A stretch of 64,000 nucleotides of DNA, taken from the NCBI GenBank assembly GCA_019828565.1, contig JAHDYR010000015.1, positions 423,605 through 487,604 of the forward strand. Direction: 5' to 3'. The translations under genes were made by a program, and so were the position numbers. This stretch comes from Carpediemonas membranifera BICM. Its lineage: Eukaryota > Protista > Fornicata. Below, one piece after another: positions 1-64,000 of the stretch; position 1 is the first letter of the stretch, and each line of letters opens with the position of its first letter. Below the pieces are notes generated by a model that saw only the letters and a list, made by a program, of their open reading frames with translations, did not search any database and was not told where the DNA came from.

Positions 1-237
1 TTCCAGTAGTAGCCTGCTCGCTAGTGCTGGCATGTTTGCCCTGGTCCACCCTGCCCATCTCACCAGTCTCTTGTACCTTTCGCTCTGCTCCTGTTTCCGC
101 CTTATGCAGGCCGACATAGGGTCCTTCCCACTTGCGATCCATAATCCCAGGTATCTCGCCTCCTTCTCTGGCAGTAGTGTTACCCCCTCGATCCTGACTA
201 GGGCTGTTCTGTCCACGCTAATCATTACATTCGTCAC
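1..237 (-). pseudogene. Fragment of a non-LTR (LINE) reverse transcriptase C-terminal region, running off the window
   Basis: Manual minus-strand translation gives VRIEGVTLLPEKEARYLGLWI, resembling the 'I.G..l......YLG' motif at the end of LINE RT domains; the frame stays open to base 1. Confidence 0.5.
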
Positions 238-1174
238 TGTCCCGTCAAGGGGCCTCGATGCCGGTCTTGGTAACCCTTGGCGGGCCAGCCTCCGTGCTTC
301 TTGGTGACCGATTCGCCCTCAGGCATGGATACTTAGGAGGGGGCGCAGTGGCGTGACCCCCCCTTTGGCTGCCGCCACAGCCCACTGGCAGTGCCCGTAG
401 GCTAATGCCAGGCCCTGGGTGGGAGCCAGGGCTTGTTAAAAGAAAAATAAAGACTGTCTCTGAAACTCTGCAATACGTTACTTTACTCCCTCCTGTTCCA
501 GTCTTGCGTTTACTGCGAGACTTGAGAGAGCAACCTGCTCGATGGCCATTCCACGTTCGTCGCTACTGTCATGCCACTGCCCCAGGTACCGCCTACTGAC
601 TGGGGTGTGTCGGCGGCGGCAGGGGGGGGCCTTCTCATCCGTGGACTGCCCGGCCACCCTCACCTGCCCCTGGTATTCTCTGATCTCTGCTCGGTCTCTG
701 CTCTTGATGTGCTGTTGTTGTCTGGTCTCAGCCTCTGAAAGGCAAAACTGTCGGTCTAGTGTGGCCGCTGTGGTCCATGCACGCTGCTGAATCTGCTGGA
801 GGTGCTGTTAGTATTTGTATGTTGCTGTTTGCTTTGGTCTCTGCTTATCTTTGAGGCATATCTGCATTTGGTCTCAGGATGTTCGTCGATGCACTGTCTC
901 TGAAAGCTTCCCGGATGGTCTATGTTGGTCATATGGTTGCTTACTATAAATATGTTCGTTATCTGCGGTCACTGTTTGTTTCTCTGTAATTCTCTGATAC
1001 TTTTGCTGCGATTCTTCGTTGCCATTTTCGCCTGCATGAAAAAAAGTTGGCTAATGTATCGTCCTGAAAATCGGTCAGCGTGGCCTTGTGCGGCTCCTGC
1101 AACTGTGTAGGGGTCTCAGTTTTCTTCTTTTTCTCTGGTTCGGCCGTAAACTGCGTTACGGCGAAATGGCGCAC

Positions 1175-1282
1175 TGTCAGCCATTTATATATGAGATACG
1201 TATTTGATACGGTCTTGATCCGTCCAGCTCGACACCCTTGTGTCGAGCTCTCTTTGTAAAGTCTTTTTCCTTAGTGATCACA
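1175..1282 (+). repeat. G1 5' LTR (108 bp)
   Basis: Direct repeat of 7503-7610; TGTCAG...GATCACA. Confidence 0.97.
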
Positions 1283-1302
1283 GTAAGCTTACTTCCAAAC
1301 TA

Positions 1303-2271
1303 ATGGATAAGGGACCTTTATGTACACAGCCTGAGATTCACGCAGTCCTCTCATTTGCCGAGAAATTGGATAAGCATGTTCGCGCGGGCGGAAAGAGGCG
1401 CTTGCTTAAGCGACTCGGACCCGCGGTGACCTCATACTGCAAGGCGATGGGTACTGATATTACCAGAAAGTATCAGGCCGCAAAACATCACGATGATGGC
1501 TCCAAAAGAACGAAGCACGAACGCGAGGACATCGTATTCCAGGCGATTGTGGACATTGTTAAGCCCTCCGATGCGATCCTTGAGCGCCGCCTTTTCGACC
1601 TATCGACCACTGGTATCGATATTGGCCGCCTATCTCTCTATATCGACCGCTTCGCTTCCCGCCGCCGTCTCATTGCACCCACGGGCAAGGATTCAGTCCT
1701 TCGCGGCCAGTTTTTGCGCGGAATCCAAGACGAAACGCTCAGAGAGGAGGTTTCTCACGCCTCCAAGGGTCTGTCACTTGACGCGACCTTTTCGACCGCC
1801 CTCCTGACATGTAAGCGTCTGGAGGAAGCAATCAAGCTCACTTCAACGTCCAAGCCTGCCCCTGCTCAAGAGCGCGAACGCTCTAAGCAGTCCGCTGTCC
1901 GCAAACGCCCCCCGCGTGAGCAGCGCGAGCCTCAGGATCAGCCGCGCCAAGACAAGCGGCAGCAACACCAGCCCCGCCAGTATCAGACGCACTTCCACCA
2001 GCAAGGCCAACGTCACGGTCAGCGTCAGCAGCAGACGCAACACCACGGTCACCAGCGAGACATCGTATGCTTTAACTGCGGCAGGCCGAACCACCGCGCT
2101 TTCGAATGCACCAGAGAGAAGGCCGTGTGCGCGAAGTGCGGCAAGTCGGGGCACCTAGACAAGTTCTGTCAGGTAAACCCCAGATCATGCTTCTCTGTCT
2201 CTGTTTCTACGTCGGCGGCTGAAGGCCAGCGCTCCCCTACCCGTCGTGAGTGCCGTCGTCCCTATGGGTAG
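1303..2271 (+). CDS. gag: G1 Gag with two CCHC zinc knuckles
   Basis: CFNCGRPNHRAFEC and CAKCGKSGHLDKFC; first ATG after the LTR is at 1303. Confidence 0.92.
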   Translation: MDKGPLCTQPEIHAVLSFAEKLDKHVRAGGKRRLLKRLGPAVTSYCKAMGTDITRKYQAAKHHDDGSKRTKHEREDIVFQAIVDIVKPSDAILERRLFDLSTTGIDIGRLSLYIDRFASRRRLIAPTGKDSVLRGQFLRGIQDETLREEVSHASKGLSLDATFSTALLTCKRLEEAIKLTSTSKPAPAQERERSKQSAVRKRPPREQREPQDQPRQDKRQQHQPRQYQTHFHQQGQRHGQRQQQTQHHGHQRDIVCFNCGRPNHRAFECTREKAVCAKCGKSGHLDKFCQVNPRSCFSVSVSTSAAEGQRSPTRRECRRPYG

Positions 2272-5268
2272 CGACGAATCTACCACATGGCACCGTGTCT
2301 TATTCGACTGTGGTGCTGACATTTCTCTTGTCAACCCGGCTTCCGCCAGAGCGGCCGAGCTCATTCCGACGAAGCTCGCTGCACCCATTAAGATCAAGAC
2401 TCCGGGTGGAACGATCGAGACTGATACGTGTTATGAGGTGCCGTTGAAGATGTGTAAGTCACCTTTCACCCCGAAAGGTCTATCCACCACAGTCTCCGCG
2501 TATGGGGTTGACTGTGCTTATGATCTCCTCTTGTCATATCAGACCATGGTCGAGTGGGGTATTCTCCCTAGCTTGTGTGAACCGTCTCAGTCTGACAATG
2601 AAGACGCCTTGGAGCCTTTCGTGCCAGAGCCTGAGCCGCTCCAGGCGTATACTCTGTCTTCGGACTACACTCTCACTCATGACCGCATCCTCGCAGCTTA
2701 TGCTCATTGCTTTGATGCTCGAGAAGGGTTCTCAGCATTAGAGCCATACGACCTCGTACTCAAGGAGGACCGCGTCGTCGCCACGAGATCCAATTACATA
2801 CCGTACCAGAAGCAGGGCCTGTTCGACGAGCACGTCAACGAACTACTGTCGAAGAAATACATCGAGGCCAGCTTCTCGCCATACTCTTCTCCAGCATTGC
2901 TCGTCCCCAAGGGCAAGGACAAGACCAGGATGGTCGTCGACTTCCGCAGAATCAACGATTTGACCACGCCATTCGACTATCCGATCCCCGAGGTTAACAC
3001 GTGCTTGACCAGGCTTGCTGGTGCCAAGGTCTTCGCCACTCTCGACCTCTCGAAAGGGTATCACCAGGTCGAGCTGACCGAGCGTTCTAGGCAATACACG
3101 GCGTTTATGACCCCCCCGTGGGAAGTTCCAATACACCGGAATGCCGTTCGGCCTGAAGAACGCTGGCGCGCACTTTCAGTACGCGATTGAGCGCGGGTTC
3201 CAGGACCTCTTAGGCGACGCCTGCATTATATATATAGATGACATTATCATCTTTGGACGCTCGGAGCAGGAATATCTGGCCAACCTCGCTAAGGTGCTCC
3301 GCCGATGTGACGAGCTCAAGCTATCGTTGAACAAGGAGAAGTCGCATTTCGGCCTAGCCGAAGTGGAGTTCCTAGGATGGGTTGTGTCCGGCTCGGGTTT
3401 CCGGATTGCTCCAGACAGGATCCGCGATGTAGAAGGCCTGCGGCTACCGAAGACGAAGAAGGCCACGCAGGCCCTTATGGGATTCCTCAACTTTATGAGA
3501 GACTTTGTTCCTAACTTCTCCGAGCTTATCCGACCGTTAGCCCGGGCGGCAAGCGGCAAGGAGGCTCCGGACGGATTACCTCAGGCAGAGGCGCTGGCCA
3601 AGGTTAAGGACCGCCTCTGCCACGCACCGGCACTCGAGCACTTTGACGTTTCGAAGGATCATGTGGTCATGACAGACGCGTCTGATCTCGGGATCGGGGG
3701 TGTTCTCCTCCAGGACGGCAAGCCGGTGTGTTATATGTCCCACGCGTTCTCAGATGTGCAGACGCGTTGGAGCACGATCGAACAGGAAGCGTATGCGATT
3801 GTCACCGCCCTCCAGAGGTGGCGCCGTTTCCTGTGCTGGACGTCGTTTACTCTCCTCACTGACCACCGGAACCTGGTCTACATGTCACGATCGTCTAACG
3901 CAAAAGTCCAGCGTTGGTACGAGTCAATCGCAGACCTAGACTTCACAGTGAAGCATGTGGCCGGGGTTGACAACGGAGCGGCGGACGGGCTGAGTCGAGT
4001 CTTCTCCGCAACTGCCAGACAGGCAACAGCTACCGATGACGAGATCCAGGCAGCTCATATGCACGGCCAGGCCCACCTCCCGGTTTATACGACGGTAGAG
4101 TGGCTGAGATCTAACGGGCTCCGGGCTCCAGTGGATAGGGTAGCGCGGGTCATGGATCGTTGCCCCGTGTGCCAACTTACCGCCAAGCCGGCCGAGGCGT
4201 CCAGACCGTACCTCCACACGGCGAGCCTGCGACCGTTCCAGCGGGTAGCCATGGATACTATTGGCCCCCTACCAGAGTCTCGCGGGTACAAGTTCATCTT
4301 AGTTATTATTGATATGGCCTCGCGGTGGACCGAGCTCGTCCCACTCAAGTCCACAAGGGCGGACGAAGCTGTGACTGCCTTCGTCAACGGATGGATTCTC
4401 CGGTACGGCGTGCCCAGAGTTCTACAGACAGACGGTGGCAAGCAGTTCGTCAACAAGCTATTCACAGATCTATCGGTGCGCGTAGGGTTTGCTACTCACG
4501 TCACCACCCCCGTACCATCCACAGTCAAACGGCATTGTGGAACGGGCGAACAGCCGCATTGAGCGCATTTTACGCAACAGGCAATACCAGCTTCGGAGCG
4601 AGTTGTGGTCAGACTCCCTCCCTGTCGCGCAGTATATCGTCAACGCGTCTCCCCACACCGCGACACGCTTAACACCGGCCGAGGTCATCTTCGGTAGCGA
4701 TTTCCGTGTCCCGGCAGACGTGATGATGGCAGACGTCCAGAGTATGGCTGGACAGCCCAGCAGTAATGTTCAAGCAGCTCAGTTAGCCCGAGACTTGGCA
4801 GAGGCGAGAATCAAGGTCATGCACCAAGATGCGCTAGACAAAGTGTCAGCAACGACACCTATCTCGTCCGACTATGTGTTGGTCAAGTACCCGAATGGAC
4901 CGCCGTCCAAGTTGGCGTCAGGATGGCGAGGGCCTATGAAGCTAGTGCGTCCTATCGTGAGGCAGAACCTCACGGTGGGCTATGTCGTCAAGGATGTCAA
5001 CACAAAGAAGGAGTTCCAAGTCGCCTCGGAGAGAGTTCGCGCCTTTATGGGTGAGTTGTCCGAGCAACGGGCCCAGGAACTCGCGGCAGTCACGCTCGGT
5101 GAATATCTGGTCGAGTCCATACTAGAGTCGACGAGTGAGGCCAGGATGAGAGACAGGAAGTTCCGGGTTAGATGGCTGGGATATGAGCCGTCAGAGGACA
5201 CATGGGAACCATATGGGAATGTCAAGGGTTGTGAAGCACTGGATGTATTCCTGGGAAGGGCCAAGTAA
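2246..5268 (+). CDS. pol: G1 Pol (protease, RT, RNase H, integrase, chromodomain), split by frameshifts near 3115 and 4508
   Basis: LFDCGAD protease, LDLSKGYHQ/YIDD RT, TDAS...EAYA...TDH RNase H, DTIGP...TDGG...ER integrase, VRWLGYEPSEDTWEP chromodomain, across ORFs 2246-3190, 3141-4562 and 4489-5268. Confidence 0.95.
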
Positions 5269-5297
5269 ATGGCGCCCAGAGAGAGTCACAATCTGAT

Positions 5298-6626
5298 TTA
5301 TTCAATGGCACCAAGGCTGTCACCAAGCTCAAAGAAGATGCCGTCATGCTCCCAGCGCCGACGAACACGACGCCATAAGTTATGCTCGTTGAGATAACGA
5401 GTGACAGGCATGGTGCGGCAAAGATCCTGGGTCAGGAAGGTCAGTGACGGCAGCGGATAGCCCGAAAACTGGACGAGCAGGATGAACGACTCCTCCTGGC
5501 GGGCGTTCTCGTAGAGCTCGATGTGCTCTTTGACCTCCACCACACCGTACGCGGCGGACGTGTCCGTGAGCTGGAGCGTGAACAGCTCCTTGTTCATGGC
5601 AAGCTCCATAGCCGGGAGATGCTCAAGCCGGACACAGGTCCAATAGGCCCGAACGAAGTCGCGGGAGCGGGTGGCGGTCAGGCGCGAGGCACCGCGGTTC
5701 TCAGCCGCCATAAGCAGCGAGAACATGGCTGGGTGTCGGCCTGCCATCACCACGCGCTTGAGGAGGTCCACCACCACATCACGAGAGACCGTGGCACCCG
5801 GCTCTCGAGTGCGCTTCAGCGCCAGGAGGGCTCCCTCAGCTGTGGCGACGTGGTTTGTGGCAAACCGGTCGCTCGTCCCGCCCTGGACCAGAGCCGCGGC
5901 TACGGCGCGAGTGTCTTGGACACCCTCCATGGAGCGCTGGAGAGCGCACCCGATGGCCGTCACCTCCGCGAACCGACGAAGGATGTCGGCAGAGACGTAA
6001 GCAGCCGTGACCTCGGTCATAGCGCTGCCGAAGAGCTTCCCGGTCTGAACTCGGTCGAGGAGGGCTGTGAAATTGACTTCGAAGCAGTTGGAGAAGCGAG
6101 CAGTGCTGATCTCCGCAAAGGTGGTGCGGAAGGTCTCGACCTGACGCTGCTCGCGTGCCGGAAGAGGTTCGGCGGGCTCGGTCGGCTCGGCGACGGTCAC
6201 AATAGCCCTAGGGGTTTCGACATTGGCGCGGTAGCGGGTCTGTCGGTGGAATGGGCGGACAGGGACCTCTACGACACGCTGGTTGAACTCAGCGCCCAGC
6301 TCACTCGTGCGGGTGATTGTGGTCTGAGCAGATTCGGGATGGCAGTCGGTGATGTGCCGTCCGGAGCGTCGAGGTCGGAGAACGGTGCGATCGGGAGCTG
6401 AACCAGCTTCTTGGTGCGAAATGGCATCACCATCGGTGTTCTCAGCGGTGTTTTCAGTGGATGGAGGCGTGTGAGAACCTTCAGTAGCTTCCTGGGAGCC
6501 GTCACCATTCAGCAGCTCGACATGCTTTCGCTTCAAGGCCTGAAGATCGGAGATGAGCACACCAGTAGGATTGGCCGTCATATACTGGTCGATTGCAGCA
6601 AAGAGTTCCTCCTCTACGTTTGTCAT
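5298..6626 (-). CDS. G1 antisense accessory protein (unknown domain plus C-terminal chromo-like domain)
   Basis: Long ORF convergent on pol, inside the LTRs; first ATG at 6626, downstream of TTATATAA; similar to 31530-32366 and 37525-37928. Confidence 0.8.
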   Translation of the reverse strand: MTNVEEELFAAIDQYMTANPTGVLISDLQALKRKHVELLNGDGSQEATEGSHTPPSTENTAENTDGDAISHQEAGSAPDRTVLRPRRSGRHITDCHPESAQTTITRTSELGAEFNQRVVEVPVRPFHRQTRYRANVETPRAIVTVAEPTEPAEPLPAREQRQVETFRTTFAEISTARFSNCFEVNFTALLDRVQTGKLFGSAMTEVTAAYVSADILRRFAEVTAIGCALQRSMEGVQDTRAVAAALVQGGTSDRFATNHVATAEGALLALKRTREPGATVSRDVVVDLLKRVVMAGRHPAMFSLLMAAENRGASRLTATRSRDFVRAYWTCVRLEHLPAMELAMNKELFTLQLTDTSAAYGVVEVKEHIELYENARQEESFILLVQFSGYPLPSLTFLTQDLCRTMPVTRYLNEHNLWRRVRRRWEHDGIFFELGDSLGAIE

Positions 6627-7502
6627 AGCGCCGTTTGAAATCTGGGAGGCGTCCCAGATTTGATTTACATGTATACATGAGTTATATAATCTCAGGAGGA
6701 CACCCACCGCGCAAGTTACAGACGCTGAGCACGCCTGTATAGCCAATACTGGCCAAGGGACAGCCGTTCACGTATTCTCTCGCGCGTTTTATGCCGAGAC
6801 GAGATCTCGAGGAAAAGGGGAAGAAAACACCTCCAAGAAGTGATAATGGACAAAGTTTATACGAAGAACGTGGTTTTGATGTTGGTTATTCATGATGGAG
6901 CTCGTATTCTGGGCACAAGAAGTCCGAGCGGAGACGAAGAGAAGAAAACTCCCGTATCTCGCCAAGGAAGCGGAATTGGAGCTAGTTAACTGCATTTTTG
7001 AAGCCTATGTAAGAAATAGCGGAAGAGGAGCACAAACCGCCAACTATTCCGAATCAAGCCGAATGCATGACATAACCTGCACGGTTTGATGCAATCAGAC
7101 AGAACACTGGTATGTATCGACTACTAGGAGGGGCAGGATCCCCAGGTAAGATACCCATGACACAGCGCGCTTATTTAGTGGTACCACGAGTCTTTTCGAA
7201 TCTGTAGAATCTTTGCGCAATCTAGAAAATCTTTAGAGAATTTCCGTGGGTGGACTCCACGCCGGGCGATGGCTTAGGACGCTATGTCGTCAGCCTAGTC
7301 AACGGATACTATCCGGCGTACACGCAAGTCCCGTGTGCGCGACGGTCAGCCCTCTAAGTTGAACTTAGTTGGCATCCCCGGATCACTGGTCATTCCCCAG
7401 CGATCGACGGTTATAGGGTCAGCACTCTTGGGCTGTTCCCCCAAGACCTGATTAACAATGGTATCCTTTTCGTGATGCTCTTAACAGAGCATGGGGGGGA
7501 AG

Positions 7503-7610
7503 TGTCAGCCATTTATATATGAGATACGTATTTGATACGGTCTTGATCCGTCCAGCTCGACACCCTTGTGTCGAGCTCTCTTTGTAAAGTCTTTTTCCTT
7601 AGTGATCACA
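7503..7610 (+). repeat. G1 3' LTR
   Basis: Identical to 1175-1282; preceded by GGGGGGGAAG PPT. Confidence 0.97.
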
Positions 7611-8176
7611 GCACTGTCCAAAAATGCACGCTGATTTTCTCGCTGGGTGGTCTCGGGATTTTAGGACTGACTTCACTCCAGGTAGTGCCTACATGAGGGC
7701 TATCTTTGGTCTCTGTGCCTCTGCTTGATCACTCCTCCTTCACCGTGAACATGCCAAAAACCAAAAGTGGTCGCGGCTTCTCGGTGTTCTCTGTGGGTTT
7801 CCCTGCTTTCTCTGTTAAATCTCTGTTCATTATCCTCTTATAGTGTCTCTGTGTTGGGCGTGGAGCTCCCACTCGCGCCCGGCGGAGATCCATGAATGCA
7901 CCTTTGAGTTTGGCGGACAGGAAGCTGAGGCCGCTCCTTCTGAGCTGATGGGGGCGCTGTACCAGTTTACTGGGACAGGCCGTTGGCCTTTTATCCATCC
8001 CCGAACATAGTCTTTCGACTTAGCTGAATTCGATGGCGGACTGACTAGGCAGACACTCACATTCACTTATGAATTCTCCTGGGGCTTCCCGCCCGCACGC
8101 CTACACCATCCCGATGGTGACCATTCAATCTTTATGGACCACTCGTACCCGTACGAGTAAAGGAAGGAGACGACTG

Positions 8177-11100
8177 CTATTCGAGGTGCGCGAACCATTC
8201 GCACCTCGTCACAGCTGTCTCCTGGTCGAGCCGCACCGCTTCGGCGATGTAGCTCTGGAGGGAACTCTCGGACTTCCAAGTACCGAGGGCCATGACCACT
8301 GGAGTGGGCATTCCGCGAAGTACAGCGTCCGCTGCGGCCCCGCGACGGAAGCTATGGGATCCAACTGGGTCTCCAAAGACCTGCTTCAGCTTGTCTTGGA
8401 GCATAGCGGGGGGCAACGGCCCTCGGTCCAGCCTCGACCCATCGAGGTTGGGGGACTTCCAGATGGTGGCGTCTCTGTCCTGGCACCAGCGCTGCAGGTG
8501 AGCCATGAGCATCCCTGCCGGATTGAGCGCGCCTTCGACCCACGGGATGAACTTCTTAACTGCGCGAAGCCCTGTCTTGGTGGAGTCGATGGTGATAGAG
8601 ACGCCGAGTCCTGCTTTCACCCTGATATCCCGAGGAGTGAGGGGTAGGATCTCACTGCGCCTCGACATTGTTGCGTAGGCAACGACGCCGAATAAGAAGG
8701 CTTGGTGGAACTCCTCGTCGCGGCCGGCGAGTTTGGGGATCAGGCGGTGGATGCGTGCAGCCCGCACTGGGACCTTGCGTTGCGGCCTGGGGACTGTAGC
8801 GCGCTTCGCTTCGGTGATGAATGCCTTTTGAGCAGCTGGGGGTGCCCACGTTGATACCAGGGGTGCAAACCTTACCACCAGCGAGCCCCGGTGCGCCAGA
8901 CGGTCTGGGCCTACTAGCTCAGCCTCGCGAGCGAGCCACGCCAGGAATGTGTCGCGGTCCGATGCCGGGTTGGCCTCTCGGAAGGTCAGGAACTGGGAGA
9001 CGACACCCGCCGTGTCACGCCTGGTCGTTGCCACGTAGCCTTTGAGCTCGTCTAGACCTAGTACTGCGTTGAAAGCGGCGTCGTCGGCACGAAGACGGCG
9101 AGGAGCCGCGGCTTTTCCCCCACGAGGATGTTCTGGAGCTCTGAGTCCTTCATGTCCTCCGCGTAGACCCTGAACGTTCTCTTGAAGGGGGAGAGGCCCT
9201 TGATGCGGCGTACCGCCTCGGACTGGACGTCGGGCATCACCACGACCACTGCAGACTTGGTATGCCTCGGATGTGAGGCTGGTGAGGCGCGAATGAGGGC
9301 CAGTCGGTTGGCTACGGCTGGAAGAAGGGCGTATGGTGGTGCTGCGAAGACTCTCTTGCTGCGCCACTCCGAGCTCATGCCGCTCTCGGCCAGCGTGAGC
9401 GAACGCTCGACGAAGCCGGGAAGTAGTAACTCCTTGTCCCTCCCACCAGTCACGTCGACCTCGAGAGGGCCCCACTCCTCCAGTATGGCAGCGAGGATCC
9501 CTCGTGGTGTCCGCCATTCCAGTCGCTGGTATCTCGACAGAGCATCTGCGGAGACATTGAGGTGCCCGCTGACGTGCTGGGCTCTCAGTGTGATCTGGCA
9601 GGCGGCCAAGCGGGAAAAGAGGGTGAGACAAGCGTCCTGGATCATCGGCGGGGCTCGCGTTGATCCCTGCTTGTTCAACCAGGCGCAGGCGTTGCTGTTG
9701 TCGATGAATACGGTGATCTCCCCTGTCCGTTAGATGTGGAAGGAGGGTCTCCACGGCGTTCGTCGCCGCAAAGAACTCTTTCACCGCAATGGACTCGTTC
9801 TGGAGCGGGCTGTTGGGGGAGACGGAGGAGGATACGATCGTCTGCTTGCAGCCGTCCCTGATAATGGCAGCTAAGCCCTTTTCTGAGGCGTCCGACTGGA
9901 TGTGGATGTCGATTGCCGGGCTTGCGCCCCACATGCTGATCAGGGAGTCGAAGGAGCGGGGAGGATGATCTTCGCTGCTCAGCAGTTGCTTCCAGTACGA
10001 TAGGGCCTTGAGGACGGCTTTCGTAAAGCCTTTCTCCGTCTCGGTGGCTGTCTGAAGAGGTCTCAGCCATGCGCGGCCGTCGGGGAAGCACAGAGATGCG
10101 AAGGATAGCTTCCCGATGAGGGATTGCCACCTCTTGTTGCTCATATTGCCTTCTATCAGCGCACTCTCGACCAATTGGCGGTATCTGCTGCGCTTCTTCG
10201 AGTCTAGGGAAATGACCCGAGCAGCTGAGTCGATGCGCATGCCGAGGTATGTCAGGACTGTGGTGGGCTCTAGGACTGACTTGTCGTGGTTGATGATAAA
10301 GCCTAGCTGATTCATGATGTCCAGGAGGCGCTGGCGCTCGCGCAGAAGGGCCTTCTTCTTCCCGAAGAATAGAAGGTCGTCCAGATAGACGGCAACTCCT
10401 ACACCGCGGCAATGGCGCTTGATAATCTTCGCTACGGTAATCATGATCTTCTGGAAGTAGAATGGCGCCGCGGACCATCCGAATGGGAGGACTGTGAACT
10501 GATAGTGGACGCCGCGGTGAATAAAGCCTAGGAGGGACTGCGATGATGGGTGAATGGACACGTGGTGGTAGCCTGCATGGAGATCTAGCGACATCATCAT
10601 GTCTCCTGGCGCAAGGCTTAAAACTGCTCTCTTGGCACCGAACAAGCGGAACGTACGGCGCTCTTTGGAGACCTTGTTGAGCGGTATGAGGTTGTGGACT
10701 GCTCTCCATTTGTCTGTACCCTTCGGGACTGGAAAGAGAGGACATGTGAGCTTCGGTGGTGATGAGACGCGGTGTATGGCACCCGATGAGAGCATTTCGC
10801 GCACCAGCGGATCGAGCTTGGCTAAGTCCTTCTCTGGGAGATGGAATATTCGAGGATTGCTCGGTTGTTGTGTCAGTTCGATGGGTATGCCGTCGCCAAC
10901 CCAAGAGACCATGTCGGATGGCGCTCCCAAGCGCCGCCACGCGGCCACTGAGTGGCGGAGAGAACCCGCTCGACGGGTTGTGGGGAGTGGTGGTTCGGTT
11001 GATTGATGGTCTTGCACAATTAGTTTTTTTCTGGGGCGCTTATCGCTCTTGGGGGCGACTCTGGCACTGGAGCGGGCCTCTGCGATGAGGACGGTGAGGC

Positions 11101-11515
11101 TCTCGGAATCACGGATCCTGGAACGTCGGGCTCTGACGTAGTCCTTGACTGCGTCGGCGTAGTGAAAGCCATTGATGTCCTTAATGAGGAGAAGCTCATG
11201 ACGGAGCATTAGCTGAAGCTTGATCGTCTCGGTTGTCCAGCTCGGGTGGAGGACGATGTCCATGTAGAGCATCTGCAGCCATTCGGACTCGTTACGCATG
11301 GCTAGTGAGTCCGGGTGGCGCCACTCCAGCGACATTAAATCTCGAAGCGTCAATAACTCGCCTGTTAGTTCGTTGATGCGCTTCTGCGGATCTGGGATCT
11401 TCTCTGCTTCAGGCGTGCGGTCCCCGGTGTTGTTCTCGGTTTCTTCAGCCATCTGGCCGTAATTGATTCGATCCCGATTCGTTCGGCTCGAATAAATCGA
11501 ATCAGGCAGATCCAT
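8177..11515 (-). mobile_element. Y1: DIRS-order retrotransposon coding region (gag, RT/RNase H, methyltransferase-like, tyrosine recombinase)
   Basis: LDLHAGYHH...LPFGW...YLDD RT; SDAS RNase H; EWRTP...WGPLEVD...FAAPPY MT-like domain (ORF 9058-9678); R..K..HSFRRG..W..Y recombinase. A frameshift near 9720 swaps the overlapping frames. Termini not identified. Confidence 0.92.
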
Positions 11516-11892
11516 CGCCCATGCTCCATTATCTCACGCCGGAGCTGACGTCTCCGTCAGACGAGCTGACGAGTCGGCAGACTCTGTCTTAACCATCCGG
11601 GACTCGTCGCCGCCACGATCCCTGGCTCATTTTCTCTATCCATCCTTTGACTGGATCAAATTTGGCGCACATCATCTTGGATTCTTAAACCTCCCGACGG
11701 TTCCTCTGTATTCCACCCGTGCAGGTGGAGAGCTCGAAAAACGTGCCTAGAGGTCTCAACACCGCCTGGTTGCCGAGATACGGCACTTTTGATATTTTCT
11801 CTCCCCTTTGAGCGTATATCGCCGTAGTTTCGCTAGAATCCGTGCGTAACCTCTCTAAGGTATCTCCCTACACTATAAGGAACTCAATATCA

Positions 11893-14718
11893 TCACGTTT
11901 TACGATCAACCTCACTAAGGTCCGCGATCGTGCTGGAGCAAGCACTCCTCAATGCTGCTCCAGGCCTCAACGAGGCAACAGAAGTGCTGTAATCGAGGCG
12001 TAGGACGTCCTCGATATAGCGTATCAGTGATTTGGTATCCACCCAAGTGCCCTTCGCGGCCACGACGGGAATGGGTATGCCCGCAAGGACCAGGTCCGCC
12101 GCGCTGCCGCGGCGAAGGCCATGAAGCCTTGCCCTCGAGGAGCGAAGGATCTCCTTAATCTGGTCCTCAAGCTCCGAGAACGCAAAAGACCAGAGTGGGT
12201 CCTCCTCCCCAGCGTGGGCGTCCATCCGATTAACGACGACCTCGGAGAGCCAATGCGCAGGGTCCAGCTCGCCATCGACCCTTGGTACCAGCTTCTCTAT
12301 GACCTCACGCCGCGTCTTTGTGCCCTGTATTGCCACGCGCAGCCCTCGCCGACCATCAGTGGACACGTCCCTCATCCGCAAAGAGAATATTTCCATAGGC
12401 CGCGATGTGGTGGCGTAGATGGTGAGCGCGAAGGCGAACGCCTCTCTCCATAGGGCCTGCCGGCGGGCCTCCGGCGTGGAGGCGTGGAGTCTTGCAGCTA
12501 ACATCTGGGCCCTGATGGGCAGGGCTGGGCCCCTCGGTCGACCAAGCGCGTCTCTCGCCTGCTCGATAACCACCGCCGTGCCGTCCACGGGGATCTCCCA
12601 GGGGACAACCCGGTCGAAGAACCTCACTATTAGGTTCCACTTCGACATGATGGTGGGGCGAGCCACCCTCTCCGCCTGGTCGTGTGCCCACATTCGAACG
12701 AGCTCGGTGTCGCCACGGGCCTCGGTGTGGCTGTCGCGGAAGTCAGCGAACTGCTGCAAGACCCCGGCCACGTGTCTCTTGTCCTTGAATCTGGCTAGCA
12801 TGTCACTGCTGACGGCCTGGTCGAAGACCTGATGACCATGAAGAGGGCCATGAGCCTGAACGTCCCGTCCGACTGGAGCGGTGTGACCTCCGACAGGTCT
12901 GCCTCCTCCTTCCGAATCCTGAAGTAGAGCCGGTGCTCCGAGAGCTCTCTCAGTGCCATCGCTGTTGGAGAGCGGCTGTCCGACACAAGCAAGACCAGAG
13001 CATCCGGACATGCTGAGGGGGAGATGGGATGGTCCATCTGGAGGCGCTGCAACTTCGAATAGACCTCCAGCAGCAGGCTGAACGGGACTACTGCCAGCCA
13101 CCTGCCGACTGACCAGTCCTTGTCCATGAACTGTATGATCCCGGAGGCCTCTGTCGCGTCCTGCTTTGCTCCAAGCCACCCGGAGGGCCATATCTCTCTT
13201 TGAACCGGGCCCCACGTCGTGATTATGCGCTCGAGCATCCGTCTGGGTGGTGATAATGTCTCGGATCGAGATAAGGCGTCGGCAGTGACGTTGAGGTGAC
13301 CTGACACGTGCACGGCCCTGACCCTGATCTGTCGCCTGCTGAGCGTGGGCAGCAGGGCTCGGAGGGTCTGGTCCACCACCTCTGGCGCCTTTGTAGACCC
13401 CTGGTGGTTCCACCAGGCCACCGCCGCAACAGAATCCGAGAAGATAGTGATCTCGCTCGGGTCTCGAAGGTGTTGGAGAGTGAGCTCCACAGCCTGGCAG
13501 AGGGCTCGAAACTCTAGCAGGGTGATATGCTCCCCCTTCGGGGCCGAAACAGCGAAGGTGTGAGGGTCCTGGCCTGGGATCAGGAGGACTCCGCCGAGGC
13601 CGGCCTCCGAGGCGTCCGTCATCACCGTAACCTGAAGCTTCGGGGACATGCCCCACAAGTGGGTGAGCTCCAAGAAGCTGCGGACTGGGGAAGGGCGACT
13701 CAGGCGGGCTTGCCAATCGATGAGGGCCGCCTCTGCCTCGCCATGGACTCTCGTCCTGTATCGGGCCTTGATGTTGGCCAAGCAGCGTTGGATAGGTCTG
13801 ATGGCCGCCCGGCCCTCTGGCCAGACTATCGACGCAAAGCCCAGGTTCCCGAGGAGTCTCTGCAGGCTGTGGAAGGTGACGCCCTGCTGGAGAGCCTCCT
13901 CCACTCTGGACAGGTACTTGTGGCGCTTCTCCTCCTGAAGGGAGACTCCATGCTTCCTCGAGTCGAGCACGAAGCCAAGGAAAGTCGTCGTGGGCGATGG
14001 TGTCAACTGGGATTTCTCCCGGTTGATTACGAGGCCTAGGTCCGTAAGCAACCGAACTATCCCCGGCATCGACGACTCTAACAGGGCTTTCGGACCGCAG
14101 AAAAGCCAGTCGTCTAGGTATATCGTCAGGTTGATACCTGGGAAGGCACGCGCGACAATCTGTCCGGCGGTCATCATGACCCGTTGAAAGTGGTAGGGTG
14201 CCGCGCTCCATCCAAACGGCAGGACGTTGAAGCAGTAGGGGCGCCCGTCTACCACAAAGCCCAGGAGTGTCCGGTCCTGCGGTCGGATGCCCAGCTGATA
14301 GTACCCCTTCGTCAGGTCGATGCGCGTCATGTAGTCGTTCTCTCTCATCTGGCAGATGGCTTGCCTGACGCCTCGAAGCCGGAACGACCTTCTCTCGAGC
14401 GACACTGCATTGAGTGACCTCAGATCGTGAATGAGGCGCGTCTCTACAGGTGTCTTCGGCACGGTGAAGATTGGCGAGATGAGACTCGGTGCCCGGCACG
14501 GGCTGGCCGCTCCCAAGGCGAGCAGCGTCCTTAGATGATCTCGGAAGGCCTTTCGATCCCTCGGCCGCGGTGAAGGAAGGCTGGGGTGCCTCGGCCGCGC
14601 ACTCACCGAGATGGGGATACCCTCTCGTAGCCACGAGACCACCTCGGATGGCGCGTGTAAGCGCTCCCAAAGGGTCCAGCGGCTGTTGATGCACGGGAAG
14701 GGTCTCATCTTCGGGCAC
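11893..14718 (-). CDS. Y2 tyrosine recombinase ORF (overlaps the whole RT ORF)
   Basis: TSRPMEI...GTKT...HGLRRGS...GTW...RYI catalytic residues in the last ~250 aa. Confidence 0.88.
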   Translation of the reverse strand: MPEDETLPVHQQPLDPLGALTRAIRGGLVATRGYPHLGECAAEAPQPSFTAAEGSKGLPRSSKDAARLGSGQPVPGTESHLANLHRAEDTCRDAPHSRSEVTQCSVAREKVVPASRRQASHLPDERERLHDAHRPDEGVLSAGHPTAGPDTPGLCGRRAPLLLQRPAVWMERGTLPLSTGHDDRRTDCRACLPRYQPDDIPRRLAFLRSESPVRVVDAGDSSVAYGPRPRNQPGEIPVDTIAHDDFPWLRARLEEAWSLPSGGEAPQVPVQSGGGSPAGRHLPQPAETPREPGLCVDSLARGPGGHQTYPTLLGQHQGPIQDESPWRGRGGPHRLASPPESPFPSPQLLGAHPLVGHVPEASGYGDDGRLGGRPRRSPPDPRPGPSHLRCFGPEGGAYHPARVSSPLPGCGAHSPTPSRPERDHYLLGFCCGGGLVEPPGVYKGARGGGPDPPSPAAHAQQATDQGQGRARVRSPQRHCRRLISIRDIITTQTDARAHNHDVGPGSKRDMALRVAWSKAGRDRGLRDHTVHGQGLVSRQVAGSSPVQPAAGGLFEVAAPPDGPSHLPLSMSGCSGLACVGQPLSNSDGTERALGAPALLQDSEGGGRPVGGHTAPVGRDVQAHGPLHGHQVFDQAVSSDMLARFKDKRHVAGVLQQFADFRDSHTEARGDTELVRMWAHDQAERVARPTIMSKWNLIVRFFDRVVPWEIPVDGTAVVIEQARDALGRPRGPALPIRAQMLAARLHASTPEARRQALWREAFAFALTIYATTSRPMEIFSLRMRDVSTDGRRGLRVAIQGTKTRREVIEKLVPRVDGELDPAHWLSEVVVNRMDAHAGEEDPLWSFAFSELEDQIKEILRSSRARLHGLRRGSAADLVLAGIPIPVVAAKGTWVDTKSLIRYIEDVLRLDYSTSVASLRPGAALRSACSSTIADLSEVDRKT
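12795..14708 (-). CDS. Y2 RT / RNase H / methyltransferase-like protein
   Basis: IDLTKGYYQ, LPFGW, YLDD, MTDAS, HVSGHLNVTADALSR. Confidence 0.92.
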   Translation of the reverse strand: MRPFPCINSRWTLWERLHAPSEVVSWLREGIPISVSARPRHPSLPSPRPRDRKAFRDHLRTLLALGAASPCRAPSLISPIFTVPKTPVETRLIHDLRSLNAVSLERRSFRLRGVRQAICQMRENDYMTRIDLTKGYYQLGIRPQDRTLLGFVVDGRPYCFNVLPFGWSAAPYHFQRVMMTAGQIVARAFPGINLTIYLDDWLFCGPKALLESSMPGIVRLLTDLGLVINREKSQLTPSPTTTFLGFVLDSRKHGVSLQEEKRHKYLSRVEEALQQGVTFHSLQRLLGNLGFASIVWPEGRAAIRPIQRCLANIKARYRTRVHGEAEAALIDWQARLSRPSPVRSFLELTHLWGMSPKLQVTVMTDASEAGLGGVLLIPGQDPHTFAVSAPKGEHITLLEFRALCQAVELTLQHLRDPSEITIFSDSVAAVAWWNHQGSTKAPEVVDQTLRALLPTLSRRQIRVRAVHVSGHLNVTADALSRSETLSPPRRMLERIITTWGPVQREIWPSGWLGAKQDATEASGIIQFMDKDWSVGRWLAVVPFSLLLEVYSKLQRLQMDHPISPSACPDALVLLVSDSRSPTAMALRELSEHRLYFRIRKEEADLSEVTPLQSDGTFRLMALFMVIRSSTRPSAVTC

Positions 14719-14751
14719 TGGAGGGGGGGTTGGTGGATGGTGGGCTGAGGG

Positions 14752-14863
14752 TGGTCGTGAGGAGAGCGGTCGTGAGGAGGGTGACCGTGAGGAGGGTGAC
14801 CGTGAGGAGGGTGATCGTGAGGAGGGTGATCGTGAGGAGAGTGAACGTGATGATGATGATGAT
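14752..14863 (-). repeat. 15-bp tandem repeat (about 6-7 units) plus CAT triplet run
   Basis: Plus-strand units CGTGAGGAG(A/G)G(T/C)G(A/G)(T/C), then (GAT)n. Confidence 0.9.
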
Positions 14864-14872
14864 GGTTTGAAC

Positions 14873-15376
14873 TTATGAGCGGTTGTTGCCGGGGCGCTTC
14901 GGGCCCTGGCCGCCTCGCTTTCGAAAATCCTTGCCTGGCTTCTCCGTAAGGCGGGGGTTCTTCGAGAGCGTCCGGAGGACCAGGGTCTCGATCTCCGACT
15001 CGGTCATCTCTGGCTTCTCGGCCAGGGCGGCGCGACCGGCGGTGCTGACCGACTGGCCGGCGAGGTAACCGTAGCGATCCTTCACCCAGAGCACCCGGTG
15101 ACGGAGGTAGAGTCGGGCGAGGATGGCGAAACCGCTGAGGCGACGGAACTTGAATCCGCGGTACATCTCCTCAATAAACTCGGCCTCCTCCTTCATCGTG
15201 TTGGAAGCTGGCCGCTTCCAGTTGATGAGCGACTCGTCGGATAGCATCTTCACCATGGAGGAAAGGTTCGAAGTTGGTTGTGCGATCTTTGTGGTCTCTT
15301 CGAGTTGTTTCTTCAGTTGCTCGATTGCATCTTGCATCTCCTTGATCGTGACGGCGTTCTCAGATTCCTCAGGCAT
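14873..15376 (-). CDS. Y2 Gag-like ORF1
   Basis: Coiled-coil N-terminus; E..F/W and L.LRH..L..KD motifs shared with ORF1 of the other Y elements; basic tail. Confidence 0.75.
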   Translation of the reverse strand: MPEESENAVTIKEMQDAIEQLKKQLEETTKIAQPTSNLSSMVKMLSDESLINWKRPASNTMKEEAEFIEEMYRGFKFRRLSGFAILARLYLRHRVLWVKDRYGYLAGQSVSTAGRAALAEKPEMTESEIETLVLRTLSKNPRLTEKPGKDFRKRGGQGPKRPGNNRS

Positions 15377-15514
15377 TCTGATGACTTATTTCGCTTCTCC
15401 TTCGTTCTCTGGGTTCCTGATTTGATCTGGTCCTGATTTGGCCTCAATCTGATGCGAATCAGAATGCCTCGACCGCTCAGCCGAAGATTGTCCACTACGC
15501 TGGCCTTGCCAAAA

Positions 15515-15596
15515 GTGGGGATGGCCGAGTGGTCTAAGGCGCTGGTTTAAGGCACCAGTCTCTTCGGGGGCGTGGGTTCGAATCCCACTTCGCACA
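15515..15596 (+). tRNA. tRNA-Leu (AAG)
   Basis: 82-nt cloverleaf: D arm GCCGAGTGGTCTAAGGC, anticodon arm CTGGT-TTAAGGC-ACCAG, long variable arm, T arm GTGGG-TTCGAAT-CCCAC; one G:G mismatch in the acceptor stem. Confidence 0.92.
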
Positions 15597-16997
15597 TATG
15601 TTTATTGACGAATCGGTCAGCGCGCTAGACTAGGCTAGCCACCTAACTCATACTCCCAAAGGGGAACACCGTCCGCAGATCTGAGGTAAGTAGAGTAATT
15701 ACAGTGGAGTATGGCGGCTCCATGCCTGCCTCAAGTGCCAGCAGCTCCTTGCTGCTTTCGGCTGGACCGGGCGTCTCCTTGACGGCCTCCGGTGCGATGG
15801 TTTATGGTGTTAGAATGGGAACAGGGTGTTTGCAGTTTGTCGGGTTTGACGAGGGTGGTTGCGGATAGCCTCCCCGATGTAAGGCCGGAGAGAGTTGCCG
15901 TTAGCCCAGGTTCCGAGTTGGAGTAAGGTCTCTATCGGTGTGCCTGCTAGTGCCAGTTCGGAAGCCGCTCCCTTGCGGAAGCTGTGTAGGCCAATCCTGT
16001 TGTCGTGGAAGACTGTGCGTAGCTCCTCTCGCATACGTCGCATTGTGCACGGGGTCTTACGGCTGACCTTCGATGAGGATGTGATCGCGCGCCAGATGCA
16101 GGCGTCCGGTGGAAGGTTCAAGCCTCGTACCCATCTCTTCAGGGCCAGCGCTGGGTTGAATGGGCCTAGTAGGGTGTTGGGTAGTGACTTAGTGACCTTT
16201 GCAAGCGTCTTTGTGCGACCAAGGAGCAGCTGGGCGTCCCCGTTTGCCTTGAACACGATGTCAGCGCTCGTCAGGTTGAAGATTTCAGCTCCGCGGCTCA
16301 CGGTCAGGTAAGCAATCGCGGCGAATAGTGTCGCTTGGTACGTCGCGATGTCGCTGTTCCTGGACTTGATGGCCCTGATCATGTCCTCCCCTTGTGACTG
16401 GGGCTGACCCGCCTGTCATGCCGGTGGTGTTGGCGTTGTCTGCTATGCCTCTTCTGATTTGTGGACAGTAGGTGCTGGGGGTCCAGTCGGAAAAGAGTGG
16501 GGCGGCCTTCTCGATCCAGTATCCCTTTCGATCGACCGTGGCTGGTGCATTATACTCGGCCTCGTCCTCCAGGAAGGCTCGGTACTCATCGGTGTCGTCC
16601 TCGTGTGGGTCGCGGTACTCAAGGAATGCTGTAATCCATCCGGCTACTGAGCGCTTGGACTCGTCTCGGCGCATGTGAGACAGTATTGGGTGCTGCAGGA
16701 TTCTGGAGAACGTGTCCTGAAGGCGAGAGCTATGAAGCGGATGGTCCCGTTTGGCCTGGAGAGACGGTCTAGGAGTTTTTGGTCCTCTGATGCGAAGTCG
16801 TCTTTCGGTACTGAGAAGGGAATCTTGCATGTCGCGTGCGCCTTGAGTTGTTGGAGTTCGGGGCTCGTAATGTCTGGCACGACGAGGAAGCATGCTGAGG
16901 TCCACGAGTTCGGAGGGGATGTAGTCGGGGTCGTTAAGATCGGTAGGAGGGTCTGCCATGTCCGTCCCAAGGTCATCGGGGACGGGTGTGGCGCGGC

Positions 16998-19900
16998 TGT
17001 CACCGGTCTATAAACTGCTCCGTCCAGTTTTGACCACTTTTACCCCGCTGCGGTTTACTGTAAATGATTTCAACCGACAATACTAGTATTAGCTGTGCTG
17101 ATGTCGTTAACTGTTCAAATTCCTGAGCTTTCTCCTTCAAATCTAACACTAGAGACTCTTGAGGAGTTTGAGCGCCGAGCAACGATTTTTACTATACAAA
17201 ACCCAAGCATCCCACTGTCCGTCCTCATTGAGGAGTCATTTGCCCTCGAACTCAAGGCCGAAGGCATAGACACATCCGACAAGAACTACACTCTCAAGAA
17301 CTTCACCGAATGGTGTCGCCAGCGGCTCCTTCCCCACTCCATCCTAGCACTCGTCGAAGAGCTCCAAGACCTTCGTTTCCCCATGGTGCCGAGCACCGCA
17401 CGCAACTTCGAAGCTGGCACGAGACTACAAGCGGCAGCATTCCGCAAGCGCATCGAGCTCTACTCCAAGACGCCAGACCCAGAAGGGTTCTTGGACCCCA
17501 TCGACGACAACCCCAATGCCGACGAACTGCTCGCAAGCTTTGATAAGCTGGCTGCACGGCTCTTCAGGGAGTCCCTGAACCCGACAGCATTCCGCAAGAA
17601 GGCACAGACCTTGCTTGCTCTCCACAACGTCAAGACCTTCGAGGACACCGTAGCGGTGGCTCTTAGGGCTGCTAGGGCGTATGACCATGATCAACCCCTC
17701 TCGCAAACCCCGGCCGGCGGACCCAAGGCCCCGGCCCAGGCCAGGAAGGCCCAGTACCGCCCGGACGCGGCCAAGCGCCCGCCGGCCGACGGACCCAAGA
17801 AGCCGTCGCGCCCCTGTCGTTTCTGTGGCGGTCCCCACATGGACTTCAGATGCGATAAGCACCCCCGCTACAGCGAGAACAACAACGCCGACAGCGCGTC
17901 GACTAACGAGAAGGGCGGGAAGGGTCCACTGACGACCCCCGCTACTGTAAAAGGCAAAACTTACTCGTTCGTTGTAGACACTGGTGCAAGCCGAAGCTTC
18001 ATTAGTTCGAAGGCACTACGTACCCTACCCAAGGACACAGTGCAGACCTCTCTCGAGGAAAAGATCAAGGTCACGCTAGGAGACGGACGCTCCCTCGTGA
18101 CAGATCAAGCAGTCACATTTAAGGCAGCATTCCCAGCACTAGGTGTCACACCGTTGGAGGTTACATGGAAGTACTACGTACTCCCCGGTGAGTTCTTCAA
18201 GGCTCTCATCGGGTGTGACTTGCTGAGGTCACTCGCACTCATTGGCGATGGCACACTCAACCTTAACCTGCACAAGCTCTCCTCAATTGAGGAGGACGAG
18301 GACTGGCTGCCGTTCTACCATGAATATCTCACGGAGGACGCAAACATGGCGATAACCGACGACTACTGTGGTGTCCACGTCCCGGAGTCGAAGATCCGAC
18401 CCGAGATTCTCGAGATAATCAACTCATTTGACGATATCTTCGAGGAAGAACTACCCAAGGAAGGGTCTCGACTGGAACCCATGTCGATTGAACTGATAGA
18501 CGAGCGAGCAATGGTACAATGCCGCGCTCGCAGACTCGACCCAGTGACCCAAGGCCTGGTGTCGACAGAGCTAGAACAACTCAGGCGAGACGGGATAATC
18601 CAGGACTCGACTGGGCCGTACAGCTCGCCGATCGTAGTAGTCAGGCAGGGCCACAAAGGATCGACCAAGATCCGTCTTTGCATTGACTACAAGGAGTTAA
18701 ACTCCAAGACAGTGAGGGATAACTTCCCCCTGCCTAACACGCGCGAGTTTGTAGACCGAGCATCAGGCTGCAAATACTTTGCAGGCCTAGACCTCAGACA
18801 AGGCTACTACCAGATGCGGATGCACGAGGAAGATATCCCCAAAACCGCTTTTGTCACTCCAGACGCATACTGCGAGTTCACCAGATGTCCATTCGGCCTG
18901 ATGAACGCCCCGGCGAGATTCCAACGCGCCATGCAGAAGGCGTTCGCCGAGGTCCTCCACAAAGGGGTGGACATCTATCTTGACGACATCTTGATTTACG
19001 CCAAGACCGAGGCCCAGTTTCTCACCCTGATCAAAACCGTCTTCAGGATCTGTAGACATTATTCACTGCGCCTTAAAGGCCCGAAGTGCACGATAGGCTC
19101 AGCCCACGTCGAGGCCGTCGGGTATATTGTCTCGGAGAAGGGGAAACAACTTGCCCCAGAGAAGGTAGAGGCGGTAAACGCCATACCGCTCCCGTCCACC
19201 GCAAAGGAGCTTCAGAGGACACTGGGATCATTCAACTATGTCGCCCAGTTCGTCCCGGACTCATCACGAATCCTCAAACCTCTCAACGAGATGCTAACGG
19301 CACAGGAGAACTCAAAGAACATAACTTGGAACCCCAAACAAGAAGAGGCGTTTACAACGTTCAAGGAGAGACTCAGCTCAGACACAGTCCTCCATTTCCC
19401 CGACTTCTCAAAGAAGTGGACCCTCGAGACGGACGCGTCGAACGACGGACTAGGGGGCATTCTGTTCCAAGAAGACGACTCCGGCAACCGAGAGATCGTC
19501 TCGCTCTTCACAAAGTGTCATACGCCAACCCAGACTAGGTGGCCGACCTACGAACAAGAGCTTCATGCTATCATCTTTTGTCTCACGAGACCTGACATGG
19601 CTCAACTTTTCCGCCTCAAGGACAACATACAGATCCGCACCGACCACCAGAATCTGGTATATCTCATGCAGAGGAAGGAGCTTTCCAAGAAACTCCTCAG
19701 GTGGACGTCTGTCTTGTCGGACTACAACATTACGATCGAGCATATTGCTGGAGAGACAAACAAGATGGCAGACATGCTGTCGCGTATCCTTCCCCGAGGG
19801 GGACCTCGGGCCGCAGCTGAACCTGCTAGAGGCGGAGGACGCCGGCCCAGGGCTGACCCTTGAGTTGATCCAGGCTGCCCAGGCCATGGCACCTGAGTCA

Positions 19901-20570
19901 ACTCGAGTCGGCTGGGAGAAACTAGAGGGAGTATCCATCGAAAACTCGATCTACTTCAAGGACGGAGTGCCGATTATCCCCAAGGGAGAGACACGCGACA
20001 AGGCCCTTCGGACCGCTCACCAATTTCATACGGGAGCAAATTCAACGTTCCAAGCACTCGCCACGTCTGCATTTTGGCCGGGGATGCTCTTGGACGTCAA
20101 AAAGCACATCAAGACGTGCCCCATTTGTCTGAAGACTCGCATCAAGGACTACTTTATCGCCCAAAAGGGCCAGACAAGACGCACCAGACCATGGGAGACA
20201 GTGGAAGTCGACACAATTGGCCCTCTCCCAACGGATTCGCTGGGCGCTCGCTACATCATTGTGGCTGTAGACATGTTTACAAGATACACCGAGCTCGTCG
20301 CAGTCGCATCGATCGACGCCGAGACCTCCGCCAGGGCCCTATGGGACCACGTTTTCACGCGACACGGGATACCGGCGGAGATTCTGTCCGACGGCGGCCC
20401 GGAGTACGCGAACTCGATAGTTGAACAACTCACAACGTCATTGAAAGTCGCACACCACTTCACCATCCCGTTTCATCCACAGAGCAATGGTCTCGTGGAG
20501 AGAAGGAATGCGGAGATTGGAAGACACCTACGGTGGCTTGTCCTGGCAATAGCCTACAAAGACCAGTGGT
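16998..20570 (+). mobile_element. G2: 3'-truncated Ty3/gypsy element
   Basis: Probable 82-bp 5' LTR TGTC...GACA (16998-17079, no partner copy); gag-pol 17101-19863; integrase core to ~20570, then an abrupt junction with the Y3 RT. Confidence 0.9.
17101..20570 (+). CDS. G2 Gag-Pol (frameshift near 19800; truncated within integrase)
   Basis: CRFCGGPHMDFRC knuckle, VDTGAS protease, LDLRQGYYQ/YLDD RT, ETDAS RNase H, H..H..CPIC and DTIGP/SDGG integrase. Confidence 0.92.
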
Positions 20571-22719
20571 GCGGACTCCTACTGAGGTCTGCTGTGTAGG
20601 GGTGGATGTCGACCCAGTTCTCCGTGGCAGAGGGGAGCGTGCGGAGCTTCAGGGTAGCCCGTCTTGCAGAGGTGGCGAAGAAGGAGAGCTTGCCTACGAT
20701 CTTCGCCCAGTCTTTCGCGCGGATGCGCTTCTTGACGAGTGCTTCTGATAGGGCCTCTGCGTACCTCTTGGCCTTGTCGGCGGGGAGACGGATGGTGTTG
20801 GACGTGGTGTTCAGGAGCAGGCCAAGGAATTCTATGCACTGGCACGGTGTTAAGATGCACTTCTCCAGCGACGGGATGAGGCCCAGTGCCTCCATCGTCT
20901 TGATGATCTTGGGTATTTCCTTGCTGAGGTGGTCTCTGCTGTCGGCTGACAGTAAGAAGTCGTCGAGGTAGACGTTGACGATTACCTTGTGGCGGAGGGC
21001 GATGACCTTTGCTACCTGGACCATAGCGGACTGGAAGAAATAAGGCGCGGCGGTCCAACCGAAGCCTAGCGTGCGGTATTGGAACGCCCGACCGTCGGGC
21101 AGAGCGATGCCCAGGAGCGGTTTGTCCGAGTCTCTGATGGCCAGCTGTGAGTAGCCGGATCTTAGGTCTATCTTGGCCATCCAGGCCTGGCTGGAGAGTG
21201 TGTTGATGGCACGACGTATGCCGAACAGACGGAAGGAGCGGCGTTCGCGTGTGACCGTGTTCAGCCGCCTCAGGTCGTGGATCACTCTTATGTCTTCCCC
21301 CTTGGGGACAGCAAACAGCGGGGCGCTGTGCTTGAGCTGACTGAGGGGCGTCGGCTCGATGATTCCTTGTTGTGTCATTGATTCGAGCTTCGGAAGTATC
21401 CTCGGGTCGATGGTCCTCTGTGGGGCTGCCGGTGGTGGAGGCGCTGTGATCTCGACGGGGATTCCGTCTCGTACCCGCGCTACTACTGCTGGAGCTACCC
21501 TGAATTGTTCCCACACCCGCCATCGCGAATGGGTTGATGGGAATATTAGGAGCGGGCCCGGCGGCCGACGCTGCTGGAGCCCTGCTCCTGAAAATTCCGA
21601 CGCTTACGCTTGCCCTTAGTCTTGGCCTTAGCGAGGATCGTCTCGATCTCCATCTCAGACTTCGGGGGCGTGGCTCGCAGGGCTGCAGTGGCGTAGTCAC
21701 AGACGTTGTCGTCGTAGTCGTCCTTGAGGAGAAGGACCTTGAACCGGCTCAGGAGACGGAGCAGTAGATCGTTCACGTCGAGTGAGTGCGGGTCCGCGGT
21801 CGTCAGGAGACGCATGATCTCGCGTAGGAACTTGGCTTCGTCGCGGGGCCCGTACCTCTTGGGGAGCTCCAAATCGAACAAGAAGGACGGAAAGCCTTGG
21901 AAGGTTCCCTGGGTTGCTTGCTCATCGGTTTCTAGCTCGTACTCTTCTTGTTCTACCTCCCTCTGGATGGATCTTTCCTCGATGTTCTCCATCTTCGTTT
22001 TCATGAACTCCAATGTGGCAGTTACGTTGTTGGTAAACTTTCGGAACTCTTCCTGGGATACAGGAGGTTCTGCGGACGTGCCCGATGTGCCTTCGGGCAT
22101 TCGAAATTCTGATGCCATAAACTGCACGTTTCCGTGCGCCCTCTCGGGCGTCTCAGCACCCCGGGTGCCAATGGGCTCGAGTGGTGCTCCGGTCAGGCTA
22201 GCTGTCCTAGCCTCTAGACATACTTGCTCTACCCAACGGGGGGGCGATCGTTTATTAAAGAAGAGAGCTAGTGTAAACGATCAGGGGACTCCGGCCAGCT
22301 TACCTACTGGGCGGATATACCGGTCTTGACCAGTATCGTGCCGTCGGATCTGGATGTTCCGAATTTTCTACCATTCTGCCCGCATAAACTGCGCGGCTCG
22401 CCTGGTCGGCGCATCACCATGCCGGAGCGAGGCGATCTCATTGCCCTCCGCTCACGGCCCGTTACCCGAGGTAACCTGTCAGCGCGATGTAACGCCAGCT
22501 AGCTGTCCTAGCCTCTAGACATACTTGCTCTACCCAACGGGGATATCCCACCGGCAACGAGCATAGTGGAATGGCTTGCAGGCACGCTTGCGAGCCCAAA
22601 CCGACCGTCTCCTCGAGAGACCGCGTCAAAGAATGTCTGTTGTGGCTTACATCTGCCGTTGTAACGCGTGTCAGCCCCACCCTACCTAGCTCTCCCAGCC
22701 ACTAGCTCCCGTCAGAGAT

Positions 22720-25626
22720 TTAAAGTGGTGGTTGGAGAAGGATGGAGGCCAGGTGTCCCTGGACCCCCGGGTGTGTGCGGACCCCGTTGCCCATATATCT
22801 CAGCATGCTTTTCGTGGAGGCCCACGTCCCCATGGACAGGAGGACTTCGGTACTCGTGTGGGCTACCGCCAACTCCGTGGTGGCGCCCTTGCGGAATGAG
22901 TGCCACGAAATGTCGGTGCCGTACGCCTGGTGGATCCAGTGGCGGAGGGTTGACGCCGGTAGCGGATTCGATAGTGAAATACCACCGGTTGAGGTGATCG
23001 CCCGCCAGATGAGGTCGTCGTCGCGGCGCGTTGCCGTGGGGACCCATGCCTTCAGGGCCCTTGCTGGGTTAAAGCGGGCCCACGATTGGTTTGGTACCAG
23101 CTTGCGGACGCCTGTGGCAGTCTTAGTTCTCGCGAACAGAAGGAGGGCATTGCCATCAGCGTCGAACTCGACGTCTCTTCGTCTGAGCCCAAAGATCTCT
23201 GCGCCTCTACTCACGGTGATAAAGCAGAGAGCAGAAAAGAGGGCGGCCTGGAAGGCTTGGGGTGACTTCCGACGTCGTCTGTCTATGACCCTGCGGACTC
23301 TCGCGGACGTGACAGGCTTCGCACCCCCGGTCAGGCCTTCTACAGAGGCGACGTTCCGGGCGGCGGCGATTATCTGCTTGGCAGCGGTCGGGGGGCGCCA
23401 GTCAGACACGAGTGGGGCGGCCTCGCAAATCCAGTAGCCTTTCCTGTGTATCGACTGTGGGCCCGACGTGGTACCCTCGGTCAGAAGGAACTCTTTGAGC
23501 TGTTGCGCGTGTGAGTGGCTCGCGTTGCGGGATTGGAGGAATTTGGCGACCCAGCCCGCTGCTGTGCGGCGCGACGATTCGTTTCTGAAATGTGATAGTC
23601 GGTCGTCAGCGAGGAGGGCTTGGAACGGGTCCTCAGGATAAGCGCCACGAAGCGGATCTTGCCCTTGTCTGTCGCTGTCCAGGCTAGCTCGGACTGCAGG
23701 AGGTGTTTCGCCTGGACTCTGAGGTACAACTTGAGGGGTGTCAAACGTTTGATGGCTCGGACCTCGGGCGAGTTGAGGTCCGGGCACAGGACTATCGCCG
23801 CTGATCTCCAGTGTCGAGGGTTCCCAGTCTGGGTCGAGGCGCGTATTGTCTGGAGGCGACGACACGTCACTCCAAGAAGGGCTATAGGAGGAGCTATATA
23901 AATCCTGACTCCCCTCCAGTCCATCTGGAAGCCGTTGTCGTGGATTGACCAGGCTATTTCTGCAAAGCCTGGTAAGGCCAGAACCTTGTCGGGGCGTGCT
24001 GTGACGTCGATCTCGACCGGCCCCCACTTGCGCATGATGGTTTCCAAGACTTCTCGGGGTGACGACCAGTCGAGCTTGGCGAACCTGGAGAGCCTGTCCG
24101 CCTGGACATTCAGGTGTCCGGCAATATGGAAGCAGTGGACGTCGAGGCGCTTGGTTTCTGCCGTGTTGTAGATGTCCTGTAGGATCTGGTGTGCGGCTGG
24201 GGGGAGGTTCGGCGATCCCCGTCTGTTTACCCAGCTGATGGCAGCTGAGTTGTCGGCAAAGACTGTGAGAGAGGAGCGTGACTCCTGCTGGGGCACGAGA
24301 TTGATCGCCTGAGCGATCGCGAAGAGCTCCTTGACGCCAATGTGTTCCCCCTTGAGATGAGGGGGGAAGGCACCCTGTGATGCCGCTCCCTTCTCCCCAT
24401 TGAACAGGCATGCTCCCCAGCCGGACGTTGATGCGTCTGAGGTGACAGAAATCTGGAGCGTATCGCGTATTTCCCAGTCCGCTCTTGCTTCGGCGAACCT
24501 CTTGGGTGGGCGATCGCGGAGGAGGACTTGCCACGCCGCCAGCTGCCTGCGGATTTGGCTGGAGAGGTGGACGGTCTCCGTTGTAGGGGTGGCCTGCAGT
24601 GGTCTGAGTGCGAGGCGGGCGAACTGTGTGGTCCCTGCGAAGAATGACAGACGGCCTAGGAGCTTCTGCCAGTCTGAAGCTGTGATGGACCCGACCCGGA
24701 GGGCCTTGGCGATCGTGGCCGTGTAGGTCTCGGCCTTGTCTTTTGAGATTCTTAGGGACTCGCTTGCGGTGTCTATGTGGACACCTAAGTAGTCTACCTG
24801 CTGGGTCGGCGTGAGGACGCACTTGTTGAGGCCCGGTATCGCCCCCAGCGATAGCATGAGGTCGATGATCTGCGGGGTGACCGAAGCTAGGTACGATGGG
24901 GAGGCATGGGTCACTAAGAAGTCGTCGAGATAGACCGCGATGGTCACCCCGAACCTGTGTGCGATGATCTTTGCAAGCTGTATGGTCGTGCTCTGGAACA
25001 CGTACGGCGCCGCTGTCCATCCGAAGCCGAGTGTGTTGTACCTGAATGCGCGGCCGTCCGGTAGGACCACGCCTAGGAGGGGGGAGTCTCGCGAGGCGAC
25101 GCCAAGTTGGTGGTATCCCGATGCTAGGTCTATCTTGATCATGTAGTCGTTCTTGTGCAGATTGCGGACCGCCCGTCTGATGCCGAACAGACGAAACACC
25201 CTCAGCTCTGCTGTCAACTCGTTCAGGGCTCGGAGGTCGTGCACGGGGCGGACATCGTCTTTGCCCTTCGACACCGCGAACAGGGGTGCGCTGTGACGCA
25301 GTTCGTCTATCGGGCACGGGGAGAGGACGCCCTTGGCGACTAGCTCTTCGATCTTCGGGAGTAGGCGGGGGTCCACTCGCCTTTGCGGTTCTGGTGGAGG
25401 GGGCGCAGAGGTGAGGTGGATAGGGACGCCATCCCGCAGCCAGCTTACTACCTCGGGGGAGGCACCGAGTCTTGCCCACACCGGCCACTTTTTGTTCATT
25501 GACGGGAACTGAACATCTGTGGCAAGGGCTACTTCTTGTGCTTCTTGTGAAACCCCCCTTTGTTCGGGGGCTGGTCCTTTCTCTTACCCTTGGCTCTGGC
25601 TTTGGCTGCGCAGTAGGAGATGGCAC
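22720..25626 (-). CDS. Y4 tyrosine recombinase ORF (overlaps RT ORF)
   Basis: VSRGAEI...RTKT...HSFRKG...GTW...RYM. Confidence 0.88.
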   Translation of the reverse strand: MPSPTAQPKPEPRVRERTSPRTKGGFTRSTRSSPCHRCSVPVNEQKVAGVGKTRCLPRGSKLAAGWRPYPPHLCAPSTRTAKASGPPPTPEDRRASRQGRPLPVPDRRTASQRTPVRGVEGQRRCPPRARPPSPERVDSRAEGVSSVRHQTGGPQSAQERLHDQDRPSIGIPPTWRRLARLPPPRRGPTGRPRIQVQHTRLRMDSGAVRVPEHDHTACKDHRTQVRGDHRGLSRRLLSDPCLPIVPSFGHPADHRPHAIAGGDTGPQQVRPHADPAGRLLRCPHRHRKRVPKNLKRQGRDLHGHDRQGPPGRVHHSFRLAEAPRPSVILRRDHTVRPPRTQTTAGHPYNGDRPPLQPNPQAAGGVASPPPRSPTQEVRRSKSGLGNTRYAPDFCHLRRINVRLGSMPVQWGEGSGITGCLPPSSQGGTHWRQGALRDRSGDQSRAPAGVTLLSHSLCRQLSCHQLGKQTGIAEPPPSRTPDPTGHLQHGRNQAPRRPLLPYCRTPECPGGQALQVRQARLVVTPRSLGNHHAQVGAGRDRRHSTPRQGSGLTRLCRNSLVNPRQRLPDGLEGSQDLYSSSYSPSWSDVSSPPDNTRLDPDWEPSTLEISGDSPVPGPQLARGPSHQTFDTPQVVPQSPGETPPAVRASLDSDRQGQDPLRGAYPEDPFQALLADDRLSHFRNESSRRTAAGWVAKFLQSRNASHSHAQQLKEFLLTEGTTSGPQSIHRKGYWICEAAPLVSDWRPPTAAKQIIAAARNVASVEGLTGGAKPVTSARVRRVIDRRRRKSPQAFQAALFSALCFITVSRGAEIFGLRRRDVEFDADGNALLLFARTKTATGVRKLVPNQSWARFNPARALKAWVPTATRRDDDLIWRAITSTGGISLSNPLPASTLRHWIHQAYGTDISWHSFRKGATTELAVAHTSTEVLLSMGTWASTKSMLRYMGNGVRTHPGVQGHLASILLQPPL
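23481..25499 (-). CDS. Y4 RT / RNase H / methyltransferase-like protein
   Basis: IDLASGYHQ, LGFGW, YLDD, TSDAS, ADRLSR, WGPVEID...YIAPP. Confidence 0.93.
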   Translation of the reverse strand: MNKKWPVWARLGASPEVVSWLRDGVPIHLTSAPPPPEPQRRVDPRLLPKIEELVAKGVLSPCPIDELRHSAPLFAVSKGKDDVRPVHDLRALNELTAELRVFRLFGIRRAVRNLHKNDYMIKIDLASGYHQLGVASRDSPLLGVVLPDGRAFRYNTLGFGWTAAPYVFQSTTIQLAKIIAHRFGVTIAVYLDDFLVTHASPSYLASVTPQIIDLMLSLGAIPGLNKCVLTPTQQVDYLGVHIDTASESLRISKDKAETYTATIAKALRVGSITASDWQKLLGRLSFFAGTTQFARLALRPLQATPTTETVHLSSQIRRQLAAWQVLLRDRPPKRFAEARADWEIRDTLQISVTSDASTSGWGACLFNGEKGAASQGAFPPHLKGEHIGVKELFAIAQAINLVPQQESRSSLTVFADNSAAISWVNRRGSPNLPPAAHQILQDIYNTAETKRLDVHCFHIAGHLNVQADRLSRFAKLDWSSPREVLETIMRKWGPVEIDVTARPDKVLALPGFAEIAWSIHDNGFQMDWRGVRIYIAPPIALLGVTCRRLQTIRASTQTGNPRHWRSAAIVLCPDLNSPEVRAIKRLTPLKLYLRVQAKHLLQSELAWTATDKGKIRFVALILRTRSKPSSLTTDYHISETNRRAAQQRAGSPNSSNPATRATHTRNSSKSSF

Positions 25627-26056
25627 GGGGGGGTTTGGTCTGGGACGTGTTGAACAAGTCGAGAAACAGTTCGCAGGTTGCGTCCGACCAGTTGTCGTCC
25701 TTGAGGTCCAGAAGGGTACGGCGTGCTTGGAGTTCCACCAGGAGTCTTGCTTTGAGCGGCTCGTCGTCGAGGGCGTTGACGATCACCATCACGCGGCGAA
25801 GCCACTTTGCTTCCGCCTTAAGTGGTCTCTTTGTCGGAAGCTCGCCGTATGCATCCATCTCTGCCAGTGTTTGGTCAATATCCGCTTCATCTTGTTCAGG
25901 GAAGAAATCAATTTGGGATTCCTTCGGCGGCTCGGTCTCGGGCGGCGGAGGAGGCGGATTAAGCTTTGCAAGCTGTTGCGAGATGGTAGCGATTGAGGCT
26001 TCTAGGTTATTGAGCCTCGTTGCCGTCGGATCTGGATGTTCCGAATTTTCTACCAT
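25529..26056 (-). CDS. Y4 Gag-like ORF1
   Basis: Starts inside repeat A1; similar to 21546-22127 (ELP..R....EAK.LR...LKDD). Confidence 0.8.
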   Translation of the reverse strand: MVENSEHPDPTATRLNNLEASIATISQQLAKLNPPPPPPETEPPKESQIDFFPEQDEADIDQTLAEMDAYGELPTKRPLKAEAKWLRRVMVIVNALDDEPLKARLLVELQARRTLLDLKDDNWSDATCELFLDLFNTSQTKPPRAISYCAAKARAKGKRKDQPPNKGGFHKKHKK

Positions 26057-27549
26057 TCTGCCCGCATAAACTGCGCGGCTCGCCTGGTCGGCGCATCACC
26101 ATGCCGGAGCGAGGCGATCTCATTGCCCTCCGCTCACGGCCCGTTACCCGAGGTTACCTGTCAGCGCGATGTAACGCCACGCTACGGAGAAGCACACGGA
26201 GGGCTCGTTCGACGTCGTGGTCGCTCGTGGGCACGCTCGGGGTGGTGTGGGGGCGATACGAGGCGTTGGGCCTAAAAGTGCGCGTTGCAGATTTTCGGCA
26301 CTTCGACACCGAATGCGGGAATTTCGCTGAGAAAGCAACGAATACGGAAAGTAGCGCTGAAAAAGAAATCAATATCAATTAGTCATCGCAAAAGGCGTTG
26401 TAGCCATGCGATGCAAGCACAGCGACCGCGTGCCGTGCTTCTTCAGTCCAATCACGGGCAACGAGGCAGTTTCCTCTCCAAATTGCTGCGAAAACACGTT
26501 CATGAACACGTGTTGCGTTCTTGCCGCTCATCAAAGCGGTGAACTCCTTCATCCAACCGTTTGCCGTCACCACGTGGCCGCCCATCTCTGAGCGCCTACC
26601 GCAGCGCCCATCGAGGGACACTACGGCCGGGATCACATCAACATTCCACGGGGCGTACCGCTCACGCTTCTTCCGAGCCGTGTCGTGGTACTCGTTCGAG
26701 ACCACAACATCGATGGCCGTAGGGTTCGTGCCGCGGTCGTTGAACGCGAAGACGTCAACTCGGGCGTCTCTGTGCGTTGTGTCGGGGTCTTTCGTGTAAC
26801 GGGAGGAGTGGCGGAGCCAGAACTCCTTCCTGGCAGGGACACCGTTGTTTGAGAGCTCCGAGAAGAGACTCTCGACGATCGTGTCGTGCCTGGCGGTGGT
26901 CTTGGCTCCTCCGTGAAGGCATTTGCATGTCACCATATGCTCTGGGGTGGCCAACACGTGGCGGGGGTCAGCTCCGACGTTCAACTGGCCTGATGCCGCA
27001 TTGGTTACTGACTTCAGGGCACAGATTGGACAGAACTTAGTCGCGGACACGAAGGCAGCAAGCCCGAGGTGCTTTCTGAGGGCCGCCTGCAGCGGGACAC
27101 CTGTAAGGCTCGTTGTGTGATCGTGACTGCGAAGGGGGTCGGCAGTCAGCGCGCGGCTTAGCACACTGGGCTGCGCTGTGTCGACACGAGCTTCCTTGGT
27201 CATGTTGGTAGTTATCTTGTCAACCAAGTGTGCCTGTGTCTTCTCAGGCAGGGCCAGCAGCTGGGCTTCGGTGACTGGCCAACCAGTTGTGAGGTGCTGG
27301 AAACCTTCGCTGATCGTGGAAAGGGTGGCAGGAAGGCCATGCTTCTCCCCGTACCGTGCAAGTTGGCGCAGGGCACCAATCCTGGCACACGGCCAGACGA
27401 TAGTGGTGTTGTGGGTCCTACCCAAAGTTACACAGATTTACGTTATATTTAATAGTCAAGGAGTTTCTCCTCGACACCCTTGTGTCGAGTCTTCTCCTCA
27501 GTAAAAGTTCAACACCCATTGAACCACAGTACTAGTACTACCAAAACAT

Positions 27550-30500
27550 ATGGGTACGGAAACTTACAGAAGCCTGAAGAAGAATCCGCCTCTCCTGAAG
27601 AAGTCCTCCATGGACGCTCTTTTGGACTTTGCGGATAACCTCCACGATCATCGCGCCTTAGGCGGCCGCGATGATGTTATTGACCTCATCGAGCCTAGCA
27701 TAGCAGAGCTAGCAGGCCTTAACGACGACGAAGAGGTTGAAGACACTCCTCTCCTGCTCTCCGCGAAGCTCCGTAAGAAACGTCGTGTCGCAGCCCAAGA
27801 TGAACGAGTCCTCAAGCGCCTCGGTGCTGCCCTTCGACCTTCTCGCCCGAGCATGCGTCTACAGCTCTTCCGAGTCCCCGCCAAGTCCTTCGAGCCTGAT
27901 GAGGTTGCTCGAGTGAACCGCCGATTCAATCTGCTCTTGAAGCTCGTTCAACCCGAAGATCCCGAGGACGTCTTGAAGGAGACGTACAGCCGCTGCTTCA
28001 AGTTCCCCAACAACAGTCGCATCATGTATCGAGTCAGAGAATCAACGGAGCGCAAGGATCTCAAGGACGCAATGGCTGATGTCCTCGTCATGTCACGCGA
28101 CCTCAAGGAGTCCAAGGAGATGATCGCTTCCTTCGGCGCTGCGGGGGTCTCCGACTCACAGCGTACCAACACCACGCCCTCCCATACACGGCACACGGGG
28201 AGCGGTCCGAAGAACCCTCATCGACGCGAGCCTGACCGCACGAACGTAGCCCCCTCAAAAGGCAAGCCGATCGACAAGCCCAAGCACGAGAAGAAGCCAT
28301 TCGTGTGCTTCAACTGCGGTAAGGTCGGTCACTCCGCTCGCCGATGCCCTGCTCCGAAGACAACCTGTTCCAAGTGCCAGAAGCCGGGCCACCGAGCTGA
28401 ATTCTGCCGTTCTGAGGTAAATTCAGCTCGTTGTGTGTTTTCTCTCGGTTCCCGTCAGAGTGTCCTCCCCTCCGTCAAGGCTAGCATTCTTAAGCAAGTC
28501 GTGTCCGTCCTGTTCGACTCGGGCGCTGACTGCGCAACCATTGACCCCAAGCTCTGCCACGGCAAGGCAGTGAAGTGGATCTCACACGAGAAGACACTTA
28601 TCGAGACAGTGGGCGGCGTCAGAGAGGCCGATGGTCAGGTATCCTTCCGCCTCGTCTTAGCGCCCTCGCCATTCACTCCGCGCGGATGCTCTATCACTAT
28701 TAAGGCCTACGTCCTGTCGACCGCTTTCGATGTATGCCTGGGTTACCCTCAGATGGTGGAGATCGGCCTTCTCCCTTCGTTGTCTGAGCCTACCAGCGAG
28801 CTCGCAGCCAGCGACGAACCACCTACATTCGAGAAGTACGTCGCGCAAGCCAGAGCCATGTCCTCTTCCTTTTCTCAGAGGCAGGCCGACATCCTCAAGC
28901 GTTACGCCCGGACATTCGTGGACCGTACCGAGCCAAGCCGGCTCGAACCGTATGATTTGGTCCTCAAGGGTGACAGAGTCGTACACATTCGGCCGTACTA
29001 TGTTCCCCCGCCGAAAGTCCCGATCATTCAAGAGCACATTAATACGCTCCTGGCAAAGCGCTACATCGAGGCATGCCAGTCTCAATACGCGAGCCCTACC
29101 ATCATAGTTCCAAAGAAGGGGGGAAAGACGCGTTTTGTCGTCGACTTCCGCGAGATCAATCAACTAACGGAACCATTCGACTACCCCATCCCTCGCATAG
29201 ACGAAGTTCTCACTCAACTGTCCGGAAAGTCTGTGTTCGCTACCCTAGACTTGTCAGCAGGATACCATCAGATCCCTCTTACTGAACGGTGCCGTCACCT
29301 AACCGCCTTCCGTACTGTTTTTGGTCAATACCAATATACACGGATGCCCTTCGGCTTACGTAACGCCGGAGCGTACTTCCAGAGGGCGATGGAAGACGGG
29401 TTCAAGGGTCTGGTGGGCTCCGCCTGTGTCATATACATTGATGACATCATCGTCATGGGTGCGGATGAGGACGAGTACCTGGGAAACCTCGAAAAAGTCA
29501 TGCAACGCGTTGACAAGCTTAACCTTCAGCTCGGCCGAGATAAGTGCCAGTTCGGTCGGCAAGAGGTCGAGTTCCTCGGGTGGATCATATCCCAAGGCAG
29601 CGTGAAGATCTCACCCCAGCGGACCGAAGATATCGCGAACCTCAAGCTGTCTTCATCCACGAAGGGCATGCAGGGTCTCAACGGATTCCTCAACTATTTC
29701 CGCGATTACATACCCAACTTCGCGGTCCGAGCTAAGCCTCTGCTAGACGCCATGTCCGGTCGGCAGACCCCCCTCGAGACGTTCTTCAGAAGTCGCTGGA
29801 CGATCTGAAACAAGCTTTATGTTCGGCCGACGCTCTAGCCATGTTCGACGCGACTAAGCCTCACACCGTCATGACTGACGCATCCGATGTCGGGTACGGA
29901 GCAGTCTTACTCCAAGAGGGCCGACCAGTTTGCTATATGTCGCGTGCGTTCAACGACGTCCAGTCACGCTGGTGTACCGGTGAGAAAGAAGCCTACGCTA
30001 TCGTGGCAGCGTTACAACGATGGCGCAAGTTCCTGTGCTGGGAGAGCTTTACTATTCTCACGGATCACCGGAACCTACTCTATATGTACCGGTCCACCAA
30101 CGCCAAGGTCCGCCGGTGGGCTGATTCGATCGCCGATTTAGATTTCACCCTACAGCACATCGCCGGTCTGGACAACGGTGGAGCCGACGGTCTCTCGAGA
30201 GTATTCTCCATGCAACAGGCGTCGAGGGATCAGGTATCCCGCGCTCATCTCACAGCAGGAGCTCATCTGTCTCGCCGGATGACAACCGAGCAACTTAGGG
30301 CCGACGGTTTGTCTGTCTCCCGTCAAGTCGTAGACGACGTGATTACCGCGTGTCCAGAGTGCCAAGTCTTGGCCCGCCCTCCTGTTGATACGCCCGACGG
30401 CCTGCATACAGCTGTAGACCTCCCGTTCCGGCGTGTGGCCATTGACACCATGGGTCCGCTACCGACGGTCAACGGCCTGTCCTACGTGACAGTAATGATC

Positions 30501-31487
30501 GACATGTGCTCCCGCTGGACAGAGCTAGTCCCGGTCAACAGCACCTCAGCCAAAGACGCAGCCAACGCATTGGTCAACACCTGGATTCTACGATACGGAT
30601 GCCCCGAAGTCGTCCAATCGGATGGGGGCTCAGAGTTCAAAAACGCTCTGTTCAAACGCCTCTCCGAAGAGATGGGGTTCGACGTCCACATAACGACAGC
30701 ATACCATCCCCAGAGCAACGGTGTCGTCGAACGCGCGAACAAGGAGGTCGAACGCATCCTCAGAGCCAGGAAGCTGGAGTTAAGGAATAACGATTGGGTA
30801 GCACACCTACCAGTCGCCCAATTCTTGGTCAACTCAATGCCCAGGATCCCGACCCGGTTGACTCCGGCCGAGATCATGTTTGGCGCCAATTTATCAATAC
30901 CGTCATCGATCTATATCACGGATGCCGCCTCGGCTGGTCCGCCACAGTCGAAGCTAGCCGCAGCCGATGCCGCCATCCAACTCGCCAAAGCAAGGATTAG
31001 AGCCATGCGCGAAGACGCTCTCGCAAAGGCAACCTCATCGAGAAGCGAGATATTGAGCCGTTTCGTGCTGGTCAAATACTACCCAAGACCACCGAGCAAG
31101 CTAGCCCTGGGCTGGCGCGGCCCCATGAGGCGTGTCGCAGCCGTCAAACGTGATGGTGTTGTCGTCGCATATGAGGTCCAAGACCTCAGTCAGTCAGCGG
31201 ACGGTCCAACTATCAAGGTAGACGCGGCACGTGTGCGAAGATTTGACCCAGGCAAGCTCTCGGAGCAACAGATCTATGACCTCGCAGCCGCTTCCGTCGA
31301 TGAGTGGCATGTCGAGCGCATCTCACGCTCTAGAGGCTCGGGCCCCAAGTCAAGGCGCGAGTACCTCGTACACTGGGTCGGATTCGAGGATTCAGAGGCT
31401 TCATTCGAACCTTATTCGCACGTCAAAGATTTGGAAGCCCTCGATACATATTTGAAGTCTGACCAAGCCAAGCGTGACGGTCTGTAA
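27550..31487 (+). CDS. G3 Gag-Pol with chromodomain (frameshift near 29770)
   Basis: Two CCHC knuckles, LFDSGAD, LDLSAGYHQ/YIDD, TDAS, DTMGP/SDGG, VHWVGFEDSEASFEP. Confidence 0.95.
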
Positions 31488-31529
31488 AACTTCTCAACAT
31501 CGAAGCTGTATCCTCGAGGAACAAACGAT

Positions 31530-32366
31530 TTATTCAGAGCTAGATTCCTCGTCTTCCGTCTCCTCCGTGTCCGTCAGCTCGACCAACCAAGTCGGGTCAG
31601 CGTGGCGCTCAAGGGCGTTCTCAGCCAAGTACTCTCGCACACACCGGACAAGGCAGAGATCAGCGTTGAGGGACACGATGCTGAGTCCCGAGTATCCGTC
31701 ATACTGCAGGATCAACACAAAAGACCCGGGACCACAAGTCGTCTTCAGATACTCGTGACGGACTACGCACGTGACAGTGTAGTAGCGGTCCGGATCAGAG
31801 ACCTGAAGCGGCTCCCAGTGAGCCTCATCGCCAATGGCGGGCAGGTAGCCGTCGTGGCACAAGCGGCTGACCAGGGTTGCCCAGAAGTCGTTGGGAGCCG
31901 GGATGCGCCGGCTGATGCCGTAGACAGCGACACGAAAGTAGTCCGGTGCGAGGACGAGGACCAACAGGCGGTTAAGATATCCGCGCGCTGTAGTGTCCGA
32001 CTTGACCCCGCCGGCAGTCCGCACAGCCGCCACGAGAGCTGCAGAGTAGTGACCATTACCGGGTGAAGACCCACCCAGCGTGATGTCGCGGCCCCGGATC
32101 GCGGCCGACACGATGTCGCCATCGGTCAAGCGCTTCCTGCCGAGCTTGAGGTGGGCCCTCACACCGGCAAGCGCGACCTGGCAGTGAGCCACGAGAGCCA
32201 AGACCTGCTGGGTCAGCTTCACGTCCTGCACTACGGCTGCGTCGTTCAGACGACCTTGCTCAATAGCGTCAAAGATTCGCTGGAGCGGCAGCTCGATGGA
32301 GTTGGTGTAACCTTCCAGGCGTCGGGCAACCTCGGCCTTGATGTCGTGGGGCATCAGAGTCGTCAT
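31530..32366 (-). CDS. G3 antisense accessory protein with chromo-like domain
   Basis: Similar to the G1 antisense ORF; YYTVTCVVRH...FVLILQYDGY...LCLVRCVREYL. Confidence 0.8.
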   Translation of the reverse strand: MTTLMPHDIKAEVARRLEGYTNSIELPLQRIFDAIEQGRLNDAAVVQDVKLTQQVLALVAHCQVALAGVRAHLKLGRKRLTDGDIVSAAIRGRDITLGGSSPGNGHYSAALVAAVRTAGGVKSDTTARGYLNRLLVLVLAPDYFRVAVYGISRRIPAPNDFWATLVSRLCHDGYLPAIGDEAHWEPLQVSDPDRYYTVTCVVRHEYLKTTCGPGSFVLILQYDGYSGLSIVSLNADLCLVRCVREYLAENALERHADPTWLVELTDTEETEDEESSSE

Positions 32367-32439
32367 CGTCAGGGTGCGAGTGATGCGTTCTGAGGCTTGC
32401 ACGCGGTGACTATATAACCTCACGGTTGATGTTTGTTAC

Positions 32440-32634
32440 TTACAGATTGTCGGTGACCATGCGCTTGCGTCCACGATACTTCTGAGCGCGAAGGGAACGA
32501 CAAACGGACGTATGGGCAACAATAAGTGGCCTAGCCAGATCGTCATCACCAAGTTCGGTGATTTTGGCACGAATTTCCTTCAGAACGGCCTCTACGGCTG
32601 TGTTGTCCGACATCAAATGAGTTGACGGCGACAT
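32440..32634 (-). CDS. G3 small antisense ORF (predicted helical, basic tail)
   Basis: Counterpart at 37928-38197 with the identical start context GTGCAGGATATGTCG. Confidence 0.55.
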   Translation of the reverse strand: MSPSTHLMSDNTAVEAVLKEIRAKITELGDDDLARPLIVAHTSVCRSLRAQKYRGRKRMVTDNL

Positions 32635-35600
32635 ATCCTGCACATTTCTCGGAAACGGTCGAAGGAACAACTAACAAGGTCATCTTAGTCTTCAAGCATG
32701 CATTTATTGTCGGTAATAAGGCATTAGGAGCTTCCTAGTGCTCCTTCCGGTCAGTTTGATGTTGTTATTCAAGTACAGTTGGACGCAGAAAATTAGAAGC
32801 CTCAGAACTCCTCAACGGAGCCGAATTGGAGCTTCTAAGTACGTTTTTCGGCGTCTGTGTGATTATGAGCGATAAGGGCTCAGCATTGGCAGTGTTTGCT
32901 AGAGCAATCGTTCTTGGCCTTCGAATTACATGGAATGGCATATAACACGTATAAGGTTTGTGAAGACGGCCTAGGAAGGCCGTGGAGGGGCAGTGGTAAG
33001 CCTCTCCGTCACGTTTCACCATTTTTGAAACAGAGCTCACATAGCGGTACCGCAGTTAGATCATGATACCATCATTTTGATTTCGTTCAGCTAGATGCGA
33101 AAGCACTCAGGCCATGGGGTTGCCAGCCCTATGAGTCACCGTTGGCGGTCGGGTGGCACCGTCCAGGCCTTTGGTGAAATGCTGACGTCAAGTCTCTCTG
33201 TCATGCCTATACCAGGCATGGAGGGGCAGTGTTGTGGGTCCTACCCAAAGTTACACAGATTTACGTTATATTTAATAGTCAAGGAGTTTCTCCTCGACAC
33301 CCTTGTGTCGAGTCTTCTCCTCAGTAAAAAGTTCAACACCCATTGAACCACAGTGGGCATCGCGAAGCCCAGGCCACCATGCTTTGCCGGCAGCCCCAAG
33401 GCCTGACTGATGTCTGGCGACAGGGTGCGGCCAAGCACCTTCCCAACGACGTCGGATAGGGTGGACTGGCAGAAGGTCTCTGCGGGAGTGAGCACCTCGG
33501 GGGTGGGATCGACATTACGCATCAAGTGTGCAATCTTGGGGAGGACACAGAACTTGATCATCGACAGGGCTGGGCCAACACCCTCCGCACCGACATCCTC
33601 GCTGAAGTCGGCGATGGCCTTGAGGGTCAGGGCAGCCTTGTCAACAACTCTCTGCACTTCTCCCCGGACGAACGACTCCGGACCGACGGGAACACCGGTG
33701 ATCACATGGGCCCCCACTCTACGGACATGGTCGGGGCGATCCAGGTTGGTGTCATGCCCGGCACCTTGGATGAGCGCGACGCACTTGGGCAGGTTGAGGC
33801 TCATCCCCACTTGGGAGAAGAGCTGCTTAGCGGTTTTCGCGATCTCATCAGCCGATGCCCGGTCGGTCAGGATGTACGTGTCGTCCTGGTACGCGACTAC
33901 ACGGACGTTGTAGATGCTGCGTAGACGATCCAAGACGGGCTTCATCCCAAGGGAGAATAGAAGCGGAGACAGCGGGTCACCCTGCTGAACCCCTTCCTCT
34001 GAACGAAGGACGACTCCCGACGTGGAGAGGAGCAGCGACGAAGAGTACTGCCCCTTCACGTAGTCAACCAGGGCGGGACAGTAGGTGCTGACACATCTCA
34101 GCAGGAAGTCCCGGCTCAGGGTATTGTACGCGTTCGACAGGTCCAGGGATAGGACCGTACCACCGTCGTCGAAGTGACGCCTGGTGATGGCGACCATGCG
34201 CTCCAGACCACAACTCTCTCCCAACCCGAACTGGTCAACGAAGACCTCCTCGCGGAGCTTCGGCAGGACCGTTTCGGCAGCAGCCTTGGCCGCGATGCGG
34301 CGCAGGGCTTCTCCCATTGCTACCGGACGGAGCTTGCCGTTCTTCTTCGGGATGGGTACTAAGATGCTGTGGCTGAAGATTGCGTAGTTATTGTCACCAT
34401 CGATGATCGCCTGCACGATCGGCAAGAGAGCTGCGACGAGCTCCTTGCGCATGATCTTGTAGGCTACCCTCAGGTGGAGGAAGCTCAGGCCGGTGGGTCC
34501 GGGAGCCTTGTCGGCGGGGAGGGACCCAAGAGCTTTCTTGAGAATCTTTCGGGAGATGGTGATAGACGATAACGGGGCCGCTGGCACGTCTGACCAAGAG
34601 AAAGCCTCGAGGCCATCAGGGGAGGGGTGTGCTTGCAGCTCCGCCAACTCGCGGTCGACCTCCTCGTCCGACTTGGACTGCTCAGGGCACATGAGCGTAT
34701 TGACTGCTCTTGCCAAGTAGCCACTCTTGGCTTGAAGTAGTGCACGCTTGCTCCTGCGGGTGCGGGCCCGGTTGGGGGCGGACCTAGGGGGACGGCGAGA
34801 GGAGGCGACAAAGGTGTCCAGCGTTGCTGGGTACCTCGCGAGCTGGAGTAGACGTTCCGTCTTCGTGGCAGGCTGGGCCGAAGCGACATCTGTCAACCGG
34901 TCGACAAGACCGCGTGACCAGGCGGTCGCCTTCCGGGTTGAGGGCTTCATGCGACCCAGTGATAGGGCTACTTTCGGAGACGGGAGCCACTCCGGCCGCC
35001 TGTTCGCACCGTCGTGACGGCACGTGAACATGATGGCGGGGGGGAGGAGGGAGTGGAGTGGCGAGGGATGACTCGAGCTGTGAGCCCAGGTCGGCGGCTG
35101 GCGAGACATGAGTCTGGGAGCCACCCTGCGCGACAAGAGGGGGCGCACCAGGCATGTGGGTGGCGGAGAGAGGGCTCTGCGGCTGTGTGCCCTCAATGAG
35201 ACTCGGTCTCTGGGGTTGGGTTGCTCCGCGTCAGATCCGACACTGAAGCAGTCTATCACCGATACTGCCTGTGGCTCCGGAGCTGGCTCGGCTTGCGTTA
35301 CTCGAGCCGCGTCGACGATGGAGGCAGAATGATGGCGATGCTGAGGCAGGGGCGAGAGGGATGGCGTGCCAATGTTGCCCTCGTGGAGAGGCGAGGGAAG
35401 CGGGCCAGTAGTCCCTACATCAGTTAGAGAGGGGGTGGGGGACGCCAACGGATGCTGCGGCCTTGGCAAGGCGCCCTCTGGATCCCTGACGAAGACGAAC
35501 TCGTGGTCAGTAAGCGAGATCAGCCTCTTCGCGTAGCGCTGAACTCTATCGATCGTCTTGACACTTTGGATCTTCGGCCAACGAGCTGGTAGCTGCCCTA

Positions 35601-36137
35601 GAGCAGCCGTCGCCAACCTGCAGAGAATCGCATAGAAGTCAGATGTCTTGATCTTCTTCTTGGGCGTCTGAAGGATCTTACGTAGCAGTTCATTGTCTCT
35701 AAGGACGTGTAAAACGCCCTCTTCGGCAAACCAGGTCTGTAGGAAGGTTGTTGGAATCATTCCGTGGTATTCTCTCTGAATCGTGTTGGCCTCTGCGAGG
35801 AAAGCCAAATAACGACGATGAACGGATCTAGAATCGTCTGGAGGCGGATTGGGAAGCTCATTGCCGCCCGAATTGCCTTCCATCGTGATGTTCCGTTAAT
35901 CCACTTCGCACAAACTTTTACTCAAAGCAACATTCACCGTGGAAGGCAGCGAGAACAGCGTCGGCATGGCGCGTCCGTGTGTCTAGAGGCTCGGGGCTTG
36001 TCGGGCGACAATCCAGGCGTGCTGGGGGACACTTTGATGACCTCGTCAAATCTCGGCAGAACATGTCCGAAAGCAGCAAAGGTGTCGCAAAACGCAACAG
36101 GTCGCAAAGAGTAAGCAATATCAGCGCAAAAAGCAAG

Positions 36138-36599
36138 TTATTGCAGCTGGAACGCGCTGTAACCGTGCGATCCCAGCACGGCGATAGCGTTCCGAGCTTC
36201 AACCTGCCAATCATCGAAGATGAGGCAGTTGCCGCGCCAAAGAGAAGCAAAAACTCGTTCGTAAATACGAACTTCGTTCTTGCCGCCCATTAGCGAAGCA
36301 ATGTCCTTCGCCCAGCCATTTGCGGTGTTGACCTTTCCATCCTGGCGAGCCCGGCGGCCGCAGCGGCCATCCAGTGACACTACTGCAGGTATAACGGACA
36401 CGTTCCAGTAAGCATACCTGTCCACCTTCGCTTTATGCGAATCGTGGAAGTAGTTGGACACGACAACGTCGATGACAGTGGGGTTCTCACCTCTCTCGTT
36501 GTATGCGAAGATGTCGGCCCTGGAGTCGTTGAATGTGCTGTCGGGGTTCTTGGTGAGGCGGTCATTGTGGCGGAGCCAGTGCTCTGGCTGAGTGGGCAC
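36138..36599 (-). pseudogene. R-B endonuclease-domain 3' fragment (duplicate copy)
   Basis: Near-identical to 42919-43380; RADIF...IDVVV...KVDRY. Confidence 0.88.
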
Positions 36600-38878
36600 T
36601 GTAGTCAATATTAATATCTACCAATATCCCCGGGAGGGTCCAAACCTCTTTTTACTTGTAAAACCTATCTCTTCCAAGACTACAGTACTAGTACTTTCCC
36701 GATGGATAGAGACGGGAAGAACCAAGCACCACTACTCAAGGAAGCTACTTTCAGGGCTTTCGTGACGTTTACTACATCATTGCGTGACTTCAAGGCCAGA
36801 GGTGGCAAGGCGAAGCTCCGGAAGCTCATCAGTCCGGAGATACAGTCCTACGTATGCCAGGTGTTAGGCTTAGAGGCCCTCGAGGACGTCCCGCTTCCTC
36901 AGGGTGATCAACAGGGCGACCAACCTTCCACAACATCACGCAAGGTCAAAGAGAGGACTATTATGCAGCGGCTCGCTGCTGCCTTGCGTCCCACCAGGAA
37001 GGAGCAATGTCTGAACCTCATCAGGCTCCGCATCGCGGCATTCACGCCACTCGAGGTTTCGAGACTGAACTCACAGTTCAACACCTTGTTCGAGTGCCTT
37101 GACCTGGTCGAGGACGACACTATTCGTGAAGCATACTTGCGGGCGTTCGCCGTGAAGGGCCAGTCCCTTTACTTCAGACTGAAGGAGCAGACTGAGGGGC
37201 GCTCACTTGCTGAGACCCAGCAGTATGCCATGAAGACGGCGCGCGACGTAGTCGAGTCCGCGGAGTACCTCGCTCCGTTCGCTGAGGCCATTCATCCCGA
37301 CCAGCCGCGCCGCCCGGCAGCTCCTGTGCCAGGCGCCCAACCCCAACGTGCGGACAGCCGTGACCGGCGCGACCGCCGTGACCGGCGTGACCGCCCATAC
37401 GACCGTCGTGACCGCCCGTATGACCGCCACCGCCAAGATCGCCCAGACAAGCGGTCCCGCGATCGGGCTCGCCCCACCAGCACCATGCCGACCTGCTACA
37501 ACTGCGGGGGCAAGGGCCATTTTAGTCCCGAGCGCTGACAGGACCTGGGGGCTGACGTACTGGTTGGAGGTACCGTCACTCTTCAGGTGGAACACGCCGG
37601 CGGAAATGGCGGCGCGGACGATGTCCGAGTCGGTCTGACCCCGGCTGCCCGAGCGCTCACGGAGGAAGCGCAAGGCGCGGTGCTCCCTCTGGAGCTGCAC
37701 CAGCAGAGTGGCCGAGATGTCGAGGAGGGCGCCCGCATCCCCGCTCCAGAGCGTGCCGGTGGATAGATGGTCGAAGATGGCCTCAAGGGGCACCTCAACG
37801 AAGTTGACATACCCCGCAAGGCAATCACGCACCACAGCGGACAGCAGAGGGTCGCGGTGGGTGAAGCAACCCTGCATGGCACCGCCCGCAGGCACCCGAC
37901 AGAGATCTCTGGCGGAAGTTGCCGGCACTACGATCGAGCTGTGTAAGAGGACCGGAGGTGCACAAACCGTTTCAGGGGGTTCTTCGACGCATCTCCACAG
38001 CGCTTACGGATAGCCTTCTGTTGAAGAGCGCTCAGGGATCGGGCCTTATGACGCTGACAACGAGCGATCGTCGCTAAGGCGTTATCGAGTACCTTACGGA
38101 AATCAGCATCGGCTAATTCGCCTGAAAGCTCGCGAATCTTATCGAGGGCGCGCGTATCCTCCATGTTTGGCCGCTTTTTCTTAGGAAAAAGCGACATATC
38201 CTGCACTTTTCCCGAAAGACGATGGGAAGTGCCCATAATGATCCCCATGATAGACCATTCTCAATATTTATACCTCAAACACAGTCCAAGGGACTTCTGT
38301 CGTCCGTGGAGCAGTGTTACTGATGTTGATTAGGTTTCGATGCAGCGCAGAACAAAAAAGAGCCAGAACTTGCCAACGAAGCCGAATTGGGGCCTCAAAA
38401 CCCCTTTTTCGGGCGCTGTGTAAGAATGGGGCGGATCAGCCTAACGTACCGGAACTTTCAGTATGAGCGATGGCGAAATGCCTAAAAATGCTCGGGGCGA
38501 GAATTCCCGAGCCGAGCGCGAGCCCCAGAGTGCCCGCGAGGGGGCGGGGCTGTGGTACGTCCTTTTTATACTTATACAGGAGCTCCTGAACCCATATCTT
38601 AATTAGCAGCGCTGCATAGATCTTTTCTGAATCTTTTAGGTATCGTCGACGAATTTTACTTTCATACCTATCCGAAGCGTAATACCTCACTGGGAGGTTG
38701 CAATGAGACGTAATTCCAGAAGTTGGTTGTCGTTGTCCCGCCGATAATTCCAATAGTGGTTCGGCATGAGCGAGCGTAATCCCAAGATCGATTGGTGGCT
38801 CTAGCCCCACGTAATGCCAGATGTTGGTCGTGGTGATGGCCGCGCGACTGCTTGGCCATGGGGGGGAAGTGTAGTCAA
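36600..38878 (+). mobile_element. G4: internally deleted (pol-less) gypsy element
   Basis: 85-bp 5' LTR TGTAGTC...GACTACA (36600-36684); gag 36702-~37525 broken inside the knuckle CYNCGGKGHF; antisense cassette remnant; PPT; only 9 nt of the 3' LTR (38870-38878). Confidence 0.9.
37525..38197 (-). pseudogene. G4 antisense cassette: small ORF (37928-38197) and truncated accessory ORF
   Basis: LAGYVNFVEVPLEAIFDHLSTGTL...TDSDIVRAAI aligns with G3 LEGYTNSIELPLQRIFDAIEQGRL...TDGDIVSAAI. Confidence 0.75.
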
Positions 38879-41800
38879 GCCACGAGAGCTGCAGAGTAGT
38901 GACCATTACCGGGTGAAGACCCACCCAGCGTGATGTCGCGGCCCCGGATCGCGGCCGACACGATGTCGCCATCGGTCAAGCGCTTCCTGCCGAGCTTGAG
39001 GTGGGCCCTCACACCGGCAAGCGCGACCTGGCAGTGAGCCACGAGAGCCAAGACCTGCTGGGTCAGCTTCACGTCCTGCACTACGGCTGCGTCGTTCAGA
39101 CGACCTTGCTCAATAGCGTCAAAGATTCGCTGGAGCGGCAGCTCGATGGAGTTGGTGTAACCTTCCAGGCGTCGGGCAACCTCGGCCTTGATGTCGTGGG
39201 GCATCAGAGTCGTCATCGTCAGGGTGCGAGTGATGCGTTCTGAGGCTTGCACGCGGTGACTATATAACCTCACGGTTGATGTTTGTTACTTACAGATTGT
39301 CGGTGACCATGCGCTTGCGTCCACGATACTTCTGAGCGCGAAGGGAACGACAAACGGACGTATGGGCAACAATAAGTGGCCTAGCCAGATCGTCATCACC
39401 AAGTTCGGTGATTTTGGCACGAATTTCCTTCAGAACGGCCTCTACGGCTGTGTTGTCCGACATCAAATGAGTTGACGGCGACATATCCTGCACATTTCTC
39501 GGAAACGGTCGAAGGAACAACTAACAAGGTCATCTTAGTCTTCAAGCATGCATTTATTGTCGGTAATAAGGCATTAGGAGCTTCCTAGTGCTCCTTCCGG
39601 TCAGTTTGATGTTGTTATTCAAGTACAGTTGGACGCAGAAAATTAGAAGCCTCAGAACTCCTCAACGGAGCCGAATTGGAGCTTCTAAGTACGTTTTTCG
39701 GCGTCTGTGTGATTATGAGCGATAAGGGCTCAGCATTGGCAGTGTTTGCTAGAGCAATCGTTCTTGGCCTTCGAATTACATGGAATGGCATATAACACGT
39801 ATAAGGTTTGTGAAGACGGCCTAGGAAGGCCGTGGAGGGGCAGTGGTAAGCCTCTCCGTCACGTTTCACCATTTTTGAAACAGAGCTCACATAGCGGTAC
39901 CGCAGTTAGATCATGATACCATCATTTTGATTTCGTTCAGCTAGATGCGAAAGCACTCAGGCCATGGGGTTGCCAGCCCTATGAGTCACCGTTGGCGGTC
40001 GGGTGGCACCGTCCAGGCCTTTGGTGAAATGCTGACGTCAAGTCTCTCTGTCATGCCTATACCAGGCATGGAGGGGCAGTGTTGTGGGTCCTACCCAAAG
40101 TTACACAGATTTACGTTATATTTAATAGTCAAGGAGTTTCTCCTCGACACCCTTGTGTCGAGTCTTCTCCTCAGTAAAAGTTCAACACCCATTGAACCAC
40201 AGTGGGCATCGCGAAGCCCAGGCCACCATGCTTTGCCGGCAGCCCCAAGGCCTGACTGATGTCTGGCGACAGGGTGCGGCCAAGCACCTTCCCAACGACG
40301 TCGGATAGGGTGGACTGGCAGAAGGTCTCTGCGGGAGTGAGCACCTCGGGGGTGGGATCGACATTACGCATCAAGTGTGCAATCTTGGGGAGGACACAGA
40401 ACTTGATCATCGACAGGGCTGGGCCAACACCCTCCGCACCGACATCCTCGCTGAAGTCGGCGATGGCCTTGAGGGTCAGGGCAGCCTTGTCAACAACTCT
40501 CTGCACTTCTCCCCGGACGAACGACTCCGGACCGACGGGAACACCGGTGATCACATGGGCCCCCACTCTACGGACATGGTCGGGGCGATCCAGGTTGGTG
40601 TCATGCCCGGCACCTTGGATGAGCGCGACGCACTTGGGCAGGTTGAGGCTCATCCCCACTTGGGAGAAGAGCTGCTTAGCGGTTTTCGCGATCTCATCAG
40701 CCGATGCCCGGTCGGTCAGGATGTACGTGTCGTCCTGGTACGCGACTACACGGACGTTGTAGATGCTGCGTAGACGATCCAAGACGGGCTTCATCCCAAG
40801 GGAGAATAGAAGCGGAGACAGCGGGTCACCCTGCTGAACCCCTTCCTCTGAACGAAGGACGACTCCCGACGTGGAGAGGAGCAGCGACGAAGAGTACTGC
40901 CCCTTCACGTAGTCAACCAGGGCGGGACAGTAGGTGCTGACACATCTCAGCAGGAAGTCCCGGCTCAGGGTATTGTACGCGTTCGACAGGTCCAGGGATA
41001 GGACCGTACCACCGTCGTCGAAGTGACGCCTGGTGATGGCGACCATGCGCTCCAGACCACAACTCTCTCCCAACCCGAACTGGTCAACGAAGACCTCCTC
41101 GCGGAGCTTCGGCAGGACCGTTTCGGCAGCAGCCTTGGCCGCGATGCGGCGCAGGGCTTCTCCCATTGCTACCGGACGGAGCTTGCCGTTCTTCTTCGGG
41201 ATGGGTACTAAGATGCTGTGGCTGAAGATTGCGTAGTTATTGTCACCATCGATGATCGCCTGCACGATCGGCAAGAGAGCTGCGACGAGCTCCTTGCGCA
41301 TGATCTTGTAGGCTACCCTCAGGTGGAGGAAGCTCAGGCCGGTGGGTCCGGGAGCCTTGTCGGCGGGGAGGGACCCAAGAGCTTTCTTGAGAATCTTTCG
41401 GGAGATGGTGATAGACGATAACGGGGCCGCTGGCACGTCTGACCAAGAGAAAGCCTCGAGGCCATCAGGGGAGGGGTGTGCTTGCAGCTCCGCCAACTCG
41501 CGGTCGACCTCCTCGTCCGACTTGGACTGCTCAGGGCACATGAGCGTATTGACTGCTCTTGCCAAGTAGCCACTCTTGGCTTGAAGTAGTGCACGCTTGC
41601 TCCTGCGGGTGCGGGCCCGGTTGGGGGCGGACCTAGGGGGACGGCGAGAGGAGGCGACAAAGGTGTCCAGCGTTGCTGGGTACCTCGCGAGCTGGAGTAG
41701 ACGTTCCGTCTTCGTGGCAGGCTGGGCCGAAGCGACATCTGTCAACCGGTCGACAAGACCGCGTGACCAGGCGGTCGCCTTCCGGGTTGAGGGCTTCATG

Positions 41801-43380
41801 CGACCCAGTGATAGGGCTACTTTCGGAGGGAGTGGAGTGGCGAGGGATGACTCGAGCTGTGAGCCCAGGTCGGCGGCTGGCGAGACATGAGTCTGGGAGC
41901 CACCCTGCGCGACAAGAGGGGGCGCACCAGGCATGTGGGTGGCGGAGAGAGGGCTCTGCGGCTGTGTGCCCTCAATTGAGACTCGGTCTCTGGGGTTGGG
42001 TTGCTCCGCGTCAGATCCGACACTGAAGCAGTCTATCACCGATACTGCCTGTGGCTCCGGAGCTGGCTCGGCTTGCGTTACTCGAGCCGCGTCGACGATG
42101 GAGGCAGAATGATGGCGATGCTGAGGCAGGGGCGAGAGGGATGGCGTGCCAATGTTGCCCTCGTGGAGAGGCGAGGGAAGCGGGCCAGTAGTCCCTACAT
42201 CAGTTAGAGAGGGGGTGGGGGACGCCAACGGATGCTGCGGCCTTGGCAAGGCGCCCTCTGGATCCCTGACGAAGACGAACTCGTGGTCAGTAAGCGAGAT
42301 CAGCCTCTTCGCGTAGCGCTGAACTCTATCGATCGTCTTGACACTTTGGATCTTCGGCCAACGAGCTGGTAGCTGCCCTAGAGCAGCCGTCGCCAACCTG
42401 CAGAGAATCGCATAGAAGTCAGATGTCTTGATCTTCTTCTTGGGCGTCTGAAGGATCTTACGTAGCAGTTCATTGTCTCTAAGGACGTGTAAAACGCCCT
42501 CTTCGGCAAAACCAGGTCTGTAGGAAGGTTGTTGGAATCATTCCGTGGTATTCTCTCTGAATCGTGTTGGCCTCTGCGAGGAAAGCCAAATAACGACGAT
42601 GAACGGATCTAGAATCGTCTGGAGGCGGATTGGGAAGCTCATTGCCGCCCGAATTGCCTTCCATCGTGATGTTCCGTTAATCCACTTCGCACAAACTTTT
42701 ACTCAAAGCAACATTCACCGTGGAAGGCAGCGAGAACAGCGTCGGCATGGCGCGTCCGTGTGTCTAGAGGCTCGGGGCTTGTCGGGCGACAATCCAGGCG
42801 TGCTGGGGGACACTTTGATGACCTCGTCAAATCTCGGCAGAACATGTCCGAAAGCAGCAAAGGTGTCGCAAAACGCAACAGGTCGCAAAGAGTAAGCAAT
42901 ATCAGCGCAAAAAGCAAGTTATTGCAGCTGGAACGCGCTGTAACCGTGCGATCCCAGCACGGCGATAGCGTTCCGAGCTTCAACCTGCCAATCATCGAAG
43001 ATGAGGCAGTTGCCGCGCCAAAGAGAAGCAAAAACTCGTTCGTAAATACGAACTTCGTTCTTGCCGCCCATTAGCGAAGCAATGTCCTTCGCCCAGCCAT
43101 TTGCGGTGTTGACCTTTCCATCCTGGCGAGCCCGGCGGCCGCAGCGGCCATCCAGTGACACTACTGCAGGTATAACGGACACGTTCCAGTAAGCATACCT
43201 GTCCACCTTCGCTTTGTGCGAATCGTGGAAGTAGTTGGACACGACAACGTCGATGACAGTGGGGTTCTCACCTCTCTCGTTGTATGCGAAGATGTCGGCC
43301 CTGGAGTCGTTGAATGTGCTGTCGGGGTTCTTGGTGAGGCGGTCATTGTGGCGGAGCCAGTGCTCTGGCTGAGTGGGCAC
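38879..43380. repeat. ~4.5-kb duplication of 32029-36599 (G3 3' end with LTR at 40080-40201, R-A 5' part, R-B 3' end)
   Basis: Near-identical sequence and ORF tracks; differences seen are a 70-bp deletion, a few 1-nt indels and a substitution. Confidence 0.97.
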
Positions 43381-46300
43381 CCCGTTTGCCTTGAGCTCGG
43401 CAACAATGTCTATCCTTGATGGCGTCGTGGCGCTTAGTGGTCTTGGCGTTGCCATGGAGGCACTTGCAGGACACAACGTGTTCAGGGGTGGCAGCGCAGA
43501 GCTTCGGGGAGGCGCCCTCAACGACGCAGCCGTTGGCCGTATTCGTCACTGATCTCAGCGCACAAATAGGGCAGTACCGCACATGCGGAACGAAGGTCGG
43601 CAGACCCAGCTGCTTCCTAATGGCGGCCTGGAGGGGCCGGCCCGTCAGGTTGGTCGAAGGGTCGTGGTGCCGGAGGGGATCAAAGCTGATAGCCCTTCCG
43701 ATGACATTCGGTTAGGCGTCGACCGTTGTCTCCTTGGCAATATTGATCAGAAGTTTCTCCACCAAGATAGACTGCGTCTTGCCGGGCAGGGCCAGAAGTT
43801 CATCCTTCGAGGCCGGCCAGCCATTGAAAATGCCATGGCACTCCCGCTCGACCGTGGCAAGGGTCGAAGAGAGCCCATAGTCCTCCCCGAGAGTCGCCAG
43901 CTGACGCACAGCAACCAAGCGCGCGCAGGGCCAGACAACTGTAGGGAGCTGGAGGGAGAGACCGCCTGCCTTCATGGGCAAGGCGAGGGTAAGCAGTCCC
44001 GAGGTTGGGATCTCGCGGTCGAGGATCTTCGAGAGGCAGCGCAGGAGGGGCCCCTCGCAGAAGGCCTGGGCGGCCGCAATGCATCCCTGGGTCGGGTCGA
44101 TGTTACGCATGACGTGTGACAGCTTCGGTAAGACGCAATATTTCACCATCGCGAGTGCAGGGCCCACGCCCGCTACTCCGACTGTGGCAATGAAATCGCT
44201 GAGGGCTTCAAGAGTTTCCTCAGCCTTCGTCAACATCTCAGACGTCTTCTTGATGACGTAGCCGTCCGGGCCGATGGGGACGCCGGTCACGACATGCTGC
44301 CCCTTCCGCTTGATGTGGCCGGGGCGGCCTGTGTTGGTGTCCTTACCGAAACCCTTAACCACGACACGGCACTTGTCCGGGTTAAGTGTCAGCCCGACCT
44401 GGGCGAATAGTTCTTTGACCGCGGCCGCTAGTTCGTTGGCAGCCGACACTGTAGTCAGAATGTACGAATCATCCTGGTACGCGACCACGCGGACATCATG
44501 GACGGACCTGATGCGGTCTAGAACTGGCTTCATGGCAAGAGAGAAGAGCATAGGTGAAAGCGGGTCTCCCTGCTGGACGCCTTCCTCAGACCGGAGAACC
44601 ACTCCGGACGTCGAGAAGAGGAGGGCGCGGCTGTATTGGCCACGAAGGTAGTTGGAGATGGCAGGGCAGTAGGCCCTCACACACCTGGCTAAGTAGTCTC
44701 TAGAGACGGTATTATAGGCGTTCGTGAGGTCCAACGACAGGACTGCCCCGCCGTCGTCATAGTGCTGACGCATCACCTGATTAAAACGAATTCTCGAATA
44801 CCCGTCGTTTACGCCACAGTGATTAATCACTCCCTATGGCTACGAAATTCGACGTAAGTTCCCTTCCACTGCTCAACTCCGCCGCGAAGGAATACAAGCG
44901 GGAACTTCCTCATGCAAGATTTCCTACATCGTTCCTCAGATGCCTAAGCATCAGCTCGCAGGAGTTCTTACGGGCCAATTGGAGACCCACCTCTGATTAT
45001 AAGACCTTCGAGGACCTAGAAGACGATGTATGTCCCGATGCGGTAATCCGCAGCGCCATTAGGCGCGAGATGAAGCTCTCACTTCCCATCACGCCCCCAA
45101 GCACCTCCACGCCACCCCCCAAGCAGGCAGTAGCCCGTCTAACCGCCGCTCTCGAAGAAGACCTGTTTATGCTCGCTGAAGCGGCGGCCGCGGCCTTTCC
45201 TGAAGGCCCGATGGCCGCGGCTGCACAGCGCCGCGCAGAAGCCGTATTCACGGCTGCAGTAGCCGAGATCGACCACAACGCCCCGGTTTATGTGCCCCTC
45301 ATCAACAAGTTCAACCCAGATGTCCCCTCCGCGACGACGAGTACGTCGCCGAGGTCAACGCAGCCCTGGCCCCACCCAAGCCGCCCGATGACGAGGCTGC
45401 CGCCACCAACAACTCCGACACGTCCAGTGACGAGTCCGACTGGGACGACGTCACCGACATTCGCGCCTACCTCCATGACGAGGCCGACGACATCGTAGCC
45501 GCCTGCTCCGTCACACTCATGCCGTCCCTGGACGTCGGCGCGCGCATCAAGTCCATCAACCTTCCCGGTGCACTCTATGGCAAAGCATCCAAACATCGCT
45601 CAACTATTGCCGCTTTGCGCGAGTTCATCGATCTCGTGAACACTGATGCTTCTGCTCCTGCACTGCAAGCCATTCCTTGGAAGGTTCTCGCCGCAAGAGT
45701 CAGAGAGCTTGCACTTAAGGGATTCTCCGCCGAAGCAAAGGACTATTTCGACTCCTACATCATAGATGATGCAGAGGACATCGATGACGTCCTTGATAAC
45801 CTTAGGGACCTCAAAGAGGACCACGACGGTTACATCGTCGTTCCTTGGAGAGCATTCCGCACCGGCCAGCCCCCCGCAACCCCACGGTGAGCAAGCGACA
45901 GGCGGATCCCGCACACGCAAACCCATAGCCCGCAAGATCAGCGGCCCAGACCCGTATGTCCAGCTGAAAGACAAGGCGAACTACTACATCAACCCCACCT
46001 TCCGCCACTTCTGCGACTACCACGGATACAACTCGTCCCACGTCACTCAGGCGTGCCCTCATCTGAAGACACAGCGCAGTGCCGCCCCCCAACCATCGCG
46101 TCCTATTCAACCAGCTGTTGTGGTGCCAAGCCCAAGAAGGCCCCTGGCCACCACAACAACCCTGACCGACCTGCAACAACGACCACCCAAGCGCCCAAAC
46201 GCAACGCGAGAGCCCCTAACCCAGCGGCAGGCTGGACGCGAAACAAGGAGACGAACCGGCTCGAGCGCCTTAGTCAATCCATCAACGAGGTCGACATAGA

Positions 46301-48713
46301 CGCCGAGTCCGACACCGATGAGTCAATCGACGAAGTCGACACGTCAGCGCAGCGCGAAAACATCGGTAAGCCGATCTACCACGACATCCTCGTCAACGGC
46401 ACGAGACTGCGGGCGAAGCTCGACCCGGCAGCCGCCAAGACCTGTATCTCGGAGGCCACGTTCGCCACGCTGAAGGAGGCCGGCCCGGTAATGATCACAA
46501 ATCATGCTTACACGCTGAAGAGCGACCTTGCGAGGACACCACCGCCGTCATAGCCGAGCTCGTTATCGACGGCATCGTACCAAACGCTGTCGAGCTGACG
46601 TGGACCGTACCAGTCATCTCCGGGGAGGCCCACAAGTTCCTGTTCGGGGCAGACCTCCTCCGGCACCTAGGCCTCATGTCGGACACGGGCATCAACATTC
46701 AGCTACCACCGTCAGCGGAGGACCCCGCCGACGATGTCACACCGGCCCAGAATCAATACATCGACGAGGTTGACTCGGAGACTGACGACCTGCCGGACGA
46801 CGTCTCGTCCTTCGCCACGCCAACCTTCGACATTGACCCCTCGTTCCCTCTACACGACGAGCTACTCGCTGTGCTCCAGGCCAACGCCGACGTCTTCGAC
46901 CCCAAGCTGCCTCTCGGCGGCGCCGACATCGCGGAAGCCACCATTGACCTGAAGCCGGACGCCATTCTGCCACAAGCCAACCCACGCGGCATCCGCGCCG
47001 ACTGGCTTCCCGAGATCAAGCGACAGCTCCATGAAATGTACGAAGCCCAGCTCATCCGCGACGCACACGGCCCAGTCTCTAGCCCGGCTGTGATTGTCCA
47101 GAAGAAGCCCGACGCGGACGGACGCCGCCCACTACGACTTTGCGCAGACTACAGGGCCCTCAACGAGGCAACTGTGACTGACGCTTTCCCCATGACAGAT
47201 ACCCGCACGCTCATCAAGGACCTCGTCGGCAGCAAGTACTTCTTCGGTCTAGACCTTCGCCAAGGGTTTCACCAGATGCCATTGAAGGATGCCCACCGTT
47301 ACCTGTCCGCGGTGCGGGTCCCGGGCGAGTTTTTCGAATATATGGTCGCCCCGTTTGGCCTAAAGAACCTCCCCGCACAATTCCAGCGGGCCATCGCCAA
47401 CGTCCTGCGCCCGGTATACTCAGAGGGCGTCAGGAACTACATAGACGACATCTTTGCTGGCGCGCCATCGCCCGAGGTACTCGTCATGCGCACCCAGCGC
47501 ACGCTCGCTCTACTCAGTGACAAGAACATCAGGCTGCGCGCCGAGAAGTGTCATTTTGGCTACCAGACTCTCGACTGTCTCGGCGAGATCGTCTCCGAAC
47601 ACGGTCGTCGCCCTCAGCCCTCACGCATTGACACGATCAAGAGCCTCCCACGCCCGACGACCACGCACGAGGTACGTCAGATCCTCGGCCACATCAACTA
47701 CGTGGCAGATTTTATCCCTGACTGCCAGCGCATCCTAGCGCCCATCAATGGCCTCCTCCGCAAGGACGCCAAGGTCGTGTGGACTTCAGCACACCAAGAG
47801 GCTATCGCGGCTGTTCTGACACAGCTCGCCTCTGAGGAGTCACTCGCCATACCAGACCTCTCCAAACCCTGGCGCCTCGAGACGGACGCTAGTCTCCTCG
47901 GCCTAGGCGGCATACTGCTACAACAGCAAACGCCCACAGACTGGAGAGTCGTCGCCTACTTCTCCAAGGCGTTCTCGGACGTTCAACAAAGATGGAGCAC
48001 CTACGACCAGGAGATGTATGCTCTGATATACTGTCTGACACGTCCTGACATGTACTCTCTCTTCCTGGGCCACCCCGATCTGACCGTGTTCACCGACCAT
48101 AAGAATCTGATGGCACTCCACCGCATGGCCGCTCACAATCGGAAGCATCGCCGATGGCTACTGTCGTTCTTGGAGTTCAGACTCAAGATCCACCACGTCC
48201 CGGGCGAGTCACGGCCGACTTCTTAAGCCGTTTGTACGGCAATTGCAAGTGCGTAAACGAAGAGTGTTTAATAGGGGGTTTAGACCACATATGCATAAAT
48301 GGCCGAAACCAAATATCTGTATCTAATTCTGTATCTATAAATATATCTTGCGATATTGCTATCTATGGCCGTGGTAGGGTATGATAGCAACAGTGCCTCC
48401 CTCTTCTTTTTTCTTTGGAGGTATTGGAGCTCTCTTTGCGCTTATACTTTTGCATAAATGCGTAGCGTAATTCTTTGAGGCATTTGGGGATGAGAATCGG
48501 TATTTGTACAATGAAGGTAGTACTAAGCAGCTATCAGTATGTTACCTTCAAATCACGTGTTATTGAGCCTCAACAACGCTTCGTTGGCGAGTTCTGGCCG
48601 ATTTTTCCTTCTGTTGGCGGAAAGCTGCAAGTGACGCCTCAAAACCTTGTCGAAACATCTAAATAACAACATCAGTGTCTTTGAAGGGCTCAATGACCGC
48701 TATTGCTGTGCTT

Positions 48714-51700
48714 TTAGCGTTTAATTTTTCCTTCTAGCTCAGGATGCTGAGTGAAGTACTTGTCGATAGCCTCGAGGGATCTAACCTCGGACCATGGGAG
48801 CCATGAGGCCTCTTCAGGCTCAAAGCCTGCCCATTGCACTTCAAACTCATAGCCAGACTTGGTCTTTCTGTGGGCTGAGACCTCTGAAACTATGAACTCG
48901 TCGCTGTCAGTCGCGGCTAAGGCCTTCAGCTCCCTCAGTGTCAACGAGCCTCGCTCAAAAGGATGGCATCTGGAGGTGTGGACTCGCAGTGACTTGTGGG
49001 TGTTCAGGTCTTCTACAATGAGAGTTGCAGGGGTGTTGAACTCATTGCACTCATACCCGGTGACGCGTAGTGGGCCACGGTACCGTGCTACTGTCTTGGT
49101 TGGTCTAAAGGATGGATAGCTCAGTAGGATGTACTCAGGCAGAGCGGGGGTGATGCGTCCAGTGGCTTGGGACAGCACGGCTTGTACACGTTCAGCCTGT
49201 TTCGACTTAGCGGTGGCTATGGCGGCTTCGGCTGCTCGTCTCAGGTTGAGAGGTGTATCAGAAGCAGGGTTTCCTAGGACAAGCTCGCGGCCGAAGACAA
49301 TCTCGATCGGGGACACGCCAAGTGACGCGTGTCTCGCGGAATTGAGTATTGCTTGCACGAAAGGGATGTGCTGGGACCAGCGATCAAGATGCTTGATCTC
49401 CAATCTCCTCGCCATCATATGAGCGTTGATCTCGCGGTTAACTCTCTCCACAATACCATTGCTCTGGTGATGGTATGGTGCGGTGAAATGAAGATCGACG
49501 GCATGGCGGTCGCAAAGCCTGGCGAAGGTGTTGTTCTTAAACTGAGACCCGCTGTCTGTGATAATCCTCCTTGGAACTCCGTGGCGCAGGAACCAATGAT
49601 TAACCACGCACGAGGCTGCTTCCTCGGCTGTTGTCGATCGGATAGGGGTCATCTCGACGTATCTGGAGAACAAGTCTACCATAACTAGGATGTGTTGGAA
49701 CTCGCCGTCGATGGGGTAGGGTCCCATCGTATCAATGCAGAGTGTATCCATAGGGAATGGTGCCTGGAGGGTCAGGTCAAATGACGACATCGGTCTGGTC
49801 GGGACAGTCTTCTGGCAGACGGGGCAGTGTGATATGACATCTGCGACAGCTTGTCTCATGCTGGGCCAGGCGTGGCCATTGGCGCGCAGCTGCTGTACTG
49901 TTCTGTTCACAGAGAGATGTAGGCCGCCGAGTGTATGGTGCTCCTTGATAGAGGCTGCGTGTGGGTTCTCCTCGGAGTTGGTCAAGGCTGTGCACACTCG
50001 GGATAGTCCATCAGCGGCACCGTTTGCGATACCTGGTACATGGATCACGTCATAGCTGAACTGTTCAAGGAGGAGGCTCCATCTTGCCACCTTGGCGTTA
50101 GCACTTTGGTGCATTCGAGTGAGATTGTGGTGGTCAGTGGCAATTGTGAAGTGTGCCCAGCGGAGATAGCGTTCGGCTTTGGACAGGCAATAAACTACCG
50201 CATACATCTCTTTCTCGATCGTGGGCCAACGCTTTTGGGCGCCGGTGAGTGCTTTGGACAGGTACATCAGAGGTTTGTCGTCCTGAAGCAGGACTCCTCC
50301 CACACCGTAGTCGGACGCGTCAGTGATGAGTTTCAGCTTGGCTCTCGGGTTATAGTGTACAAGAGTCGGGGCAGACGTGAGGCGGGATATGATGGTATCA
50401 AAGGCTGACTGGGCCTCGTGCGTCCATGAGAACTGTTTGTGTTTGGTGATCTCGTATAGTGGAGCTGATATAGTGGCGAAGTCGCTTCCGAGGTAGTCAT
50501 GGAAGAAGTTGACTAGGCCGAGGAAGGAGCGGACTCCGGATACTGTTGACGGGGGCTTCATCTTCGTGAGGGCATCGATCCGGGCTGGGTCTATCTGTTT
50601 CCCTTCTGGTGTGATGAGCCACCCTAGATACTCAAACTTCCTGAGTCCAAATTGAGACTTGTCGAGATTGACGCGAAGATTCAGCTCTCGGCAGCGTTGT
50701 AGGACCTCTTTGATGTTAGCGATGAGGTCATCCTCGCACTCTGCGAAGATTACAACATCATCTTGGTAAACCAGGCACTTGGAGTAGAGGAGCGTGTCTA
50801 GGGCTGTCTCCATTGCGTATTGGAAGTGGCTGCCGGCCTGCTTTAGGCCGAATGGGAGCCGGGAGTAGCGAAATCTACCAAGGTGGGTGGTGAAAGTGGT
50901 GAAGTCGCGTGATGCTGGGTCAACTGCGATCTGATGGTACCCTGATGATAGGTCGATGGTGGCAAAGAAGCGCTTACCAGCAAGATGATCAAGTGTTTCG
51001 TCTATCCTGGGGAGAGGGAAGTCAAAATCTACTGTCTCTGCGTTCAAGCGGTGATAATCCACGCACATGCGGGTCTTGGCGGTGTCTTTCTTGCTCACGA
51101 TGACCACAGGAGATCCCCAAGGGCTGGAGCAGCGCTCAATGATGCCTAAGGCTAGGAGCTTGGTAACATGAGCTTCTATCTCTTGCTGCTTCCATGTTGG
51201 TGCCGGATAGGGCCGTGAGGAACACAACTTATATCCATCCTTGAGCTGAAGGGAGAATGGTCTGAGTTTTGATGGTTCGAGGGTTAAATCACCGAAAACA
51301 TCGCTGAACTGTTCGATAATTGACTTATAGCGATCGGGCACCACACCAGCGCATGATAACGACCGATCTAAAGCGTCAACTGAGTCCTCAATATGTTCGC
51401 TAGGTAGTGATGGATTAATAAGGAGATCGACGAGACCGAGCCTACACATTGCTGGAAAGCCAATGATGACGTCAAAAGGGGATTCTTCCAGGACGTAACC
51501 TTCGAACATAGTGGACAGGGAGTAGTGGAAAATCTCATTAGGTGGGAGTGTAAGGTCAACCGACGCAGACCCCAACGTCTCCACCCACTGGTTGTTGGCC
51601 AGTTGTAAACGATGGCTGTGTGGTGAAATCTTACTGACAACATGGCGGGCCAGCAAGTTGTGTGATGATCCTGTATCCAGGAGTACGGTCACCTTGGTAT

Positions 51701-51755
51701 TTCCTATCACACCGGCGCATGAAAGGACAGAGGAGTTAAGAAGGGCAGAATGACA
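48714..51755 (-). CDS. pol: G6 Pol (uninterrupted PR-RT-RH-IN-chromodomain)
   Basis: LLDTGSS, IDLSSGYHQ/YQDD, ITDAS, DTMGP/TDSG, VQWAGFEPEEASW; same frame as gag, after one TGA. Confidence 0.96.
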   Translation of the reverse strand, partial: CHSALLNSSVLSCAGVIGNTKVTVLLDTGSSHNLLARHVVSKISPHSHRLQLANNQWVETLGSASVDLTLPPNEIFHYSLSTMFEGYVLEESPFDVIIGFPAMCRLGLVDLLINPSLPSEHIEDSVDALDRSLSCAGVVPDRYKSIIEQFSDVFGDLTLEPSKLRPFSLQLKDGYKLCSSRPYPAPTWKQQEIEAHVTKLLALGIIERCSSPWGSPVVIVSKKDTAKTRMCVDYHRLNAETVDFDFPLPRIDETLDHLAGKRFFATIDLSSGYHQIAVDPASRDFTTFTTHLGRFRYSRLPFGLKQAGSHFQYAMETALDTLLYSKCLVYQDDVVIFAECEDDLIANIKEVLQRCRELNLRVNLDKSQFGLRKFEYLGWLITPEGKQIDPARIDALTKMKPPSTVSGVRSFLGLVNFFHDYLGSDFATISAPLYEITKHKQFSWTHEAQSAFDTIISRLTSAPTLVHYNPRAKLKLITDASDYGVGGVLLQDDKPLMYLSKALTGAQKRWPTIEKEMYAVVYCLSKAERYLRWAHFTIATDHHNLTRMHQSANAKVARWSLLLEQFSYDVIHVPGIANGAADGLSRVCTALTNSEENPHAASIKEHHTLGGLHLSVNRTVQQLRANGHAWPSMRQAVADVISHCPVCQKTVPTRPMSSFDLTLQAPFPMDTLCIDTMGPYPIDGEFQHILVMVDLFSRYVEMTPIRSTTAEEAASCVVNHWFLRHGVPRRIITDSGSQFKNNTFARLCDRHAVDLHFTAPYHHQSNGIVERVNREINAHMMARRLEIKHLDRWSQHIPFVQAILNSARHASLGVSPIEIVFGRELVLGNPASDTPLNLRRAAEAAIATAKSKQAERVQAVLSQATGRITPALPEYILLSYPSFRPTKTVARYRGPLRVTGYECNEFNTPATLIVEDLNTHKSLRVHTSRCHPFERGSLTLRELKALAATDSDEFIVSEVSAHRKTKSGYEFEVQWAGFEPEEASWLPWSEVRSLEAIDKYFTQHPELEGKIKR

Positions 51756-52583
51756 TCACGTCGCAGGATTTACACGATCCTTTGACACATCATCTGCGCG
51801 CTTCTTGCGGCACTCGGTGGCGACGTGGCCGACCTTTTTGCAATACCCGCACAACGGTAGACCCTTCTTCTTTGCAAAGCACTCGTCTTCAGTGTGTCCT
51901 TTCTTGCTGCAATAGGAGCACTTACTGGGCTGGGTGTTGGGTCGTTTTGTGGGCTGATGTTCAGCCGGGCGGGCAGATCTCACGACAGGGCCTTTCTGGG
52001 TGAAGGGTAGGGCGATCTTCAAGGCACGCTCTACGGCATGTGCGTGTTGTATCGCGAGAGCAAAGGTGTCATTGAGGGACTTGTCCTTCGTGATACCGAT
52101 CAGTTGGTCGTGGAATGCGTGGATGTGAGAGAAACCACGGATGAAGGCTTCGCGAACCGTGTAGGTGCCGACATCGGCCTCAGGTATGATCTCCAGCAGT
52201 GTTCTAAACAGTTGGACGAAGCTGACGACGTTGGCAGGGCTGCGACCCTTTGCCTTGCGGTTGAAGGCGTCTGCTTTCGAGAACTGATCTTCGGGGGTTA
52301 CATGGGAGAAAACGGCTTCACGAGCGGCCTTATCCTTGTTCTTCTTGCGGAGCTTGCTTCTTGTCTTTTCGTCGGCGTCGTCGGGGAAATCAGGATCAGG
52401 GACGGAGGAAAGGCGGAAGGGTTTGCCTGACATCTCAAGCTCGCGGAGGACGTTCTTCGAGAGTAGCTTATGGAAGCGTACCTTCGAATGGCGAAGGGAG
52501 TAGTCCGCGAGGTCCATCATAAACGTTAAGACGGCGGTAAGCGACAGGATGCTCAAAACGGGTGTGTCTTTCGTACTAATCAT
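51756..52583 (-). CDS. gag: G6 Gag
   Basis: CSYCSKKGHTEDEC and CGYCKKVGHVATEC. Confidence 0.93.
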   Translation of the reverse strand: MISTKDTPVLSILSLTAVLTFMMDLADYSLRHSKVRFHKLLSKNVLRELEMSGKPFRLSSVPDPDFPDDADEKTRSKLRKKNKDKAAREAVFSHVTPEDQFSKADAFNRKAKGRSPANVVSFVQLFRTLLEIIPEADVGTYTVREAFIRGFSHIHAFHDQLIGITKDKSLNDTFALAIQHAHAVERALKIALPFTQKGPVVRSARPAEHQPTKRPNTQPSKCSYCSKKGHTEDECFAKKKGLPLCGYCKKVGHVATECRKKRADDVSKDRVNPAT

Positions 52584-52744
52584 ACAGAAATATTTCTGTA
52601 CGGCAATTGCAAGTGCGTAAACGAAGAGTGTTTAATAGGGGGTTTAGACCACATATGCATAAATGGCCGAAACCAAATATTGCTCTTTTACTCTAAAAAT
52701 GAACATCATTTTGATTAGGCCTGGAACTTTTTGATTGACGACAG

Positions 52745-53194
52745 ATGGTGAGAACTGTAACGTGTAGCCTGTGCAGCTGCAAGAACCACAACAGGGCTGG
52801 ATGCCCATTCAAAGATGTTTTATCTACAGCTGAGGATGGTAATGTTGATAACTCCGCGATAACACAGGGAATGAGGACGTTGGTGGAGAACTCGGAGATT
52901 GCACGGGCTCTCCCTGGAAGGATGATTGCCGCATGGGCATTCGAGATCATGCGAGGACATGCCACTGTCGCTAATCCTCCCGCCGGTCTCCTGAAGCCGC
53001 ACTCGACGCCCTCATCCTCTGACTATCAGCCTGCACCGCGGAGAGAAGTGTCGCACGGCTTTATCTCCATCCCAGTGAAGCCCGAGTGGTACTCTCGCGT
53101 TATCTCGTTCCTTGCGTCTATGGAGGAAGCAGAGCGCAGCGAACCTTCTCAGCCAGCTCTATCTGTTGCATCCAGCCAAGAATTGAGAGAATAA
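52745..53194 (+). CDS. Accessory protein of the DNA transposon with an N-terminal CCHC zinc knuckle
   Basis: CSLCSCKNHNRAGC fits C-x2-C-x4-H-x4-C; fills the space between the TIR and the transposase stop. Confidence 0.7.
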   Translation: MVRTVTCSLCSCKNHNRAGCPFKDVLSTAEDGNVDNSAITQGMRTLVENSEIARALPGRMIAAWAFEIMRGHATVANPPAGLLKPHSTPSSSDYQPAPRREVSHGFISIPVKPEWYSRVISFLASMEEAERSEPSQPALSVASSQELRE

Positions 53195-53200
53195 ACAGCT

Positions 53201-54130
53201 TTAATGGGAATATCCATGCTTCTCGTAGAGACCTCTTATGTTTTTCTTGGCAACGTCATCAAAGGCGGCGAGTATTGCCGGCAAACGCCCCATGTCCTTA
53301 AAGTGCGTGTGAACAAACGCCTTGATCCACGCGAACACAACCTCGATTGGGTTCAAGAATGGCGAATACTTAGGGAGGAAGACGATGCGGACATCATAGA
53401 GTTGCATTAGGGCGTCAAGCTTGCCCTTGAGTGCGTGTATGGAGGCATTGTCCATCACGAGGACGCACCCCGGTATCATCCCCAGCAACTCTATGGTATT
53501 GTCTAGAAACTTGTCAGCAGTAAATGTACCTGTCGTTATGACTCTGTGCTTGATCCCTTCGACGCCAAGAGTCGCGCACACCGAGTAACGCTGGCCGACC
53601 GGGCCACCCTTGCGGCAAGCATATGTACTAACGCCTTTTGGGCCGCGCACTCGCTTGACCGCCAGGTGACGGGGGTCGAAGCTAGTCTCGTCGAGGAAGA
53701 AGACTTGATCGGTGGAATAGTACGGGGCAATCTCCGTTGCGTAGAATGAACGGAAACGCCAGGCTTCCTCTGGATTCCTTTCCATCCATCTGGTGTCACC
53801 GACCTTGAGCGTAAGCTTCTCTTTGTGTAGTATCGTCTGGGAGAGGCTGGATAGCGATACTGAAATACCGAACTTCAGCTGCACGACAGTGGCTATGTCG
53901 CTAAGCCGAGCAGCCGGATTCTGGAGAACATAGTCACGTACATACTTCGTCACTTCTGGGCTCATCTTGGTAGCTGGTCTCACTCTCTTTCCAGAGCATT
54001 TCGCTCTATTGGCCTTGATATCATAGATGACATTGCGGCAACGGCCCGTTACGCGTGCAATGTTTGCTATTGACATTCCACTTCCGAGAAGTGTTGCTAT
54101 GTTCAGTCTCTCTGAATCAGTTACGACCAT
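53201..54130 (-). CDS. DD35E transposase (IS630-like)
   Basis: N-terminal HTH; FLDETSF; VMDNASIH; LPKYSPFLNPIE (35 residues between D and E). Confidence 0.95.
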   Translation of the reverse strand: MVVTDSERLNIATLLGSGMSIANIARVTGRCRNVIYDIKANRAKCSGKRVRPATKMSPEVTKYVRDYVLQNPAARLSDIATVVQLKFGISVSLSSLSQTILHKEKLTLKVGDTRWMERNPEEAWRFRSFYATEIAPYYSTDQVFFLDETSFDPRHLAVKRVRGPKGVSTYACRKGGPVGQRYSVCATLGVEGIKHRVITTGTFTADKFLDNTIELLGMIPGCVLVMDNASIHALKGKLDALMQLYDVRIVFLPKYSPFLNPIEVVFAWIKAFVHTHFKDMGRLPAILAAFDDVAKKNIRGLYEKHGYSH

Positions 54131-57100
54131 TCACTCTCTTCAATTTGTGAGCAGAACTTTGAATGAATCAAAACCAATTGTTCATTTTTTCGCTGAAAGA
54201 GCAATATCTGTATCTAATTCTGTATCTATAAATATATCTTGCGATATTGCTATCTATGGCCGTGGTAGGGTATGATAGCAACACGTTTCCCTTTCCAGAC
54301 CCGCCCCGCAGAGATCGCCGAGGTCACGGCTAACACGCTAGAGTCGAGAGTGCTCGCCTCTCAGAAGGAGCACGCTGACGAGAGACCCTCCAAGCACACC
54401 ATCGTCAACGGTGTCGTCAAGTATCACGGTCGCACATTCGTACCCGCCGACGCGCGTCGCGACGTCCTAGCCGAGGCCCACCGGCTGCACTTGGGCGTCA
54501 AGAAGACCGCTCAGGCCGTGCGTGACTTGGGTTACGACTGGCCACAGCTCGAACACACCGTATCCGACCTGATCAACGCCTGTTTGATCTGTCAGAAGAC
54601 CCGTCTGGCGAACTTCATCAAGCTGAAGATGGGCGCGACCCCGAGCAGCACACCATTCGAACGCGTAGCCGTCGACACGCTCGGCCCCATCTCAGAGGAC
54701 TCGGCCGGCAACCGGTATGTCGTCGTGATTACTGACACATTCACGCACTTTACTGAGCTCGTGCCAGCCCCCTCGAACAATGCAGACGCGGCTGCCGCCG
54801 CTATCTGGGCGTCTATCTGCCGCCACGGCATCCCGGCCATCCTGCACACAGACGGAGGCCCGGAATACGCCAACCGTATCATCACCGCTCTAACCGAGCG
54901 CTTATCGGTCACACACCACCGGACCACGCCTTTCCATCCGCAGTCGAACGGTCACGTCGAACGCGTCAATCGCGAAATCAAGCGCCACCTACGTACCCTA
55001 GCGCTGGCATTTAACTCCTTCGACGCATGGTCCACGACCCTACTGCCATATGTCGCGTGGATAATCAACAGCACGGTTCACAGCGCGACGGGGTTCACCC
55101 CGTTCGAGCTACTCTACGGCACACACGCTGCCGACCGGCAGATACCCCAGCCAGACAACAACGCCGAGGACGAGACCCCGCTTACCTCTGTCGCCGAATA
55201 CCTCACCGTCATGGACGCGCTCCTGGCCAAGCTCTGCCGCAAGGCTCACAAACGCCAGTCCAAGACTCGTGAGGGGAGGGCAGAGACGCAGTCGGTTCCA
55301 GTCAAGCCCGGTGATTACGTCTTGCGCAAGAACCACGCTGAAAGCAAGCTCCACGGCCACACCGGACCGTTCAAGGTCATTGAGGTCAACCCGTTCACGG
55401 CAGTCGTCGTACCGCTCCTCGCCAACGAACCGCGACGCACAGTCCACCTGTCCCACCTCATTCAGCTCAAGTCCGACCTCTCTTAGGGCGAGCTCGCCTA
55501 CTTCGCCGCTACAGACCAAGAGGAATGGTACGTTGAACGGATCGTCAAGTCCAAGCCCGGCTTCCTGCGCGTCAAGTGGCTCGGTAGCTCCGAGCTGTCC
55601 TGGGAGCCCATCGACGCCGTCCGCCACACTCCCGCCGCCAAGAAGTTCTTAGCCGCTCACCCCGAGCTGCTCAGGGAGGGCAGTGACGCATCCCCTGATT
55701 AAAACGAATTCTCGAATACCCGTCGTTTACGCCACAGTGCTTCCGAACAATGGAGGTAAGCTGCTCGATGCCGCACCTCTCGCCGACCCCGAACTGGTCG
55801 ACGAAGACTGACGTCTGAAGGTTTGGCAGGATCATGGTGGCCAGATTCTTGGCGGTTATACGCCTAAAAGCCTCACTCATGGCCACTGGACGCAGCTTGT
55901 TGTTCTTCTTGGGCACTGGGACGAGGATGGAGTGTGAGAAGATCGCGAAATCCGGGTCACCGTGCCATAGCCTGGCAGATGGGAAGGAGAGCAGTGAAGA
56001 AGGCACCGCGGAGCTCCCGGTACAGTGTACGAAGGTGAAGGAAGCTCCAGCCCGATGGGCCGGGTGCCTTGTCGCTCGGCAGCGACTTCAGGGTACGCTT
56101 GAGCGCCTTCTTGCTGATGGTGACGGTGCTCAGGGCCGTATCAGGGACATCATTCCAGTCAAACGCTTCCAGGCGATCTGCCGTTGGGCTCGCCTGGAGC
56201 CTGGCGAGCTCCCTGTCAATTTCGTCGTCTGACATTGTCTGCTCGACAGATGTCAGCGAATTCACAGCCCTTGATAGGTAACCGTCTTGCGCCATCCGCA
56301 AGACACGCTTGTGCCGGCGGGCCTTAGCTGGCACTGCGATGGTGCTCCCGCGGCGAGGTGGAGGTGAACAGTTAAGTGTCATTGGGTACCGGGCCAGACG
56401 CTCGATAGCTCCCAACTTGGCCGCCGGAGTGGCCTCAGCCAAATCAGAGAGCCGCGTGAGAGCTTCTCGAGCCCAACCGTAAGCCGCCCGCTTAGAGGGG
56501 GTAAGCTTGCCAACAAACAACGCGACCTTCGGGTGAGGAAGGACTGACGGAATGCGGGCCGTGCCATGAGCCCTTGGGAAGCCTTGCGATGCGGGAGGGG
56601 GCTGACTGGAGGTCTGACTGGTCGCCAAGACAACTGCACCACCACCAGATGGGTGGTCAGCAGCCTGGTTGATGGACGGAACGTCGTCGTCAACATCGCG
56701 TATCACAGAGCCTGGACTTGGCTGCGTCTGCGCCCTAGGGCTGCGCGTCGCTGATGACAAATCAGGGCTAGCCGGGGCTTGAGGCAGTGTCTGACGGGGG
56801 GCGGCAGTGAGTACGTCAGCAGGAAGCTGTTGTCTGGGGGGAATTGGGGGATCAGACGAGCCAAGTGGAGCGGCTCGTGAGGGGGGCGGACGAACGAAAA
56901 CGAACTCGTGCTCGATGTCTCTGATGAACTTGGAACAATAGCGCTGCACGCGTTCTACTGTTTTCATGGACCTGGCATCGGGGAACCACGCGGGTCGCTG
57001 CGGAAGGGCCGCATCCACCAGGATTACAAGCATATCGAAAAAGTCGCTGCACTTGATCCGCTTTCTAGTCGTCTTGAGAATGTCCTTCAAGATGTCCTCG

Positions 57101-57340
57101 TTCCTAAAGGTGTTAAGAACACCTTCTGGTGAGTCCCAAGTTTGAAGGAATGCTACTGGGATTTTCTCTCGGTAATCACGTTGAACTGCACGAAGGGTAT
57201 CGTTGAAGGCGGAAAACCGTTGCTCAACGTCCCTTATGGGTTCAGAGACGGATTCATAGGTTCATTGCCATCCGAATCGTCCTCCATGGGAACTTTTGAT
57301 GATCCGCTTTCGCACATATGTTTATTGACGAATCGGTCAG

Positions 57341-58510
57341 TCCACAAAGTGTGGCTCTATAACAGAGGATGTCTGACACATCCGCACTAGCTCATCCGCT
57401 GTGCAAACCAAGCACCTCGCGTGGTGAGTGCCAATCGAGTTTTGCGAATCTCGACAGCCGGTCCGCCTGGACATTGAGGTGCCCTGCGATGTGGAAGCAG
57501 TGTATGTCGACGTTCTTCGTGTTTGCGGTGGTGAAGATGTCCTGCAGGAGACGAAGGGCCGAGTCGTCGAGGCATGGGGAGCCCTGGCGATTGACCCATG
57601 CGATGGCCGCCGTGTTGTCCGAGAAAATGGCTAGTTGGGTCCTGGTGCGCTGGGTTGGGGTGAGCTTGATAGCCTGGCCAATCGCATAGAGCTCCTTGAC
57701 TCCGATATGAGAGTCTCGGAACTCGGGAGGAAAGCGGCCTTGAGCCGAGCGGCCCTGGTCGCCGTTGAATAGGCAGACGCCACACGCGAAGGAGGACGCG
57801 TCGGATGCGACCGAGAGCTGGAGTTCGTCCCTGATCTCCCAGTCTGCCCTGGCCTGAGCGAAGGGTCTGGATGGACGATCTCTGAGAAGCGCTAGCCAGC
57901 TGTTGAGCTGGCGACGCATCTGCTGCGAGATGTGTAGCGTCGAGGCGGGATGTAGGGCCGGAAGTGATCTGAGCTGGAGCCTGGCGAACTGTGTCGTACT
58001 TGCGAAGAACGAGAGGCGGCCTAGTAGGCGTTGCCACTCGGTTGCATCGATCCTGCCGGCCCTGAGGGCCTGCTTGATTGATGTTGCATAGCGATCGGCT
58101 CTGTCCTTGGAAATCTGCAGCGTCTCGGCGGCTGTGTCGATGATGACCCCTAGGTACTCCAGGCGTTGTGTGGGAGTTAGGATGCACTTGTTGAGCCCTG
58201 GGATAGCTCCCAGCGACCTCATGAGCGCGACTATTTGGGGAGCGGCGTCTGCTAGGTGGCGACGTGACCGATGTGAGATGAGAAAGTCGTAGAGGTACAC
58301 CGCTATTGTCACGTTGAAGCGGTTCGCGAGTATCCTTGTTAGCTGGATGGACGTAGACTGGAACACAAACGGGGCAGCGGTCCAGCCGAACCCTAGTGTG
58401 TTGTATCTGTACGCCTGCCCGTTCGGGAGGACGATCCCCAGTAGCGTGGAGTCGGTCGGAGCCACACCCATCTGGTGGTAGCCGGAGGCTAAGTCGATCT
58501 TGAGCATGAA
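57341..58510 (-). pseudogene. Y5: deleted remnant of a Y4-like element (partial RT/RNase H)
   Basis: KIDLASGYHQ...LGFGW...YLYD (catalytic Asp lost)...ASDAS...ADRLSRFAKLDW, highly similar to the Y4 protein. Confidence 0.88.
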
Positions 58511-59452
58511 TTGCCTCGTCCTAGCACTCTGGAGGAAGCAGCGGCGAGCGGCATTCCTCAACCGGTTTCGCGAGCTTTCGTCCTCAAGATGAGTGAGTAA
58601 CTGCTCTAGAAGCCCCGAAAAGACGGGATCCAATGCGACTTGTGCTTTTCGAGGCATTGTATCGGCCAAAAAAAAGGAAATATCGTCGAAGAAGCTAGAT
58701 GATAGCTGATTTACTCTGTAGATGATGCCCAGTGGGCGCGAAATGATGTTGTTTAGCTTCAAAGACCGTATTGGTTGTGCTTCAGTGGCGTGGCGACGGC
58801 TGATGAACAAAAAAGCCATATCTCGCCAACGAAGCCCCGTTGAGCCTTCTAATGGCCATTTTCGAGCACTAGGTAAGAGTAACGGTAATGGGGCCTCCTG
58901 CCCAAGACAAACACGATGCTCGTTCAATTGTGTCCAACGATTTACGTTGCGGATTTATGGTAAGGTATACCCTTAACAATTGTACCCTAGGGGTACGGAG
59001 GGGCAGTAAGATACCTTTTTCTCATGATATAGCATGCTTACACAGCGGTACCGCGCATATGACGACCGATTTCTTGATTATATTGATACTGGCGCTGACC
59101 ACGCCCCGGCAGCGGCCTTAAGGTCTTTTAGGGACCAGGACGCTGCAGCGGATTATCCGGCTATGTGATTCTTCACTAGCCACGGTTTACAACGACCCAG
59201 AATTGGGTGCGTTATCCGGCGGCCCGGTTCTCCGGCTTCTTCGGTTTCTCCGCGACCCCGGCGTTCTCGCCGGCGAACCGCGTTAGGCAGGCCCCCACTG
59301 TGGGTCATATGAGCAACCAGCAGTCATGCTCAGTCGAGCATTGGGGGGCAGTGTCAGCCTATATATATTTATATGGGTCCTCTTTGGTCAGTCGACACCT
59401 ATTGTGTCGACTTCTCTCTCTTGTAAACTCAGTTCTTGCAAAAGGGACTACA
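58511..59452 (+). mobile_element. G7: 3' remnant of a gypsy element related to G1/G3
   Basis: PPT GGGGGGCAG, then probable 101-bp LTR TGTCAGCC...GACTACA (59352-59452) containing the TCGACAC/GTGTCGA hairpin; shares upstream motifs with G1, G3 and G4. Confidence 0.8.
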
Positions 59453-60704
59453 GTGCAGTCCGTGAACTCTCCTTGAGGTGTCCAGGCTCTGGTTGAGCAT
59501 CGCCACTGGTAGGTCGCGGGCCAGGAGTCCGTGGCGGAACCCCTTAATCTCCTTCCGATATGGATCATAGATGATCGCTCCGGCCTCCGAATAAATCTCG
59601 TCCACTCCTCTGTCGTCCTTGGGGGTGCCCACTGAATCCACGTCGACTGAGCATAGCCAAACCTTAGTCTTGTCCGTACCTTCCGTGTGGTCTTCCTCTA
59701 GGGTGGACACTGCGTTCAGGTCCTCCATGGGGGGAGGGCTTGGCTTGCAGTACACGTTGTCCGCATCGTCGCCCAGGGTGGCCGAGATGTCCACCGTGAG
59801 GGGGGTACGTTTCCTGGCTGATTCCTCCGGGGATTCCTCCCCCGACCCCTCCGCGTCCTCAGTGGTCGTCCTTGTCCGTATTGGCTTGGGCCAGAGCTTC
59901 GGCCTTGATCTTCTTGTAGATGTCCAAGTCGCCGATGTGTCCTCCGTCCGGGAGCTCCTCCGTGTCCAGTGTGATTGGATCCGAGTAGCCCGCCACCCAT
60001 AGGGCGCGGAACTGCGTGAATGAGCTTCTCACCGTGATGTCCTGGGTTTCCCTCGTGAATGTGGTGTCCGGTGTGTCCGAGTGAGCGCTGTACACGACTC
60101 TGTATACTGTCTCTCCGTTCTTATTGAGTCCGATCGCGATCCTGGTGGGTGCGGTGTGGTTCTTGTCGTCATTGTCTCAGAGGTCCACGTCATGGATGAC
60201 CCTGTAGTGGGGGTCGCCCTTCTCATCCGTCCATAGCAGCCTGGCGGGCTGTCCCTCTCCCAGGGCGATGCCCGTTGCCGGGCCTGTCCACTTGAGCGCT
60301 CCACTCTTCTTCGGAATGCCAGCCCAGATCGCCTCCCTTGCCGGGCCGTCCGTAACTCCGGGGATGGCGGCTCCATCCGAGATTGCCCTGGTCAGACAGT
60401 CGTACAGTTCTTCGATAGCGTTCACTCCGTGTACGTTGTCGAGGATCGGGTTTTGGGTGATGGTGTGATGTCCGCATGCTCTGAGGATGTTGCCAATACG
60501 GCCACAGAGCTCCTTGTATCCGGTAGTCCTGGTGTTGAAGGATTTCATCCCCTTCTCCGTGAGTGCAGGTAGTATCAGCGTCTTGCCATCCGTTGTTTCT
60601 ACCTTGTCCGATATCTCCTTGTCCGTGCTGTTGCGAATCCTCTCCCAAAAACCGTCCACTTCCTTCCGAATGCCATCCTTTGGATCTAGTCCTATTAAGA
60701 CCAT
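59453..60704 (-). pseudogene. Decayed ORF of unknown function, cut by G7
   Basis: ORFs 60177-60704 and 59859-60095 are in one frame across a TGA; a frameshift continues into 59429-59794. Confidence 0.4.
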
Positions 60705-61045
60705 TGCTTCTGAGTTGCGAAAATTTTGGGGGAAAAAAAATTCCTAACCATCATGCCCATGACTCTTGGCGCAATCAATGTGAAGGCGAGAGCGGGACGT
60801 AAGCAGCTCCTGCGAACGGCCGAAGCGATTGCCGCCCGATTCCACCTATCAACGCAAGGCCGCGGTCTCTTCCGGGCCTTGAAGAAGAAGAAGAAGTTTA
60901 GATGGTGCTGTGATTCTCACCCCGTGCCTTCTTGCTCCCATTTTCCTGGCCTAAGGTTAACCGGGGCACTCCTGGCTCTCTCAGTGCTCTCTTCCGGGCC
61001 TTCCCCGCAATCCTGCACGATTTCATTTCCTCCATTAGGACGCTT

Positions 61046-61490
61046 ATGGCAGTTCAGGCCGGAGCGATGGCTGTAGCTGGGATTCCCCCGATCAATTCAG
61101 CCAATTGGACTCGGTTCTACGACTGGATTGACGCAGCAAGGCCAGCCCTCTCCCCCATCACCCTCGAGCCTCTCACCACCGCCATCACCACCCACTGGCC
61201 CTGGAGCGTGATCACCTCTCAGGCGAAGCGCCAGCGAGATCCCATAGGACCGGTAGCTGCGAACAACGGCAGGCCTGGGCCGCTAGTAGCCAGCTGTGGA
61301 CTGGACATGACGCCGCTTCTCGGCCTGAATGTTATCCATCTCCTGTACGGCGCATCGCCGGCGGTCAGCCGCCCCGACCTCACTGACTTGTTCATAGAAT
61401 GGGGTGGTGGTAACCCAGCTGAGGTTGCAGCCTGGCTCCCCTCCGAGCCCCATATCCCCTCTCAGATTGATAGTCGCACGTCCCCAGGAA
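61046..61490 (+). pseudogene. Truncated ORF antisense to G8 pol, possibly an accessory gene
   Basis: ATG-initiated ORF (MAVQAGAMAVAGIPP...) joined to the G8 RNase H at an apparent deletion junction. Confidence 0.35.
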
Positions 61491-63300
61491 GGTTCAAGTC
61501 CCGGCGTTTCCTAAGAAACATCAAGTTCTTGTGGTCAGTCTCGATCAACAGATCGCGTTGCATGCGGAATAGTGGCGCGAAATCCTTCCTCGTTAGACAA
61601 GCGATAATCCCGAACAACTCTTGCTCATATGTGGACCATCGACGTTGTGTCTCGTCATATGACCCTGCGAAGAAGCTAACAATGTGCCACTCTCCGTCCT
61701 CTGCATGCTGGTATAGCACCCCACCATATCCGTCCTCGCTGGCATCGGTCTGCAGACGCCAAGGCCGGTTAACATCGGGGAAGGTAAGTGTAAGGTTCTT
61801 TTGCACCTCCTCCTTGAACCTCTGCACCGCCTCTTCTTGCTCGTGGCCCCAGACTCTGTCGCTTCCTTGCTTCCTCAGGGTGTTCAACGGGGCGAGCAGC
61901 CGTGACGAGTCCTTCACGAATCTAGACACGTAGTTGAATGATCCGAGCAGTCTGCCAAGCTCCTTCAGCGTGGTTGGACGTTGCATGTCATCTATGGCTG
62001 CTATCCTGTCTTTCGAGAGACGCATGCCAGTCGCGTCGAGCATGTACCCGACGACTTCGATCGAGGGGGCACCGAGGGTGCACTTTGGGGCTTTCAGTCT
62101 GAGTCGTTTCTCTCTGCAGACCTGAAGCGCAGCTATCGCGTAGGAGGTTCAAGAACCTTTCTCCGTCCTTCGCGTAAAGCATTATATCGTCAAGGTAGAT
62201 CGCTGCACCTTTGTGCAGTACTGGGGCGAACGCCATGTCCATGGCGCGTTGGAATCGAGAAGGGGCATTTTTCAACCCGAAGGGGCAACGAAGGAACTCT
62301 TCGTAGGCATCAGGAGTGACGAATGCAGTCTTCGGCACGTTGTCAGCGGCCATGCGCATCTGGTAATAGCCCTGTCTTAAGTCGAGGCTCCCATAGAACT
62401 TCGATCCGGCTGCCTCCCGTACGTACGTTCTGATGTCCGGGAGAGGGTACTTGTCGGTCTTCGTTATGTCATTGAGAGCCTTGAAGTCTACACAAAGGCG
62501 GATCTTCTTCGAGCCCTTGTGGCCACCCTGTACCACCACTACCGGTGAGGAGTACGGGCCCTGACTCGGCTGTATAAAGCCTTGTTCTCTGAGTCGGTCA
62601 AGCTCTTCTCTGACTAGGCCACGCTTCTCGTCAGAAAGAGGGCGCGCCTTAGCGTGCGGGAACGCGTTCTCCATGAGCTCAATCGTCATTTCCTCGAGCA
62701 AAGAGCCTTCCGGTGGTAGTTCTGGATCGAACACGTCGTCATACTCCTTACAGATCTCCTTGATCCTACTGGAAATCTCCGAATCTGGAATATTGATGGT
62801 GTTAATGTCTTCCGGGGCTTCCTCGACGGCGCAAACTTCTTCTATGTGTTCGCACAGCACGCAGAGATACTGATTCGAGGCAAGGTAGTCTTTCTTCTTC
62901 CCGTCGTCTCTCTTGAACGCAATATGGAGGCCATCATCTGAGAGCCATCCGAGGGAGCGCATGGTGAAGGTGCCAAGGAGCATCTTGTCTTCTTCTCCAG
63001 GCAATATGTAAAATCGTTGTCGGATGACCAGGGCGGCTGTCTCCAGCTCGGGTAGCTCAATGGTCAGGTCCACCGCTTCTTCTGCTGTGAGTAGCTGGTG
63101 TCCCGCCGTCCTGACGAGGAACTTTGGGCATCTCGTTGTCGGTAAGTGCGGGTGTTCTCTCTTCAACTTCCCGACGAGCCCTCGGCTAATAAACGCCTTT
63201 CCTGAGCCAGTATCTATCGTAATGAGGTACTTGGAGCCATTTATCACGGCTTCCGTCTTCAGAACCTCTTCATCCTCTTCGAAAGAAAGAAAGAAAAGAA
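61490..63300 (-). pseudogene. G8: gypsy pol remnant (protease, RT, RNase H) related to G2
   Basis: IDTGSG, GHKGSKKIRLC, LDLRQGYYQ/YLDD, QTDAS, TYEQEL, ETDH; no gag, integrase or LTR seen. Confidence 0.9.
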
Positions 63301-63329
63301 AGAAATTTATGGTGCTTGGATTCTGACCC

Positions 63330-63643
63330 CGGACTGAGCTTGTTTCCCGTTGTCTTGGAGCTGAGTGCCCCGGGGTACTGCCTATTTCCCGTGGCAAACT
63401 GGTCAGCAGCGTTTGCCTTGGGCTTTCGGTGCTACTGTCTCCGCGGAAAGCCGATTCCAATCGCCCCAGAGGCCCTGCGGCCATCTCCGTGCAAATATGC
63501 TTTCCTGTCTCCCTGAAAGTCCGGCAACTATCCGGGGAGCCTGGGGGTCTGTCCTCGGGGCATTGACAGGCAGGATCGTCCTGCAGAACCTTGACTATGA
63601 CACTCCTTGCTTCCCTGCAGTCCTTGTAGAGCCGTTCAGCCAC
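63330..63643 (-). pseudogene. Possible non-LTR C-terminal zinc-finger remnant
   Basis: DPACQC...RETGKHICTE resembles the C..C...ET..H...C motif of LINE ORF2 tails. Confidence 0.3.
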
Positions 63644-64000
63644 GGCACCCTCTCGTCTGTCCGGTTCCCCAATTCCATGCCCCCTCGACTCTGTTAAGAA
63701 GCCTACCCGAAGGCGGGGAAAGTGACTAAGTCCATGCTGTCTACCCCGGTTAGGTGGCGTGGGTCAGGGCATGGGTGGTGTACCCCCAGGCACTAGGCCT
63801 GGTTGTCCTGTTACCCCTTACAACATTTCGCTTGCACTACATGTCCTTGGTTTCCCATGTCGTTAACAAGGGCGGCAGGGGCACCTGTGCCCCTCCGACC
63901 CCCGTGGCCAGTCCCTGCAGTTTCCTTGGGGTCCCAACGAGTGGTGCAACCATATGAATATGGATTTCCTTGACCTTATCCTTGCTCTGTCCTTGTTGCA

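Follow-up and report, generated by a model that had tools for sequence, protein, structure and literature searches.

A perfect, family-specific palindrome of 12-18 bp stands at each of the six 5' LTR junctions in the window, i.e. the whole 64-kb stretch of DNA that was analysed, and it always starts on the LTR's terminal A. Read from the sequence, this register on the last LTR base links the palindrome to the required start point of minus-strand synthesis. It seems to us evenly balanced whether the palindrome is indeed the minus-strand primer site, with the same palindrome on the sister RNA, cut at its 3' edge, serving as primer. A shade more tentatively, we suggest a third initiation route, in which two genomic RNAs pair via their self-complementary primer sites and cleavage of one yields the primer for the other, so that dimerisation and priming would be one act.

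The six elements, G1 to G6, are Ty3/gypsy chromovirus-type LTR retrotransposons. Their domain order is gag with a CCHC knuckle, protease, RT, RNase H, integrase and a C-terminal chromodomain (Pfam matches in G1, G2, G3, G5 and G6); of G4 gag alone is left in the window (36702-37538). The LTRs are very short (53-160 nt), direct and end in TG...CA, the purine tract 5' of the 3' LTR is ordinary, and the TSD is always 4 bp. G6 is nested within G5, and its palindrome reaches 18 bp by running three more bases into the LTR.

1175-1282, + strand: 5' LTR of G1, 108 nt, TGT...ACA; 3' copy at 7503-7610; TSD GCAC
1282-1293, + strand: palindrome of G1, AGTAAGCTTACT; gag ATG at 1303
7493-7502, + strand: purine tract of G1, directly before the 3' LTR
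16998-17079, + strand: 5' LTR of G2, 82 nt; element broken off after 20589, window without its 3' LTR
17079-17090, + strand: palindrome of G2, AATACTAGTATT; ATG at 17101
27407-27528, + strand: 5' LTR of G3, 122 nt; 3' copy at 33230-33352; TSD GTGG
27528-27539, + strand: palindrome of G3, AGTACTAGTACT; gag ATG at 27550
33220-33229, + strand: purine tract of G3, directly before the 3' LTR
36600-36684, + strand: 5' LTR of G4, 85 nt
36684-36695, + strand: palindrome of G4, AGTACTAGTACT; ATG at 36702
44766-44818, + strand: 5' LTR of G5, only 53 nt; 3' copy at 55684-55736; TSD GTGC
44818-44831, + strand: palindrome of G5, AGTGATTAATCACT, 14 bp; ATG at 44836
48233-48392, - strand: 3' LTR of G6, 160 nt
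52583-52600, - strand: palindrome of G6 with the 12-bp core AGAAATATTTCT from 52597 down to 52586; ATG begins at 52583
52597-54283, - strand: 5' LTR of G6, 160 nt, interrupted by a 1.5-kb Tc1/mariner-type insert; TSD AACG

The junctions of G1, G3, G5 and G6 are set by LTR pairs within the window and those of G2 and G4 by further copies in the genome. For G4, solo and 3' LTR copies elsewhere match exactly 36600-36684. Copies of the G2 LTR elsewhere start at 16998, and its LTR-end 22-mers number 52 in the genome, 25 of which continue into the palindrome; as the remaining ones either lie ~4278 bp downstream of a partner or are solitary, the uncertainty in the end of the G2 LTR is no more than 4 nt. 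In many copies the LTRs are identical, indicating recent movement of elements with the palindromic site.

A preliminary description of this DNA had placed six palindromes at these coordinates and in register with the terminal LTR A. All six were recovered there, all at true 5' LTR junctions, and the register is borne out by a scan from -30 to +40, in which offset 0, i.e. the last LTR base, is the sole start of palindromes of at least 12 bp (11 of 11 elements). The window holds 18 distinct palindromes of at least 12 bp against a chance expectation of ~16, and six of these are at the six junctions; palindromes of at least 10 bp in such a CA context are common by chance, with ~48 expected in the scanned stretch. 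Two further candidates were rejected. Upstream of the palindrome at 38577 lie a purine run and a TG...CA stretch of just 28 nt, and no gag-like sequence follows it. The other, AGGTCGACCT, is a 10-bp palindrome located ahead of RT in five metagenome contigs; it falls within an ordinary tRNA-primed clade and was set aside.

The same arrangement is found in five more families at other loci of the genome, which contribute four new palindrome sequences and one identical to that of G2, and a later scan of the genome added a sixth family with a palindrome of 10 bp. In a census based on 356 kb of genome sequence (20 loci and 30 tRNA loci) plus coordinate tables, at least nine families with differing sites coexist in one genome. 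The feature also occurs in three metagenome relatives (L051, L052 and L055), whereas four control relatives handled in the same way carry TGGTATCAGAGC-type sites, i.e. ordinary tRNA-iMet sites. Across 13 elements all 78 of 78 cells are Watson-Crick pairs, with no one-sided change, and compensatory changes are seen at five of the six pair positions, with up to four pair types; control positions slid along the sequence pair in only 21-60%. The central four bases are self-complementary in 13 of 13 elements, in eight different versions, and G-U pairs are wholly absent, which is stricter than the norm for an RNA helix. It is therefore self-complementarity itself that is kept while the sequence varies, as had been proposed from the six elements. 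The RT tree places all 13 palindrome-bearing elements on one side of a single branch, and what had been taken for two distinct pol lineages turned out to be three sub-branches of one clade. Contig L114 adjoins this clade in the tree, and its 5' end runs off the contig. The palindrome region is also present in contigs of four public runs, two of which look like one data set deposited twice.

The preliminary description had further held that neither a tRNA-type primer site nor a Tf1-type complement within the LTR is present, and both statements stand. No TGG adjoins the LTR at any of the six junctions, and the best matches to the tRNAs compared (16 distinct tRNAs with 14 anticodons) comprise 5-8 nt, no better than those of shuffled sites. 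In the self-primers of the Tf1/sushi type, e.g. Tf1, Tf2, Tj1, Maggy, Skippy and Cft-1 (PMC7175516, PMC4600332), the LTR itself contains the complement of the primer site, whereas the site described here is complementary to itself alone. The longest LTR pairings are no better than those of shuffled LTRs in eight of 11 elements, and the 9-nt pairings of the other three require G-U pairs and sit in the AT-rich TATA region. No consistent complement was found in the LTR or the following 90 nt of the 11 elements, and a second Watson-Crick match of at least 8 nt to the palindrome occurs nowhere in ten full elements, compared to ~4.4 expected by chance. Self-priming via a Tf1-type complement was rejected. 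Nevertheless, both groups are Ty3/gypsy elements with a chromodomain integrase that make no use of a tRNA, and the Tf1 primer is likewise the element's own RNA, i.e. the first 11 nt of the transcript, released by an RNase H cut in an 11-bp RNA duplex (PMC7175516), a length similar to that of the duplex proposed here. SM-Tcn1 is another gypsy chromovirus without a recognisable primer site, for which neither tRNA priming nor self-priming was found and a T-rich conserved stretch was described, but no palindrome has been reported for it (PMC2864245).

Energy predictions give a ΔG of -10 to -18 kcal/mol for the palindrome duplex, and two monomers are predicted to gain 12-17 kcal/mol in stability on forming the homodimer. 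The flanks, rather than the palindrome itself, are predicted to pair within one RNA: the last ~25 nt of the LTR would pair with the ~30 nt following the palindrome, covering the gag AUG and leaving the palindrome in a loop of 15-27 nt. In 14 elements the predicted energy of this flanking stem is -13.1 kcal/mol for cognate partners versus -9.65 kcal/mol for swapped partners (P = 5e-5). When the downstream windows were moved by 40 or 70 nt P rose to ~0.67, and upstream shifts gave weak signals only (P = 0.05-0.08). The prediction of this U5-leader stem around the palindrome is new; in G6 it is predicted to be weak (ΔG -6.4), and the other predictions are listed below.

1255-1322, + strand: predicted U5-leader stem of G1, arms 1255-1276 and 1298-1322, 21-nt loop, ΔG -15.9 kcal/mol; the 3' arm is predicted to overlie the gag AUG
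27498-27571, + strand: predicted U5-leader stem of G3, arms 27498-27522 and 27546-27571, ΔG -11.8
36654-36677 and 36702-36727, + strand: arms of the predicted stem of G4
44795-44817 and 44836-44862, + strand: arms of the predicted stem of G5

Based on these findings we suggest the following scheme. The position at which the 3' end of the minus-strand primer pairs would set the right edge of the LTR, so that the primer has to terminate in a sequence complementary to the bases from the last A onwards. As this complement differs among at least nine families in one genome, the primer has to be element-encoded, and the sole complementary sequence in the element RNA is the palindrome itself. Two co-packaged genomic RNAs would thus pair through the palindrome, forming a duplex of 12-18 bp, at whose 3' edge one of the two would be cut. 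By analogy with Tf1 the element-encoded RNase H is the probable nuclease, with both enzyme and cut site being assumptions. The new 3'-terminal U, opposite the last A of the LTR, would then prime synthesis across U5 and R of the partner RNA, and if this single ribonucleotide were retained, the overlap of palindrome and LTR by one base would be accounted for. The predicted stem between U5 and the start of gag would present the palindrome in its loop, similar to the U5-leader stem at retroviral primer sites, and, with the AUG buried in it, may also let the RNA alternate between a translated state and one used for priming or packaging. Two points speak against this scheme: a 12-bp helix fits poorly between two closed loops of ~20 nt, i.e. 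the stems would need to open, and the lack of any G-U pair exceeds what RNA helices usually show.

Alternatively, the palindrome may be only a dimerisation or packaging signal, with another primer acting at the same spot. In retroviruses palindromes of the leader are well known to join two genomic RNAs; the palindrome of the dimerisation initiation site (DIS) lies in a loop, and U5-leader or U5:AUG stems around the gag AUG enclose the primer site. The elements described here have a leader palindrome, too, for which a position in a loop is predicted with statistical support, and a predicted U5-leader stem near the gag AUG around the presumed primer site, and the predicted stability of the homodimer suits such a role. 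Yet there is no reason for a dimerisation signal to begin on the last base of the LTR in each family, and the gag ATG, only 14-22 nt past the LTR end, leaves no alternative candidate site. Moreover, the bases at the edge of the LTR, to which every primer has to be matched, vary by family within one host. In retroviruses the 18-nt tRNA site is separate from the palindrome, which comprises 6-10 nt and lies elsewhere, whereas no separate primer site was found here and one sequence would do both. We thus consider a pure dimerisation signal unlikely.

The preliminary description had also offered priming in cis, i.e. the palindrome of a single RNA folds back on itself, the RNA is cut behind it and the 3' end copies U5. 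The register and the 3'-terminal U would suit this reading and dimer priming equally, and a weak hairpin is possible at the 14-bp site of G5 (predicted ΔG -2.8). However, a hairpin requires an unpaired centre, while the central four bases are always self-complementary, and the predicted ΔG of the hairpin is ~0 for the 12-nt sites, which makes priming in cis distinctly improbable. Even less probable is a host RNA as primer, e.g. a tRNA fragment, an unprocessed tRNA or another small RNA complementary to the site. Internal tRNA regions do serve copia and some other elements, and the comparison covered 16 distinct tRNAs of the genome, but the sites lack TGG, their tRNA matches equal those of shuffled sites, and the at least nine sites in one genome would require as many host RNAs, each with a perfect palindrome. 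We give hardly any credence to a symmetric DNA site for a dimeric protein, such as a promoter or downstream element or a binding site for a host protein or the integrase: perfect symmetry without G-U pairs is what such a site would show, but a protein site would conserve its sequence, and the families described here differ freely in sequence yet retain the symmetry.

The closest parallel to the palindromic site comes from fungi, and the arrangement is consequently not without precedent, although the preliminary description knew of no earlier account: the GalEa elements (Ty1/copia) carry a 'Conserved Hairpin Site' of unknown mechanism (Donnart et al. 2017), a 10-bp palindrome of the ACTGATCAGT type in the same register, i.e. 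starting at the terminal A of the 5' LTR (PMC5445492). Like the clade of G1 to G6, GalEa has neither a tRNA-type primer site nor a Tf1-type complement in the LTR (PMC5445492). The GalEa site measures 10 bp and is near-constant in 85% of families, whereas the sites described here comprise 12-18 bp and are family-specific; furthermore, GalEa contains a second block, CHSeq2, located 12-41 nt downstream and inverse-complementary with one A/A mismatch (PMC5445492), and no counterpart was found here. That the palindrome pairs with such a downstream block in the present elements, too, is hardly credible in spite of the identical register, as no complement beyond chance is present in the 11 elements, none of at least 8 nt occurs anywhere in the ten full elements and, unlike in GalEa, the stem is predicted to form from the flanks. 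GalEa being copia (integrase before RT) and the present elements gypsy (RT, RNase H, integrase), the palindrome is probably convergent, and if dimer priming applies here, both groups may have reached it independently.

Priming of reverse transcription is a defining step of every LTR retroelement and, to our knowledge, only two established routes exist, i.e. a tRNA or, as in Tf1, the 5' terminus of the element RNA itself. The present elements form an entire gypsy clade with recent activity in a free-living metamonad. This clade is without either route, and the self-complementary site that it carries precisely at the priming position has evolved by clean compensatory changes. LTR annotation tools that demand a tRNA-type primer site will miss or mis-score such elements. 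Taken together with the unexplained site of the fungal GalEa elements, a dimer-primed route becomes testable and, if true, it would tie genome dimerisation to priming.

The window consists of nested retroelements. G1, G2, G3 and G5 on the plus strand and G6 on the minus strand carry Pfam domains for gag (CCHC), protease, RT, RNase H, integrase and chromodomain, and in G4 gag is the sole remaining domain (Pfam); G1-G6 are Ty3/gypsy chromovirus-type elements. G6 is nested within G5, and its 5' LTR is interrupted by a 1.5-kb DDE_3 transposon. DIRS-like elements and other RT fragments lie between the G elements.

Further features of the window
5298-6746, minus strand: antisense ORF between chromodomain and 3' LTR of G1
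8177-11515, minus strand: DIRS-like retroelement, RT and tyrosine recombinase
11893-14718, minus strand: DIRS-like retroelement, RT and tyrosine recombinase
15515-15596: tRNA-Leu(AAG) gene, between retroelements
22336-26184, minus strand: DIRS-like retroelement, RT and tyrosine recombinase; direct terminal repeats of 166 nt, ends not TG...CA
31530-32423, minus strand: antisense ORF between chromodomain and 3' LTR of G3
52679-54204: Tc1/mariner-type DNA transposon in the G6 5' LTR; ORF 53201-54130 (minus strand), DDE_3 and HTH domains, short terminal inverted repeats, TA duplication

The six palindromic sites are all 5' LTR ends, as established by LTR pairs for G1, G3, G5 and G6 and by genome copies for G2 and G4. 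The pairs emerged from self-comparison of the window, each with TG...CA ends, a 4-bp TSD and a purine tract. The 3' LTRs of G2 and G4 are absent from the window, and these LTR ends were set via copies elsewhere in the genome: solo or 3' LTR copies cover just the stretch 36600-36684 for G4, and copies of the G2 LTR start at 16998, its end being known to within 4 nt. Among the G2 LTR-end 22-mers, 25 of 52 run into the palindrome; the rest stand alone or have a partner about 4278 bp upstream. The G5 LTR (44766-44818) is just 53 nt long, with a 3' copy that is 98% identical (one mismatch), suggesting a tiny initiator-type promoter, as promoter, R and U5 must all fit into this length.

Every LTR has a TGTAAA-, AGTAAA- or ATTAAA-like motif about 20-30 nt before its end (e.g. 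1265-1272 and 27505-27512); if this is a poly(A) signal, U5 is merely a few bases long. The otherwise different LTRs of G1 (1228-1247) and G3 (27475-27494) share a 20-nt hairpin sequence, CTCGACACCCTTGTGTCGAG, which recurs with one change in a further element, L006. Two copies of a ~4-kb segment (32029-36027 and 38879-42808) share blocks of 100% identity at a distance of 6779-6850 bp; the segment includes the G3 3' LTR, hence a third copy of the G3-type LTR at 40079-40203. At another genome locus (G000:C58:39493-40458) an LTR-bearing unit forms a small tandem array, with three G2-type LTR ends on the same strand at a spacing of 472 bp. The antisense ORFs of G1 and G3 are homologues, with 25% identity across 260 aa (E = 5e-9), and a Pfam search with them gave no match. 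The G3 antisense gene seems to contain a spliced mini-intron, since 34 nt (32410-32443) that read GT..AG on the minus strand are missing from contigs of runs X1/X2.

When offsets from -30 to +40 around the LTR end were scanned, a perfect palindrome of at least 12 bp started at the last LTR base alone in 11 of 11 elements. The whole window holds 18 palindromes of at least 12 bp, about the chance expectation, and six of them are the LTR junctions. Twenty more loci of the same genome yielded five further families with four further palindrome sequences, AATACTAGTATT (in two distinct LTR contexts), ATTAACGTTAAT, ATTAGATCTAAT and ATTAGTACTAAT, and a wider scan added one more family with a palindrome core of 10 bp. 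In an alignment of 13 junctions 78 of 78 pair cells are Watson-Crick, with two-sided changes at five of the six pair positions and one-sided changes at none, whereas pairing falls to 21-60% if the partner is slid by one to three columns. Thus the conserved property is self-complementarity and not sequence. Both the palindromes at all six 5' LTR ends and the maintenance of symmetry over sequence, as proposed in the preliminary description, are therefore borne out. The three bases directly 3' of the palindrome are in most elements a pyrimidine and then CC (TCC, CCC, ACC, CCA), and lie on the unpaired 3' side of a predicted loop; they could serve as a signal for cleavage or for nucleocapsid binding.

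A profile search with RT-RNase H gave 79 metagenome contigs. In each of the three closest relatives (61%, 40% and 35% identity) CAC or CCAC precedes a 12-bp palindrome that is located, as in this genome, about 1500-1620 nt upstream of RT and followed by an ATG after 5-21 nt; in one of them, L055, a 298-nt LTR pair fixes the junction. Four less closely related contigs that have LTR pairs were treated identically and carry standard tRNA-iMet-type sites, i.e. the method detects normal primer sites. A FastTree tree built from 83 RT-RNase H sequences has a branch (support 97) with all 13 palindromic elements to one side of it, where they form three sub-branches: G2 with G5, L055 with another metagenome relative (L052), and the G1 and G3 groups together with G6.

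Known primer types were sought at these sites. No TGG lies within reach of any LTR end, and with 16 distinct tRNAs of the genome, an incomplete set, the best complementary matches measure 5-8 nt and do not surpass those of shuffled sites. A Tf1-type primer, i.e. self-priming by the transcript 5' end, requires a copy of the site within the LTR; eight of 11 elements have nothing of the kind, and the 9-nt runs in the other three were rejected, as they depend on G-U pairing and fall within the AT-rich TATA region, ahead of any likely transcription start. The absence of both primer types, as claimed initially, is thus supported for the tRNAs and elements compared. Moreover, no second block as in the fungal GalEa elements was found downstream of the palindrome, and ten complete elements contain no other sense-strand match of at least 8 nt to it, about 4.4 being expected by chance.

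Folding of the leader predicts pairing between the ~25 nt at the LTR end and the ~30 nt following the palindrome. When the U5 end of each of 14 elements, including the three metagenome relatives, was paired with the downstream segment of every element, the mean predicted energy was -13.1 kcal/mol for cognate versus -9.65 kcal/mol for swapped combinations, with about 1 in 20,000 permutations as good (P = 5e-5); the cognate advantage vanished when the downstream window was moved by 40 or 70 nt (P ~0.67). The U5-leader stem is thus a statistically supported prediction: 13-20 pairs (weak in G6), a 15-27 nt loop holding the palindrome, and the gag AUG under the 3' arm in every case. In retroviruses a U5-leader stem surrounds the primer site, and HIV-1 has a U5:AUG pairing, both of which the stem predicted here resembles.

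The position of the minus-strand primer's 3' end sets the right LTR edge, so that the primer must end in the complement of the bases starting at the LTR's last A. As these bases differ among at least nine families in one genome, no single host RNA would suffice and the primer should be element-encoded; as the element contains no other complement, it should be the palindrome itself. The palindrome might act as a hairpin, which is unlikely, since its central four bases are self-complementary in all eight versions and the predicted ΔG is about 0 for the hairpin but -10 to -18 kcal/mol for the 12-18 bp duplex. In the best-supported model, which we infer and to which we would give about an even chance, two genomic RNAs would pair at the palindrome, a cut would occur at its 3' edge, and the new 3' U would be extended across U5 and R of the partner RNA. 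Retention of one primer ribonucleotide would account for the overlap of exactly one base between palindrome and LTR. Tf1 provides a precedent for the proposed cut, as its own RNase H cleaves an 11-bp RNA duplex to yield the primer (PMC7175516). Self-priming, as suggested in the preliminary description, is therefore supported in part, by the missing tRNA- and Tf1-type sites and the conserved self-complementarity, with priming by a dimer as the conjectural part.

The view that such sites had not been described needs to be narrowed. Donnart et al. 2017 reported for fungal GalEa copia elements a 9-bp sequence after the 5' LTR that is palindromic if the LTR's final A is counted, accompanied by a second complementary block, the mechanism being not known (PMC5445492); it is cited in a later paper on bivalve TRIM elements. 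Other chromoviruses without recognisable primer site are on record (PMC2864245), and we found no paper on a palindromic site in gypsy elements or in Carpediemonas. In contrast to GalEa, the present elements belong to a different superfamily (gypsy instead of copia), their palindromes are longer, family-specific and flanked by a predicted U5-AUG stem, and the second block is missing. Taken together, the palindromic site has a known but unexplained precedent, and its gypsy version, with these differences, is new.
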